Shown here: positions 1 to 42,969 of the stretch, one piece after another
Layout of the letters: every line of letters starts with the position of its first letter
Position numbering within the stretch: position 1 is the first letter of the stretch
Sequence record: SRR22947727_2287
Direction: 5' to 3' (one strand)
Length of the DNA: 42,969 bases
Translations under genes and position numbers: made by a program
Notes under the pieces: model-generated
Database searches by the model: none
Told to the model about the DNA's origin: nothing
Seen by the model: the letters and a program-made list of their open reading frames with translations, nothing else

Positions 1-73
1 AATGAAGAAATTCAATCCAGCTAAAAGAGTTCACGAATGGTTTGTTGAGGCAAAACTTCCGCCTCATAATTAA
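1..73 (+). CDS. rpmG: 3' end of probable 50S ribosomal protein L33 (partial, runs off left edge)
   Basis: The frame from nt 2 reads MKKFNPAKRVHEWFVEAKLPPHN-stop (TAA 71-73), matching the L33 C-terminal pattern KK(Y/F)(D/N)PxxRxHxx(F/Y)xExK. Not in the ORF track because it is truncated. Confidence 0.75.
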   Translation, partial: MKKFNPAKRVHEWFVEAKLPPHN

Positions 74-83
74 AAGTTATTCT

Positions 84-1187
84 TTAGTTTTCTAGCCTTA
101 GTGCTGTTGAAGAAATATCATCCCTGAAGCTTGCTTCATCAAATCCAGTGCATCTTTTTCTGATATTTTCTGGTATCGCAATATCTCTTAATGAAATAAA
201 TTTATTATCAACTTTTCTTCCAAAAACTAGAAAATGAACATTATGATCATTAAATCTTTCAATATGATTAATCATATCCCTTTTATTTAAATAAAATTTC
301 TCATCAAAGACTCTCACTAATGTATCGGCACCAATTATAAATACACTATTGGGAAACATTTCAGCTTTCTCACTAAACCTTCCTGCTGAAGTCATTACCC
401 AACTATCATTTTCATTAAATTGATCTAGTGTTCTTTTAATTTCATGAAACGTTAAAGGTGGTTTATCAGCATTTTTTGCACATATTTCAAAAGTTGCTCT
501 CATGCCTGTTTTCTTTTCTGCAAGTTCTCTCATTTTTAGATGACCATCATGGAGAGGATTAAATGAACCTGGAAAAATTAATTCAGGAGTAGATTTATCG
601 CTAGAAACAAAATTAATCTTATTATTTAGCAGTTTTTTCCACGATCTTCTAGCTTTTGTTTCTTGTAATTCTATACTCTCATCATGAATTGGTAGAGCTT
701 TTTTTATACCACAACTTTCTGCAATTAAGCTTAAGACATATTCTGTAATGAGCTCTTCCTCTTCTTCTCTAGTTCTTTTACCTTTTTCTAATATGCATGA
801 AATGCTTTTTGTATATGATTCAGTTTGAATAGCTATATAAAATTTATGTTCACCAATTTTATTGTATGTAGTGGCTAAACTTGCAGTAACTGCAACTCCA
901 ATTAAATATTTGGTATTAATATCTTGCTCTATTTGCATACATTTCTTATAAGCATTCGCAGACATGCTGAGGCATGTGCTTAAGGAGCAATAATGATCTG
1001 GTTTTTTATTAAGGAAAATATCCATAGATTTTTTAGAGTAGGGTATGTATGACTCTAAAACAGTATTACTTGCACCAGGAACTTTTAAAAATGATGAAAC
1101 CGCGTTAGTGCCACCTCCACTAGACACATACACTAATTTATATTTAGATTCATGTATCTTCTTAATTAGATTAGTTCTTTCTAGCAT
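84..1187 (-). CDS. CinA/PncC-like domain fused to a HIGH-motif nucleotidyltransferase (NadD/cytidyltransferase-like) domain
   Basis: C-terminal half has PGSFNPLHDGH (HxGH), FIIGADT and ISST motifs of NadD-like enzymes. N-terminal half has SSGGG...VPGASNTVLESYIPYS, resembling the CinA C-terminal fold. Confidence 0.7.
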   Translation of the reverse strand: MLERTNLIKKIHESKYKLVYVSSGGGTNAVSSFLKVPGASNTVLESYIPYSKKSMDIFLNKKPDHYCSLSTCLSMSANAYKKCMQIEQDINTKYLIGVAVTASLATTYNKIGEHKFYIAIQTESYTKSISCILEKGKRTREEEEELITEYVLSLIAESCGIKKALPIHDESIELQETKARRSWKKLLNNKINFVSSDKSTPELIFPGSFNPLHDGHLKMRELAEKKTGMRATFEICAKNADKPPLTFHEIKRTLDQFNENDSWVMTSAGRFSEKAEMFPNSVFIIGADTLVRVFDEKFYLNKRDMINHIERFNDHNVHFLVFGRKVDNKFISLRDIAIPENIRKRCTGFDEASFRDDISSTALRLEN

Positions 1188-1254
1188 TGATAATTATGTA
1201 TTTAATTTCTGTGCATTTTAACCTATTAAATAATTTCATTGCTAAAATGAATCT

Positions 1255-2115
1255 ATGAAAACCTTCTCTACAGTATTTATATTTCTTTTATTTACATTAA
1301 CATCTTATTTAAATTCTTCAGAGATTAAACAAACTACATTTGCCTATTGGGATAAGCCTGATGTTGAAATTTTTTACTTAACACCAAAAAAAATAGACAT
1401 AAACACCCAAATATTATTTGTTATTCATGGAAATAACAGAAATGCAGAAGATTATATTTCAGCATGGATACCATTTATAGAAAATAAAAATATAATTGTG
1501 GTTGCGCCTAAGTTTGATAAAAAAAACTTTAGGTATTTTTTTCTCTTAGAATCCGCAACATCTTCAGGAGAAATAAATAAAAATTCAGATGAATACATCA
1601 ATAAATCTATATCTTTATTTTTTAATTTTTTTAAAAGTAAATACTCATTAGTTACTAATAAATATAAGATGTTTGGCCACTCTGCTGGAGCTCAATTTAC
1701 TCACAGATATATGTTGTTGAGTGATGATAGAAGAATTTCAAATGCTGTTATTGCAAACGCAGGCTGGTATACATTTTTAAATGGAGAGAATTTTCCATAT
1801 GGTATTAAGAATACACCTATAGATATTTCAAACGATCATATTAAATGGTTTATGTCTAATAAGGCTTCTTTATTAATTGGTAACAATGATACTAAATTAA
1901 ATAATGTAAATTCATCGAAAGGTGCAATGAGACAAGGGGTCACAAGAGTAGATAGGGCAAACACTTATTTTAAATCATTGGTAAACAGTGCAGATACCAA
2001 TAATATCCCCTTTAGATGGAGCTTTAAAGTTATAGATGGAGTCAGTCATGACTATACAAAAATGACTCCAGTAGCAGTAAAAATATTACTTCAAGATATT
2101 AATTCTATTAATTAA
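1255..2115 (+). CDS. Secreted alpha/beta-hydrolase (esterase/depolymerase-like)
   Basis: N-terminal signal peptide, IHG oxyanion segment, GHSAG nucleophile elbow, ANAGWYT, and C-terminal GVSH candidate catalytic His. Confidence 0.8.
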   Translation: MKTFSTVFIFLLFTLTSYLNSSEIKQTTFAYWDKPDVEIFYLTPKKIDINTQILFVIHGNNRNAEDYISAWIPFIENKNIIVVAPKFDKKNFRYFFLLESATSSGEINKNSDEYINKSISLFFNFFKSKYSLVTNKYKMFGHSAGAQFTHRYMLLSDDRRISNAVIANAGWYTFLNGENFPYGIKNTPIDISNDHIKWFMSNKASLLIGNNDTKLNNVNSSKGAMRQGVTRVDRANTYFKSLVNSADTNNIPFRWSFKVIDGVSHDYTKMTPVAVKILLQDINSIN

Positions 2116-3605
2116 TTTGTGTTACTTACAATAAACTCTTCTGCTTTGCTAAAAATTAGTTTTTTTCTTTCAGGGTCAAGCTTTGTTAAAGCATTTACCA
2201 TTAGTGATAGTCTTGGATTGGTTTTAAAAAAATTAAGATTATTTTCTATAAACCTCCAGTAAAGACCATCAACAACATCACACCATTCTCCCTTTTTATA
2301 GTTAGACATTCTGAGCATATAGCTTGAACCGCAAATATATGGTTTTGTAGAAAAGATACCGCCATCAGCAAAAGTTCCCATCCCATAGACATTAGGAACC
2401 ATTACCCAATCTGCTGAATCTATATACATCTCCATAAACCATTTATGAATAGCATTGGGATCAATACCAGATAGGTTCATTAAATTTGAGATAATCATTA
2501 ATCGATTAATGTGATGGGTGTAACCAAGATTAATAGATTCTTTTATAGCACTGTCTAAGGGGGGTATACCAGTTTCACCTGTATACCAAGATTCTGATAA
2601 TTCTTTTTTATGATTCCAAAAATTTTGTTGTTTATATTGAGGCATGTTATCCCAATACACGCCCATAATGAATTCTCTCCAACCAAGAACTTGTCTTACA
2701 AAACCTTCAACAGAGTTAAGAGGTATACCATCTTTTGATTCTAGATATTTCTTCTCAACTTTATTTATACATTCAAGGGGATCTAGCAAGCCTGAATTAA
2801 AATATGGAGACAGTAGAGAATGAAACATAAAAGCACTATCTTTATTAATGGCGTCCTGAAAAGATCCAAAATGAGGCAAGTATTTATCAATAAATATATT
2901 AAATTGATCCATGGCACCCTCATGAGTAACAGCCCAGTTAAAATTTTCAAGATCACCATGAGATAGTTTAAAAATCTCCTCAACCTCTATCATTACCTCT
3001 AAAGTAATTTGATCTGTAATAATATTATTTCTATTAGGAATATCTGATTTAAGTTTAGAAATACTCTGCCTATTTTCTTTATCAAAATTCCATTTACCAC
3101 CTATGGGCTTAGAATTTTCATCCATAAGAATATTAAATTTCTTTCTTAACCATCTGTAATAAAATTCTTGAATTGTTGATTTTTTATCTTTTGCCCAATA
3201 TTTATAATCCTCATCAGTAGTAATAAACTTTTTATCTTCAAAAACTTCTAAGTTAACTCCTGAGGACTGACAAAAATACATTAAGTCTTTTAAAGTTTTA
3301 TATTCTGATGGCTTTGAAACATAAAGAGACGAAAAGGGGTCTTTAGAATGCAAGTTAGAGAGATAATCTATTAGGCTGGGAGACTCTTTGGATATTTTTT
3401 CATGTTTAATATTTTTATATTGAATTTGTTCAATGAAATGTCTAAAAGAACTAATTTGAAATACTAATTTATGCTTATGATGCGCAATCTCATAAAAACT
3501 ATCATGAGGTTCGTACATAAGCAGCAGATTCTTTTCATCTAAGCGCTCAAAGACTTTATTATTCTTCGATAACTGATCTGGAAATACTAGCAAAAGAGAG
3601 TTCAT
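2112..3605 (-). CDS. phrB: Cryptochrome/photolyase of the bacterial (6-4) photolyase (PhrB/FeS-BCP) group
   Basis: PDQL, HHKHKL, GGKWNFDKENR, FGSFQDA, HSLLSPY, EGFVRQVLGWREF, HHINRLM, WVMVPNVYGM, ADGG and TKPY are hallmark motifs of this subfamily. Confidence 0.9.
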   Translation of the reverse strand: MNSLLLVFPDQLSKNNKVFERLDEKNLLLMYEPHDSFYEIAHHKHKLVFQISSFRHFIEQIQYKNIKHEKISKESPSLIDYLSNLHSKDPFSSLYVSKPSEYKTLKDLMYFCQSSGVNLEVFEDKKFITTDEDYKYWAKDKKSTIQEFYYRWLRKKFNILMDENSKPIGGKWNFDKENRQSISKLKSDIPNRNNIITDQITLEVMIEVEEIFKLSHGDLENFNWAVTHEGAMDQFNIFIDKYLPHFGSFQDAINKDSAFMFHSLLSPYFNSGLLDPLECINKVEKKYLESKDGIPLNSVEGFVRQVLGWREFIMGVYWDNMPQYKQQNFWNHKKELSESWYTGETGIPPLDSAIKESINLGYTHHINRLMIISNLMNLSGIDPNAIHKWFMEMYIDSADWVMVPNVYGMGTFADGGIFSTKPYICGSSYMLRMSNYKKGEWCDVVDGLYWRFIENNLNFFKTNPRLSLMVNALTKLDPERKKLIFSKAEEFIVSNTN

Positions 3606-3682
3606 AGACCTATATTATGCCAAAAAATGTTAAAGATGATATTTATAATTAAAACTTGTACTTAAGGCTTGAACATATAAAT

Positions 3683-3742
3683 TTGACACAAATGTGTCAT
3701 TTATGTAACATATATGTCACATTTGTGACAATTTCGTCACAA
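3683..3742 (+). promoter_or_regulatory. Operator array of TGTNA(C/T) hexamers (Pho-box-like) overlapping a candidate sigma70 promoter
   Basis: Hexamers TGTCAT(3695), TGTAAC(3704), TGTCAC(3715), TGTGAC(3724) and CGTCAC(3735). ATGTAAC-ATAT-ATGTCAC (3703-3720) fits the 7-4-7 Pho box. Perfect 7-bp-arm inverted repeats at 3684-3699 and 3715-3730. TTGACA(3683)-N17-TAACAT(3706). Confidence 0.6.
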
Positions 3743-3761
3743 TTAAAAACAAGGAGTTCAA

Positions 3762-4202
3762 ATGATAAATTATAAAAATTCATTATATAAAAATTCATTA
3801 TATGTATTATTTTTAATGCTTAGCTCAACGGTTATGGCAAATCAGATTATATTTGATAGTGCTAAAAATCAATTAGATTTAAATGCTAGATATATTAATA
3901 TTGAATATAACTCTAAACTTGTTGAAAATTTTTGTCCTAAACAGTCAGTAGGTTGTTATACCTCTGCTGATAGAGGCAGAATAATCGTAAGAGATGATAT
4001 ATCTAAACCTCATCATGATGTTGTTATTTTTGGACTATATAGTGATTATATTCAACATTCTAATTCAGGTCTTATAGATAGTTCACTAACATGTGATTTA
4101 AAAGTGAGTTACCTAAAAGAAGTATATAAACATAATTTAGCTAATTTATATTCAGGTCAATGTGATGCAATATATAAAAATAAAGTTCTTGTAATGAATT
4201 AA
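3762..4202 (+). CDS. Hypothetical secreted protein with four cysteines
   Basis: Shine-Dalgarno AAGGAG at 3751-3756, signal peptide (VLFLMLSSTVMA), and a terminator directly downstream. No recognised family. Confidence 0.75.
   Translation: MINYKNSLYKNSLYVLFLMLSSTVMANQIIFDSAKNQLDLNARYINIEYNSKLVENFCPKQSVGCYTSADRGRIIVRDDISKPHHDVVIFGLYSDYIQHSNSGLIDSSLTCDLKVSYLKEVYKHNLANLYSGQCDAIYKNKVLVMN
3771..3800 (+). repeat. Perfect 15-bp tandem duplication (TATAAAAATTCATTA x2) in the signal-peptide n-region
   Basis: 3771-3785 is identical to 3786-3800 and encodes YKNSL-YKNSL in frame. Confidence 0.9.
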
Positions 4203-4214
4203 ATTTATAGCATT

Positions 4215-4260
4215 TTATTAAAAAAAGGGGGGGTTATTAATTAACCCCTTTTTTTAATAA
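4215..4260. terminator. Bidirectional intrinsic terminator between convergent genes
   Basis: TTATTAAAAAAAGGGG(GGG)TT ... AACCCCTTTTTTTAATAA inverted repeat with A-run and T-run flanks. It overlaps the last codons of phoD. Confidence 0.75.
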
Positions 4261-5247
4261 TACTAATTTTTGTTTAACTTTTTTTCCATTAATATCTTTT
4301 AATTCAATCAGATATTCCTTTTTTTCTATATCAATAGTAATCAAACCATAGTTTTCACCTGAATACATGTCACCAATCATTACATCATCAACCTCCTTTG
4401 GTCTTCCAATAAATTTTGATGGTGATAACGCCTTATTAAGTGATGAAGATGTAATTTCAAATAAATTATCTTCCTCATAAATAGCACCCTGGTGTCTATC
4501 ACCCGAAATAATTAATACTGGAATTTTTGATTGTTTCAATAATTTTTTCATTCTTATATGTTCATGAGGAAAATTAGACCACTTTTCAAATCTATGAGAG
4601 GTTGCCAGTAACTGTATTGATGTTGAAATAATTACCAAGTCTGCTTTTTTTTTAATAGTTTCCTCTAACCACTCCCATTGTTTATTACCTAATATGGTTG
4701 AATTTGCATCCAAATTCTTTTTATATACAGAATTAATACCAATTGTTTTATCTAAATCTGATCTAAAATATCTAGTATCAAGCAATATTAGATTTACTGT
4801 AAATCCGTCAATATTAATAAATTTATTTGTGTATATTCCTTCTCTTTTTCTTCTTTCATCACCCAATGAGATATTCCAAAAATCTAAATACATTAGTTGA
4901 GCTTGTTTTTTTAAAGGATATGATGATCCGCCATCATTTATTCCATAGTCATGGTCATCCCAAATTACACTCACATCTTTTTTAAATAACCAATCAGGAA
5001 TCATTGTTTTTTGATGAGCATATGCCTTTTTCATTTTATTTAACTTCCCAGAGGAGACATCTCCGTAAACATTATCACCAAGAAAGATAAATGAATTAAT
5101 ATTTTCATCTTTAATAGATTGCCAGATAGGTTGAGGATAATCCTGGTCAAGACATGAGCCAAAAGCAATTTTATAAGTCTCAGCTGTGATAAAATTTGAT
5201 ATCGATAACGCAACAAAACAAATATAGGTTATTGAATAATTTTTCAT
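4237..5247 (-). CDS. phoD: PhoD-family alkaline phosphatase/phosphodiesterase (short form)
   Basis: IAFGSC, GDNVYGD, WDDHDYGINDG, LLDTRY, EKW and SGDRH motifs. The N-terminus is hydrophobic with no twin-arginine. Confidence 0.9.
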   Translation of the reverse strand: MKNYSITYICFVALSISNFITAETYKIAFGSCLDQDYPQPIWQSIKDENINSFIFLGDNVYGDVSSGKLNKMKKAYAHQKTMIPDWLFKKDVSVIWDDHDYGINDGGSSYPLKKQAQLMYLDFWNISLGDERRKREGIYTNKFINIDGFTVNLILLDTRYFRSDLDKTIGINSVYKKNLDANSTILGNKQWEWLEETIKKKADLVIISTSIQLLATSHRFEKWSNFPHEHIRMKKLLKQSKIPVLIISGDRHQGAIYEEDNLFEITSSSLNKALSPSKFIGRPKEVDDVMIGDMYSGENYGLITIDIEKKEYLIELKDINGKKVKQKLVLLKKGVN

Positions 5248-5270
5248 TAAATTATTATAGCAATTATAAA

Positions 5271-6008
5271 ATGTATAGATTTTTAACTTTAATTTTAATT
5301 ACTATCACTATGGCATCATGCGGAAGCAAAGATAGTAATGATGAAATTAAGTTAAGCTCTTTAATACAGCCTAATTTTTCATTTACTTATGATCTTATTG
5401 AGTGTGAACTCAATGAAAACTCATCACTGCTAGATTTAGAATCTTTCTTTTCAAAAAATATCAATAAATACAAATTAATTATATCTAACGCAGTTGAGCT
5501 ATCCATTCTCTTCCCAGAAAAGAATACAAATGTAAGTGAATTTATTATTGCTATTGAGTCAAATAATAACGATGAAGCTCTAAAGACATTTGTAGACCAA
5601 ATTCAAATTGATAAATTCAATAATATTGCTGCATGTGAATTTATTATTAACCAGAACAATGGATTTAATATTCTTGAATATAATAAAAATATTAATGCAG
5701 ATTACACCTTGATTGAGATCCTGATTTGTGAATATAACCAAGACTTTAACTATGGGAGTTTTCAAATTACTATTGCTAGATTTATAAATTATATTAAGAA
5801 ACTAGATATCCCATATTCCTTAAGTTATGTGCAAAATAAATCCAATAATGGGTTTATTTGGATAAATACGTTTCATGATGAGAATTATGAAAAAATACTA
5901 CTTGATAATTGGATTGAAGGGGAGGAGGCCTTAGAAATAAAAGATGAATTCATTGAAAATGCTAAGTGCATAGAATCTAATGTCTATAAGTCTTATCAAT
6001 TATTTTAA
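5271..6008 (+). CDS. Hypothetical lipoprotein
   Basis: Start moved from the track's 5196, which overlaps phoD, to ATG 5271. This gives MYRFLTLILITITMAS-C-GSK, a lipoprotein signal peptide. The protein has two half-repeats, each with a Cys-containing strand. Confidence 0.7.
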   Translation: MYRFLTLILITITMASCGSKDSNDEIKLSSLIQPNFSFTYDLIECELNENSSLLDLESFFSKNINKYKLIISNAVELSILFPEKNTNVSEFIIAIESNNNDEALKTFVDQIQIDKFNNIAACEFIINQNNGFNILEYNKNINADYTLIEILICEYNQDFNYGSFQITIARFINYIKKLDIPYSLSYVQNKSNNGFIWINTFHDENYEKILLDNWIEGEEALEIKDEFIENAKCIESNVYKSYQLF

Positions 6009-6069
6009 ATGTTACTAATTTCAAAAATAAGAAGTAATTAATAATTTTTTTTATTATAATTTGCAAATC

Positions 6070-6144
6070 GCGGGTATCGTATAATGGCTATTATAAGAGG
6101 TTTCCAACCTTTTGATGAGAGTTCGATCCTCTCTACCCGCTCCA
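6070..6144 (+). tRNA. tRNA-Gly (anticodon TCC)
   Basis: Acceptor stem GCGGGTA/TACCCGC, anticodon arm AGAGG-TTTCCAA-CCTTT, T-arm GAGAG-TTCGATC-CTCTC, discriminator T and encoded CCA. Confidence 0.97.
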
Positions 6145-6150
6145 AACATA

Positions 6151-6182
6151 AAAAAGCGGGCTAGTGGCCCGCTTTAATTTTT
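6151..6182. terminator. Intrinsic terminator after tRNA-Gly, probably bidirectional
   Basis: AAAGCGGGC-TAGTG-GCCCGCTTT hairpin with A-rich and T-rich flanks. Confidence 0.8.
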
Positions 6183-6187
6183 AAGAA

Positions 6188-6959
6188 TTACCTTATAGCT
6201 TTGCCTGAAAAAGAAAATCTTTGACAGTTACTGAATGTGTCTCCTTCTTCTGGAAGATTTGTATTTGAATAGTTTAAGTATCCTGTATTTTATTCGTCCA
6301 TGTCAGTCCACAAACTTAACCATACATAATCTGCAAGTGGGTTTTCTTCTGTACCTTCAAAATATGGCTCAAGCATTACATACCAGTAACCATCAGGACC
6401 ATCATTTTTTTCTGTCTCATCAAGAAAACTTGCAAAGTTAATTTCAAATTTTTTCAGATCATTTTCATCATAACCATCATTAAAGTTACAGAAATTAAAT
6501 TCATTTTCAAATGAACTTGTTTGATTTGGAATAGAAGGATTTCTTTTAACAACTGGCTTAAACGCATAAACATTTTCCAAATCAACACTCATTATTCCAT
6601 CAATTGCATCCTGCCATTCACTATCCATACTATTCATCTAATCATCCCAAGCACTATCTCTAGCCTCCATAGATGGCCAAAGCATGACCCAAATAAAATC
6701 TGCATCAGACTCTCCTCTTGGCGTAAGATTATTAGCTCCATTCATTTCATAACCCCTGGAATCAATCATGTTATCCCATTTATTAACAAGCATATTTAAA
6801 TTTTCTTGACTAAAGTTAGGTCCCTTATAATGCCATACATATTCTACAACTTGATTTGGGGGGGGATCCCTCCCTTGCAACTGCAACCTCATTATTTTCT
6901 GAATTACTACAAGCATCTATAGTCACAAGAAGCCCTAGAGATAAAATTATTTTTTTTAT
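6188..6959 (-). pseudogene. Degraded lipoprotein gene (joins track ORFs 6638-6916 and 6290-6637)
   Basis: SD-like GAGGG, then ATA at 6959 opens IKKIILSLGLLVTIDACSNSENNEV (lipoprotein-like signal). There is a frameshift near the G8 run (6858-6865), an in-frame TAG at 6638-6640 (AWDD*MNSM) and an in-frame TAA at 6290-6292. The frame then continues NTGYLNY...CQRFSFSGKAIR to TAA at 6188-6190, next to the terminator. Confidence 0.8.
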
Positions 6960-7052
6960 ATTTCCCTCGATTTATTAGAATTAGTTAAAAGATATCATTT
7001 TTATTTAGAATTGATAAAATTATTATGTATTTTTTTTTATAACTATATTTAT

Positions 7053-7080
7053 AAAAAAAGCAGGTTATTAAACCTGCTTT
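7053..7080 (-). terminator. Intrinsic terminator downstream of the prepilin peptidase gene
   Basis: AAAGCAGGTT-ATTA-AACCTGCTTT hairpin (7057-7080), followed by a T-run on the minus strand. Confidence 0.75.
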
Positions 7081-7127
7081 CAGCGACCTAGGGGATTTGA
7101 ATTAAAGAGGATATTCAAAGGTCTTAC

Positions 7128-7931
7128 TTATATGACATACATAAATGGAAATAGTTCAAAATATTCAAAAATAATATAAACAAATAAACCAAAGATTAAC
7201 CCAGCACCTAGTGGTAATTCTTTTGCATATTTTTTATGATTGAAAATCATAATTATTAATGTTGATAATGACCCTAATAGGATTATTGAAGCTATAGATA
7301 ATGGACCAACAATTGATCCAATCCCACCTAGAAGAATAAAATCACCACCCCCAATCCCATCCTCTTTTTTTAATAACTTATAAATTAAATTTATAGACCA
7401 TAAAAAAAAATATCCAAAAATAAAACCAATTAAAGATAATGAAATATTAGAAATATTTAAAAAACCATAATCTTCAATTAAAGCTATTCCAAAGAATCCT
7501 GAAATAATGACAACTAGCGTAATTGAAAGATTGAGGTAGAGAGGTAAATAAAATTTTTTTAAATCACAAATTAAAAGTATATAAAGTATTGAAAACAATA
7601 TGTATGTAATAAAAGCTTGGTATGAAAAGCCTTCAAAAAGATAAATACTTAATCCTACTACTAAATGAATAATTTCATGCATAAGATATGTTATTGAAAT
7701 CGAAGTATTGCATTTTATACATCTTCCCCTTTGCAACACATATCCCAATATTGGAATCAGATTAATTAGCGAAATTTTTGCCCCACAATTAATACAGTGA
7801 GATGGAGGAAAAAACAGATTAATATCAGTCTTTTGAAATTCCATAAGGATTAATCTATGAATTAAAACAGAGGTTAAGCTACCAATTGATAAAAAAATGA
7901 TACTTAAAAACGTTATTAAGAAAGCATCCAT
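7128..7931 (-). CDS. pilD: Prepilin peptidase (A24; PilD/GspO)
   Basis: PPSHCINC and RGRCIKC cysteine pairs, IPILGY, a first Asp in LICDL, the GIGGGD motif, and multiple TM helices. Confidence 0.92.
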   Translation of the reverse strand: MDAFLITFLSIIFLSIGSLTSVLIHRLILMEFQKTDINLFFPPSHCINCGAKISLINLIPILGYVLQRGRCIKCNTSISITYLMHEIIHLVVGLSIYLFEGFSYQAFITYILFSILYILLICDLKKFYLPLYLNLSITLVVIISGFFGIALIEDYGFLNISNISLSLIGFIFGYFFLWSINLIYKLLKKEDGIGGGDFILLGGIGSIVGPLSIASIILLGSLSTLIIMIFNHKKYAKELPLGAGLIFGLFVYIIFEYFELFPFMYVI

Positions 7932-7941
7932 TAGTTAATGC

Positions 7942-8028
7942 TTACTTTCTAGTGATCCAAAAGCATATGACTAGCAAGATGATAGCTGGGACAGCATAAG
8001 CTGAAATCACCATTAATTTATCAATCAT
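7942..8028 (-). CDS. Unannotated 28-aa single-TM small protein
   Basis: MIDKLMVISAYAVPAIILLVICFWITRK*. SD AGGAG lies 6 nt upstream, the start overlaps the ggt stop region, and the ORF fills the ggt-pilD gap almost exactly. Confidence 0.6.
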   Translation of the reverse strand: MIDKLMVISAYAVPAIILLVICFWITRK

Positions 8029-9799
8029 ATATTTCTCCTGATGCAAAAGCGTCGGGCCTTCTAAAATCTCCATACCCATAATACATATTATCTATATACA
8101 TTATAGTTTGAAGGCATGTTGCTGGATTTATAATTTTAATATTATATTTTAGTTCTAGAAGCTGATTTTTTATTTCTGGATCTATTGATGATTCAATTTG
8201 AAGTAAATCAGGTTGCCACTGATGATGAATTCGTTTTGCTGCATTGGCTTCTTCAAGATTCATGCCGAAGTCGACGATATTTATAATTGACTGTAAAACT
8301 GCAGTAATTATTCTTGAACCACCTGGGCTCCCAGTTGTGAAGAAAAAATCCCCATCTTTCATAACTATCGTGGGTGTCATCGAGCTTAAGGGTCTTTTGC
8401 CTGGAACTATCTGATTAGCTTCTGCTCCAAGAAGACCGAATTGGTTTGGTATTCCAGGCGCAGCAGCAAAATCATCCATCTCATTGTTCATAAGAATGCC
8501 TGTATTTTTTATGACTACCCCAGAACCAAATGTTGAATTAAGAGTATAAGTTGAAGAGACAGCATTACCATCTTTATCAACAATAGAAAAATGAGTAGTT
8601 TCGTAACTTTCATTGTCACTGAATGTGCCTGGATAAATTATAGAAGAGGGTGTAACTTTACCAATTTTAATTTTTTCATTTATAGTTTTTGCATAATTTT
8701 TGCTAATAATTTGAGATACTGGCACCTCATAATAATCAGGATCACCAAGATACTTAGATCTATCTGCATATGCGTATTTCATGATTTCTGTTAAAAGATT
8801 AATATATTCAGATGAATTATGTTCAATCTTTGAAACATTATGGCTCTCAAGAATATTTAGCATTTGAATAACATGTACCCCACCTGAAGAAGGCGGTCCC
8901 ATAGTTATAATCTCAGTATCTCTATAGGTTGATTTTAATGGCGTTCTCCAAACCGGTTGGTAATTTTCTAAATCATCCTTTGTTATTAACCCTCCATTTA
9001 ATTGCATTTGAGTATGTATTTTTTCTGCAACAGGACCTAGATAAAAACCATCTCTACCATATTGAGCTATTAATTTTAATGTTTTAGCTAAATCCTTTTG
9101 TACTAATTTTTTATTTTCAAAATCTGGATTATTTTTCTGAAATATTTTTTTTGTTTCTGGATAAAAAGATAATTTTGATTCATATTTTACTAACATATCT
9201 GAAAGGTATGGAGTTATATAAAAACCATTTTCAGCATAATATATAGCATCCTCAAGAAGCTTGCTCCATTCCAATGATCCAAACTTTGAATGAACTTCCC
9301 ATAGACCGGCTACTGTTCCAGGCACTCCGCTTGCAAGATATCCAAATGTTGATAATTTTTGATCGTTAAATGTACCATCTGAATTTAAGTACATATCTTT
9401 ATCTGAACTGATTGGTGCCTTTTCTCTATAATCAATTGAGAATTGTTTATTTAAAGTAGAGTCATGTATTACCATGAACCCACCGCCACCAATATTTCCA
9501 GCTCTTGGAAGCACTACAGCCAATGTAAAACCAACTGCAATAGCTGCATCATATGCGTTACCACCACTATTAAGTATTTTTTCACCTACCGCTGTGGCTA
9601 AAAAATGCTGTGTTGTAACCATTCCATTTTTGCCTAGAGCTATATTTTTTTGAGCAGGTTCATAGTTATTAGGATTAATAGTTCCAATGGGCTCATAGGA
9701 TTGAGCTAATATATTTGACGAGCATATAATTAATATAAAAGCAGATAATGCCAATTGTTGGAAATAGCTAAAATGTTGAATACAAAAGTTTGAGCGCAT
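8021..9799 (-). CDS. ggt: Gamma-glutamyltransferase
   Basis: GGNAYDAA, GNIGGGGF, IDYREKAP, autocleavage site ETTHFS, NNEMDDF, RPLSSMTP and GSPGGSRI motifs, plus a signal peptide. Confidence 0.95.
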   Translation of the reverse strand: MRSNFCIQHFSYFQQLALSAFILIICSSNILAQSYEPIGTINPNNYEPAQKNIALGKNGMVTTQHFLATAVGEKILNSGGNAYDAAIAVGFTLAVVLPRAGNIGGGGFMVIHDSTLNKQFSIDYREKAPISSDKDMYLNSDGTFNDQKLSTFGYLASGVPGTVAGLWEVHSKFGSLEWSKLLEDAIYYAENGFYITPYLSDMLVKYESKLSFYPETKKIFQKNNPDFENKKLVQKDLAKTLKLIAQYGRDGFYLGPVAEKIHTQMQLNGGLITKDDLENYQPVWRTPLKSTYRDTEIITMGPPSSGGVHVIQMLNILESHNVSKIEHNSSEYINLLTEIMKYAYADRSKYLGDPDYYEVPVSQIISKNYAKTINEKIKIGKVTPSSIIYPGTFSDNESYETTHFSIVDKDGNAVSSTYTLNSTFGSGVVIKNTGILMNNEMDDFAAAPGIPNQFGLLGAEANQIVPGKRPLSSMTPTIVMKDGDFFFTTGSPGGSRIITAVLQSIINIVDFGMNLEEANAAKRIHHQWQPDLLQIESSIDPEIKNQLLELKYNIKIINPATCLQTIMYIDNMYYGYGDFRRPDAFASGEIYD

Positions 9800-9883
9800 A
9801 ATAAAAATCCCTAATAAAAATATACTAAATTTTGTGTTTAGATATAATAACTTTTTTAAATATAAATTATATATACATCATCA

Positions 9884-11560
9884 ATGAAAGACTTATATCA
9901 AGAAATATTATCTCAAGTTACTGTCCCTGGTCAGATGTTTGAAACCAAAGAGGTTATCAATGAATCAGGGGTTACATTTAATGAATATGTCAATTTTCCG
10001 GATAGCATTAGAGGTTATTTAGATTTTGCTCTTTTGCATGCTGATAAAGAGTGCATCGTATTTGATGATGAAAGATATACTTATAAACAAGTATTTGAAA
10101 AAAGTGCTCAGACAGCAAATGCTCTAATTAACGAAGGTATTAGTAAGGGCGATAAAGTTGCAATTTGTATGCAGAATAATCCTGAATTTATTTTTGCTTA
10201 TTTAGGGATAGTCGGTATTGGTGCCGTTTGTGTTCCTCTTAATTCATGGTGGGTGCCTTCTGAAGTTATATATGGTTTAGAACATTCAGATGCAAAACTT
10301 TTATTTGCAGACCAAAAAAGAATGCAAGGTTTAGAATCTCTCAAGGATGTTAAAAAAATTGTAACGACCTATACTCCTGACCCATTATTTAGGTCTTTTT
10401 CAGAATTCATTAATGAACAATCTATTTCCTTTCCTGATATTGAAATTGGTAGAAATGACCCAGCAACTATTTACTATACATCTGGCTCAACAGGCAAACC
10501 TAAAGGAGTTTTATCTTCTCAAAAAGCAGTAATTGCAACCCTATTTAGCTGGGCATGTTTTTCTTCTATTATGAAAGAAGTTGATAATCAAAAAAATCCA
10601 AATACTCCTCCATTACTCGATGAGGCTTCAGCAATTTTACTTTGTGTGCCACTTTTTCACGTTACAGGAAGTCATGCAGGTATGTTTATGTCCATCTTGG
10701 TTGGACGTAAAATTGTTATGATGAAAAAATGGGATGCTGGCAGAGCATTGCAATTAATAGAACAAGAAAAAATATCTGATATCACAGGTGTACCAACACA
10801 AACATGGGAATTATTAAATCATCCTGAGAGATTAAATTATGACCTTTCATCCTTAAAGACACTTGGAGCTGGTGGGGCACCAAGACCGGCTGAGCATGTT
10901 AAACAACTTGATTCTGAATTCGAAGCAAGACCTGGTATTGGTTATGGTCTATCAGAAACAAATGCATTAGGAGCTCTTGGAAGTGGAGATGAATATGTTG
11001 ATCACCCTCAATCAACAGGAAGAGTTGTCCCTCCTTTAACTGAAATTAGAATCATAGATGAAAACTGGAACGAGCTTGGGGAAGGAGAGATTGGTGAAAT
11101 TGCAATTAAGTCCTTAGGAAATATGATTTGTTACTGGAAAAATCCTGAAGCTACAAAAGAATGTATGAGTGACGATGGCTGGTTTAAGTCTGGAGACTTA
11201 GGAAAATTCGAAGGTCCTTTTTTATACATTCTTGATAGAGTTAAAGATATTGTCATTAGAGGAGGGGAGAATATTGCTTGCCCAGAAGTTGAAGCAGCAA
11301 TGTATGAGCATAAAGATGTCTTAGAAGCAGTTGCATTTGGTATATCAGATGAAAGACTTGGCGAGGTATTATGTGCAGCAATATTTTTGAGAGAAGATTC
11401 GAGTCTGACCTCAGATGAACTACAGTCATTTTTAGCGACAAGATTAGCTTCCTTCAAAATACCTTTAAATATAAAATTTTTAGATAGTAATCTGCCTAAA
11501 GTAGGATCAGGAAAATTTGACAAACCAGCCCTGAGAAAACAGTTTGAACAAGAATTTTAA
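9884..11560 (+). CDS. Class I adenylate-forming enzyme, long-chain fatty acid-CoA ligase-like
   Basis: YTSGSTGKPKG, PLFHV, GYGLSET, SGDLG, DRVKDIVIRGGENI and GSGKFDK motifs. Confidence 0.92.
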   Translation: MKDLYQEILSQVTVPGQMFETKEVINESGVTFNEYVNFPDSIRGYLDFALLHADKECIVFDDERYTYKQVFEKSAQTANALINEGISKGDKVAICMQNNPEFIFAYLGIVGIGAVCVPLNSWWVPSEVIYGLEHSDAKLLFADQKRMQGLESLKDVKKIVTTYTPDPLFRSFSEFINEQSISFPDIEIGRNDPATIYYTSGSTGKPKGVLSSQKAVIATLFSWACFSSIMKEVDNQKNPNTPPLLDEASAILLCVPLFHVTGSHAGMFMSILVGRKIVMMKKWDAGRALQLIEQEKISDITGVPTQTWELLNHPERLNYDLSSLKTLGAGGAPRPAEHVKQLDSEFEARPGIGYGLSETNALGALGSGDEYVDHPQSTGRVVPPLTEIRIIDENWNELGEGEIGEIAIKSLGNMICYWKNPEATKECMSDDGWFKSGDLGKFEGPFLYILDRVKDIVIRGGENIACPEVEAAMYEHKDVLEAVAFGISDERLGEVLCAAIFLREDSSLTSDELQSFLATRLASFKIPLNIKFLDSNLPKVGSGKFDKPALRKQFEQEF

Positions 11561-11635
11561 ATTTATAATAAAAATACTGTATCTTTTAAAAAAAAAGAGT
11601 ATAAATGTCTGGGTATAGTTTAATCTTATTTACTT

Positions 11636-12328
11636 ATGTCACAAAAAATATTAATTATTGAAGATGAGCCAGATATAAGAAAGACCTTAGAGTATAATAT
11701 CTCTAGAGAGGGATATCATGTTGTTAGCGCATCATCATTGGTAGAAGCTAAATCTCGGTTTGAATCAGACTCCTTCTCTTTAATACTTTTAGATTTAATG
11801 CTTCCCGATGGTTCAGGTTTGGATTTATGCAGGGAGATTAAATTGGATAAAGAGAAATCTTCCATTCCAATAATAATTTTAACAGCTAAAGATGACGAGG
11901 TTGATAAGGTTGTCGGTTTTGAGCTTGGTGCTGATGATTATGTTACTAAGCCATTTAGTGTAAGAGAGCTCATTCTTAGGATGAAAGCAGTCTTAAAAAG
12001 AGGAGAAAAAAAATCAGATAATGTTGAGGTTCAAAGACAATTTGGACAATTATCTATCAACACAGAGTCCCATGAAGTTTTTGTAGATGATAATGAAATA
12101 ACTCTTACTGCCCTTGAATTTAAATTACTATGTCAACTTGTTGATAGAAGAGGCAGAGTTCAATCTAGAGATCAGTTATTGTCTGATGTTTGGGGTTATA
12201 GTGCTGAAGTTACAACAAGAACAGTAGATACACATATTAAGCGTTTAAGAGAAAAGCTTGGCAGTATGGGTAAGTATGTTCAAACTATAAGGGGAGTTGG
12301 TTACAAGTTCACAAGAACCCCTGATTAA
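11636..12328 (+). CDS. phoB: OmpR-family response regulator, probable PhoB/PhoP
   Basis: IEDE, LLDLMLP, GADDYVTKPFS, and winged-helix TRTVDTHIKRLREKL...TIRGVGY. Sits within a phosphate-gene cluster. Confidence 0.8.
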   Translation: MSQKILIIEDEPDIRKTLEYNISREGYHVVSASSLVEAKSRFESDSFSLILLDLMLPDGSGLDLCREIKLDKEKSSIPIIILTAKDDEVDKVVGFELGADDYVTKPFSVRELILRMKAVLKRGEKKSDNVEVQRQFGQLSINTESHEVFVDDNEITLTALEFKLLCQLVDRRGRVQSRDQLLSDVWGYSAEVTTRTVDTHIKRLREKLGSMGKYVQTIRGVGYKFTRTPD

Positions 12329-12330
12329 AT

Positions 12331-14100
12331 ATGGGCATTAGATCCCGAATTTTTTTATTAGTATTTATTTCTCTTAGTATAAGCATCACTGTTTCTTACA
12401 TTATTGCTGAGAGAGATCTAACAAAAACTTTTGAACAACAAATTGTAGAGCAACTTCAAAGACAAGCATCCTTACTTGTTGAATATATTGATGAGGTTGA
12501 TGAATTACAAGTAAATAATAATGCAGATTCTATTGCCGATAGACTGGGTAAAGCATCAAATTCAAGGGTGACTTTAATATTAAATAACGGCACTGTTATT
12601 GGAGATTCATATATAGATCAAATAGAGCTTGCTTCTCTAGAAAATCACAGCAATAGAGAAGAATTTATTGAAGCAATAAATAATGGCTTTGGTTGGTCAT
12701 CAAGATATAGCAACTCTGTTCAACAACAACAACTTTACTTTGCTATAAGAGACAAGAATGAAGTATCACCCAATATTATAAGAATTGCAGTTCCTTATAC
12801 CTATCTAGATAAAGCTATTCAAAGTTTAGACTTATCCATATTACTAGTTGCCATGGTTGCATTATTGGTTGCAACTATTGCTAGTGGTGTTGCAGCTAAC
12901 TATACATATACAAGCATTGCAGAACTTGCTAATGCTGCATCAAATCTCGCTGGTGGCTCGCTTAAGAAAAGCTCTATTAAAGCATTGCCAACAGATAGAG
13001 TTGATGAATTTGGCAATGTAGCCAGAAGTATTTCGCAAATATCAGAAGATTTAAAATCTCAAATTAATTTATTAGCTAAGCAAAGAGATGAGTTTGGGTC
13101 TGTGCTCGATGATCTTGGTGAAGGAATTATGGTTGCAAACAAGGGAGGCCAAATAACCTATTGCAACGAACAGTTTTTACTAATATTGAATAGAAAAAAT
13201 ATTATAGATCTAGATATAAAAGATTTAGATGTTAAATCAATACAAAGTCTCTATAAAAAAACAAAAAGGACTAAATCTGCTGATATAGAGTTTGAGATTG
13301 AAAATAAAGATAAGTCTACTAAATGGATTCTAGCTTCAATGAATCAATCAAAAACAAGTAAAGAATTTATATTAGTTATTCATGACATAACCCAACTTAG
13401 ACAGTTGAGCTCCATGAGAAGAGACTTCATTTCAAATGTATCGCATGAATTAAGAACCCCTGTGAGCGTTATTAGAGCAAATTCAGAAACTTTATTGCAG
13501 GGAGCGCTAGATGATAAGAAGCAAGCAAAAGTTTTTTCTAAAGCAATTTTGCACAACTCCGAAAGATTAACCGAAATGGTAACAGACCTACTAGATCTCT
13601 CAAGAATAGATCATGGAGAATTGAAACTTATAATAGAAGAAATTGATATAAAGCATTCTATTTATGAGGTTATTGACTCCCTTAAACATCTTGGTAAAAA
13701 GAAAAACATTTCTATAGAGTGTATGTGTCCAAGCAAGCCTCAATATGTTTTGGGTGATAAAAAAGCACTTGAAAGAATACTAACAAATCTAATTGATAAT
13801 GCATTTAAGTACAGTGAAGAGAATTCAACTATTACTATCAATACAAAAACAAAAATTAAAGATGAAAATATAATCATTTCTGTCTCTGACACAGGTCGTG
13901 GTATATCAGATGAAGATAAGTTATTAATTTTTGATAGATTTTTTAGAACAGCTGAGGCTAGAGCTTCCGAGAAAAAAGGAAGTGGGCTTGGCCTGGCTAT
14001 TGTTAAAAATCTAGTAAATAGTCTTAACGGTGATGTGGGTGTTAAAAATGCTGCCAACAAAGGTTCTAAGTTTTGGTTTACACTCCCGTTAGGCAAATAA
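12331..14100 (+). CDS. phoR: Sensor histidine kinase, probable PhoR
   Basis: Two TM helices around an extracytoplasmic domain with ENHSNREE, then HAMP- and PAS-like segments, MRRDFISNVSHELRTP H-box, NLIDNAFKY, DTGRGI and GSGLGLAIVK. Confidence 0.85.
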   Translation: MGIRSRIFLLVFISLSISITVSYIIAERDLTKTFEQQIVEQLQRQASLLVEYIDEVDELQVNNNADSIADRLGKASNSRVTLILNNGTVIGDSYIDQIELASLENHSNREEFIEAINNGFGWSSRYSNSVQQQQLYFAIRDKNEVSPNIIRIAVPYTYLDKAIQSLDLSILLVAMVALLVATIASGVAANYTYTSIAELANAASNLAGGSLKKSSIKALPTDRVDEFGNVARSISQISEDLKSQINLLAKQRDEFGSVLDDLGEGIMVANKGGQITYCNEQFLLILNRKNIIDLDIKDLDVKSIQSLYKKTKRTKSADIEFEIENKDKSTKWILASMNQSKTSKEFILVIHDITQLRQLSSMRRDFISNVSHELRTPVSVIRANSETLLQGALDDKKQAKVFSKAILHNSERLTEMVTDLLDLSRIDHGELKLIIEEIDIKHSIYEVIDSLKHLGKKKNISIECMCPSKPQYVLGDKKALERILTNLIDNAFKYSEENSTITINTKTKIKDENIIISVSDTGRGISDEDKLLIFDRFFRTAEARASEKKGSGLGLAIVKNLVNSLNGDVGVKNAANKGSKFWFTLPLGK

Positions 14101-14102
14101 GC

Positions 14103-14142
14103 ACTTAACAAATCTGTAACATTCATACACATTTCGAAACAA
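14103..14142 (+). promoter_or_regulatory. Pho-box-like site upstream of the large lipoprotein gene
   Basis: ACTTAAC-AAAT-CTGTAAC (14103-14120, 11-bp period) followed by degenerate units. 14104-14142 matches 3704-3742 at 26 of 39 positions without gaps. Confidence 0.6.
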
Positions 14143-14230
14143 AAATTTAGCATTTATTTTCAACTTCTCCTCACTAACTTTTCGCAAGTCAAGTTAAATA
14201 GATTCATATTTCCTTGGAGGAGAGTAATTT

Positions 14231-17173
14231 ATGTTCACTAAATCATTTAAAAACATTTCATTTATAACAACAATCTTTGTATTAACCGCATGTGGTGGTG
14301 GCGGTGACACCTCAATTGCTTCACCTGGTGAGTTAGGTTCACTTGATGACCCAACTGGTGGGGGAGGAACGGGCGGCTCAAGCAGTAACGTTCTTACTGG
14401 TTCTTGTCCTGAATCTGAATTTATTACAAATGGATCTCCTGTAGCTGGAAATACTGTTTGTGCTATTGAAGGCCCAATAACAGGCGAGTTAACTTTAACT
14501 AACGATGTAATGTATAGAATGTTAAATAAAGTAGATGTTGGTGTAGACATGGGTGGTGACGGTACCAAAGCTGGTGGCGTATCTGGAACGCTAACAATAC
14601 CTGCTGGTGTTGTTATCATGGGTAAAACGTCCAATGATTACCTAGTTGTTAATAGAGGTTCAAAGTTAATAGCAAATGGAACTAGATCAAAACCTATTAG
14701 ATTCACTCATAATACTGCTATAGAAGGCACGGTTGGTGAGCTCGAAAGAGGCTTGTGGGGTGGAATAGTTATTTTAGGTAAAGCCCCAATAAATAAATGT
14801 TCAAATGATGTAAGAGGAACTGCTGCTTGTGAAAGTGTTGTAGAGGGTTCTGATGCTCTTATGGGCGGAGCCACACCAGACGATAATTCTGGAAAACTAA
14901 ATTTTGTAAGAGTTGAATATGCTGGCTATGAGATTTTTCCTGGTAATGAATTAAACGGTATTACTTTTGGTGGAGTTGGGTATGGAACAGAGGTAGATTA
15001 TGTTCAGGTTCATAATAATCAAGACGACTGTGTAGAGTTCTTCGGTGGAACTGTTAATGTTAAACACTTAATTTGTACTAATGCAGGTGATGATAATCTA
15101 GATATAGATTGGGGTTATCAAGGAAAAATGCAGTTTGTTGTTGTTAAACAATCATCCGATACAAGCGATCATGTAGTTGAGTCTGATAATACCAATGCAG
15201 ACTCAGCGGTTGGCTTTTTAACAGAGCCAAGATCAAGGCCAATGGTTGCAAACTTTACTTTTCTAGCTCAAGGCGCTGACGAACCATTGAAATATAAAGA
15301 AGGTGTTTCTGGTATTTATATTAATGGAATAGTAGTAAATGCTAATTCACAAAATCTTATTGAATCAACAAATTTAGAAACAATTCAAGATGGCGCTTTA
15401 ACACCTAAACTTCAGCATCATTCTATCTTTATGGATTCTGCTGGTGATACTTCACCTTTTAAAGCTGATACAGATTCTAGTGGAGTAACAGCGGCACAAT
15501 TAGAAGCTTCCTTAAAAGAAAGAGCTACAGATTTAGTTCTTGGGACAAATACTCTAGTTTCAGGCATGTTCCTTGGTGATGCCGAAGAAGCTGTTGTTTC
15601 TGCATTTAATGGTTCAAAAGTTCAAGCTATGTGTGCAGTAGGCCCTCATTCAGCAGGCACCCCAACTGAATTGTGCCCAACATATAGTTCAAAAGAAGGA
15701 AGATACATTGTAGATACATGGTTTTCAGCAACTGATTATATTGGTGCATTCTCACCTGGTTCTGATATTGAGAACAATTGGGCATCTGGCTGGACAATAG
15801 GCTTATTTACAGCCCCTGAATGCCCTAATGGTACTCTTGAGTCCGAAGTGCTTTTAGGTAAAAAAGTATGTAGTCTATCTGGTGAAGTTATAGAAGACAT
15901 TTCACTTGTTGCTGGCAACTATTACAAATTAGATGGAAAAGTAGCCATTGGTAAAGATATGGGTGCTGATGGAACTAAAACTGGTGGAGTAAGTGCTAAA
16001 TTATCTATTGAACCAGGCGTTACAATTTTTGGTGAGTCTGGAAATGACTATTTAGTAGTTATGAGAGGTTCAGATATTCATGCAGTTGGCACTTCTTCAG
16101 CTCCAATAGTTATGACTGGAAGACAGGATATATTAGGCGAGGCTGATATTGTTAATACTCGTGGTTTGTGGGGCGGATTAGTAATTTTAGGTCAAGCACC
16201 TATAAATAAATGCTCATTTTCAACGGCAGGTTCTTCTTCTAGCGCTGGAACAAGAGTTAATCCATGTGAAAAAGAAGTAGAAGGTTCATCTGGCGATACT
16301 ATGGGTGGTGAGCTACCTAATGATAGTAGCGGATCATTGAAATATGTAAGAGTTCAATATGCAGGATATGAGGTTTTCCCTGGAAACGAACTTAATGGAA
16401 TTACTTTTGGTGGAGTTGGTAATGGAACTGTTGTTGATTATATCCAAGTTCATAATAATCAAGATGATTGTGTCGAATTTTTTGGTGGCACTGTTGATGT
16501 TAAACGTTTAATTTGCACTGGTGCTGGTGACGATAATCTAGATATAGACTGGGGATATCAAGGCAGAATGCAATATGTATTAGTTCAACAATCAAATGGA
16601 GTTGGTGACCATGTCGTTGAATCAGATAATACTAATGCTGATGCTGCTGTAGCCTACTTAACAGAACCAAGATCTAATCCAATAGTTTCAAACTTTACTT
16701 TCCTAAGTAGTGGTAAGGATGAAATATTTAAATTAAAAGAAGGTGTTTCTGGTCAATACTATAATGGCGTGGCTGTTGTTAAAGATGGCTCCACTAATTG
16801 TATAGAAACAACTTTTGCAGAAACTGCTCAAGATGGCGCTGTTACTCCTCACTTCTCTATGAATTCAGTGGCAATGGAGTGTAATGGTTTTGTTAAAACT
16901 GATGGATTAGCAACTGTTGCTTCAATTGAGGCTATTGTAAAAGAGGGTGCTAATAACTTGTATGGAGCAAATTCTGGAAGTGGTTCTTATGTGAACACAC
17001 TCAGCGGTCCTGTTAATGGATCATCTGAGTCAGCTGCTACAGTGACAACAATTCCTGATAAATATAATGCTGATGGTTTCTTTGATACAACTGATTACAT
17101 TGGTGCTATTAAGGGTGCTACAGATACTTGGTATAAGAACTGGACACTTTCTGGAACTATAGACGTCCAATAA
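14231..17173 (+). CDS. Large lipoprotein with two tandem beta-helix-like domains (ElpS-like family)
   Basis: SD GGAGG, lipobox LTA-C followed by a Gly/Ser linker, and two copies of RGLWGG.VILG.APINKC...YAGYE.FPGNELNGITFGGVG.GT..DY.QVHNNQDDCVEFFGGTV...AGDDNLDIDWGYQG. Confidence 0.85.
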   Translation: MFTKSFKNISFITTIFVLTACGGGGDTSIASPGELGSLDDPTGGGGTGGSSSNVLTGSCPESEFITNGSPVAGNTVCAIEGPITGELTLTNDVMYRMLNKVDVGVDMGGDGTKAGGVSGTLTIPAGVVIMGKTSNDYLVVNRGSKLIANGTRSKPIRFTHNTAIEGTVGELERGLWGGIVILGKAPINKCSNDVRGTAACESVVEGSDALMGGATPDDNSGKLNFVRVEYAGYEIFPGNELNGITFGGVGYGTEVDYVQVHNNQDDCVEFFGGTVNVKHLICTNAGDDNLDIDWGYQGKMQFVVVKQSSDTSDHVVESDNTNADSAVGFLTEPRSRPMVANFTFLAQGADEPLKYKEGVSGIYINGIVVNANSQNLIESTNLETIQDGALTPKLQHHSIFMDSAGDTSPFKADTDSSGVTAAQLEASLKERATDLVLGTNTLVSGMFLGDAEEAVVSAFNGSKVQAMCAVGPHSAGTPTELCPTYSSKEGRYIVDTWFSATDYIGAFSPGSDIENNWASGWTIGLFTAPECPNGTLESEVLLGKKVCSLSGEVIEDISLVAGNYYKLDGKVAIGKDMGADGTKTGGVSAKLSIEPGVTIFGESGNDYLVVMRGSDIHAVGTSSAPIVMTGRQDILGEADIVNTRGLWGGLVILGQAPINKCSFSTAGSSSSAGTRVNPCEKEVEGSSGDTMGGELPNDSSGSLKYVRVQYAGYEVFPGNELNGITFGGVGNGTVVDYIQVHNNQDDCVEFFGGTVDVKRLICTGAGDDNLDIDWGYQGRMQYVLVQQSNGVGDHVVESDNTNADAAVAYLTEPRSNPIVSNFTFLSSGKDEIFKLKEGVSGQYYNGVAVVKDGSTNCIETTFAETAQDGAVTPHFSMNSVAMECNGFVKTDGLATVASIEAIVKEGANNLYGANSGSGSYVNTLSGPVNGSSESAATVTTIPDKYNADGFFDTTDYIGAIKGATDTWYKNWTLSGTIDVQ
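14405..17170 (+). repeat. Intragenic tandem domain duplication (about 14405-15800 and 15821-17170)
   Basis: The conserved core is offset by 1440 nt (compare 14941 with 16381). Amino acids are nearly identical there while many third codon positions differ. Confidence 0.92.
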
Positions 17174-17210
17174 TAAGAGTGATAACAAATAATTTTTATT
17201 GGAGAAACAA

Positions 17211-19838
17211 ATGAGAACAACAATAGACCAATTTAATAAAACAAAATATAAAGCAGCTATTAGTTTATTGCTAATAGCTCCTTTTATGATTGGCCAAGAA
17301 ATTGAAGAAGTTGTAGTAAGCGGTTCATTTATTCCAGATGAAAAAAGAGATACATCTGAAATATCAGCAATCTTAGATTCTTCTGAAATTGAAAGAACCG
17401 GTGATGACAACATCGCAGTTGCTTTAACTAGACTTACTGGCCTAAGTTTAGTTAGAGGTAAGTATGTTTACGTTAGAGGCTTGGGTGAAAGATACTCTGC
17501 GGCAACCTTGAATGGCTCCAATTTACCCAGTCCAGAGCCATTAAAGAGAGTTGTGCCACTTGATTTATTTCCTACTCAAATAATTAATTCATCGGTGATA
17601 CAAAAAACTTATTCTGCTGACATGCCTGGAGAGTTTGGTGGAGGTATTATTGAAATAGAGACCAAGCCAGCTCCTTCAGAGAGAATATTAGATTTCTCTT
17701 TTTCATCTGGATTTAATGATGCAACAAGTTTGTCTGATGGTTTGTTATATGATGGCGGAAGTGATGATGACATCGGATATGACGACGGCACTAGAGATTT
17801 TCCTAATATGGTGCAAGAAGCTATAAATAGAAATCAAAAATTAGATAGATCTAATTTTCAAACATACGAATTAGCAAATGCTGGTCGTGAATTTGAGAAT
17901 TCAAAGTTGTGGGTTATCCAAGAGGGAGAAGTTCCTTTAGATTCATCATTTAATTTTACTTATGGAGATGAGCTTGATATTTCTATTGATGAAATACTTG
18001 GAGATTCAAGTGCAACTTTTGGTGTTATGTTTACTGCGGGTATGAGAAGCTCATGGGATACGCAGGATGGTACTCGTCAAACTGGAACACTTCAAGCGCA
18101 AGGTGATGGTACTGCCGATGTTATTGTATCAAATGATAAAACATTTTTAAGTACCTCTAACGATGTTACATCCTACGCGATGTCAGTTCTTGGAATTGAT
18201 ACAGATTCTTATGAACTTAAATATACTGGTATGTATATTCACAAGGGAACAAAAAGAGCAAGAACTCTTCAAGGTTACGACTCAAGTGATGCTGGAAATG
18301 TTAGAGAAGATTTCACAGAGTTTTTTGAGAGAGAATTGACCAATAATCAAATTAACTATACATATTTATATGATAGTGGAGCAGAGCTAGATTTAAGATT
18401 AACTTCTGGAGAAGCATCAAGACATTCACCTTATGAAAGAGTAGTATTTTATGAAGATACTGATGATAGAGGTTTCTGGAGATATGATGTCAATACAGGA
18501 AGAAACCAAACTCAGTTTAGTTATGTTAACGATAAGAATGAGAATATAGGTCTAGACTTAACTTATCCTATCCAAATTTTTGAAACTGATGCTGTTTTAA
18601 AGGTTGGCTATGATTTAACTGAAAATAACAGAGATGCTCAAGTTAGAAGTTATAGATTTTTAGCAGAAGGTGGGCCTATCCCTCAAGATGGTTTAGATAA
18701 TAGAATTGATTACATTTTTGAAGATAAAAACTTTGACCCTTCAAGATTAATTCTAATAGAAAATACAGCAGCATCATCCCCAGCTGGTTATCAGGGTGAA
18801 CTTACCACCGATTCAATGTATTTGACGCTAGATACGTATATAAATGAAAAGTATAGACTTGCTGTTGGTGTGAGATCTGAAAATGGTGAGCAAATGGTAA
18901 ATACATATGATGTATTTCAGCCCGTAGATTTAAATATAGAAAAGGTTCTTGATGAAGATTATATGCTGCCATCATTCACTCTTACATATTTACCTGAATT
19001 CAACGAAAATCTACAATTTAGATTAGGTCTATCTCAAACTATAGCAAGACCAACATTTAGAGAGCTTTCACCAACATTATTTATAGATGTTGATACTGAT
19101 AGAGTTATTGCAGGTTCATTGTATTTAGAAAATACAGAGCTTGATAATATTGATTTTAGAGCAGAGTACTATTGGAGTACTAATCAATTTATAACCGCTG
19201 GATTATTTTATAAAGATATATCTAAACCTATTGAAGAAGTTGTTAATGAGTCAGGTGACCTTATTGTTACCTCTTATCAAAATGTTCCTGGTGCTGAATT
19301 AACCGGTTTTGAGTTAGAGTATGAAAGAGTATTTGAAGACTTATTACCAAACTCATCTTGGGGCAATTCAAAGGAATTTCTTTTAAAAATGAATCTTACT
19401 GCTACTGAATCAGAAGTTATATATGGAGCTAATGATACTTATGTAAATAGCCAAGGATCATTAATTAATGCTGCTTCATTATTTGCAAATGGAAGAGACA
19501 CACGTCTTCAAGGTCAATCAGATATTATTGGAAATATTCAATTAGGTTGGGATGATTTCCAAAACGGATCTCAAGGCACATTAATTATTAACTATGTGAG
19601 TGATAGAGTTCGTGCGAGAGGTATAGATGTTCTTCCGGATGTTATTGAAGAACCTCCACTTTTAGTTGATTTTGTATATTCAAAAGAAATATTCTACGAT
19701 ACTTCAATATTAAAGCTATCTTTAGAGCTCAGAAACCTCTTAGACGAAGAGTATTATGCATCAATGGCTTCTTCAGTTATTTACGATCAATATAAACTAG
19801 GTACCTCAGTCTCACTGGGTGTTAAGTTTAGTTTTTAA
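17211..19838 (+). CDS. TonB-dependent receptor
   Basis: GGAG SD precedes ATG 17211 (preferred over TTG 17199). TonB box IEEVVVSG, plug motifs YVYVRGLGERY and VPLDLFP...KTYSADMPGEFGGG, ARPTFREL, NLLDE, and C-terminal VKFSF. Confidence 0.93.
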   Translation: MRTTIDQFNKTKYKAAISLLLIAPFMIGQEIEEVVVSGSFIPDEKRDTSEISAILDSSEIERTGDDNIAVALTRLTGLSLVRGKYVYVRGLGERYSAATLNGSNLPSPEPLKRVVPLDLFPTQIINSSVIQKTYSADMPGEFGGGIIEIETKPAPSERILDFSFSSGFNDATSLSDGLLYDGGSDDDIGYDDGTRDFPNMVQEAINRNQKLDRSNFQTYELANAGREFENSKLWVIQEGEVPLDSSFNFTYGDELDISIDEILGDSSATFGVMFTAGMRSSWDTQDGTRQTGTLQAQGDGTADVIVSNDKTFLSTSNDVTSYAMSVLGIDTDSYELKYTGMYIHKGTKRARTLQGYDSSDAGNVREDFTEFFERELTNNQINYTYLYDSGAELDLRLTSGEASRHSPYERVVFYEDTDDRGFWRYDVNTGRNQTQFSYVNDKNENIGLDLTYPIQIFETDAVLKVGYDLTENNRDAQVRSYRFLAEGGPIPQDGLDNRIDYIFEDKNFDPSRLILIENTAASSPAGYQGELTTDSMYLTLDTYINEKYRLAVGVRSENGEQMVNTYDVFQPVDLNIEKVLDEDYMLPSFTLTYLPEFNENLQFRLGLSQTIARPTFRELSPTLFIDVDTDRVIAGSLYLENTELDNIDFRAEYYWSTNQFITAGLFYKDISKPIEEVVNESGDLIVTSYQNVPGAELTGFELEYERVFEDLLPNSSWGNSKEFLLKMNLTATESEVIYGANDTYVNSQGSLINAASLFANGRDTRLQGQSDIIGNIQLGWDDFQNGSQGTLIINYVSDRVRARGIDVLPDVIEEPPLLVDFVYSKEIFYDTSILKLSLELRNLLDEEYYASMASSVIYDQYKLGTSVSLGVKFSF

Positions 19839-19851
19839 TTGTTAAGTAAAA

Positions 19852-19882
19852 ATATGGGCTACAATAGTAGCCCTATATTTTT
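19852..19882 (+). terminator. Stem-loop between the TonB receptor and gspC (partial terminator or mRNA stabiliser)
   Basis: GGGCTAC-AATA-GTAGCCC (19856-19873) followed by TATATTTTT, directly before the gspC ATG. Confidence 0.6.
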
Positions 19883-20284
19883 ATGTTAAATTTTAAACTC
19901 ATTAAAAAAGTATCTTTATCTGCACTGATAATACCTGCGGTATTTATTATATTTTTAATTATTTCCTCTAATATTGATAAACCAAAAATATTAAAATTAG
20001 ATAATATAAATCTTAATGATTTCAAAACTAACTCTCCATCAATAAAAGAAGATGAAATCTTAATTGAAGAAAATAATCAAGTAGAATTTAACTACAAATT
20101 AATTGGTATAAGATCTGGAAATGAAGACTCTTCTGTAATTGTTAAAAAAGGAAATAAAGAATTTCTTGTTGTACTTGGAGACATTCTTGAAGGCTCATTT
20201 GAACTTGTCGAGGTAAACCAAAATGATGCTTTATTCCGTAAAGGGCAAAAAATGTATAGAATTGAGAGACAAAAAGATAAATAG
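19883..20284 (+). CDS. gspC: Type II secretion protein C-like (TM plus HR domain, no PDZ)
   Basis: N-terminal TM, YKLIGI...SSVIV...GD.L...LVEV HR-domain pattern, and position directly before gspD. Confidence 0.7.
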   Translation: MLNFKLIKKVSLSALIIPAVFIIFLIISSNIDKPKILKLDNINLNDFKTNSPSIKEDEILIEENNQVEFNYKLIGIRSGNEDSSVIVKKGNKEFLVVLGDILEGSFELVEVNQNDALFRKGQKMYRIERQKDK

Positions 20285-20289
20285 GTAGT

Positions 20290-22146
20290 ATGCAAACTTT
20301 TAATAAAATTTTACTAGTATTAATGTTTTCGTTCGGAAGCATTCATTCTCTTTACTCACAAGATTCTTTTATCCTAAATTATGAAGATGTCGATATTAAA
20401 AAAGTAACTCAAGATATAGCTCAATTTTCAAAAAAAACAATTATCCTTGACCCAAGAGTTAAAGGAAGAGTAACAATTTATTCTAATGCAAATTTAAATA
20501 GAACTCAGGTATGGGATGTATATTTAAGAACAATTCAAGTAAATGGTTTTAGTGCTATTGTAGAAGACAGTTTTGTTAGAGTTGTTCCAGAAAACGAGGC
20601 TACAAGAGATAAGAATGCTTCATCAGAATCCTCTGGTGATTATCAGACAGTTGTTTTACCCTTATTTAATAGATCAACTGAAGAGATTCTGCCAATGATT
20701 AAGCCAATCACCGGAAGACAATCTCATCTATCTAGTATTCCATCAGTAAACTCCATTTTACTAGTTGACAGAGTAAGTAATGTAGAAAGAATCAGCAATT
20801 TAATAAAAGATCTTGATAAAAATAATACTGCTAAAATCTCGATATTAAAGCTTGATAATCTATCATCAATCGAAGCAGTAAGAATATTAGATAAGTTAAA
20901 GGCTCAAAACAACCCAACAATTAACAAATTTATTGCTATTCCATTTAGTCCATCTAATTCCGTAATAGTTTCAGCTAATGAATTTGTTACTGCTAACATT
21001 AAAGATACACTTAAATCACTAGACGGGGATGTTAAATCAGACGATTCCATTGATGTTATATATTTAAAATATGCAAAATCTGCAGATATAGCTTCAATAT
21101 TAAACTCTATTTCTGGGGGTTTTATTCCTGATGCTGATGGCATCAAAACTGTAATCACTCATCATGAAAAAACTAATTCCTTAATTGTTTCATCAGCTGA
21201 AGCAAACCTTAGTACAATCAGGAATATCATTTCCCAACTGGATATAAGAAGAGCTCAAGTCTTAGTTGAGGCAATTATTGTAGAGCTTTCAGAAACAGCA
21301 GCAAAAAATCTTGGAATTGAGACCATTTTCAATGGAACTGATAAAGACAGCGTACCAATTGGTATAACAAGGTTTGGAGGCTCAGGTCCAGATTTACTCT
21401 CAATAGTTGGATCTGCAGCTGACAGTACAGACGTAACTTTATCGACTACTGCATCAGCTTCATTACTAAATACCCAAGGGTTAATTGCTGGTTTTGGTGA
21501 CCTAACTCCTGGCAAAGATAACTTTGTTGGTATTATCAATGCAATATCCCAAGACTCTAATTCAAATATTCTCTCAACTCCTTCAATTATGGCGATGGAT
21601 AATGAGCTTGCAACTTCTATCATTGGTCAAGAGATTCCCATCACAACGGGTGAAAGTTTAGGAACAAATAATGCAAATCCATTTAGAACAACATCAAGAC
21701 AAGAAGTTGGTATTAAGCTTGAAGTAACACCCCAGATAAATGAAGGCAGTTCAGTAGTTCTTCAGATTAAAATTGAGGTTTCAGGTGTTGCAGGAGTTCC
21801 TATGAGCGGCATAGATATTATTACTAACAAAAGAGCCATCGAAACAACAGCACTTGTTGATAATAATCAAATTATTGTATTAGGTGGACTTGTTGATGAG
21901 GACACACAAGATAGTATTTCTAAAGTTCCTTTTCTTGGTTCACTTCCTTTGCTTGGAAAATTATTTCAATCTTCGTCATCTACAACTGTTAAGAAAAATC
22001 TAATGGTTTTTTTAAGACCCACAATAATCACTGATTCAAATTCAGCAAATGCAACTTCAAATGAAAAATATAACTATATTAAAGCAAGACAAATGCTTTC
22101 AGGCGAATCAACTAAGTTAATCGACTTAACTGAAACTCAAGATTAA
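20290..22146 (+). CDS. gspD: Type II secretion secretin D
   Basis: LNYEDVDI, ILDPRVKGRVT, LDIRRAQVLVEAIIVE, GQEIP, VGIKLEVTPQINEG, KVPFLGSLP and LMVFLRPTI motifs. Confidence 0.95.
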   Translation: MQTFNKILLVLMFSFGSIHSLYSQDSFILNYEDVDIKKVTQDIAQFSKKTIILDPRVKGRVTIYSNANLNRTQVWDVYLRTIQVNGFSAIVEDSFVRVVPENEATRDKNASSESSGDYQTVVLPLFNRSTEEILPMIKPITGRQSHLSSIPSVNSILLVDRVSNVERISNLIKDLDKNNTAKISILKLDNLSSIEAVRILDKLKAQNNPTINKFIAIPFSPSNSVIVSANEFVTANIKDTLKSLDGDVKSDDSIDVIYLKYAKSADIASILNSISGGFIPDADGIKTVITHHEKTNSLIVSSAEANLSTIRNIISQLDIRRAQVLVEAIIVELSETAAKNLGIETIFNGTDKDSVPIGITRFGGSGPDLLSIVGSAADSTDVTLSTTASASLLNTQGLIAGFGDLTPGKDNFVGIINAISQDSNSNILSTPSIMAMDNELATSIIGQEIPITTGESLGTNNANPFRTTSRQEVGIKLEVTPQINEGSSVVLQIKIEVSGVAGVPMSGIDIITNKRAIETTALVDNNQIIVLGGLVDEDTQDSISKVPFLGSLPLLGKLFQSSSSTTVKKNLMVFLRPTIITDSNSANATSNEKYNYIKARQMLSGESTKLIDLTETQD

Positions 22147-22152
22147 CAAAAA

Positions 22153-23652
22153 ATGTCTGATACAGAAGTAAGACACAATACCTTTAATATTTTTCCGTAT
22201 GACTTTGTAAAAGAAAATCAAGTTATAGCAAATATTACTAAAGACGGTTATGAGGTTATTTCACCCAATAAAATATCACCTGATTTATATCATGAAATAT
22301 ACAAGTTCCTAAAAAATGACTTTATTTTAACTTTATGTAATGCAGAAAATTTTAATGAATTATTAACTAATACTTTTTCTATTAATAATGCATCTAATGA
22401 TATTTCTGAGGAGTTATCCGATGAGTTTGATCTTCAAACTTTTGCTGGATCTATTTCTGCCACTGAAGATTTACTTAGCGGTTCAAATGATACTCCTATA
22501 ATTAAGTTAATAAATGGAGTAATTAGTCAGGCAATTAAAGCTAGGGCATCTGATATACATTTTGAGCCCTATGAAGATAGAATTGTTGTTAGGTTTAGGG
22601 TGGATGGAATTCTTAGGGAAGTTCTTTCTCAAGATAGCAAGATTTCATCTGTTTTAATATCAAGAATAAAAATTATTTCAGGCTTAGATATCTCAGAAAG
22701 AAGACTGCCTCAAGATGGCAGGGTATCTCTTTCCCTAGGAGATAAAAGTATTGATGTGAGAGTTTCGACTTTACCTTCGTCATATGGTGAGCGAGTTGTT
22801 TTAAGACTTCTTGATAAGCAATCGGCTCAAATAAACATAGAAGATTTAGGTCTGCCATCTAAAATACTTTCAAACTACAAATCTTCTCTTAAGAACCCTG
22901 AGGGTATAATTTTATTCACAGGGCCTACAGGTTCAGGAAAAACTACTACTTTATATGCAGGTCTAAGGTACTTAAGTGATTCTTCACAAAATATACTTAC
23001 AGTAGAAGACCCAATTGAATATACGTTGAGAGGGATAGGCCAGACCCAAGTAAATCCTAAGACAGGGTATACATTTGCCAGAGGTCTTAGAGCAATTCTC
23101 AGACAAGATCCAGATGTCGTAATGGTTGGTGAAATGAGAGATGTTGAGACAGCTCAGATTGGTATTCAAGCAAGTTTAACAGGGCATTTAGTTCTTTCAA
23201 CAGTTCATACAAATAGTGCTATTGCAGCTATTACAAGATTGAGAGATATGGGTATCGAGTCTTTTTTGCTAGCTTCTAGCTTAAGAACAATAATCTCTCA
23301 GAGACTTGTAAGAAGATTGTGTTTGGATTGCAAAAAAGAAGAAGTAGCTTCAACTCAAGCACAAAAACTATTTAATTTAGATTCATCTCAAAAGGTGTGG
23401 AGCTCAATTGGTTGTAGTTCATGCTCTCACACAGGCTATCAAGGAAGAATTGCTATTGCAGAATGCATACAGATAGACAAAGAATTAAAAGAATTAATAC
23501 ACAATAATGCATCAGAAAATGCAATAGCAAACCATGTATTTAAAGAGAATAAATCTATTGATGATGCATCTCTAGAATTACTAAAAAATGGTACTACCTC
23601 TTGCGAAGAACTTATAAGAGTTGGAAATCTGAAAGAAGATGTCAACATTTAA
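22153..23652 (+). CDS. gspE: Type II secretion ATPase E
   Basis: ASDIHFEP, RLPQDGR, Walker A GPTGSGKTT, VEDPIE, LRQDPDVVMVGEMRD, and CxxC...CxxC. Confidence 0.96.
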   Translation: MSDTEVRHNTFNIFPYDFVKENQVIANITKDGYEVISPNKISPDLYHEIYKFLKNDFILTLCNAENFNELLTNTFSINNASNDISEELSDEFDLQTFAGSISATEDLLSGSNDTPIIKLINGVISQAIKARASDIHFEPYEDRIVVRFRVDGILREVLSQDSKISSVLISRIKIISGLDISERRLPQDGRVSLSLGDKSIDVRVSTLPSSYGERVVLRLLDKQSAQINIEDLGLPSKILSNYKSSLKNPEGIILFTGPTGSGKTTTLYAGLRYLSDSSQNILTVEDPIEYTLRGIGQTQVNPKTGYTFARGLRAILRQDPDVVMVGEMRDVETAQIGIQASLTGHLVLSTVHTNSAIAAITRLRDMGIESFLLASSLRTIISQRLVRRLCLDCKKEEVASTQAQKLFNLDSSQKVWSSIGCSSCSHTGYQGRIAIAECIQIDKELKELIHNNASENAIANHVFKENKSIDDASLELLKNGTTSCEELIRVGNLKEDVNI

Positions 23653-24835
23653 CTATACAGCTCTTGATAAGCTAGGAAAAAAGAAAAAAGGAGTACTTAG
23701 TGCTCAGTCCGAAAGAGAAGCAAGAAAATTTATAAAAGACCTTAATTTCACCCCTATAACAGTTACTCAGTCAGAGGGTGTTAGGGGTATAAAATCTAAA
23801 TTTAAAAACAAAGATATAGTAATTATGACAAGGCAAATAGCAACGCTTCTAGAGGCAAATATGTCCATCATAGATGCTTTAAAAATTACTGCAGATCAGA
23901 TAAATAATAAAGATCTTATAACTATCTTATATAGCCTAAGAGAGGATGTAATCCAGGGTAAAAGGCTTGGTCAGTCGATGATGAAGTACCCTGGAGTATT
24001 TAATAATACATATTCATCACTTGTTACGGCAGGTGACTCGTCAGGAAATCTGGATACTATATTTAATAAATTAGCAGACTATCTTGAAGAAAGTGCTTCA
24101 ATACGCCAAAAAGTTATTTCAGCATTAACCTACCCATTTATATTAATTGGTTTTTCGATCATAGTGATAATATCTCTTTTAGTTTTTGTTTTACCTCAAG
24201 TAATCAATCAGTTCATTAAAGCGGGAGCTGAACTACCATTAATTACAAAATTATTACTTGGTTTGTCTAATAATATATTTATTATTCTCTTTGTTATTTT
24301 GGCCATGTCTATAGGCTTAACTCTTTTATACAAGAAGTTCATCTCTCAGAAAAATAATCATATATCGGCCCATAAACAGTTTCTTAAGATCCCGCTTATA
24401 GGTAATTTTATTCTAACTTCAGAAATTGAAAGGTTTTCAAGCACCATGGCTTTGATCATGGAATCAGGAACTAATTTAGATACTGCCTTGGATGAGTCTG
24501 CTAAAGTTTTTAATAATAAATATTTAAATAGTCTAATAATTGAAGCTAAAAATGATGTTATTGAGGGTAAAGACTTTATATATTCATTAAATCAAACAAA
24601 TATTTTTCCAGAAATATTTATTCAACTTATATCAAGTGGTTATAAATCTGGAAATATAATTAAAATGTTTCATAAATCCTCAAGTTTTTTAAAGAACGAA
24701 ATTGAAACCAAAAGATCTATTTTCTTATCATTACTAGAACCTCTTGTTATTATTTTTATGGGCGGATTTATAATGTTAATAGTTCTAGCTATACTTATAC
24801 CAATAATGCAAATGAACACACTTTCCTTGGGATAA
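23639..24835 (+). CDS. gspF: Type II secretion inner-membrane protein F
   Basis: FNYTALD..GK, TRQIATLL, AGDSSGNLD, SALTYP, LLEP and AILIPI motifs. Confidence 0.95.
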   Translation: MSTFNYTALDKLGKKKKGVLSAQSEREARKFIKDLNFTPITVTQSEGVRGIKSKFKNKDIVIMTRQIATLLEANMSIIDALKITADQINNKDLITILYSLREDVIQGKRLGQSMMKYPGVFNNTYSSLVTAGDSSGNLDTIFNKLADYLEESASIRQKVISALTYPFILIGFSIIVIISLLVFVLPQVINQFIKAGAELPLITKLLLGLSNNIFIILFVILAMSIGLTLLYKKFISQKNNHISAHKQFLKIPLIGNFILTSEIERFSSTMALIMESGTNLDTALDESAKVFNNKYLNSLIIEAKNDVIEGKDFIYSLNQTNIFPEIFIQLISSGYKSGNIIKMFHKSSSFLKNEIETKRSIFLSLLEPLVIIFMGGFIMLIVLAILIPIMQMNTLSLG

Positions 24836-24840
24836 AATAA

Positions 24841-25269
24841 ATGAAAAAGAATGAAAAAGGTTTCACGTTAATAGAATTAATGGCTGTTCTGGTAATACTT
24901 GGAATACTTGGAACTATAGTTGTTGTAAATGTTGCTCCAGTATTTCAAAGAGCAAATCTAGAAAAAATAAAAGCTGATATAGCTCAGACTGAAAAAGCTT
25001 TAGAAATGTATAAATTCAATGAACTGCAATATCCAACAACATCTCAAGGACTCGAGGCTTTAATTATTCCAAATGCCTCATTAAGGAATCCTTATTTATT
25101 TCCTGAGGATGGTTACATATCTTCTTTGCCTTTAGATCCATGGGGTAGGGAATACCTTTATGAATTCCCACCAAGAAAATCAAAAAAGTTTGATTTATAT
25201 ACACTAGGATCAGATGGAATGGAGGGTGGTACTGGAGATGACACTGACATCGGCAACTGGATGCAATAA
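24841..25269 (+). CDS. gspG: Major pseudopilin G
   Basis: KG-FTLIELM prepilin motif, YPTTSQGLEALI, PLDPWGREY, and GSDGMEGGTGDDTDIGNW. Confidence 0.96.
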   Translation: MKKNEKGFTLIELMAVLVILGILGTIVVVNVAPVFQRANLEKIKADIAQTEKALEMYKFNELQYPTTSQGLEALIIPNASLRNPYLFPEDGYISSLPLDPWGREYLYEFPPRKSKKFDLYTLGSDGMEGGTGDDTDIGNWMQ

Positions 25270-25753
25270 ATTATCTAAAGGTTTTACACTTATTGAAATA
25301 TTAATAGTCCTTATTATAATCGGAATAGCTTCATCATTAATATTTTTAAATTTTAGTTCCGCTTCATCAATTGCAAAGAACCAGTCCTCTTTTCAAAATG
25401 CTTTTAATTTTCTTACAGAGGAAAGCATTGTTACTGGCAATATAATCGGCTGGCATGCAAATAATGAAAATGAGTTTTCTTATATTTTAGATTATAAAAA
25501 TACATTCATAGAAAACTTAGATAACCCATATTCTAATAATTGGAATAATTTATCACAATTTAGAAAAACTTATCAATCGTCTGATGGGTCTATAATTGAT
25601 TTTGAAAATTACAAAGAGGATTTACCTTTAATAATATTTTATCCGTCCGGAGAAAACTCAGGTGGAATAATTAGTATTTTTCTTAATGACTACATTCAAC
25701 AAATTACTATAAATACAAATGGAAAGATTATTTCTGAAATCACTTCGGATTAG
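25238..25753 (+). CDS. gspH: Minor pseudopilin H
   Basis: KG-FTLIEIL motif and IIFYPSGE. Start is uncertain; ATG 25238, overlapping the gspG 3' end, is preferred over 25214. Confidence 0.85.
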   Translation: MTLTSATGCNKLSKGFTLIEILIVLIIIGIASSLIFLNFSSASSIAKNQSSFQNAFNFLTEESIVTGNIIGWHANNENEFSYILDYKNTFIENLDNPYSNNWNNLSQFRKTYQSSDGSIIDFENYKEDLPLIIFYPSGENSGGIISIFLNDYIQQITINTNGKIISEITSD

Positions 25754-26105
25754 CAGAGGCTTCAGTCTAATTGAGGTTGTTGTTGCTTTATTTATATTAA
25801 GCACGTCAATAATAGTTATATATAATCTAATTTTATCAACCAACGTTTCTATTTTTAATTTACAAGATCATTATCTATCTAAAGAGGTTGCAAATAATAG
25901 GATTGCATTAATACATTCTATTGAAAAACCAAGTATTAATTCATATAGGGATGGTTATATGGAAATGGGTGGAAAAACTTGGGAGTGGCAAGAAAATTTT
26001 AAAGAAGTCGATACAAAAGATTTCATAAAATACGAAATACTAATCAAATTAAAAGATTCTGAGAGATACATATATAGAACAGAAGGGTTTATAGTAAATG
26101 AATAA
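25719..26105 (+). CDS. gspI: Minor pseudopilin I
   Basis: RG-FSLIEVVVAL motif, VANNRI, GYMEMGGKTWEW, and operon position. Confidence 0.88.
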   Translation: MERLFLKSLRISRGFSLIEVVVALFILSTSIIVIYNLILSTNVSIFNLQDHYLSKEVANNRIALIHSIEKPSINSYRDGYMEMGGKTWEWQENFKEVDTKDFIKYEILIKLKDSERYIYRTEGFIVNE

Positions 26106-26694
26106 TAAAGGATTCACTATAATAGAGGTATTAGTGACCCTAATTATCTTGTCAATGATAGCTATAATCACCTCAAATATTTTACAATCTTCATTAGAAT
26201 CTGAGAAAGAGTCTACTCAACGCCTAAATTCAATAAAAGAACTTAACTTAGCATCTAGTATTTTAAGAAGAGATATCAGGCAAATTGCTAATGTTTCTAT
26301 AAAAGATTTCTATGGCAATAAGATGTATGGAACATTTATTAGTGAATTAAACTCAGATAATTTAATGTTTACAACCAAGGTAAAGTCTTTTTCAAATGCA
26401 GTATCTCCTCTTAAAAGAGTTCAATATGTGGTTGAGGACAAGAATTTTGTTAGAAAACAATATTACTCTTCAAACCCATACAACCAAGATGAGTATGTAA
26501 AGTCAATCATCATAAATGATATTGACAAGCTCCAGTTATATTTCTTGAATGAAAATAAATGGCATCAATCTTGGCCGGTTAGTCCAATTACTTCAAAAAA
26601 AATACCAACTCTTATAAAGATTGAGTTCAGTTTAGACAATAAAGACTATAACTGGATTATCAATCCAAATATTGATTATGCATTACAAAACTAA
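26098..26694 (+). CDS. gspJ: Minor pseudopilin J
   Basis: KG-FTIIEVLV motif, LRRDIRQ, RVQY, WHQSWP, and operon position. Confidence 0.88.
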   Translation: MNNKGFTIIEVLVTLIILSMIAIITSNILQSSLESEKESTQRLNSIKELNLASSILRRDIRQIANVSIKDFYGNKMYGTFISELNSDNLMFTTKVKSFSNAVSPLKRVQYVVEDKNFVRKQYYSSNPYNQDEYVKSIIINDIDKLQLYFLNENKWHQSWPVSPITSKKIPTLIKIEFSLDNKDYNWIINPNIDYALQN

Positions 26695-27643
26695 AGGAGT
26701 TGTATTAATTTCAGTCCTCCTAACTGTTTTATTGCTATCCTCTATTGCTGTAGTAATTGGTAATAACTACTTTGTTTCTTTTAAAAGAGCTCAGTATTTA
26801 GAATTCCAAACGGTATCCTTAAATATTTTTTCAAGCATAGAATCGTTAGCATTAAAAAAAATTGACAATGAATTAAGGTTTAATTCGAAAGTCCATGCTA
26901 ATAATAACGCTCTTTTTAGCAATGATTTTATATTTGAGACTCAAAAGGGTTTGGTTAGTGGAAAAATTATAGATGCTTCAAATTGCTTTAATATCAATGC
27001 TTTACTTAAAAAAACTAAGAACACTTACAAACCTAATAAGGATAATATTGTTATTTTTAAGAGATTGTTAATGTTTAGTGAGGTTGAAAATAATTTAATA
27101 GATGAAGCTATTGATCAAATTATAGATTGGATTGATGAGGATGATAACCCAAGAGCTTTTGGCCTTGAAGATTACTATTATTCAGGACCACTTAATAATC
27201 CAAAAGAATACACATCAGGAAGAACTTTTTATAGTATTCAAGAAATTAAAAGCTTGCCAGCAATAAGAGCTATAGGTTGGGAGGTCTTTATGAAATACTT
27301 CTGTGCACTTCCTCACAATGATTTATCAATTAATATAAATACGATTACGGGGAATAAGTCATTACTCCTAAGCTCTTTATTTGAAAACCTTTCTTACAGT
27401 GATGCTGAATATGTTATTGATAACATTCCCGAGAATGGCATCAAGAACCTAAACGAACTATCAGATTTATTTCCATCATATAATTTAGAAAAGTCTCAAG
27501 ATTACATCAAGTTCTCTTCAAATACCTTTGAATTAATAACAAGTCTTTCATATGAGAACTATTATTCAGAATCTAAAAGTAAAATTTACTATGGCGCTAA
27601 TAATAATAGCTATATTACTTCAAGAATTTATAATGGTATTTAA
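26672..27643 (+). CDS. gspK: Minor pseudopilin K
   Basis: KG-VVLISVL (no Glu+5, typical of GspK), CFNINAL, IIDWIDED, CALP and ININT motifs. Confidence 0.9.
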   Translation: MIMHYKTKGVVLISVLLTVLLLSSIAVVIGNNYFVSFKRAQYLEFQTVSLNIFSSIESLALKKIDNELRFNSKVHANNNALFSNDFIFETQKGLVSGKIIDASNCFNINALLKKTKNTYKPNKDNIVIFKRLLMFSEVENNLIDEAIDQIIDWIDEDDNPRAFGLEDYYYSGPLNNPKEYTSGRTFYSIQEIKSLPAIRAIGWEVFMKYFCALPHNDLSININTITGNKSLLLSSLFENLSYSDAEYVIDNIPENGIKNLNELSDLFPSYNLEKSQDYIKFSSNTFELITSLSYENYYSESKSKIYYGANNNSYITSRIYNGI

Positions 27644-28792
27644 ATGAGTCTATACATAGCACATATATTAAACATCAATGCAGATTCTATTAATGTGTAT
27701 GAGCAAACCAATTCTAAAAGCTCTATGTTTAATATCTCCTCTCTAGCCGAATTAAATATACTCAATGAGTCTGACAGTCTTTTAGTCTTAATTCCGTCAT
27801 CAACAGTAACCTCTTATGAGTTTGAAGAAAATAAATCGCTATCAAAACAAATAAATATTGCTAATTTTATCTCTGAGGTTGATTCGTCTTTTGCTGACCC
27901 GGTTTCTAATAATGATTACTTTCTTCATAATAATGCCGCATATGTTGTAGATAAATTTTTCTTAAAAAACTTAAATACATCCTTGAGTGAATTAAATACA
28001 AAGATCTATGTTTTACCTGAGTATTTAATAAATGTAGTTGAAGGAAATGATGTAATAACAGAGTTTGAAGGCAGATTTATGATTTCTTATTCAAATAAAA
28101 CTGGTTTTGCATTGGATCACAATTCCCTAAGCCAATACATAGAAATTGTATTAAATAAAAATCCAAATTTTAATCCACTAATTTTTAGCACAAATAAGGA
28201 TCTTTTAAATAGGTTTGGTGAAAAAGTTATAAATAAATCATTTGATATAAGTAGTATTGATCTTTTAGATATTAATAACCTGCCAAATTTTTTTAAATTA
28301 CAAATTTCTTTAAGTTTATTTAGTAAAAAGATGAATTTATCAAAAATACAAATCGCAATAAGTCTTCTAGCTTTATTTATTGTTATGGCAGGGCCAAAGT
28401 ATTTAATTTATGAAAATAATACTAATGCAAAGATTTATTCATCTTCAACTTTTACTATATTTAAAGCTATAGATAAAGACGTAAATAGAGTGATTGCTCC
28501 TAAATCGCAAATAGATCAAATATTAGAACAATTACCTGAATCACATTTTTCTTCTGTGGAATTACCTAATTTAGATATATTTTTAAAATATGGAGCTAAT
28601 TATATTTCAGACATTTCTATTGATGTTAATACTTCTGTTATATCAATAAAAATAAATTCTATGCCAGATTTCCAATTTAATATTTTAAAAAATAATGCAG
28701 AAAGATTTAATATCAACATAATAAATGATGACCTTAATTCAATTGATGGCTTTAAAAATGGCATCCTCAAGGTTGGGTATAGAAATGAATAG
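27644..28792 (+). CDS. gspL: Type II secretion protein L (divergent)
   Basis: Position after gspK, large N-terminal cytoplasmic domain, single TM near residue 240, and LLVLIPS and VLPEYL patterns. Confidence 0.65.
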   Translation: MSLYIAHILNINADSINVYEQTNSKSSMFNISSLAELNILNESDSLLVLIPSSTVTSYEFEENKSLSKQINIANFISEVDSSFADPVSNNDYFLHNNAAYVVDKFFLKNLNTSLSELNTKIYVLPEYLINVVEGNDVITEFEGRFMISYSNKTGFALDHNSLSQYIEIVLNKNPNFNPLIFSTNKDLLNRFGEKVINKSFDISSIDLLDINNLPNFFKLQISLSLFSKKMNLSKIQIAISLLALFIVMAGPKYLIYENNTNAKIYSSSTFTIFKAIDKDVNRVIAPKSQIDQILEQLPESHFSSVELPNLDIFLKYGANYISDISIDVNTSVISIKINSMPDFQFNILKNNAERFNINIINDDLNSIDGFKNGILKVGYRNE

Positions 28793-29234
28793 CTTCTTAA
28801 ACGATCTTCAAGTCAGAGAAAAAAAATTATTACTTGGAGCTTTAGTCTTAATTTTTTTATTTGTAGTTTTTGTTTATATTAATTCTGTATATGACGAATA
28901 CTTAATATCTAAAAAAAATCTAAGTAAAGCAAAAAGTGATTATGAATATGTATACAAGAAGGTATCAACATTAAAATTATATCTAGATAGAGCTGTTCTT
29001 AACGAATCTAATATTAATTTAATGATCACCGCTAATGACTTAGCTGGCCTAATCTCTGATCTTAGTATTGATAAAACAGATGAATCAGTTTCAGTGGTAT
29101 TTCAAGCAAAGGATGCGACTAGTGCAATCAATTTATCTGAAAATATTATAAACAAAACAGAATTACAGATAAATAAAATAAATTATAAAAACTTTAATGA
29201 TAGTATTGGCGTAATTCTTGAATTTAATTTCTAG
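28785..29234 (+). CDS. gspM: Type II secretion protein M (divergent)
   Basis: LQVREKKLL followed by a TM helix and a coiled segment is typical of GspM. ATG 28785, overlapping the gspL end, is preferred over 28725. Confidence 0.7.
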   Translation: MNSFLNDLQVREKKLLLGALVLIFLFVVFVYINSVYDEYLISKKNLSKAKSDYEYVYKKVSTLKLYLDRAVLNESNINLMITANDLAGLISDLSIDKTDESVSVVFQAKDATSAINLSENIINKTELQINKINYKNFNDSIGVILEFNF

Positions 29235-30087
29235 ATATTGAAATTTTCTTTGAATACAATTCATGAAACGTTTTTACTGCAATAGAGTCTGAGACACCCC
29301 ACTTAGTTGATTTAATTTCTTGAACTTTTAGAATTTTAATTATTTCTATATATATTTGTAGGGCAAAATCTATTACATCAGCTCTATCTTTTTGAAGCCT
29401 ATAAGCAGAGATTTTTGAACCAACATCTAACTTATTAAGGTTTATAACCTCTCTAATAAAATTTTTTGATTTCATTTTTTTAACACTATTGATGTTTAAA
29501 AATGAACGAATATTCCCACCTAATCCAACTAGAGTTGTAATCTCAGATTGTTTACTTAGCCATTTTTTAAATCTTAACCATTCTGCAGGATCATCTTTGC
29601 ATAACATGCCTCTAACCGCACCTAACTGAAAGGATTGGATAATATGTTTATTATTCTGATATATATAAATTTCAGTACTGCCTCCACCAACATCAACATA
29701 TACTTTACTAGTTCTAGACTGTGCCTTTGGATGAAATCTGATTAATTTTGCCTCTTCAAGGCCAGAAATAATTCTTATAGGATGTTCTATTTTATTCTCA
29801 ACATATCTTCTAGCTTCTTCTGAGTTTTGAGTGTCTCTAAATGCACTAGTTGCGACTATCTCATACATAGATATTTTATTTTTAATAAAGTTTTTTTGAT
29901 ATTTTCTTAAGGTTTCTACAAGAAGATCTAATTTATCTTTTGCTAATAATCCATTAGTAAATACATCAGCTCCTAATCTTATAGGTGATCTAATTCCTTC
30001 AATAAACTCTATAGAAGTTGGCGTAGTTTTAAATATCTTTGATTTAACCGCATTTGTACCAATGTCAATTGAAGCAATTTTCATCAT
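29224..30087 (-). CDS. ppx: Ppx/GppA-family exopolyphosphatase (short form)
   Basis: IDIGTNAVK, ATSAFRD, ISGLEEA, DVGGGSTE, LGAVR and DRADVI motifs. No C-terminal HD domain. Confidence 0.9.
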   Translation of the reverse strand: MMKIASIDIGTNAVKSKIFKTTPTSIEFIEGIRSPIRLGADVFTNGLLAKDKLDLLVETLRKYQKNFIKNKISMYEIVATSAFRDTQNSEEARRYVENKIEHPIRIISGLEEAKLIRFHPKAQSRTSKVYVDVGGGSTEIYIYQNNKHIIQSFQLGAVRGMLCKDDPAEWLRFKKWLSKQSEITTLVGLGGNIRSFLNINSVKKMKSKNFIREVINLNKLDVGSKISAYRLQKDRADVIDFALQIYIEIIKILKVQEIKSTKWGVSDSIAVKTFHELYSKKISISRN

Positions 30088-30923
30088 GTATCATCACTAT
30101 ATTTTGTAATTATCATAAACTGCTCATAAGTAAGATTATCAAACTTAACACCTTCAATTGAAGCGCTATAATTAGATAGGCCCTTTGAGTATTTCGCTGG
30201 TTTTAATATTTTTTTATTTTCATATTCAGTTTTAATTAAAAGATATCTTAAGGAAGTTAATCTGCTAATCATTTTATTATTAGAATTTATTGAAACCCAT
30301 GGAGATTCTTCAGTTGCTGTTTTATTGAACATTTGTTGTTTGTATAAAGTAAATGCATCCCATTTAGTAACAATTTTTTCATCATTTTTTGAAAGTTTCC
30401 AATACTTTAATTGAGAGTTTTTTCTTGCATTCATTCTTCTCTCTTGTTGATCCTTTGATAATGAAAAATAAAATTTGGTGAGTTCAGTACCATTTTTAAT
30501 AAGTTTTGATTCCCACTCATTCACTCTTTTCATAAAAGATCTGTACTGACGTTCATTGCAATATCCCATAATAGGTTCTGTTACTGCTCTTGTGTACCAC
30601 GATCTGTCAAGAAAAGAGATTTCACCCTTTTCAGGTAAAACCTTTTCCCATCTTTGAAACCAATGAGATGACTCCCATTTAGATGGAATGCCTAGTTGAA
30701 CATAGTTAAAATTATTTGGTCTTAAATACTCAGAAAAAAATTTAATTGCTGAACTTTTTCCTGCAGTATCTCTTCCCTCAAAGACTATACAAATTTTTCT
30801 ATCATTTTTTATAACATCTTCTTGAAGCTTTAGAAGTTCAATCTGCAAACGTCTTTTTTCCAATGCATAAGCCTTTGTATCAAGTTTTTTATATTCAGCT
30901 TGGTCTAAGTTTATTAAGGTCAT
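30084..30923 (-). CDS. ppk2: Polyphosphate kinase 2
   Basis: FEGRDTAGKS, DRSWY.RA..E.IMGYC, KYWKLS and SPW motifs. Confidence 0.95.
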   Translation of the reverse strand: MTLINLDQAEYKKLDTKAYALEKRRLQIELLKLQEDVIKNDRKICIVFEGRDTAGKSSAIKFFSEYLRPNNFNYVQLGIPSKWESSHWFQRWEKVLPEKGEISFLDRSWYTRAVTEPIMGYCNERQYRSFMKRVNEWESKLIKNGTELTKFYFSLSKDQQERRMNARKNSQLKYWKLSKNDEKIVTKWDAFTLYKQQMFNKTATEESPWVSINSNNKMISRLTSLRYLLIKTEYENKKILKPAKYSKGLSNYSASIEGVKFDNLTYEQFMIITKYSDDT

Positions 30924-31052
30924 AAATTTTTATGTAAGAGTTTCTTGTTCTAAATAAGTATTACACTTAAAATTGAAATACTTTCAATAATGTAACATCA
31001 AGGATTCAAGAACTTATTATACTTGCCGTTGCTTTAATTTAAATTAATATTT

Positions 31053-32300
31053 ATGGAAAATTTATTTTTAGATCCAACATTAATCATCATATTAGCTGGG
31101 CTAATTGGTTTTTTTATGGCATTTGGGATAGGTGCAAACGACGTTGCTAACGCTATGGGAACTTCTGTTGGAAGCAAAGCAATCACTCTCAAGCAAGCAG
31201 TAATTATTGCTGCTATATTTGAATTTTTAGGGGCATATTTTGCTGGCGGTGAGGTTACTTCTACTATCAGAAAGGGCATTGTTGATCCTTCTATTTATAG
31301 TAATGATGTAAATATATTTATTATTGGCATGCTTTCTTCACTTTTAGCAGCGGGTTTATGGCTTCTTATAGCAAGCTCAAAAGGGTGGCCTGTATCGACT
31401 ACACACTCAATAGTTGGAGCAATAGTTGGGTTTGTGTTGATTTCTAAGGGCGCGTCAAATGTTTCTTGGGGTACTGTTGGGGGCATAGCTTCTAGCTGGA
31501 TAACATCTCCACTAGTATCGGGCTTAATGGCATTTTTGTTATATTTATCAGCCAAGCATCTGATTCTCGATAGAAATAATCCAACTAAAGCAGCGGTTTC
31601 GGTGATTCCTTTTTATAGTTTTTTTGTTACTGCGGTTATATGCCTCGTAACTGCAAGAAAGGGCTTAAAGCATGTAGGTATTAATTGGACTGATAACGAG
31701 ATTTATTTATTTACATTTGTTTTGAGTCTTTTAGTTTCAGTTTTTACTTTTCTATTTTTGTTACATAAGTCTAGTAAATTGTCTTCAAATGTTGAGAATC
31801 AATTCGGAATTTTAATGATTATCACCGCATGTGCTATGGCTTTTGCTCATGGATCTAACGATGTTGCAAATGCTATTGGTCCAATTGCAGCAGTTGTTTC
31901 TATTGTTACTTCAGATGGAACAATACAAACTTCTTCAGAGCTGAATTCATGGGTCCTTTTATTAGGGGCTGTTGGTATAGTTTTTGGTTTGGCTATATTA
32001 GGTAGGCATGTTATCAAAACTGTTGGAGAAAAAATTACAACTCTAACTCCTAGCCTTGGTTTTTCTGCAAATATGGCTACAGCTTCAACAGTTCTAGCTG
32101 CATCATATCTTGGCTTCCCAATCTCAACAACACACACACTGGTCGGAGGTGTAATAGGGGTCGGTCTAGCAAGAGGCTATAAATACTTAGATTTAAATTC
32201 TATTAAACGCATTTTCTTATCTTGGATTATTACAATACCTGTTGGTGCTTCATTTACAATATTATTCTATATAATCTTAAGATTAATTTTTAATGTTTAA
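31053..32300 (+). CDS. pit: PiT-family inorganic phosphate transporter
   Basis: GIGANDVANAMG, PVSTTHSIVG, HGSNDVANAIGP and PISTTHTLVG signatures. Confidence 0.95.
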   Translation: MENLFLDPTLIIILAGLIGFFMAFGIGANDVANAMGTSVGSKAITLKQAVIIAAIFEFLGAYFAGGEVTSTIRKGIVDPSIYSNDVNIFIIGMLSSLLAAGLWLLIASSKGWPVSTTHSIVGAIVGFVLISKGASNVSWGTVGGIASSWITSPLVSGLMAFLLYLSAKHLILDRNNPTKAAVSVIPFYSFFVTAVICLVTARKGLKHVGINWTDNEIYLFTFVLSLLVSVFTFLFLLHKSSKLSSNVENQFGILMIITACAMAFAHGSNDVANAIGPIAAVVSIVTSDGTIQTSSELNSWVLLLGAVGIVFGLAILGRHVIKTVGEKITTLTPSLGFSANMATASTVLAASYLGFPISTTHTLVGGVIGVGLARGYKYLDLNSIKRIFLSWIITIPVGASFTILFYIILRLIFNV

Positions 32301-32303
32301 TTG

Positions 32304-32900
32304 TTAGGAATTTTGATTAACCCAGCTTAGTAAATAAGCATACCCAGCTCTATGAGCTTCAATTTTTCCAACTTCATTTATAGATATGCTTTCTTTAATA
32401 TTTAAAGCAAAAATTGAAATTATTATTTGTGTAAATACTCTATAGACACCATCTTTATTAAACATATCAGGCAGATCTATATTCCTATCAATATAAGACT
32501 GTATTGTACTTGAAAGCTCATTAAATACTTCAGTCTCAATAGAATTACCAAATTCATTTGATAAAATAATCTTTTGTAATTTTATATTGTCATTAAAATA
32601 GTCATACAAAACACTTACACACTTCGAAACAATGACAGATAAATTATCTGTATTAATATTCTCCGCATTTAATTTAAACTGTTTGATGCATTCTTTAATA
32701 TAGATATTAGACATCTCTTGTTTTACTGAATGTGGTGTAGGAAAAAACTTATATGTTGATGTTCTTTTAAGACCAGATACTTCTGAAATGCGTGCAATCG
32801 TTATATTTTCTATCCCTTCTTCTAAAAGTATTTTTTCAGCAGTTTCTATAATAGTTTGAATTCTTAGTTTACTTCTATTTTGTTTGGGAGCATTGTGCAT
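32304..32900 (-). CDS. TetR/AcrR-family transcriptional regulator
   Basis: PKQNRS...IIETAEKILLEEG...TIARISEVSGL....YKFF helix-turn-helix. Confidence 0.88.
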   Translation of the reverse strand: MHNAPKQNRSKLRIQTIIETAEKILLEEGIENITIARISEVSGLKRTSTYKFFPTPHSVKQEMSNIYIKECIKQFKLNAENINTDNLSVIVSKCVSVLYDYFNDNIKLQKIILSNEFGNSIETEVFNELSSTIQSYIDRNIDLPDMFNKDGVYRVFTQIIISIFALNIKESISINEVGKIEAHRAGYAYLLSWVNQNS

Positions 32901-32912
32901 ATTTCAATTATC

Positions 32913-32976
32913 GACATTTGTCATATAAAAGTAAATCTTTAAAAACATAAATAAAATAATGTTTCACAAATGTTAC
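32913..32976. promoter_or_regulatory. Candidate operator sites in the tetR/TonB receptor divergent spacer
   Basis: GACA-TT-TGTC palindrome (32913-32922) overlaps TTGTCAT-ATAA-AAGTAAA (32918-32935, a weak Pho-box fit). Further TTTCAC and TGTTAC hexamers at 32962 and 32971. Confidence 0.3.
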
Positions 32977-33049
32977 AAACATTTGCAATAACTTAATCAA
33001 AAAATTTAATACTAGTGTTATTTTATGCCAAATTTATTAACTCTATAGG

Positions 33050-35590
33050 ATGAATAAAATGATTAATCGTGTATTTTCAATATTTCTAGTATTGCCAATG
33101 TCAATCTTATTAGTTTCACAAGAAAACAGTGATGCAGTTGAAGAAGTAGTTACTGTTGGAACTAAAGCTAGCATTATTTCTGCAATTGACAAACAAAGAG
33201 AGTCAAACTTAATAGTTTCAGTTGTAGACTCTGATGCTTTGGGTGATTTTCCTGATACAACTGCTGCTGAAGCAATTAGAAGATTATCTGGTATAACTGT
33301 TGAAAATGATCAGGGCGAGGGCAGATATGTAAGTATAAGAGGTCTATCTGGAGATCTTAATGCTATTGCTGTTAATGGAGCTATGGTTCCTGCTCCAGAG
33401 GGTGGAAGAAAAGTTATGCTAGATGGAATCCCAACAGAATTACTAGATTCAATCGAAGTTTATAAATCCCTAACTGCTGATAAAGATGCTGACTCAATCG
33501 GCGGTAGAATTGAATTCAAAACAAAAAAAGCAAGGTCATTAAATGGCACATTATTTAAAATTAAATTAGATAGTTCCTACAATGACCAGTCTAAAAATTC
33601 AAATAACCCAAAACTTGCAATGACTTATGGTGACATGATTACAGATAATCTTGGCCATATTCTTGGTGTTACGTATGCAAGCAAGCAAATTATTTCATAC
33701 AACAATGAGACTGGTTTTCCTGGATGGACAGATACTGAAAATGGTAAAAGACTAGATGATGATTGGGAGATGAGATATTACGATCTAACTCGTGATAGAA
33801 CAGGCATCACTTATGATTTAGATTATGTAATTAATGATGAAACTTCTATCTTTGCAAATTTTTTATATAACCATTACGAGGATGATGAATTAAGAAATAA
33901 AGATGAATATGGCAGCCTCAAACATGGAGATGTTTTTTCTGATAGAAGTGAAATCAATAGAATTAGAAGAGATGCTGAGGTTAGACGAAGAATAGAAACT
34001 AGAGATATTCACACTGCAGTTATAGGTGCTGAAACAATGTTAAATGGTTGGTTTACAGAAATACAGTTTAGCCACTCATATGCAGAAGAAGATGATACGA
34101 ATAATATAGACGTAAAATTCAGAAGCAGTAGATATGATGATGATGATTGTGGCGGACCATGTGGTTATTTCTTTTACTCTGATCCAAAGAAAGTTGGCTT
34201 AACTTTTGATTCTTCAGTTGCGCCAATCTGGGAAACCTCTATGACCGTAGATGCCTGGGAAGAAGATTGGTCTTTAATTCAAGATACAGACAAAGCATTC
34301 AAAATAGATATGTCTAAAGATGGCTTTACTTTTATGAATTTGCCAACAACAGTTAAATACGGATTTAAATATAGTCAGCGCACAAAAGAAAGAGATAGAA
34401 ATGCGATAGAAATCGAAAGTGGACCTGCAACTGATTTGCAACAGTCACAATTTAACCCTACACAAAGATATTGGCCATTTGCTGGACAATCCATGGGACC
34501 AATGGCAGATCCTTCACTTTTATGGCCTCTAAAAGGTACATTCGGTGGACCTGACTATTCTAATGTAGAACAAGACTACACTTCAGATGAAGATATTGCA
34601 GCAATGTATTTAATGGGTACCATGGAATCTGATAACGCAGTAGTAATTATAGGTTTAAGAGTTGAGGATACATCTTATTCAACAAGAGGCTATAACAATG
34701 GAGATATAAACGACGTTATTACAGCATCAAAAGATTATACTTTTGTTTCACCAAGTATTAATGTTAAATATTTTGTTGATGACCAAGTTGTTATTAGAGG
34801 AGCCCTCTGGAGAGCTCTTTCAAGACCAGGGTTTGGTCAAGCTTCAACTGTAGCAGAAATTCAAAATGAAAATGATGGCACTTTTACTGGTAAAATGGGT
34901 AATCCTGATCTAGAACCATATGAAGCAAATAATTTTGACTTGTCGCTTGAGAGGTATGGTGACAGCGGATCATATTCAATCGGTTATTTTAAAAAGGATA
35001 TAGATAATGCTATTTATCCATTAGTTACAGCGGGAACTATAAATGGAATTCTTTTCAGTGAATTAGAAACATATGTAAATACAGGACCATCTGATGTATC
35101 TGGTATTGAAATGAATTTATTTCAGGAATTAAATTTTTTACCTGAGCCATTTAACGGTCTTTTTGTATCATTAAATTTAACACGTACAGATGGTGAAAGT
35201 TCATTAGAGGTTGATAATGGGATAGTTAAATTCCCATTTAGAAAACTTTCTGATAAAAATTCAAACTTTTCAATTGGATATGATAAAGGTAAGTTTGATA
35301 TTAGACTTTCTGCAGTATCAAGAACTCCATATCTAGATTATTTAGCAGATGAAGATGCTCCAGGCAATGTTCAAGAAGAACTATCACTCGATAATATAAG
35401 ATATACAGATGATCATACCCAATATGACTTTAATCTAAAATATAAGGTTAACAAAAATGTTAGCATTAAATTTGATATAAGTAATATAACTGATGAGCCA
35501 GAATTCTATTACTGGGGTTCAAGTGACAGATTGTCTCAATACGATGTTTATGGAACCACCTATTCATTTGGTATTAGGTATAATCTATAA
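33050..35590 (+). CDS. TonB-dependent receptor (phytase-linked)
   Basis: VEEVVTVG TonB box, GDFPD..AAEAIRRLSG, DQGEGRYVSIRGL, GNPDLEPYEA.NFDLS, NITDEP and C-terminal GIRYNL. The true start may be ATG 33059. Confidence 0.93.
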   Translation: MNKMINRVFSIFLVLPMSILLVSQENSDAVEEVVTVGTKASIISAIDKQRESNLIVSVVDSDALGDFPDTTAAEAIRRLSGITVENDQGEGRYVSIRGLSGDLNAIAVNGAMVPAPEGGRKVMLDGIPTELLDSIEVYKSLTADKDADSIGGRIEFKTKKARSLNGTLFKIKLDSSYNDQSKNSNNPKLAMTYGDMITDNLGHILGVTYASKQIISYNNETGFPGWTDTENGKRLDDDWEMRYYDLTRDRTGITYDLDYVINDETSIFANFLYNHYEDDELRNKDEYGSLKHGDVFSDRSEINRIRRDAEVRRRIETRDIHTAVIGAETMLNGWFTEIQFSHSYAEEDDTNNIDVKFRSSRYDDDDCGGPCGYFFYSDPKKVGLTFDSSVAPIWETSMTVDAWEEDWSLIQDTDKAFKIDMSKDGFTFMNLPTTVKYGFKYSQRTKERDRNAIEIESGPATDLQQSQFNPTQRYWPFAGQSMGPMADPSLLWPLKGTFGGPDYSNVEQDYTSDEDIAAMYLMGTMESDNAVVIIGLRVEDTSYSTRGYNNGDINDVITASKDYTFVSPSINVKYFVDDQVVIRGALWRALSRPGFGQASTVAEIQNENDGTFTGKMGNPDLEPYEANNFDLSLERYGDSGSYSIGYFKKDIDNAIYPLVTAGTINGILFSELETYVNTGPSDVSGIEMNLFQELNFLPEPFNGLFVSLNLTRTDGESSLEVDNGIVKFPFRKLSDKNSNFSIGYDKGKFDIRLSAVSRTPYLDYLADEDAPGNVQEELSLDNIRYTDDHTQYDFNLKYKVNKNVSIKFDISNITDEPEFYYWGSSDRLSQYDVYGTTYSFGIRYNL

Positions 35591-35607
35591 TTTTTTAATA
35601 CAATTAC

Positions 35608-35630
35608 AAAGGCAGGTTTTTCCTGCCTTT
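35608..35630 (+). terminator. Stem-loop between the TonB receptor and phytase
   Basis: AAAGGCAGG-TTTTT-CCTGCCTTT perfect 9-bp hairpin. Confidence 0.65.
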
Positions 35631-35646
35631 ATAAATGGGATAATTT

Positions 35647-36717
35647 ATGAAATATTTTTTTAGCTTTATGGTAATCTTCTCAGTGAGTACTTTTGCAGAC
35701 CCGTTAGATAAGGTTGTTCAAATAATTAAAGCAGATGATGAAACGCCTCAAGTTATTTCAAAGGGAGATGCAGCTGATGATCCTGCTATTTGGTTTAATT
35801 CAATAACTCCATCAAAATCAATTATTTTTGGTACTGATAAAAGAAGCGGAGTATATTCATACAATTTAAAAGCACAAAAGATTGGCTATACTCAACTGGG
35901 AGATATTAATAACATTGACCTAAGATCTATAGATTTAGGCATGAATGGATCTTATTCTTTTATATTTGCATCAAACAGAACGATAGGCTCACTTGATTTA
36001 TGGATTTATGAAGATAAAGCTTTAGACCTCCTATCAAAATCAAATAATTTTAGCCTAAATTCGTCTCCATCCTTTCAAGGCATATCAAATATGGTAGTTT
36101 ATGGAGTTTGCGCTGGATATGATTCTGAGTATGGAATAATTGCCTTTATTACTGAAGATGAAGGCCCTAAGGTTGAAATGTGGTCATACAATGAAGATGG
36201 ATTATATCTCTTACATACATTTAATAATGCTAACGCTACACAATCTGAAGGCTGTGTTTATGATGATGTAAATAGAACTTTATTTATTTCTGAAGAACAA
36301 GACAGAGGTGTTTTAAGAGCATACAAAATAAACTCACAATTAGATTTTAGCAATCCAATTATTATTGATGATAGATCTGGAAATATTGATGGCGACCCAG
36401 AAGGTGTGACTTTATATAAAACATCAGATACAGATGGTTATATTATTCTCTCATCCCAGGGTGACAATTCATTTAATGTATATAATAGACAAAGTCCTTA
36501 TGACTATTTAGGAAGTTTTAAAATAGGTCACTCATCTAAAATTGATAATGTTAATGATACTGATGGTGTGGATGTTATTCATAACAATCTTGGCTATAGG
36601 TACCCAAATGGCTTGCTAGTAGTCCAAGATGGAACAAATGACGGTAAGAAAATAGTTAAAAGACAGAATTTTAAATTTATATCTTTTAAGAAGGTTATTG
36701 ATTCATTAAATCTTTAG
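35647..36717 (+). CDS. phy: Beta-propeller phytase (3-phytase)
   Basis: Signal peptide, DAADDPAIW, GTDK, NNIDLR, EGCVYDD, DPEGVTLY, SSQGDNSF, DTDG, VVQDG and QNFK motifs. Confidence 0.93.
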   Translation: MKYFFSFMVIFSVSTFADPLDKVVQIIKADDETPQVISKGDAADDPAIWFNSITPSKSIIFGTDKRSGVYSYNLKAQKIGYTQLGDINNIDLRSIDLGMNGSYSFIFASNRTIGSLDLWIYEDKALDLLSKSNNFSLNSSPSFQGISNMVVYGVCAGYDSEYGIIAFITEDEGPKVEMWSYNEDGLYLLHTFNNANATQSEGCVYDDVNRTLFISEEQDRGVLRAYKINSQLDFSNPIIIDDRSGNIDGDPEGVTLYKTSDTDGYIILSSQGDNSFNVYNRQSPYDYLGSFKIGHSSKIDNVNDTDGVDVIHNNLGYRYPNGLLVVQDGTNDGKKIVKRQNFKFISFKKVIDSLNL

Positions 36718-37824
36718 TTTTGTAATAAATTGATTTATGTCTTGCGCTAAATCTTTGGGATTCTCTAAAGCTGCAAAATGCCCTCCATCATACTCATTCC
36801 ACTGCACTATATTATAAATATTTTCTGCCCAGACTTTAGGAGGTAGTATTATATCTTTTTTAAATATTGCTCCAGCCATAGGTTGCTGTATTGAATTAAA
36901 AGAAAATCCAAAATCCCCATTCTCTTTATAAAGCCTAGCAGAAGATGTTATTGATTCAGTGAACCAGTATAAAGAAATAATACTTAAAACCTCATCATTA
37001 GTAACAACAAGATTGTTATCATTTCCTTCAAACCACCCATAGAATTTTTCAGAAATCCATGCTGCTAGACCAACTGGAGAGTCATTTAAACCATAGCCTA
37101 TAGTTTGCGGCTTTGTTTTCTGAATTTCATAATACCCAAAACCATTTTCTTTATATTTATTATAATTTTCTAACATAGCTAATTCATGATCCGTTATTCC
37201 ATCCATTGCATTCTCATCTTCAGGAGGGAAGGCTATTACAAGGTTTAAATGAATTCCAATACAATAATCTGGAAATAGCTCAGCCATCCATTTACTCACT
37301 GTAGCTCCCCAATCTCCTCCTTGAACTACATACTTTTTATATCCCAGCGCCATCACCAACTCGTGTTGTATTTTTGCAATCTCTTTGGAATTCATCCCGG
37401 TTGATTTGGGTTTGTCAGAAAAACCAAACCCTGGAAGTGAGGGGCAAATTATATCTACTGGAATTTCAGACTCCTTTTGAATGATTGGAATGATTTTAAT
37501 GAATTCTTGGATACTACCAGGCCAGCCATGCGTCATTACAAGAGGAACTGCGTTTTTATGATCAGATTTAGCATATAAGAAATGAATACTTAAACCTGAG
37601 TTTGTTTTAAATTTAAAACTGCCTATATCGTTAATCTTTTTTTCTTGATCTTTCCAATTAAATTCATCTACCCAGTATTTTACAAGGTCTTTAAGAAATG
37701 ACATTTTTGTTCCATGAGACCAATATTGATCATTTATTTCATCAGGCCATCTTGTTTGTTGTATTCTCTTATGAAGGTCATTAATTTGATTATCAGATAC
37801 ATTGATTAAGAATTTGCTTATCAT
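36706..37824 (-). CDS. Epoxide hydrolase (microsomal-type alpha/beta hydrolase)
   Basis: TRWPD, HGWPGS, PSLPGFGFS, QGGDWG, DSPVGLAAWISEKF and GGHFAALE motifs. Confidence 0.92.
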   Translation of the reverse strand: MISKFLINVSDNQINDLHKRIQQTRWPDEINDQYWSHGTKMSFLKDLVKYWVDEFNWKDQEKKINDIGSFKFKTNSGLSIHFLYAKSDHKNAVPLVMTHGWPGSIQEFIKIIPIIQKESEIPVDIICPSLPGFGFSDKPKSTGMNSKEIAKIQHELVMALGYKKYVVQGGDWGATVSKWMAELFPDYCIGIHLNLVIAFPPEDENAMDGITDHELAMLENYNKYKENGFGYYEIQKTKPQTIGYGLNDSPVGLAAWISEKFYGWFEGNDNNLVVTNDEVLSIISLYWFTESITSSARLYKENGDFGFSFNSIQQPMAGAIFKKDIILPPKVWAENIYNIVQWNEYDGGHFAALENPKDLAQDINQFITKLKI

Positions 37825-37911
37825 TTAAATTGTCCAAAAATGTGTATGTAAACTATAAGCTATCTGCTTAAATAAAGTAAAATATATACATTGATAATAA
37901 TTGACTAGTGT

Positions 37912-38415
37912 ATGTTTGAAAAAATAGAAATCTATTTAAATGCTAATGCCGAATATGCATGGATATTTGTTTTGTTTTTTGCTTTCCTTGAATCATTTAT
38001 TTTATCTGGAGTTATAGTCTCTAGCGCAATTCTCTTTTCAGTCTGTATCCTTATTTACAATACAGATTTAATGCCAATAACTGCTATTGTTCCTGTTGCG
38101 ATTATTGGTGCGCATGCAGGTGATATGCTTGGATTTATGTTTGGGAAAACCATTGGCCCTCAGATTATGTCAACAAAGGTTGTAGCTAAAAGAAAAAAAA
38201 TGATAGCTAGAGCTCAAAAATTTTTAGATAAAACCGGGTCTTATACTGTAATTTTAGGAAGATTTATTCCCGCTATAAGACCTATAGTTCCATTTTTGCT
38301 TGGTATTTCTGATCTAAAGATTGTAAGATTTTATGTGGCTGATGTTATTGCTTGTATTTGTTGGGGCTTAGCATTAGGTTTTTTAGTAACAGGAGTAGGT
38401 TCAGTACTGGGATAA
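37912..38415 (+). CDS. DedA-family membrane protein
   Basis: FAFLES, GD..GF..G, LGRFIP.IR and ICWG motifs. Confidence 0.9.
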   Translation: MFEKIEIYLNANAEYAWIFVLFFAFLESFILSGVIVSSAILFSVCILIYNTDLMPITAIVPVAIIGAHAGDMLGFMFGKTIGPQIMSTKVVAKRKKMIARAQKFLDKTGSYTVILGRFIPAIRPIVPFLLGISDLKIVRFYVADVIACICWGLALGFLVTGVGSVLG

Positions 38416-38419
38416 TATT

Positions 38420-38605
38420 ATGTTAAGTATTTTTATATTAGTTGTAAGCACCATAGCTTTAGTTTATCTATTAATTCAGCTGGTTAAAGCCAAGCAGCAT
38501 GGTAGATTTTTGCAGACCTTAAGAGATTTACTTATTATTCTTCTAGCTATTCTTATGACTGTTGCCATTTTTTATATTGGCTACAGATTTTTTAGAGCAT
38601 TTTAA
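38420..38605 (+). CDS. Small two-TM hypothetical protein
   Basis: 61-aa ORF with two hydrophobic helices, tightly packed between dedA and the HIT gene. Confidence 0.7.
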   Translation: MLSIFILVVSTIALVYLLIQLVKAKQHGRFLQTLRDLLIILLAILMTVAIFYIGYRFFRAF

Positions 38606-38614
38606 TTCTTATTA

Positions 38615-38956
38615 ATGTCTTCAACTTTATTTGAAAAAATTATTAATAGAGAGATTCCCGCAGATATTATCTATGAGGATGAGCTTTCGATTGTTATAAA
38701 AGATATACAACCACAGGCTCCTACCCATCTATTAATTATTCCAAAAAAAGTTATTCCAAAACTTTCTGATGGCTTGGAAGAAGATAAAGAGACTTTAGGT
38801 CATTTGATGTTAGTGGCTGGAAGGGTAGCAGATTTATTATATCTAGATGATACTTTTAGGATTGTTATTAATAATGGAGCTAAAGCAGGTCAAAGTGTAT
38901 TTCACCTGCATTTGCACCTTTTATCCGGCAGATCTCTTAATTGGCCCCCGGGCTAA
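38615..38956 (+). CDS. hinT: Histidine triad nucleotide-binding protein
   Basis: TLFEKII.REIPA, DIQPQAPTH, GQSVFHLHLHLLSGR and WPPG motifs. Confidence 0.95.
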   Translation: MSSTLFEKIINREIPADIIYEDELSIVIKDIQPQAPTHLLIIPKKVIPKLSDGLEEDKETLGHLMLVAGRVADLLYLDDTFRIVINNGAKAGQSVFHLHLHLLSGRSLNWPPG

Positions 38957-39051
38957 TAAAAGATATAAGCACCAAGTCCTAATAAAAATACTATAGAACC
39001 AATACCCATTACAAAGTATCCACCAAGCTTAATAGTTTGACTATCACTCAT
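38953..39051 (-). CDS. Unannotated 32-aa single-TM small protein
   Basis: MSDSQTIKLGGYFVMGIGSIVFLLGLGAYIFY*. Strong SD GGAGGAG lies 6 nt upstream, and its stop overlaps the hinT stop. Confidence 0.7.
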   Translation of the reverse strand: MSDSQTIKLGGYFVMGIGSIVFLLGLGAYIFY

Positions 39052-39155
39052 GATTTTCTCCTCCCTTTAAAAAATATATCAAAAATATGCTCATTTACAA
39101 GGTTATTTAATATTATTCCATATAAAATAAAACTATAAATTTAAAGTGAGCTAAC

Positions 39156-40412
39156 TTGGATATCTCTTCGCAAAAAACTTTTACAAAAACGGTTAAGTCC
39201 TGGATTGCCTATGACGCTGGTAATTCAGCTTTTGCTACAACTGTTGTTGCAGCATTTTTTCCAATTTTCTATCTTGAATTTTGGGCGTCTACGATGCCTA
39301 AAGTTGAAGCATCTATATATTTAAATTGGACATTAGTTATATGTAATTCCTTAATATTGCTTTCCGGTCCAGTTATTGGTGCATACACTGATATTAATAG
39401 ATCAACCAAAAGTGCACTTAATATGTTTACTATAGTTGGAGCTCTTTTTGTTGGCTCTCTTTTTTTTATTGATGTTGGTTCTTGGCTTTATGCACTGATT
39501 TTTTTTGGAATTGCCAATTATTGTTTTTGTGTTGCGCAAATTCCATATGACAAAATTTTGACGAAGATAACGACACCTAATAATTTTTCTATTATTTCAA
39601 ATCAAGGTTATGCATGGGGTTATTTTGGAGGAGGAGCATTATTTTTATTGAATGCTTTAATGAGCATATATCCCAGTTCTTTTGGATTAGCTTCGCAGGC
39701 TGAGGCTATCAGAGTTTCATTTTTAATGGTTTCGATTTGGTGGCTTTTATTTTTAATACCATTGTTTTTGAACTTTAAAGAAAATAAAACCGAAAAACAT
39801 TCTATGAGTGTCTTTAGCTCTTCATTTAAAAATATTTTCAAAACACTTAAATCAGTTTATCAATATAAAAATGCTTTCTTGTTCTTAATAGCATTTTTTT
39901 TGTTCATTGATGGCGCTCACACCGTCATATATCTAGCATCTACTTTTGCACTTAACTTAGGTTTAGAGACAAGCTCTATTATTCAAGCTTTAATATTGGT
40001 TCAGTTTGTAGCATTTCCTGCAACACTTTTATGGGGATATGTAGCTAATAAGTATGGAGACAAGCTAGTTCTTTACATCACTATTACTTCATATATTTGC
40101 ATCATCATCTACAGTACAACTCTATCAAGTGCACTTGAGTTTTATTTATTAGCTGCTTGGGTTGGTTTTGTTCAAGGTGGTATTCAAGGAAGCTCTAGAG
40201 GAATGTTTGGAAAGCTTATACCCAAAGAGAAAGCAGGTGAGTTTTTTGGGCTATATAATGTTATGGGCAGAGCAGGGGCTATACTAGGACCACTGATGGT
40301 TGGAACTCTTTTAACTTTATATGGAAATGTAAGAATAGCTCTACTTCCTATTGCAGTTTTATTTATCATTGGTGGGCTATTGCTTACTAGAGTAAAAAAT
40401 GAAATTGTTTAG
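39156..40412 (+). CDS. MFS transporter (UMF1/Atg22-like family)
   Basis: SWIAYDAGNSAF, GYAWGYFGG, AFFLFIDG and SSR.MFGKLIP.EKAGEFFGLY motifs, about 12 TM helices, TTG start. Confidence 0.85.
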   Translation: MDISSQKTFTKTVKSWIAYDAGNSAFATTVVAAFFPIFYLEFWASTMPKVEASIYLNWTLVICNSLILLSGPVIGAYTDINRSTKSALNMFTIVGALFVGSLFFIDVGSWLYALIFFGIANYCFCVAQIPYDKILTKITTPNNFSIISNQGYAWGYFGGGALFLLNALMSIYPSSFGLASQAEAIRVSFLMVSIWWLLFLIPLFLNFKENKTEKHSMSVFSSSFKNIFKTLKSVYQYKNAFLFLIAFFLFIDGAHTVIYLASTFALNLGLETSSIIQALILVQFVAFPATLLWGYVANKYGDKLVLYITITSYICIIIYSTTLSSALEFYLLAAWVGFVQGGIQGSSRGMFGKLIPKEKAGEFFGLYNVMGRAGAILGPLMVGTLLTLYGNVRIALLPIAVLFIIGGLLLTRVKNEIV

Positions 40413-40587
40413 TAAAGAATCAATAATTTTTTATAGTATTTTAGGTGCAATATCTGGCTTTATCTTAGCCCCTTTTATAAGAAGCTTAATGGATTATTCG
40501 ACCTTAATTGAAATACTTATAACGACCTCAATTATTATTCCTATTTATATAATAGCAAAAAGAGTACTTATTAAATTTATTGATTAG
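40399..40587 (+). CDS. Small two-TM hypothetical protein
   Basis: 62-aa hydrophobic ORF overlapping the end of the MFS gene. Confidence 0.6.
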   Translation: MKLFSKESIIFYSILGAISGFILAPFIRSLMDYSTLIEILITTSIIIPIYIIAKRVLIKFID

Positions 40588-41320
40588 AGTCTGAATTTAG
40601 AACTTCAAACAAAAGCTTTGGTTTGTCAGTAATAATTCCATCAACCCCTAGATCTATTAAATATTTAAAATTTTTCTCATCGTTAATTGTCCAAACACAA
40701 ACTTTCAAGCCTTTGCTATGAATAAATTTTACAAATCTTTTTGTTACCAGTTTAATGCCATATTCATAAATAGGAATTTGAAGACAGTTACCTAAGATTG
40801 TTTTTTTATATAAACCAAAACTAGATAAAAGCATTTTAGCAACCTCATATGGCCCCATTGATATACAAATATCTGGATAATTATTATTTACTAAACTTAA
40901 TCGCCTGCTATTAAAGCTTGCTATACAGACTCTATCCATAGCATTATTTTCTTGAATAACTGCTAATGCTGGCATTGCCACTTCATCTGTCTTTACATCA
41001 ATTTGAAATTTCATGTCAGGGAACATTGTTAGAACAGTTTCAAGCTTTGGTATGGAATGCTCTTTAAAGATTTTAAGATTATCTATTTCGCTTGAATGAA
41101 GAGAACTGAATACATCATTTCTATTTAAGAGTCTCGTAAGTGTTTCATCATGAAAAATATAAGGTATTCCATCTGATGATACTTGAACATCTGTTTCAAT
41201 AAACTCACAACCAATAGATTTTGAGTAATGAAATGATTCAATGGTATTTTCAAGTGATTCAATTGAGCCACCTCTATGAGCTAGCACAGCTATACCTTGG
41301 TAGTTCAGATAAGGTTTCAT
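40577..41320 (-). CDS. Glycerophosphodiester phosphodiesterase (GDPD, cytoplasmic)
   Basis: AHRGG, ENT, IETDV, IFHD, WTIND and GVDGIITDKP motifs. No signal peptide. Confidence 0.93.
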   Translation of the reverse strand: MKPYLNYQGIAVLAHRGGSIESLENTIESFHYSKSIGCEFIETDVQVSSDGIPYIFHDETLTRLLNRNDVFSSLHSSEIDNLKIFKEHSIPKLETVLTMFPDMKFQIDVKTDEVAMPALAVIQENNAMDRVCIASFNSRRLSLVNNNYPDICISMGPYEVAKMLLSSFGLYKKTILGNCLQIPIYEYGIKLVTKRFVKFIHSKGLKVCVWTINDEKNFKYLIDLGVDGIITDKPKLLFEVLNSDSNQ

Positions 41321-41386
41321 GTTTGGTTATTGTATACACTAATAATGTAAAATATAAGAAACTATCAATTTAATAATTATCTATCC

Positions 41387-42496
41387 GTGAATAAGTTTGA
41401 CTCTATAAGACCCTACGAAGATAGCGAGGTAGAGGAAGTTCTATCAAGTCTTTGTTCAAATATTAATGTTATCAGAGCTTTAATAGATTCTGCTGATAGT
41501 AGCTTAATGTCTTTACTCCCTTTTAAAGAAAAAATTATTTCCTTATATCTAAAGCATAAAACAAAAAACATTACCTCAATTCATGAATATCAGAATCTTT
41601 TTGAATCAATAGTCTCTAAAGTTGTTTCTCAAAGTATTGATAACTTATCAGTTTCTGGGCTTGAAAACTTAGACAAAAATAAAGGGTATCTTTTTATATC
41701 TAATCATAGAGACATAACTTTAGATTCAGCATTATTAAATCTTAAACTCCATCAAAATGGCTTCCAAACAACCAATAATGCAGTTGGAAATAATTTAATG
41801 AATGAGAAATGGGCCTCAGATTTAATGCGTCTTAACAAAAGCTTTATTATAGATAGAAGCGATAAATCAAAAAAAGATATTTATAAAAGTTTAAATCTTG
41901 CCTCTGAATTTATTTGTAATTCTATTTTAAATAAAACAGAATCAGTATGGATAGCGCAGAAACAGGGAAGATCGAAAGATGGAATCGACTATACAGACCC
42001 CACTGTTCTCAAAATGATACATTTATCAAAGAGAAAATTATTAAGCATACATAAATTTTTTAATGATCTTAACGTAGTACCAGTTTCTATTTCATATGAA
42101 AAAGATCCCAATGATTTATTAAAAACAAGAGAACTATATTTGACATCAATAAACAATTCTTATGAAAAAGAACCAAGAGAAGATCTTATAAGTATTGCTG
42201 ATGGCATTAAAGGCAAGAAGGGGAATGTACATCTCTCGATTGGCAAAAAGATGGTATTTGTATCAGACAGTTATGACGACATCGCTTCACAAATAACAAA
42301 TGACATTAAGTCATCATATAGAATACACTCTACAAATATAGCTGCATGTATGATTCAGGGAAAAGATATCCCCAATCATAGTTTTTCTAACGAAGAAGTA
42401 GATAATGCTATGCAATATCTAAAACAAAGAATGCACACCATGCAAGATGATATGCATTCATTTTATTTAAATCAATACAGTAATTCTATTTTATAA
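41387..42496 (+). CDS. Glycerolipid acyltransferase (PlsB/PlsC superfamily)
   Basis: FDSIRPY, HxxxxD motif SNHRDITLD, WIAQKQGRSKDG and PVSISYE; GTG start. Confidence 0.85.
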   Translation: MNKFDSIRPYEDSEVEEVLSSLCSNINVIRALIDSADSSLMSLLPFKEKIISLYLKHKTKNITSIHEYQNLFESIVSKVVSQSIDNLSVSGLENLDKNKGYLFISNHRDITLDSALLNLKLHQNGFQTTNNAVGNNLMNEKWASDLMRLNKSFIIDRSDKSKKDIYKSLNLASEFICNSILNKTESVWIAQKQGRSKDGIDYTDPTVLKMIHLSKRKLLSIHKFFNDLNVVPVSISYEKDPNDLLKTRELYLTSINNSYEKEPREDLISIADGIKGKKGNVHLSIGKKMVFVSDSYDDIASQITNDIKSSYRIHSTNIAACMIQGKDIPNHSFSNEEVDNAMQYLKQRMHTMQDDMHSFYLNQYSNSIL

Positions 42497-42969
42497 ACTA
42501 TAGCCTTGTTCATTATGTTCACTCATATCAAGTCCTATATCTTCTTGTTCACCAGTAACACGAATTTCTGTAAATACATTAACGACTTTTAGAATGACGT
42601 AAGTTACAACAGCTGTATATGCGCATATTATAAATACACCCTGAAGTTGAATTGATAATTGTGCAATTACTCCATCATCTGAAATGCCTGAAGCACCAGA
42701 TCCTAAGAAACCTTCCGGATTTCCTACAACTGCCAACATTATGATTCCTAGAATTCCACCAACACCATGGACTGGAAATACGTCAAGAGAGTCATCAATT
42801 TTGAAATATGATTTAACAGCCTGAGTTGCATAAAAACAAATTATCCCTGCCATCAATCCAATTAGTAACGCTCCTGCTGGTCCAACTGTTCCTGAGGCAG
42901 GTGTAATTGTTGCTAATCCAGCAACCATACCAGTTGCTATACCAATCATTGTTGCTTTACCTGATTTTA
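42491..42969 (-). CDS. amtB: Ammonium transporter, 3' part (runs off right edge)
   Basis: AGLATITPASG, IDDSLDVFPVHGVGG and GLDMSEHNE motifs. The frame is open to the window end. Confidence 0.95.
   Translation of the reverse strand, partial: KSGKATMIGIATGMVAGLATITPASGTVGPAGALLIGLMAGIICFYATQAVKSYFKIDDSLDVFPVHGVGGILGIIMLAVVGNPEGFLGSGASGISDDGVIAQLSIQLQGVFIICAYTAVVTYVILKVVNVFTEIRVTGEQEDIGLDMSEHNEQGYSL

Follow-up and report, generated by a model that had tools for sequence, protein, structure and literature searches.

Organization of the locus

The stretch of DNA analysed here (42,969 nucleotides of the record SRR22947727_2287, in the following the window) raises the question whether the genes at 11636-29234 serve the acquisition of phosphorus, and whether their combination is new. 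An earlier note on this DNA had described them as a phosphate-starvation module made up of sensor, cargo, receptor and secretion unit. The system is real and largely as that note had it, although it is a further member of a kind already known. Every open reading frame listed for 11636-29234 is on the plus strand, the order being PhoB-like regulator, PhoR-like kinase, 980-aa lipoprotein, TonB-dependent transporter and gspC-M, and the very small gaps already remarked upon were found again: 2 bp between phoB and the kinase gene, 130 bp between kinase and lipoprotein, 25 bp between lipoprotein and receptor and 44 bp between receptor and gspC, with neighbouring gsp genes overlapping or standing 0-6 bp apart. 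The anatomy comprises the regulator and kinase, a 130-bp promoter region, a two-gene unit of lipoprotein and transporter, a hairpin and an eleven-gene type II secretion system (T2SS).

Two SAR86 loci, L001 and L002, have a gene order identical to that of the window, and their aligned genes share 43-82% amino-acid identity with it, gspC marking the low end and the lipoprotein the high end. We therefore assign the window to SAR86.

Related loci were taken from the best matches of a family scan, and all frequencies given for them apply to the matches listed and are not population estimates. Among these, 59 of the 62 testable loci have a TonB receptor no more than 700 bp behind the lipoprotein gene, 20 of 58 have gspD downstream (gsp genes are found upstream instead in two further loci), and a pair of PhoB and kinase is nearby in 17 of 69, so that the linkage of lipoprotein, receptor and gsp genes is conserved. 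Neither the receptor, the T2SS, the PhoB and kinase pair nor the repeated domain is unusual singly among related loci. The combination of lipoprotein-receptor, T2SS, PhoB and kinase pair and domain repeats occurs, among the matches listed, only in SAR86 (two loci and the window).

The lipoprotein, its transporter and their surroundings

The translated lipoprotein (980 aa) starts with a signal peptide with the lipobox L-T-A-C and Cys21, followed by a Gly/Ser/Thr-rich tether of residues 22-56 (together 14231..14398, plus strand); residues 1-56 have a pLDDT below 50 in the full-length model. Lipoproteins without Asp after the cysteine are sorted to the outer membrane, and the absence of such an Asp here is consistent with this destination. 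The remainder consists of two tandem ElpS-type beta-helix domains. Copy 1 (residues 57-526, 14399..15808, plus strand) was recognized by hmmsearch with the family profile over the stretch 5-527 and shows beta-helix strands in the AF2 model. Copy 2 (residues 527-980, 15809..17173, plus strand) is 50% identical to copy 1 (E 1e-142) and is confidently modelled as right-handed and beta-helix-like (pLDDT 90.7, pTM 0.92). Both copies retain an invariant Asp/Glu/Asn set, with the acidic residues D265, D266, E269, D287, D288, D291 and E317 in copy 1 and D745, D746, E749, D767, D768, D771 and E797 in copy 2. The doubling of the cargo, to which weight had been given earlier, is clear from these halves but is not special, as two copies occur in 33 and three in 9 of the 69 loci listed (two or three in 42). 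Family representatives matching at E<=1e-3 number 5664, and among the best 150 of these many have 880-1000 aa and two matched stretches.

The supposed relationship to ElpS holds. All homologues listed carry PF28492 Beta_helix_4 (Pfam 38.1), and copy 2 shares 37% identity (E 7e-81) with the single-domain lipoprotein P0273 of Caulobacter sp. CCH9-E1, which precedes a TonB receptor and gspC onward, i.e. stands in the position of cc0170/ElpS; the comparison was made through this protein and not through C. crescentus ElpS itself.

The partner of the lipoprotein is a TonB-dependent transporter (17199..19838, plus strand) with a Pfam plug domain at residues 49-144. TIGR01782 "TonB-Xanth-Caul" matches over 47-879 with 185.7 bits, below its cut-off of 310, and inspection of the N-terminus found no signalling extension. 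In a tree of receptors a branch with support 97 has the T2SS-linked loci, including SAR86, on one of its sides.

The surrounding genes bear out the phosphorus setting that had been claimed. Downstream of gspM the window encodes ppx (29224-30087, minus strand; Pfam Ppx-GppA, NCBIfam), ppk2 (30084-30923, minus strand; Pfam PPK2, NCBIfam) and a PHO4/Pit-type phosphate transporter (31053-32300, plus strand; Pfam PHO4, NCBIfam), with a TGTAAC hexamer at 30991 in the divergent promoter region of the latter two. A second TonB-dependent receptor (33050-35590, plus strand; Pfam) is followed by a beta-propeller phytase with a signal peptide (35647-36717, plus strand; Pfam), and the minus strand has a Pho-box-like site with 2 mismatches at 32961-32978. 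A PhoD-like protein and a GDPD (Pfam) are further phosphorus genes of the window.

A different function might be suspected from the fold, namely glycan acquisition, in which the lipoprotein would be a surface polysaccharide lyase, hydrolase or binder, the receptor would import oligosaccharides, and the phosphate genes would be mere neighbours. The fold search returned generic beta-helix matches, all of them tailspikes or carbohydrate-active proteins such as pectate lyases and polygalacturonases; a glycan-active protein would be just as compatible with them, and to that extent they speak against phosphorus scavenging. The conserved Asp-rich rungs of the lipoprotein are similar to the acidic rungs by which beta-helix carbohydrate-active enzymes perform catalysis or bind Ca. 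The fold matches are weak, however (best E 1.8e-3, TM <=0.35, 7-13% identity), Pfam detected no carbohydrate-active enzyme or sugar transporter within the window, and among the loci listed Pho-box-like sites stand upstream in about half of 68 and phoBR is adjacent in 17 of 69. From the literature, InterPro places the related BT4056 in the pectin-lyase superfamily, according to the consulted part of a preprint (10.1101/2023.03.17.533168), and Lidbury et al. based their model of FI/FII on a polygalacturonase, with plant cell walls as the suggested target (PMC8115612); against this, expression of ElpS and Fjoh_0546 tracks phosphate, not iron or nitrogen (PMC8115612 and the relevant sections of PMC2996285). 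We consider glycan acquisition improbable. A phosphorylated glycan as substrate would reconcile the glycan and the phosphorus readings.

Regulator, kinase and promoter region

The PhoB-like response regulator (11636..12328, plus strand) has a receiver and an OmpR-type DNA-binding domain (Pfam Response_reg, Trans_reg_C) and is 74-79% identical to its counterparts at the same position in L001 and L002. Its best NCBIfam matches, neither of which reaches its cut-off, are PhoB TIGR02154 (240.6 bits against 296.2) and the Bacteroidetes-type PhoB NF053854 (236 against 270). The long PhoR-like sensor kinase (12331..14100, plus strand, 589 aa) is built, by its Pfam domains and N-terminal sequence, of TM1, a periplasmic sCache-like domain of about 140 aa, TM2, HAMP, PAS, HisKA and HATPase. 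It is below the cut-off of every PhoR, PnpS and WalK equivalog of NCBIfam; the Bacteroidetes PhoR model NF053855 spans its full length (5-585 of 583). For the pair, Bacteroidetes-type and proteobacterial PhoB/PhoR models fit about equally well. Homologues of the kinase with 60-98% identity occur in many marine gammaproteobacterial clusters, some carrying the JGI name PhoR.

The promoter region contains a weak Pho-box-like array of phased heptamer repeats (ACTTAAC, CTGTAAC, ..., TCGAAAC, ATTTAGC) at 14103..14151 on the plus strand. No match to the E. coli-type Pho-box consensus was found within 3 mismatches in 14101-14230, and the best site by a degenerate consensus is 14103-14120 with 3 mismatches. 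The window shows no excess of sites of this grade (140 found vs 152 expected), and equally good ones occur in 30% of equal-sized window stretches (background 0.30). In 2349 intergenic bases the hexamer TGT[AC]AC occurs 6 times compared to 2.0 expected, and none of 500 shuffles had more than 6. The repeat block is conserved in L001 and L002, and L001 has a near-consensus site with 1 mismatch at the place aligned to the block of the window (background 0.006); the window stretch aligned to this good site has about 5 mismatches, which argues against phosphorus scavenging. Among the loci listed, 20 of 68 have a Pho-box-like site with <=1 mismatch upstream of the lipoprotein gene and 34 of 68 one rarer than 5% of the locus background; before the regulator gene the comparison of loci revealed no conserved site of this kind. 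Of the Pho-box-like site claimed before the lipoprotein gene, the match in the window itself is weak and not above chance, which likewise counts against phosphorus scavenging, and it is the comparison with the relatives that lends support.

These observations also bear on the possibility that the two-component pair is a dedicated sensor of the receptor's substrate or of another envelope signal, in which case induction would follow substrate and not starvation. The periplasmic domain, absent from proteobacterial PhoR, together with HAMP, the scores below all curated PhoB/PhoR cut-offs (exceeded by the pairs beside the same genes in Rheinheimera, Alteromonas and one Pseudomonadales genome), the chance-level Pho-box match and the lack of a conserved site before the regulator gene favour such a sensor and count against phosphorus scavenging by the cut-offs and the domain. 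The top matches of the regulator are nevertheless still PhoB models, the Bacteroidetes PhoR model aligns with the kinase end to end, close homologues are named PhoR by JGI, the kinase forms a single family conserved across many SAR86-like genomes, and the Pho box of L001 is near-consensus. Moreover, PMC3358033 reports binding-protein-dependent ABC importers of SAR86 only for oligopeptides and ferric iron; SAR86 apparently lacks Pst, and a PhoR that senses independently of Pst is to be expected. A dedicated sensor is, in our judgement, unlikely.

Type II secretion genes and the hairpin

A stem-loop with a T-run, found by terminator scan between receptor and gspC (19856..19873, plus strand), represents a putative terminator or attenuator. 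Its folding energy is -19.8 kcal/mol (z -5.4; 0 of 200 shuffles equally stable), and L001 and L002 keep it, a G-C pair of the stem being replaced by A-T in a compensatory change. The earlier note does not mention it.

The presence of gspC-M was confirmed with graded support. The product of the gspC-like gene (19883..20284, 133 aa, one N-terminal membrane span) is assigned by position and a weak Pfam T2SSC match (E 0.012) and is 43-46% identical in L001 and L002. It is followed by the genes for the secretin GspD (20290..22146; TIGR02517 440.6 bits, above the cut-off of 351), the ATPase GspE (22153..23652; Pfam T2SSE E 6.4e-144; TIGR02533 601 bits, cut-off 630) and the inner-membrane platform GspF (23639..24835; Pfam T2SSF E 3.9e-51; TIGR02120 358.5 bits, cut-off 424). 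The pseudopilin block (24841..27643; NCBIfam, N_methyl motifs) contains gspG (24841-25269, 142 bits), gspH (25214-25753, 57.9, below the cut-off of 80), gspI (25719-26105, 50) and gspJ (26098-26694, 71), all with N_methyl, and gspK (26672-27643, 177). GspD, G, I, J and K thus exceed their NCBIfam cut-offs; E, F and H are top matches yet below. The gspL-like gene (27644..28792, 382 aa) has no Pfam or NCBIfam family match and is assigned by position, size and topology with one hydrophobic span at about 236-256, and the gspM-like gene (28725..29234, 169 aa) by position and a weak Pfam T2SSM match (E 0.067). All are on the plus strand. A GspO-like prepilin peptidase (7128..7931, minus strand; Pfam A24_N_bact E 6.6e-20, Peptidase_A24 E 8e-9), outside the reported span, is probably an accessory of this T2SS.

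That the T2SS is a general housekeeping system merely adjoining the lipoprotein-receptor unit, and without a function specific to the lipoprotein of SAR86, might be read from the conserved hairpin splitting the two units, from roughly two thirds of the loci listed lacking gsp genes nearby, from the signal peptides of the phytase and the PhoD-like protein as possible substrates, and from Caulobacter, where expression of the T2SS occurs in rich as well as poor media and surface exposure does not depend on it, but we hold it to be the least probable alternative, because SAR86, several alphaproteobacterial families and Xanthomonas share the linkage, Caulobacter requires the T2SS to release ElpS and ElpS overexpression is toxic to it when the T2SS is missing (both according to the sections used of PMC2996285), and a streamlined genome would hardly hold eleven genes there by chance.

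Proposed function

We propose that the window carries the SAR86 version of an ElpS-type phosphorus-scavenging outer-membrane system, and regard this as moderately probable. By analogy to the relatives, phosphorus scarcity would cause the regulator to switch on the lipoprotein-transporter unit. Once lipidated, the lipoprotein would be sorted to the outer membrane and exposed at the surface of the cell, where its two beta-helix domains, both of which have a conserved acidic groove, may bind a substrate containing phosphorus and perhaps cleave it. The substrate could then be passed to the transporter, as by the lid lipoprotein of a SusC-type transporter, and phosphate be recovered by the periplasmic enzymes encoded nearby and the Pit-type carrier. 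The T2SS might be coupled to the surface life of the lipoprotein, through release or processing as in Caulobacter or through display; since the hairpin sits between receptor and gspC, it would be transcribed at a lower or separate level.

This hairpin argues against one tightly co-regulated transcript and, to that extent, against phosphorus scavenging. So do the following statements in the consulted sections of PMC2996285: ElpS, whether purified or immunoprecipitated, was devoid of phosphatase activity, an elpS deletion left the phosphatase activity of the supernatant unchanged, the receptor cc0171 is constitutively expressed, and surface exposure did not require the T2SS. The co-fold of BT4055 and BT4056 shows few contacts of high confidence, the lid role being a prediction, in the part drawn upon of 10.1101/2023.03.17.533168. 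The phosphorus genes around the cluster remain in keeping with the proposal.

Comparison with known systems

The Hxc T2SS of Pseudomonas aeruginosa is phosphate-controlled and encoded beside its phosphate-scavenging cargo LapA, an alkaline phosphatase and not a beta-helix lipoprotein; no TonB receptor is known to belong to it. Closer is the C. crescentus cluster cc0170-cc0171-gspC-N (Le Blastier et al. 2010, PMC2996285), which, in the sections consulted, has the order lipoprotein, receptor, gsp as in the window, and a gspO nearby in opposite orientation, just as the prepilin peptidase of the window is on the other strand. The lipoproteins are homologous, as judged by the Caulobacter sp. protein at the ElpS position, and the receptors fall in the same clade. 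Unlike the window, C. crescentus has a single-domain ElpS of about 50 kDa, a gspN and no PhoB/PhoR-like pair directly upstream, and the window's host is a streamlined marine gammaproteobacterium. The PhoB regulon of Caulobacter takes in T2SS and TonB receptors. The Caulobacter facts given in the earlier note agree with the relevant parts of PMC2996285, where ElpS is made only under phosphate starvation; its proposal that the secretion unit exports the lipoprotein goes beyond them, the T2SS being needed there for release and not for reaching the surface.

In F. johnsoniae PUSIV (Lidbury et al. 2021, PMC8115612) phoBR similarly lies beside the TonB transporter Fjoh_0545 and the lipoprotein FII Fjoh_0546, both of which rise 8-10 log2-fold on phosphate depletion. 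Fjoh_0546 is an ElpS-related beta-helix lipoprotein by the statements of the papers, on which its link to the window protein rests. Judged by locus-tag numbers the transporter gene comes first, the reverse of the window, and no T2SS adjoins the cluster in Bacteroidota. B. thetaiotaomicron BT4055/BT4056 follows the same idea, a surface lipoprotein capping a non-SusC TonB transporter; the sections consulted of the preprint (10.1101/2023.03.17.533168) state that BT4056 is homologous to ElpS, report the pair as neighbours in 621 genera, of which 171 are Proteobacteria, propose the lid role, and leave regulator and secretion genes outside their discussion.

An own PhoBR is likewise no peculiarity of the window, as bona fide phoBR adjoins the lipoprotein-receptor pair in Alteromonadales, Rheinheimera and others besides F. 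johnsoniae. To call the locus the best candidate for an undescribed system was overstated: our literature search did not find the combined SAR86 arrangement, but its parts and both pairings, ElpS-receptor-T2SS (PMC2996285, in the sections consulted) and phoBR-transporter-lipoprotein (PMC8115612), are in print. The SAR86 locus is a new arrangement of building blocks previously described in Caulobacter and Flavobacterium.

Organization of the locus

The ORF list, Pfam and NCBIfam establish the anatomy of the locus and bear out the gene row claimed in the earlier note, in which a PhoB-like regulator, a kinase, a lipoprotein, a receptor and gsp genes follow each other. The row begins with an OmpR/PhoB-type response regulator (11636-12328, +) and a histidine kinase of 589 amino acids (12331-14100, +), in which two membrane spans flank a periplasmic domain of approximately 140 residues, followed by HAMP, PAS, HisKA and ATPase domains. 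The 980-residue lipoprotein (14231-17173, +) has the lipobox L18-T19-A20-C21 after a hydrophobic stretch and continues with a Gly/Ser-rich stretch. The TonB-dependent receptor (17199-19838, +) contains a plug domain and is without an N-terminal signalling extension, and an eleven-gene type II secretion system (T2SS) row (19883-29234, +), identified by NCBIfam, Pfam and position, completes the series. A prepilin peptidase with a clear family match is encoded upstream of the row on the other strand (7128-7931, −). According to the ORF list, the gaps along the row amount to 2, 130, 25 and 44 bp, and from there on to 0-6 bp or overlaps.

GspD, G, I, J and K exceed their NCBIfam cut-offs. For GspE (601 vs 630), GspF (358 vs 424) and GspH (58 vs 80) the respective models are the best NCBIfam matches at scores under the cut-offs; the Pfam T2SSE and T2SSF matches of GspE and GspF are strong. 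The products of gspC (E 0.012) and gspM (E 0.067) match their own Pfam families weakly, and these calls are based on position and size, as is that of gspL, which is without any family match in Pfam and NCBIfam. The gene gspN was not found in the window.

A terminator scan located a stem-loop (19856-19873) with a T-run between the receptor and gspC. It has a folding energy of -19.8 kcal/mol (z -5.4), is far above shuffled sequences in stability, and is kept in the two SAR86 relatives L001 and L002, where the stem shows a compensatory change. Because of this conserved hairpin the lipoprotein and the receptor probably form a strongly expressed two-gene unit, and the gsp genes would be read via read-through or from a promoter of their own. 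Such a separate expression of the gsp genes fits the reported expression of the Caulobacter crescentus T2SS in rich as well as poor media (PMC2996285); a later study places that T2SS in the PhoB regulon (PMC11208175).

The lipoprotein and its family

The claimed duplication of the lipoprotein is real: copy 1 (residues 57-526) and copy 2 (residues 527-980) are 50% identical (E 1e-142). An exhaustive phmmer search returned 5664 cluster representatives at E≤1e-3, and many of the best 150 among these 5664 are 880-1000 amino acids long and match over two stretches, while for some the number of matched stretches is three to seven. In a word-indexed search, every homologue among the matches listed carries the precomputed domain PF28492 (Beta_helix_4, Pfam 38.1, in the protein atlas), the clusters being auto-named 'pectate-lyase like beta helix'. 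The lipoprotein itself gave no match by sequence in NCBIfam, the PDB or the Pfam release used, which is older than the PF28492 model, and no paper of the open-access and bioRxiv literature searched names 'PF28492'. A regular expression for the lipobox matches most related proteins. Single-domain relatives of 480-520 amino acids with 37-41% identity occur, among the matches listed, in Phenylobacterium, Brevundimonas, Hyphomonas, sphingomonads and Luteimonas.

The proposed relation to the lipoprotein ElpS of C. crescentus (cc0170) holds up. In Caulobacter sp. CCH9-E1 (locus L035) the gene of a single-domain lipoprotein with the lipobox LAGC precedes those of a TonB receptor and of GspD, E, F, G and J. 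Copy 2 of the window lipoprotein shares 37% identity with this single-domain protein over 446 residues (E 7e-81). Since the L035 protein occupies the ElpS position, we place the window lipoprotein in the ElpS family by sequence similarity, the link running via this positional orthologue and not via ElpS itself. ElpS is described as a lipoprotein of about 50 kDa with the lipobox LAGC at residues 17-20; cc0171, a TonB-dependent receptor, adjoins it with gspC-N directly after, and the arrangement is also reported for Xanthomonas campestris, Sphingomonas (now Sphingopyxis) alaskensis and Hyphomonas neptunium (PMC2996285). The same report restricts ElpS production to phosphate starvation, finds its arrival at the surface to be T2SS-independent and its release T2SS-dependent, and describes the protein itself as being without phosphatase activity (PMC2996285).

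A confident AlphaFold2 model of copy 2, calculated from 50 aligned sequences, consists of successive short strands (pLDDT 90.7, pTM 0.92). Foldseek comparison of this model with the PDB yielded weak, generic parallel beta-helix neighbours, namely phage tailspikes, pectate lyases and polygalacturonases (best E 1.8e-3, TM ≤0.35). As these neighbours are generic in fold, an enzymatic function could not be assigned to the lipoprotein. In the family alignment, Asp, Glu and Asn residues on successive rungs are invariant, and this set is kept in both copies of two-domain proteins. Both domains fold alike in the full-length model (pLDDT 81.4, pTM 0.74), and residues 1-56 and 462-494 are flexible, the tether residues 1-56 having a pLDDT below 50. 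A glycan or phosphorylated-glycan target may be compatible with the modelled beta-helix fold.

One metagenomic protein of 383 amino acids (P0130) combines PAS_9 and HisKA with a stretch of 160 residues whose identity to residues 677-835 of the window lipoprotein is 77-78%. It more probably stems from a chimeric or misassembled contig than from a true fusion.

Synteny in related loci

To describe the gene neighborhood we used the best 80 matches of a genome scan, corresponding to 69 distinct loci; the following figures describe this sample alone, and of the two search patterns of the scan just one fits the SAR86 sequence. The window proteins were mapped by tblastn, and domain copies were counted with a profile from the lipoprotein-family alignment.

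A homologous TonB receptor starts at most 700 bp downstream of the lipoprotein gene in 59 of the 62 loci with at least 1.5 kb of downstream sequence (the exceptions are L028, L044 and L047); in the window the distance is 25 bp. The gene gspD is found downstream in 20 of 58 loci with at least 6.5 kb, and in two further loci, L027 and L042, gsp genes lie on the upstream side. The linkage of lipoprotein, receptor and gsp genes on which the earlier note relied is in agreement with these counts. A PhoB-like regulator together with a kinase is present in 17/69 loci. The partnership of the lipoprotein with the receptor is conserved, and its linkage to a T2SS and to phoBR is recurrent. Receptor, T2SS and two-component pair are combined only in L001 and L002, both from SAR86, among the 69 loci. 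These two have the exact gene order of the window, including an upstream AMP-binding gene, at 43-82% amino acid identity across the aligned genes, with gspC lowest and the lipoprotein highest.

Two domain copies were counted in 33 loci, one in 27 and three in nine, so that the doubled cargo protein, regarded as novel in the earlier note, is a common form within the sample of 69. Four loci (L010, L014, L045, L066) are cut by contig ends, and in L039 one copy is split over two ORFs and was counted as two. In this locus of Xanthomonas arboricola pv. guizotiae the ElpS-like gene (9530-11275) appears as ORFs 9530-10456 and 10508-11275, which jointly make up one domain; either a frameshift or a sequencing error accounts for the split. 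Lipoproteins of 1170-1380 amino acids with three tandem ElpS-type domains (L019, L022, L029, L040, L058-L060, L063, L069) were found in Halieaceae, Alteromonas and Pseudoalteromonas.

A FastTree phylogeny of 59 receptors (unrooted, quick method) is split at a support of 97. One side holds gammaproteobacterial, phoBR-linked loci free of a T2SS, and the other holds Alphaproteobacteria, Xanthomonas and SAR86 and contains all T2SS-linked loci. In this unrooted quick tree the SAR86 receptor, despite its gammaproteobacterial host, groups apart from the clade of Alteromonadales, Rheinheimera and Halieaceae. Its position on the T2SS-linked side argues for assigning the SAR86 unit to the Caulobacter type, and the grouping hints at a possible old transfer of the whole block of lipoprotein, receptor and T2SS.

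The two-component pair

The regulator has its top matches among PhoB models, at scores under the cut-off (TIGR02154, 240.6 vs 296.2; NF053854, 236 vs 270). The kinase stays under every PhoR, PnpS and WalK cut-off of NCBIfam, with 301.7 vs 400 for PnpS, 233.6 vs 334 for the proteobacterial PhoR and 218.9 vs 500 for the Bacteroidetes PhoR. The Bacteroidetes model aligns with it end to end, and its architecture, with the periplasmic domain, is that of the long Bacteroidetes-model type and not of the proteobacterial PhoR type of 433-443 amino acids. Searched against the PDB, the periplasmic domain gave HAMP matches only. Homologues of the kinase at 60-98% identity occur in many marine gammaproteobacterial clusters. 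Some of these clusters comprise hundreds of members, and for some JGI uses the name PhoR, which argues for a conserved gene of the lineage and not a one-off.

Bona fide PhoB/PhoR pairs, above the NCBIfam cut-offs, adjoin the lipoprotein in loci of Rheinheimera (L015), Alteromonas (L058) and Pseudomonadales (L054). The regulators of such gammaproteobacterial pairs beside the same genes score 331-374 bits as PhoB, and the kinases are short (433-443 amino acids). With these loci, the 17 pairs among 69 loci and the case of Flavobacterium johnsoniae (PMC8115612), a phoBR pair of its own does not set the SAR86 locus apart as the earlier note had supposed.

Domain scans found no PstSCAB or PhoU genes within the window. 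Dupont et al (PMC3358033) describe the binding-protein-dependent ABC importers of SAR86 as limited to oligopeptides and ferric iron, with phosphate uptake via facilitator-type carriers. Such a limitation implies that a Pst phosphate system is missing, and if this finding holds for the present genome, a PhoR working without PstSCAB is to be expected. We regard the independence of PhoR from PstSCAB in this genome as a lead.

Pho-box-like sites and possible phosphate control

The Pho-box-like site that had been claimed directly after phoR does not stand out. The E. coli-type consensus, allowing up to three mismatches, has no match in 14101-14230; it matches once in the whole window, which is below chance, and nowhere near the lipoprotein. 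With a degenerate consensus the best site of this region is ACTTAACAAATCTGTAAC at 14103, with three mismatches and a within-window background of 0.30, and the window as a whole holds no more matches of this quality than chance would give (140 found vs 152 expected). No significant full Pho box was found in the window.

An alignment of the window with L001 and L002 contains a conserved block of CTG(T/A)AAC, followed about 21 bp on by TTGT(C/A)AC-AAAA-(C/T)TGT. At this block L001 reads TTGTCACAAAACTGTAAG, with one mismatch and a background of 0.006; L002 has a site with two mismatches (background 0.078). We surveyed the 250 bp before the lipoprotein gene in the 68 loci with enough upstream sequence. 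A Pho-box-like site with at most one mismatch was present in 20/68 and with at most two in 40/68, and in 34 of the 68 a site as good as this occurs in fewer than 5% of equal-sized stretches of the respective locus. Within the window, intergenic DNA contains TGT[AC]AC hexamers at roughly four times the density of coding DNA, with six in 2349 intergenic bases vs 2.0 expected (0 of 500 shuffles exceeded six). They precede the lipoprotein gene, the second receptor with its phytase and a small ORF at 3762, and also lie between ppk2 and the Pit gene. Phosphate control of the lipoprotein gene family is well supported across Proteobacteria, and for the window's own lipoprotein gene it is plausible.

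A further array at 3683-3740 holds six TGTnAC-type heptamers in 58 bp, including the perfect palindrome TGTCACA-TT-TGTGACA, and is overlapped by a promoter-like TTGACA/TAACAT pair. It lies between a photolyase-related gene (2112-3605, −) and a signal-peptide ORF without a family (3762-4202, P0394). The heptamers may constitute a strong Pho-box array, or they may serve a different regulator as its operator.

Phosphorus genes around the locus

Directly after gspM, the stretch 29224-32300 contains ppx and ppk2, for polyphosphate breakdown and use, divergent from a PHO4/Pit-type phosphate carrier, and a TGTAAC hexamer at 30991 lies in the promoter region common to ppk2 and the Pit gene. The stretch 33050-36717 encodes a second TonB-dependent receptor and, immediately behind it, a beta-propeller phytase that has a signal peptide; upstream of this receptor lies a divergent TetR-family gene, and a Pho-box-like site with two mismatches is found at 32961-32978 (−). 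Lidbury et al (PMC8115612) likewise list a TonB transporter adjoining a phytase in F. johnsoniae (Fjoh_1368). Further phosphorus-related genes are found at 4237-6008, for a PhoD-like protein that bears a signal peptide and matches Pfam in part, beside a lipoprotein-like ORF without a family (5196-6008), and at 40577-42496, where there is a glycerophosphodiester phosphodiesterase with an acyltransferase. The phosphorus-gene context of the locus is evident, and the 43-kb window in its entirety has the look of a gene neighbourhood for phosphorus acquisition.

Potential function and significance

From related systems we infer a potential course of events. The unit of lipoprotein and receptor would be induced under phosphorus limitation, and the lipoprotein would be displayed at the surface on its flexible tether. 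Two acidic beta-helix grooves could capture the substrate, which might then be imported through the receptor, and the display or release of the lipoprotein would include a T2SS-dependent step.

A more far-reaching proposal, which we consider rather unlikely, is that the ElpS-type lipoprotein and the TonB-dependent transporter represent the high-affinity phosphorus uptake route of a SAR86 without Pst. Here, the two acidic and probably metal-loaded grooves would capture dissolved phosphorus species at the surface, candidates being polyphosphate, phosphoester polymers and metal-phosphate complexes, and feed them to the transporter, and PhoR with its periplasmic sensor domain would read the phosphorus status without Pst. 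If true, this would represent a TonB-powered mode of phosphorus acquisition in a heterotroph that ranks among the ocean's most abundant, and a family of thousands of uncharacterised proteins would gain a substrate.

Few heterotrophs of the surface ocean are as abundant as SAR86. We know of no cultured representative, and its phosphorus economy is therefore known only from genomes. The main interest of the locus lies in the abundance of the host and in the question of the function of the family. It demonstrates that the ElpS-type pair of lipoprotein and transporter, which is known from hundreds of genera and is under strong phosphate regulation in both organisms with measured expression, is present in SAR86. 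Regulator, outer-membrane unit, secretion system and genes for polyphosphate, phytate and phosphate transport all lie within 43 kb, and this compactness makes the locus a convenient template for probing the binding of the family. It would also lend itself to use as a marker of phosphorus stress in SAR86 populations.

Comparison with known systems

In F. johnsoniae, Lidbury et al (PMC8115612) describe a cluster of phoBR, the TonB transporter Fjoh_0545 and the lipoprotein FII (Fjoh_0546), which is up 8-10 log2-fold on phosphate depletion; the lipoproteins FI, FII and FIII are given as 31-36% identical to ElpS over half their length. For Bacteroides thetaiotaomicron, a preprint (10.1101/2023.03.17.533168) proposes the ElpS homologue BT4056 as the lid of the transporter BT4055. 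It reports such pairs to be adjacent in 621 genera, 171 of them proteobacterial, and a co-fold of BT4055 with BT4056 that has few confident contacts.

Among the open-access and bioRxiv literature listed we found no account of a cluster of lipoprotein, receptor, T2SS and phoBR in SAR86. The earlier note was largely right about the kind of system, and its claims of novelty go too far in all but the SAR86-specific combination: the pairings that it took for an undescribed system are in print (PMC2996285, PMC8115612), and this combination is what remains. The SAR86 arrangement is an extension of the published systems and not a new kind of system.
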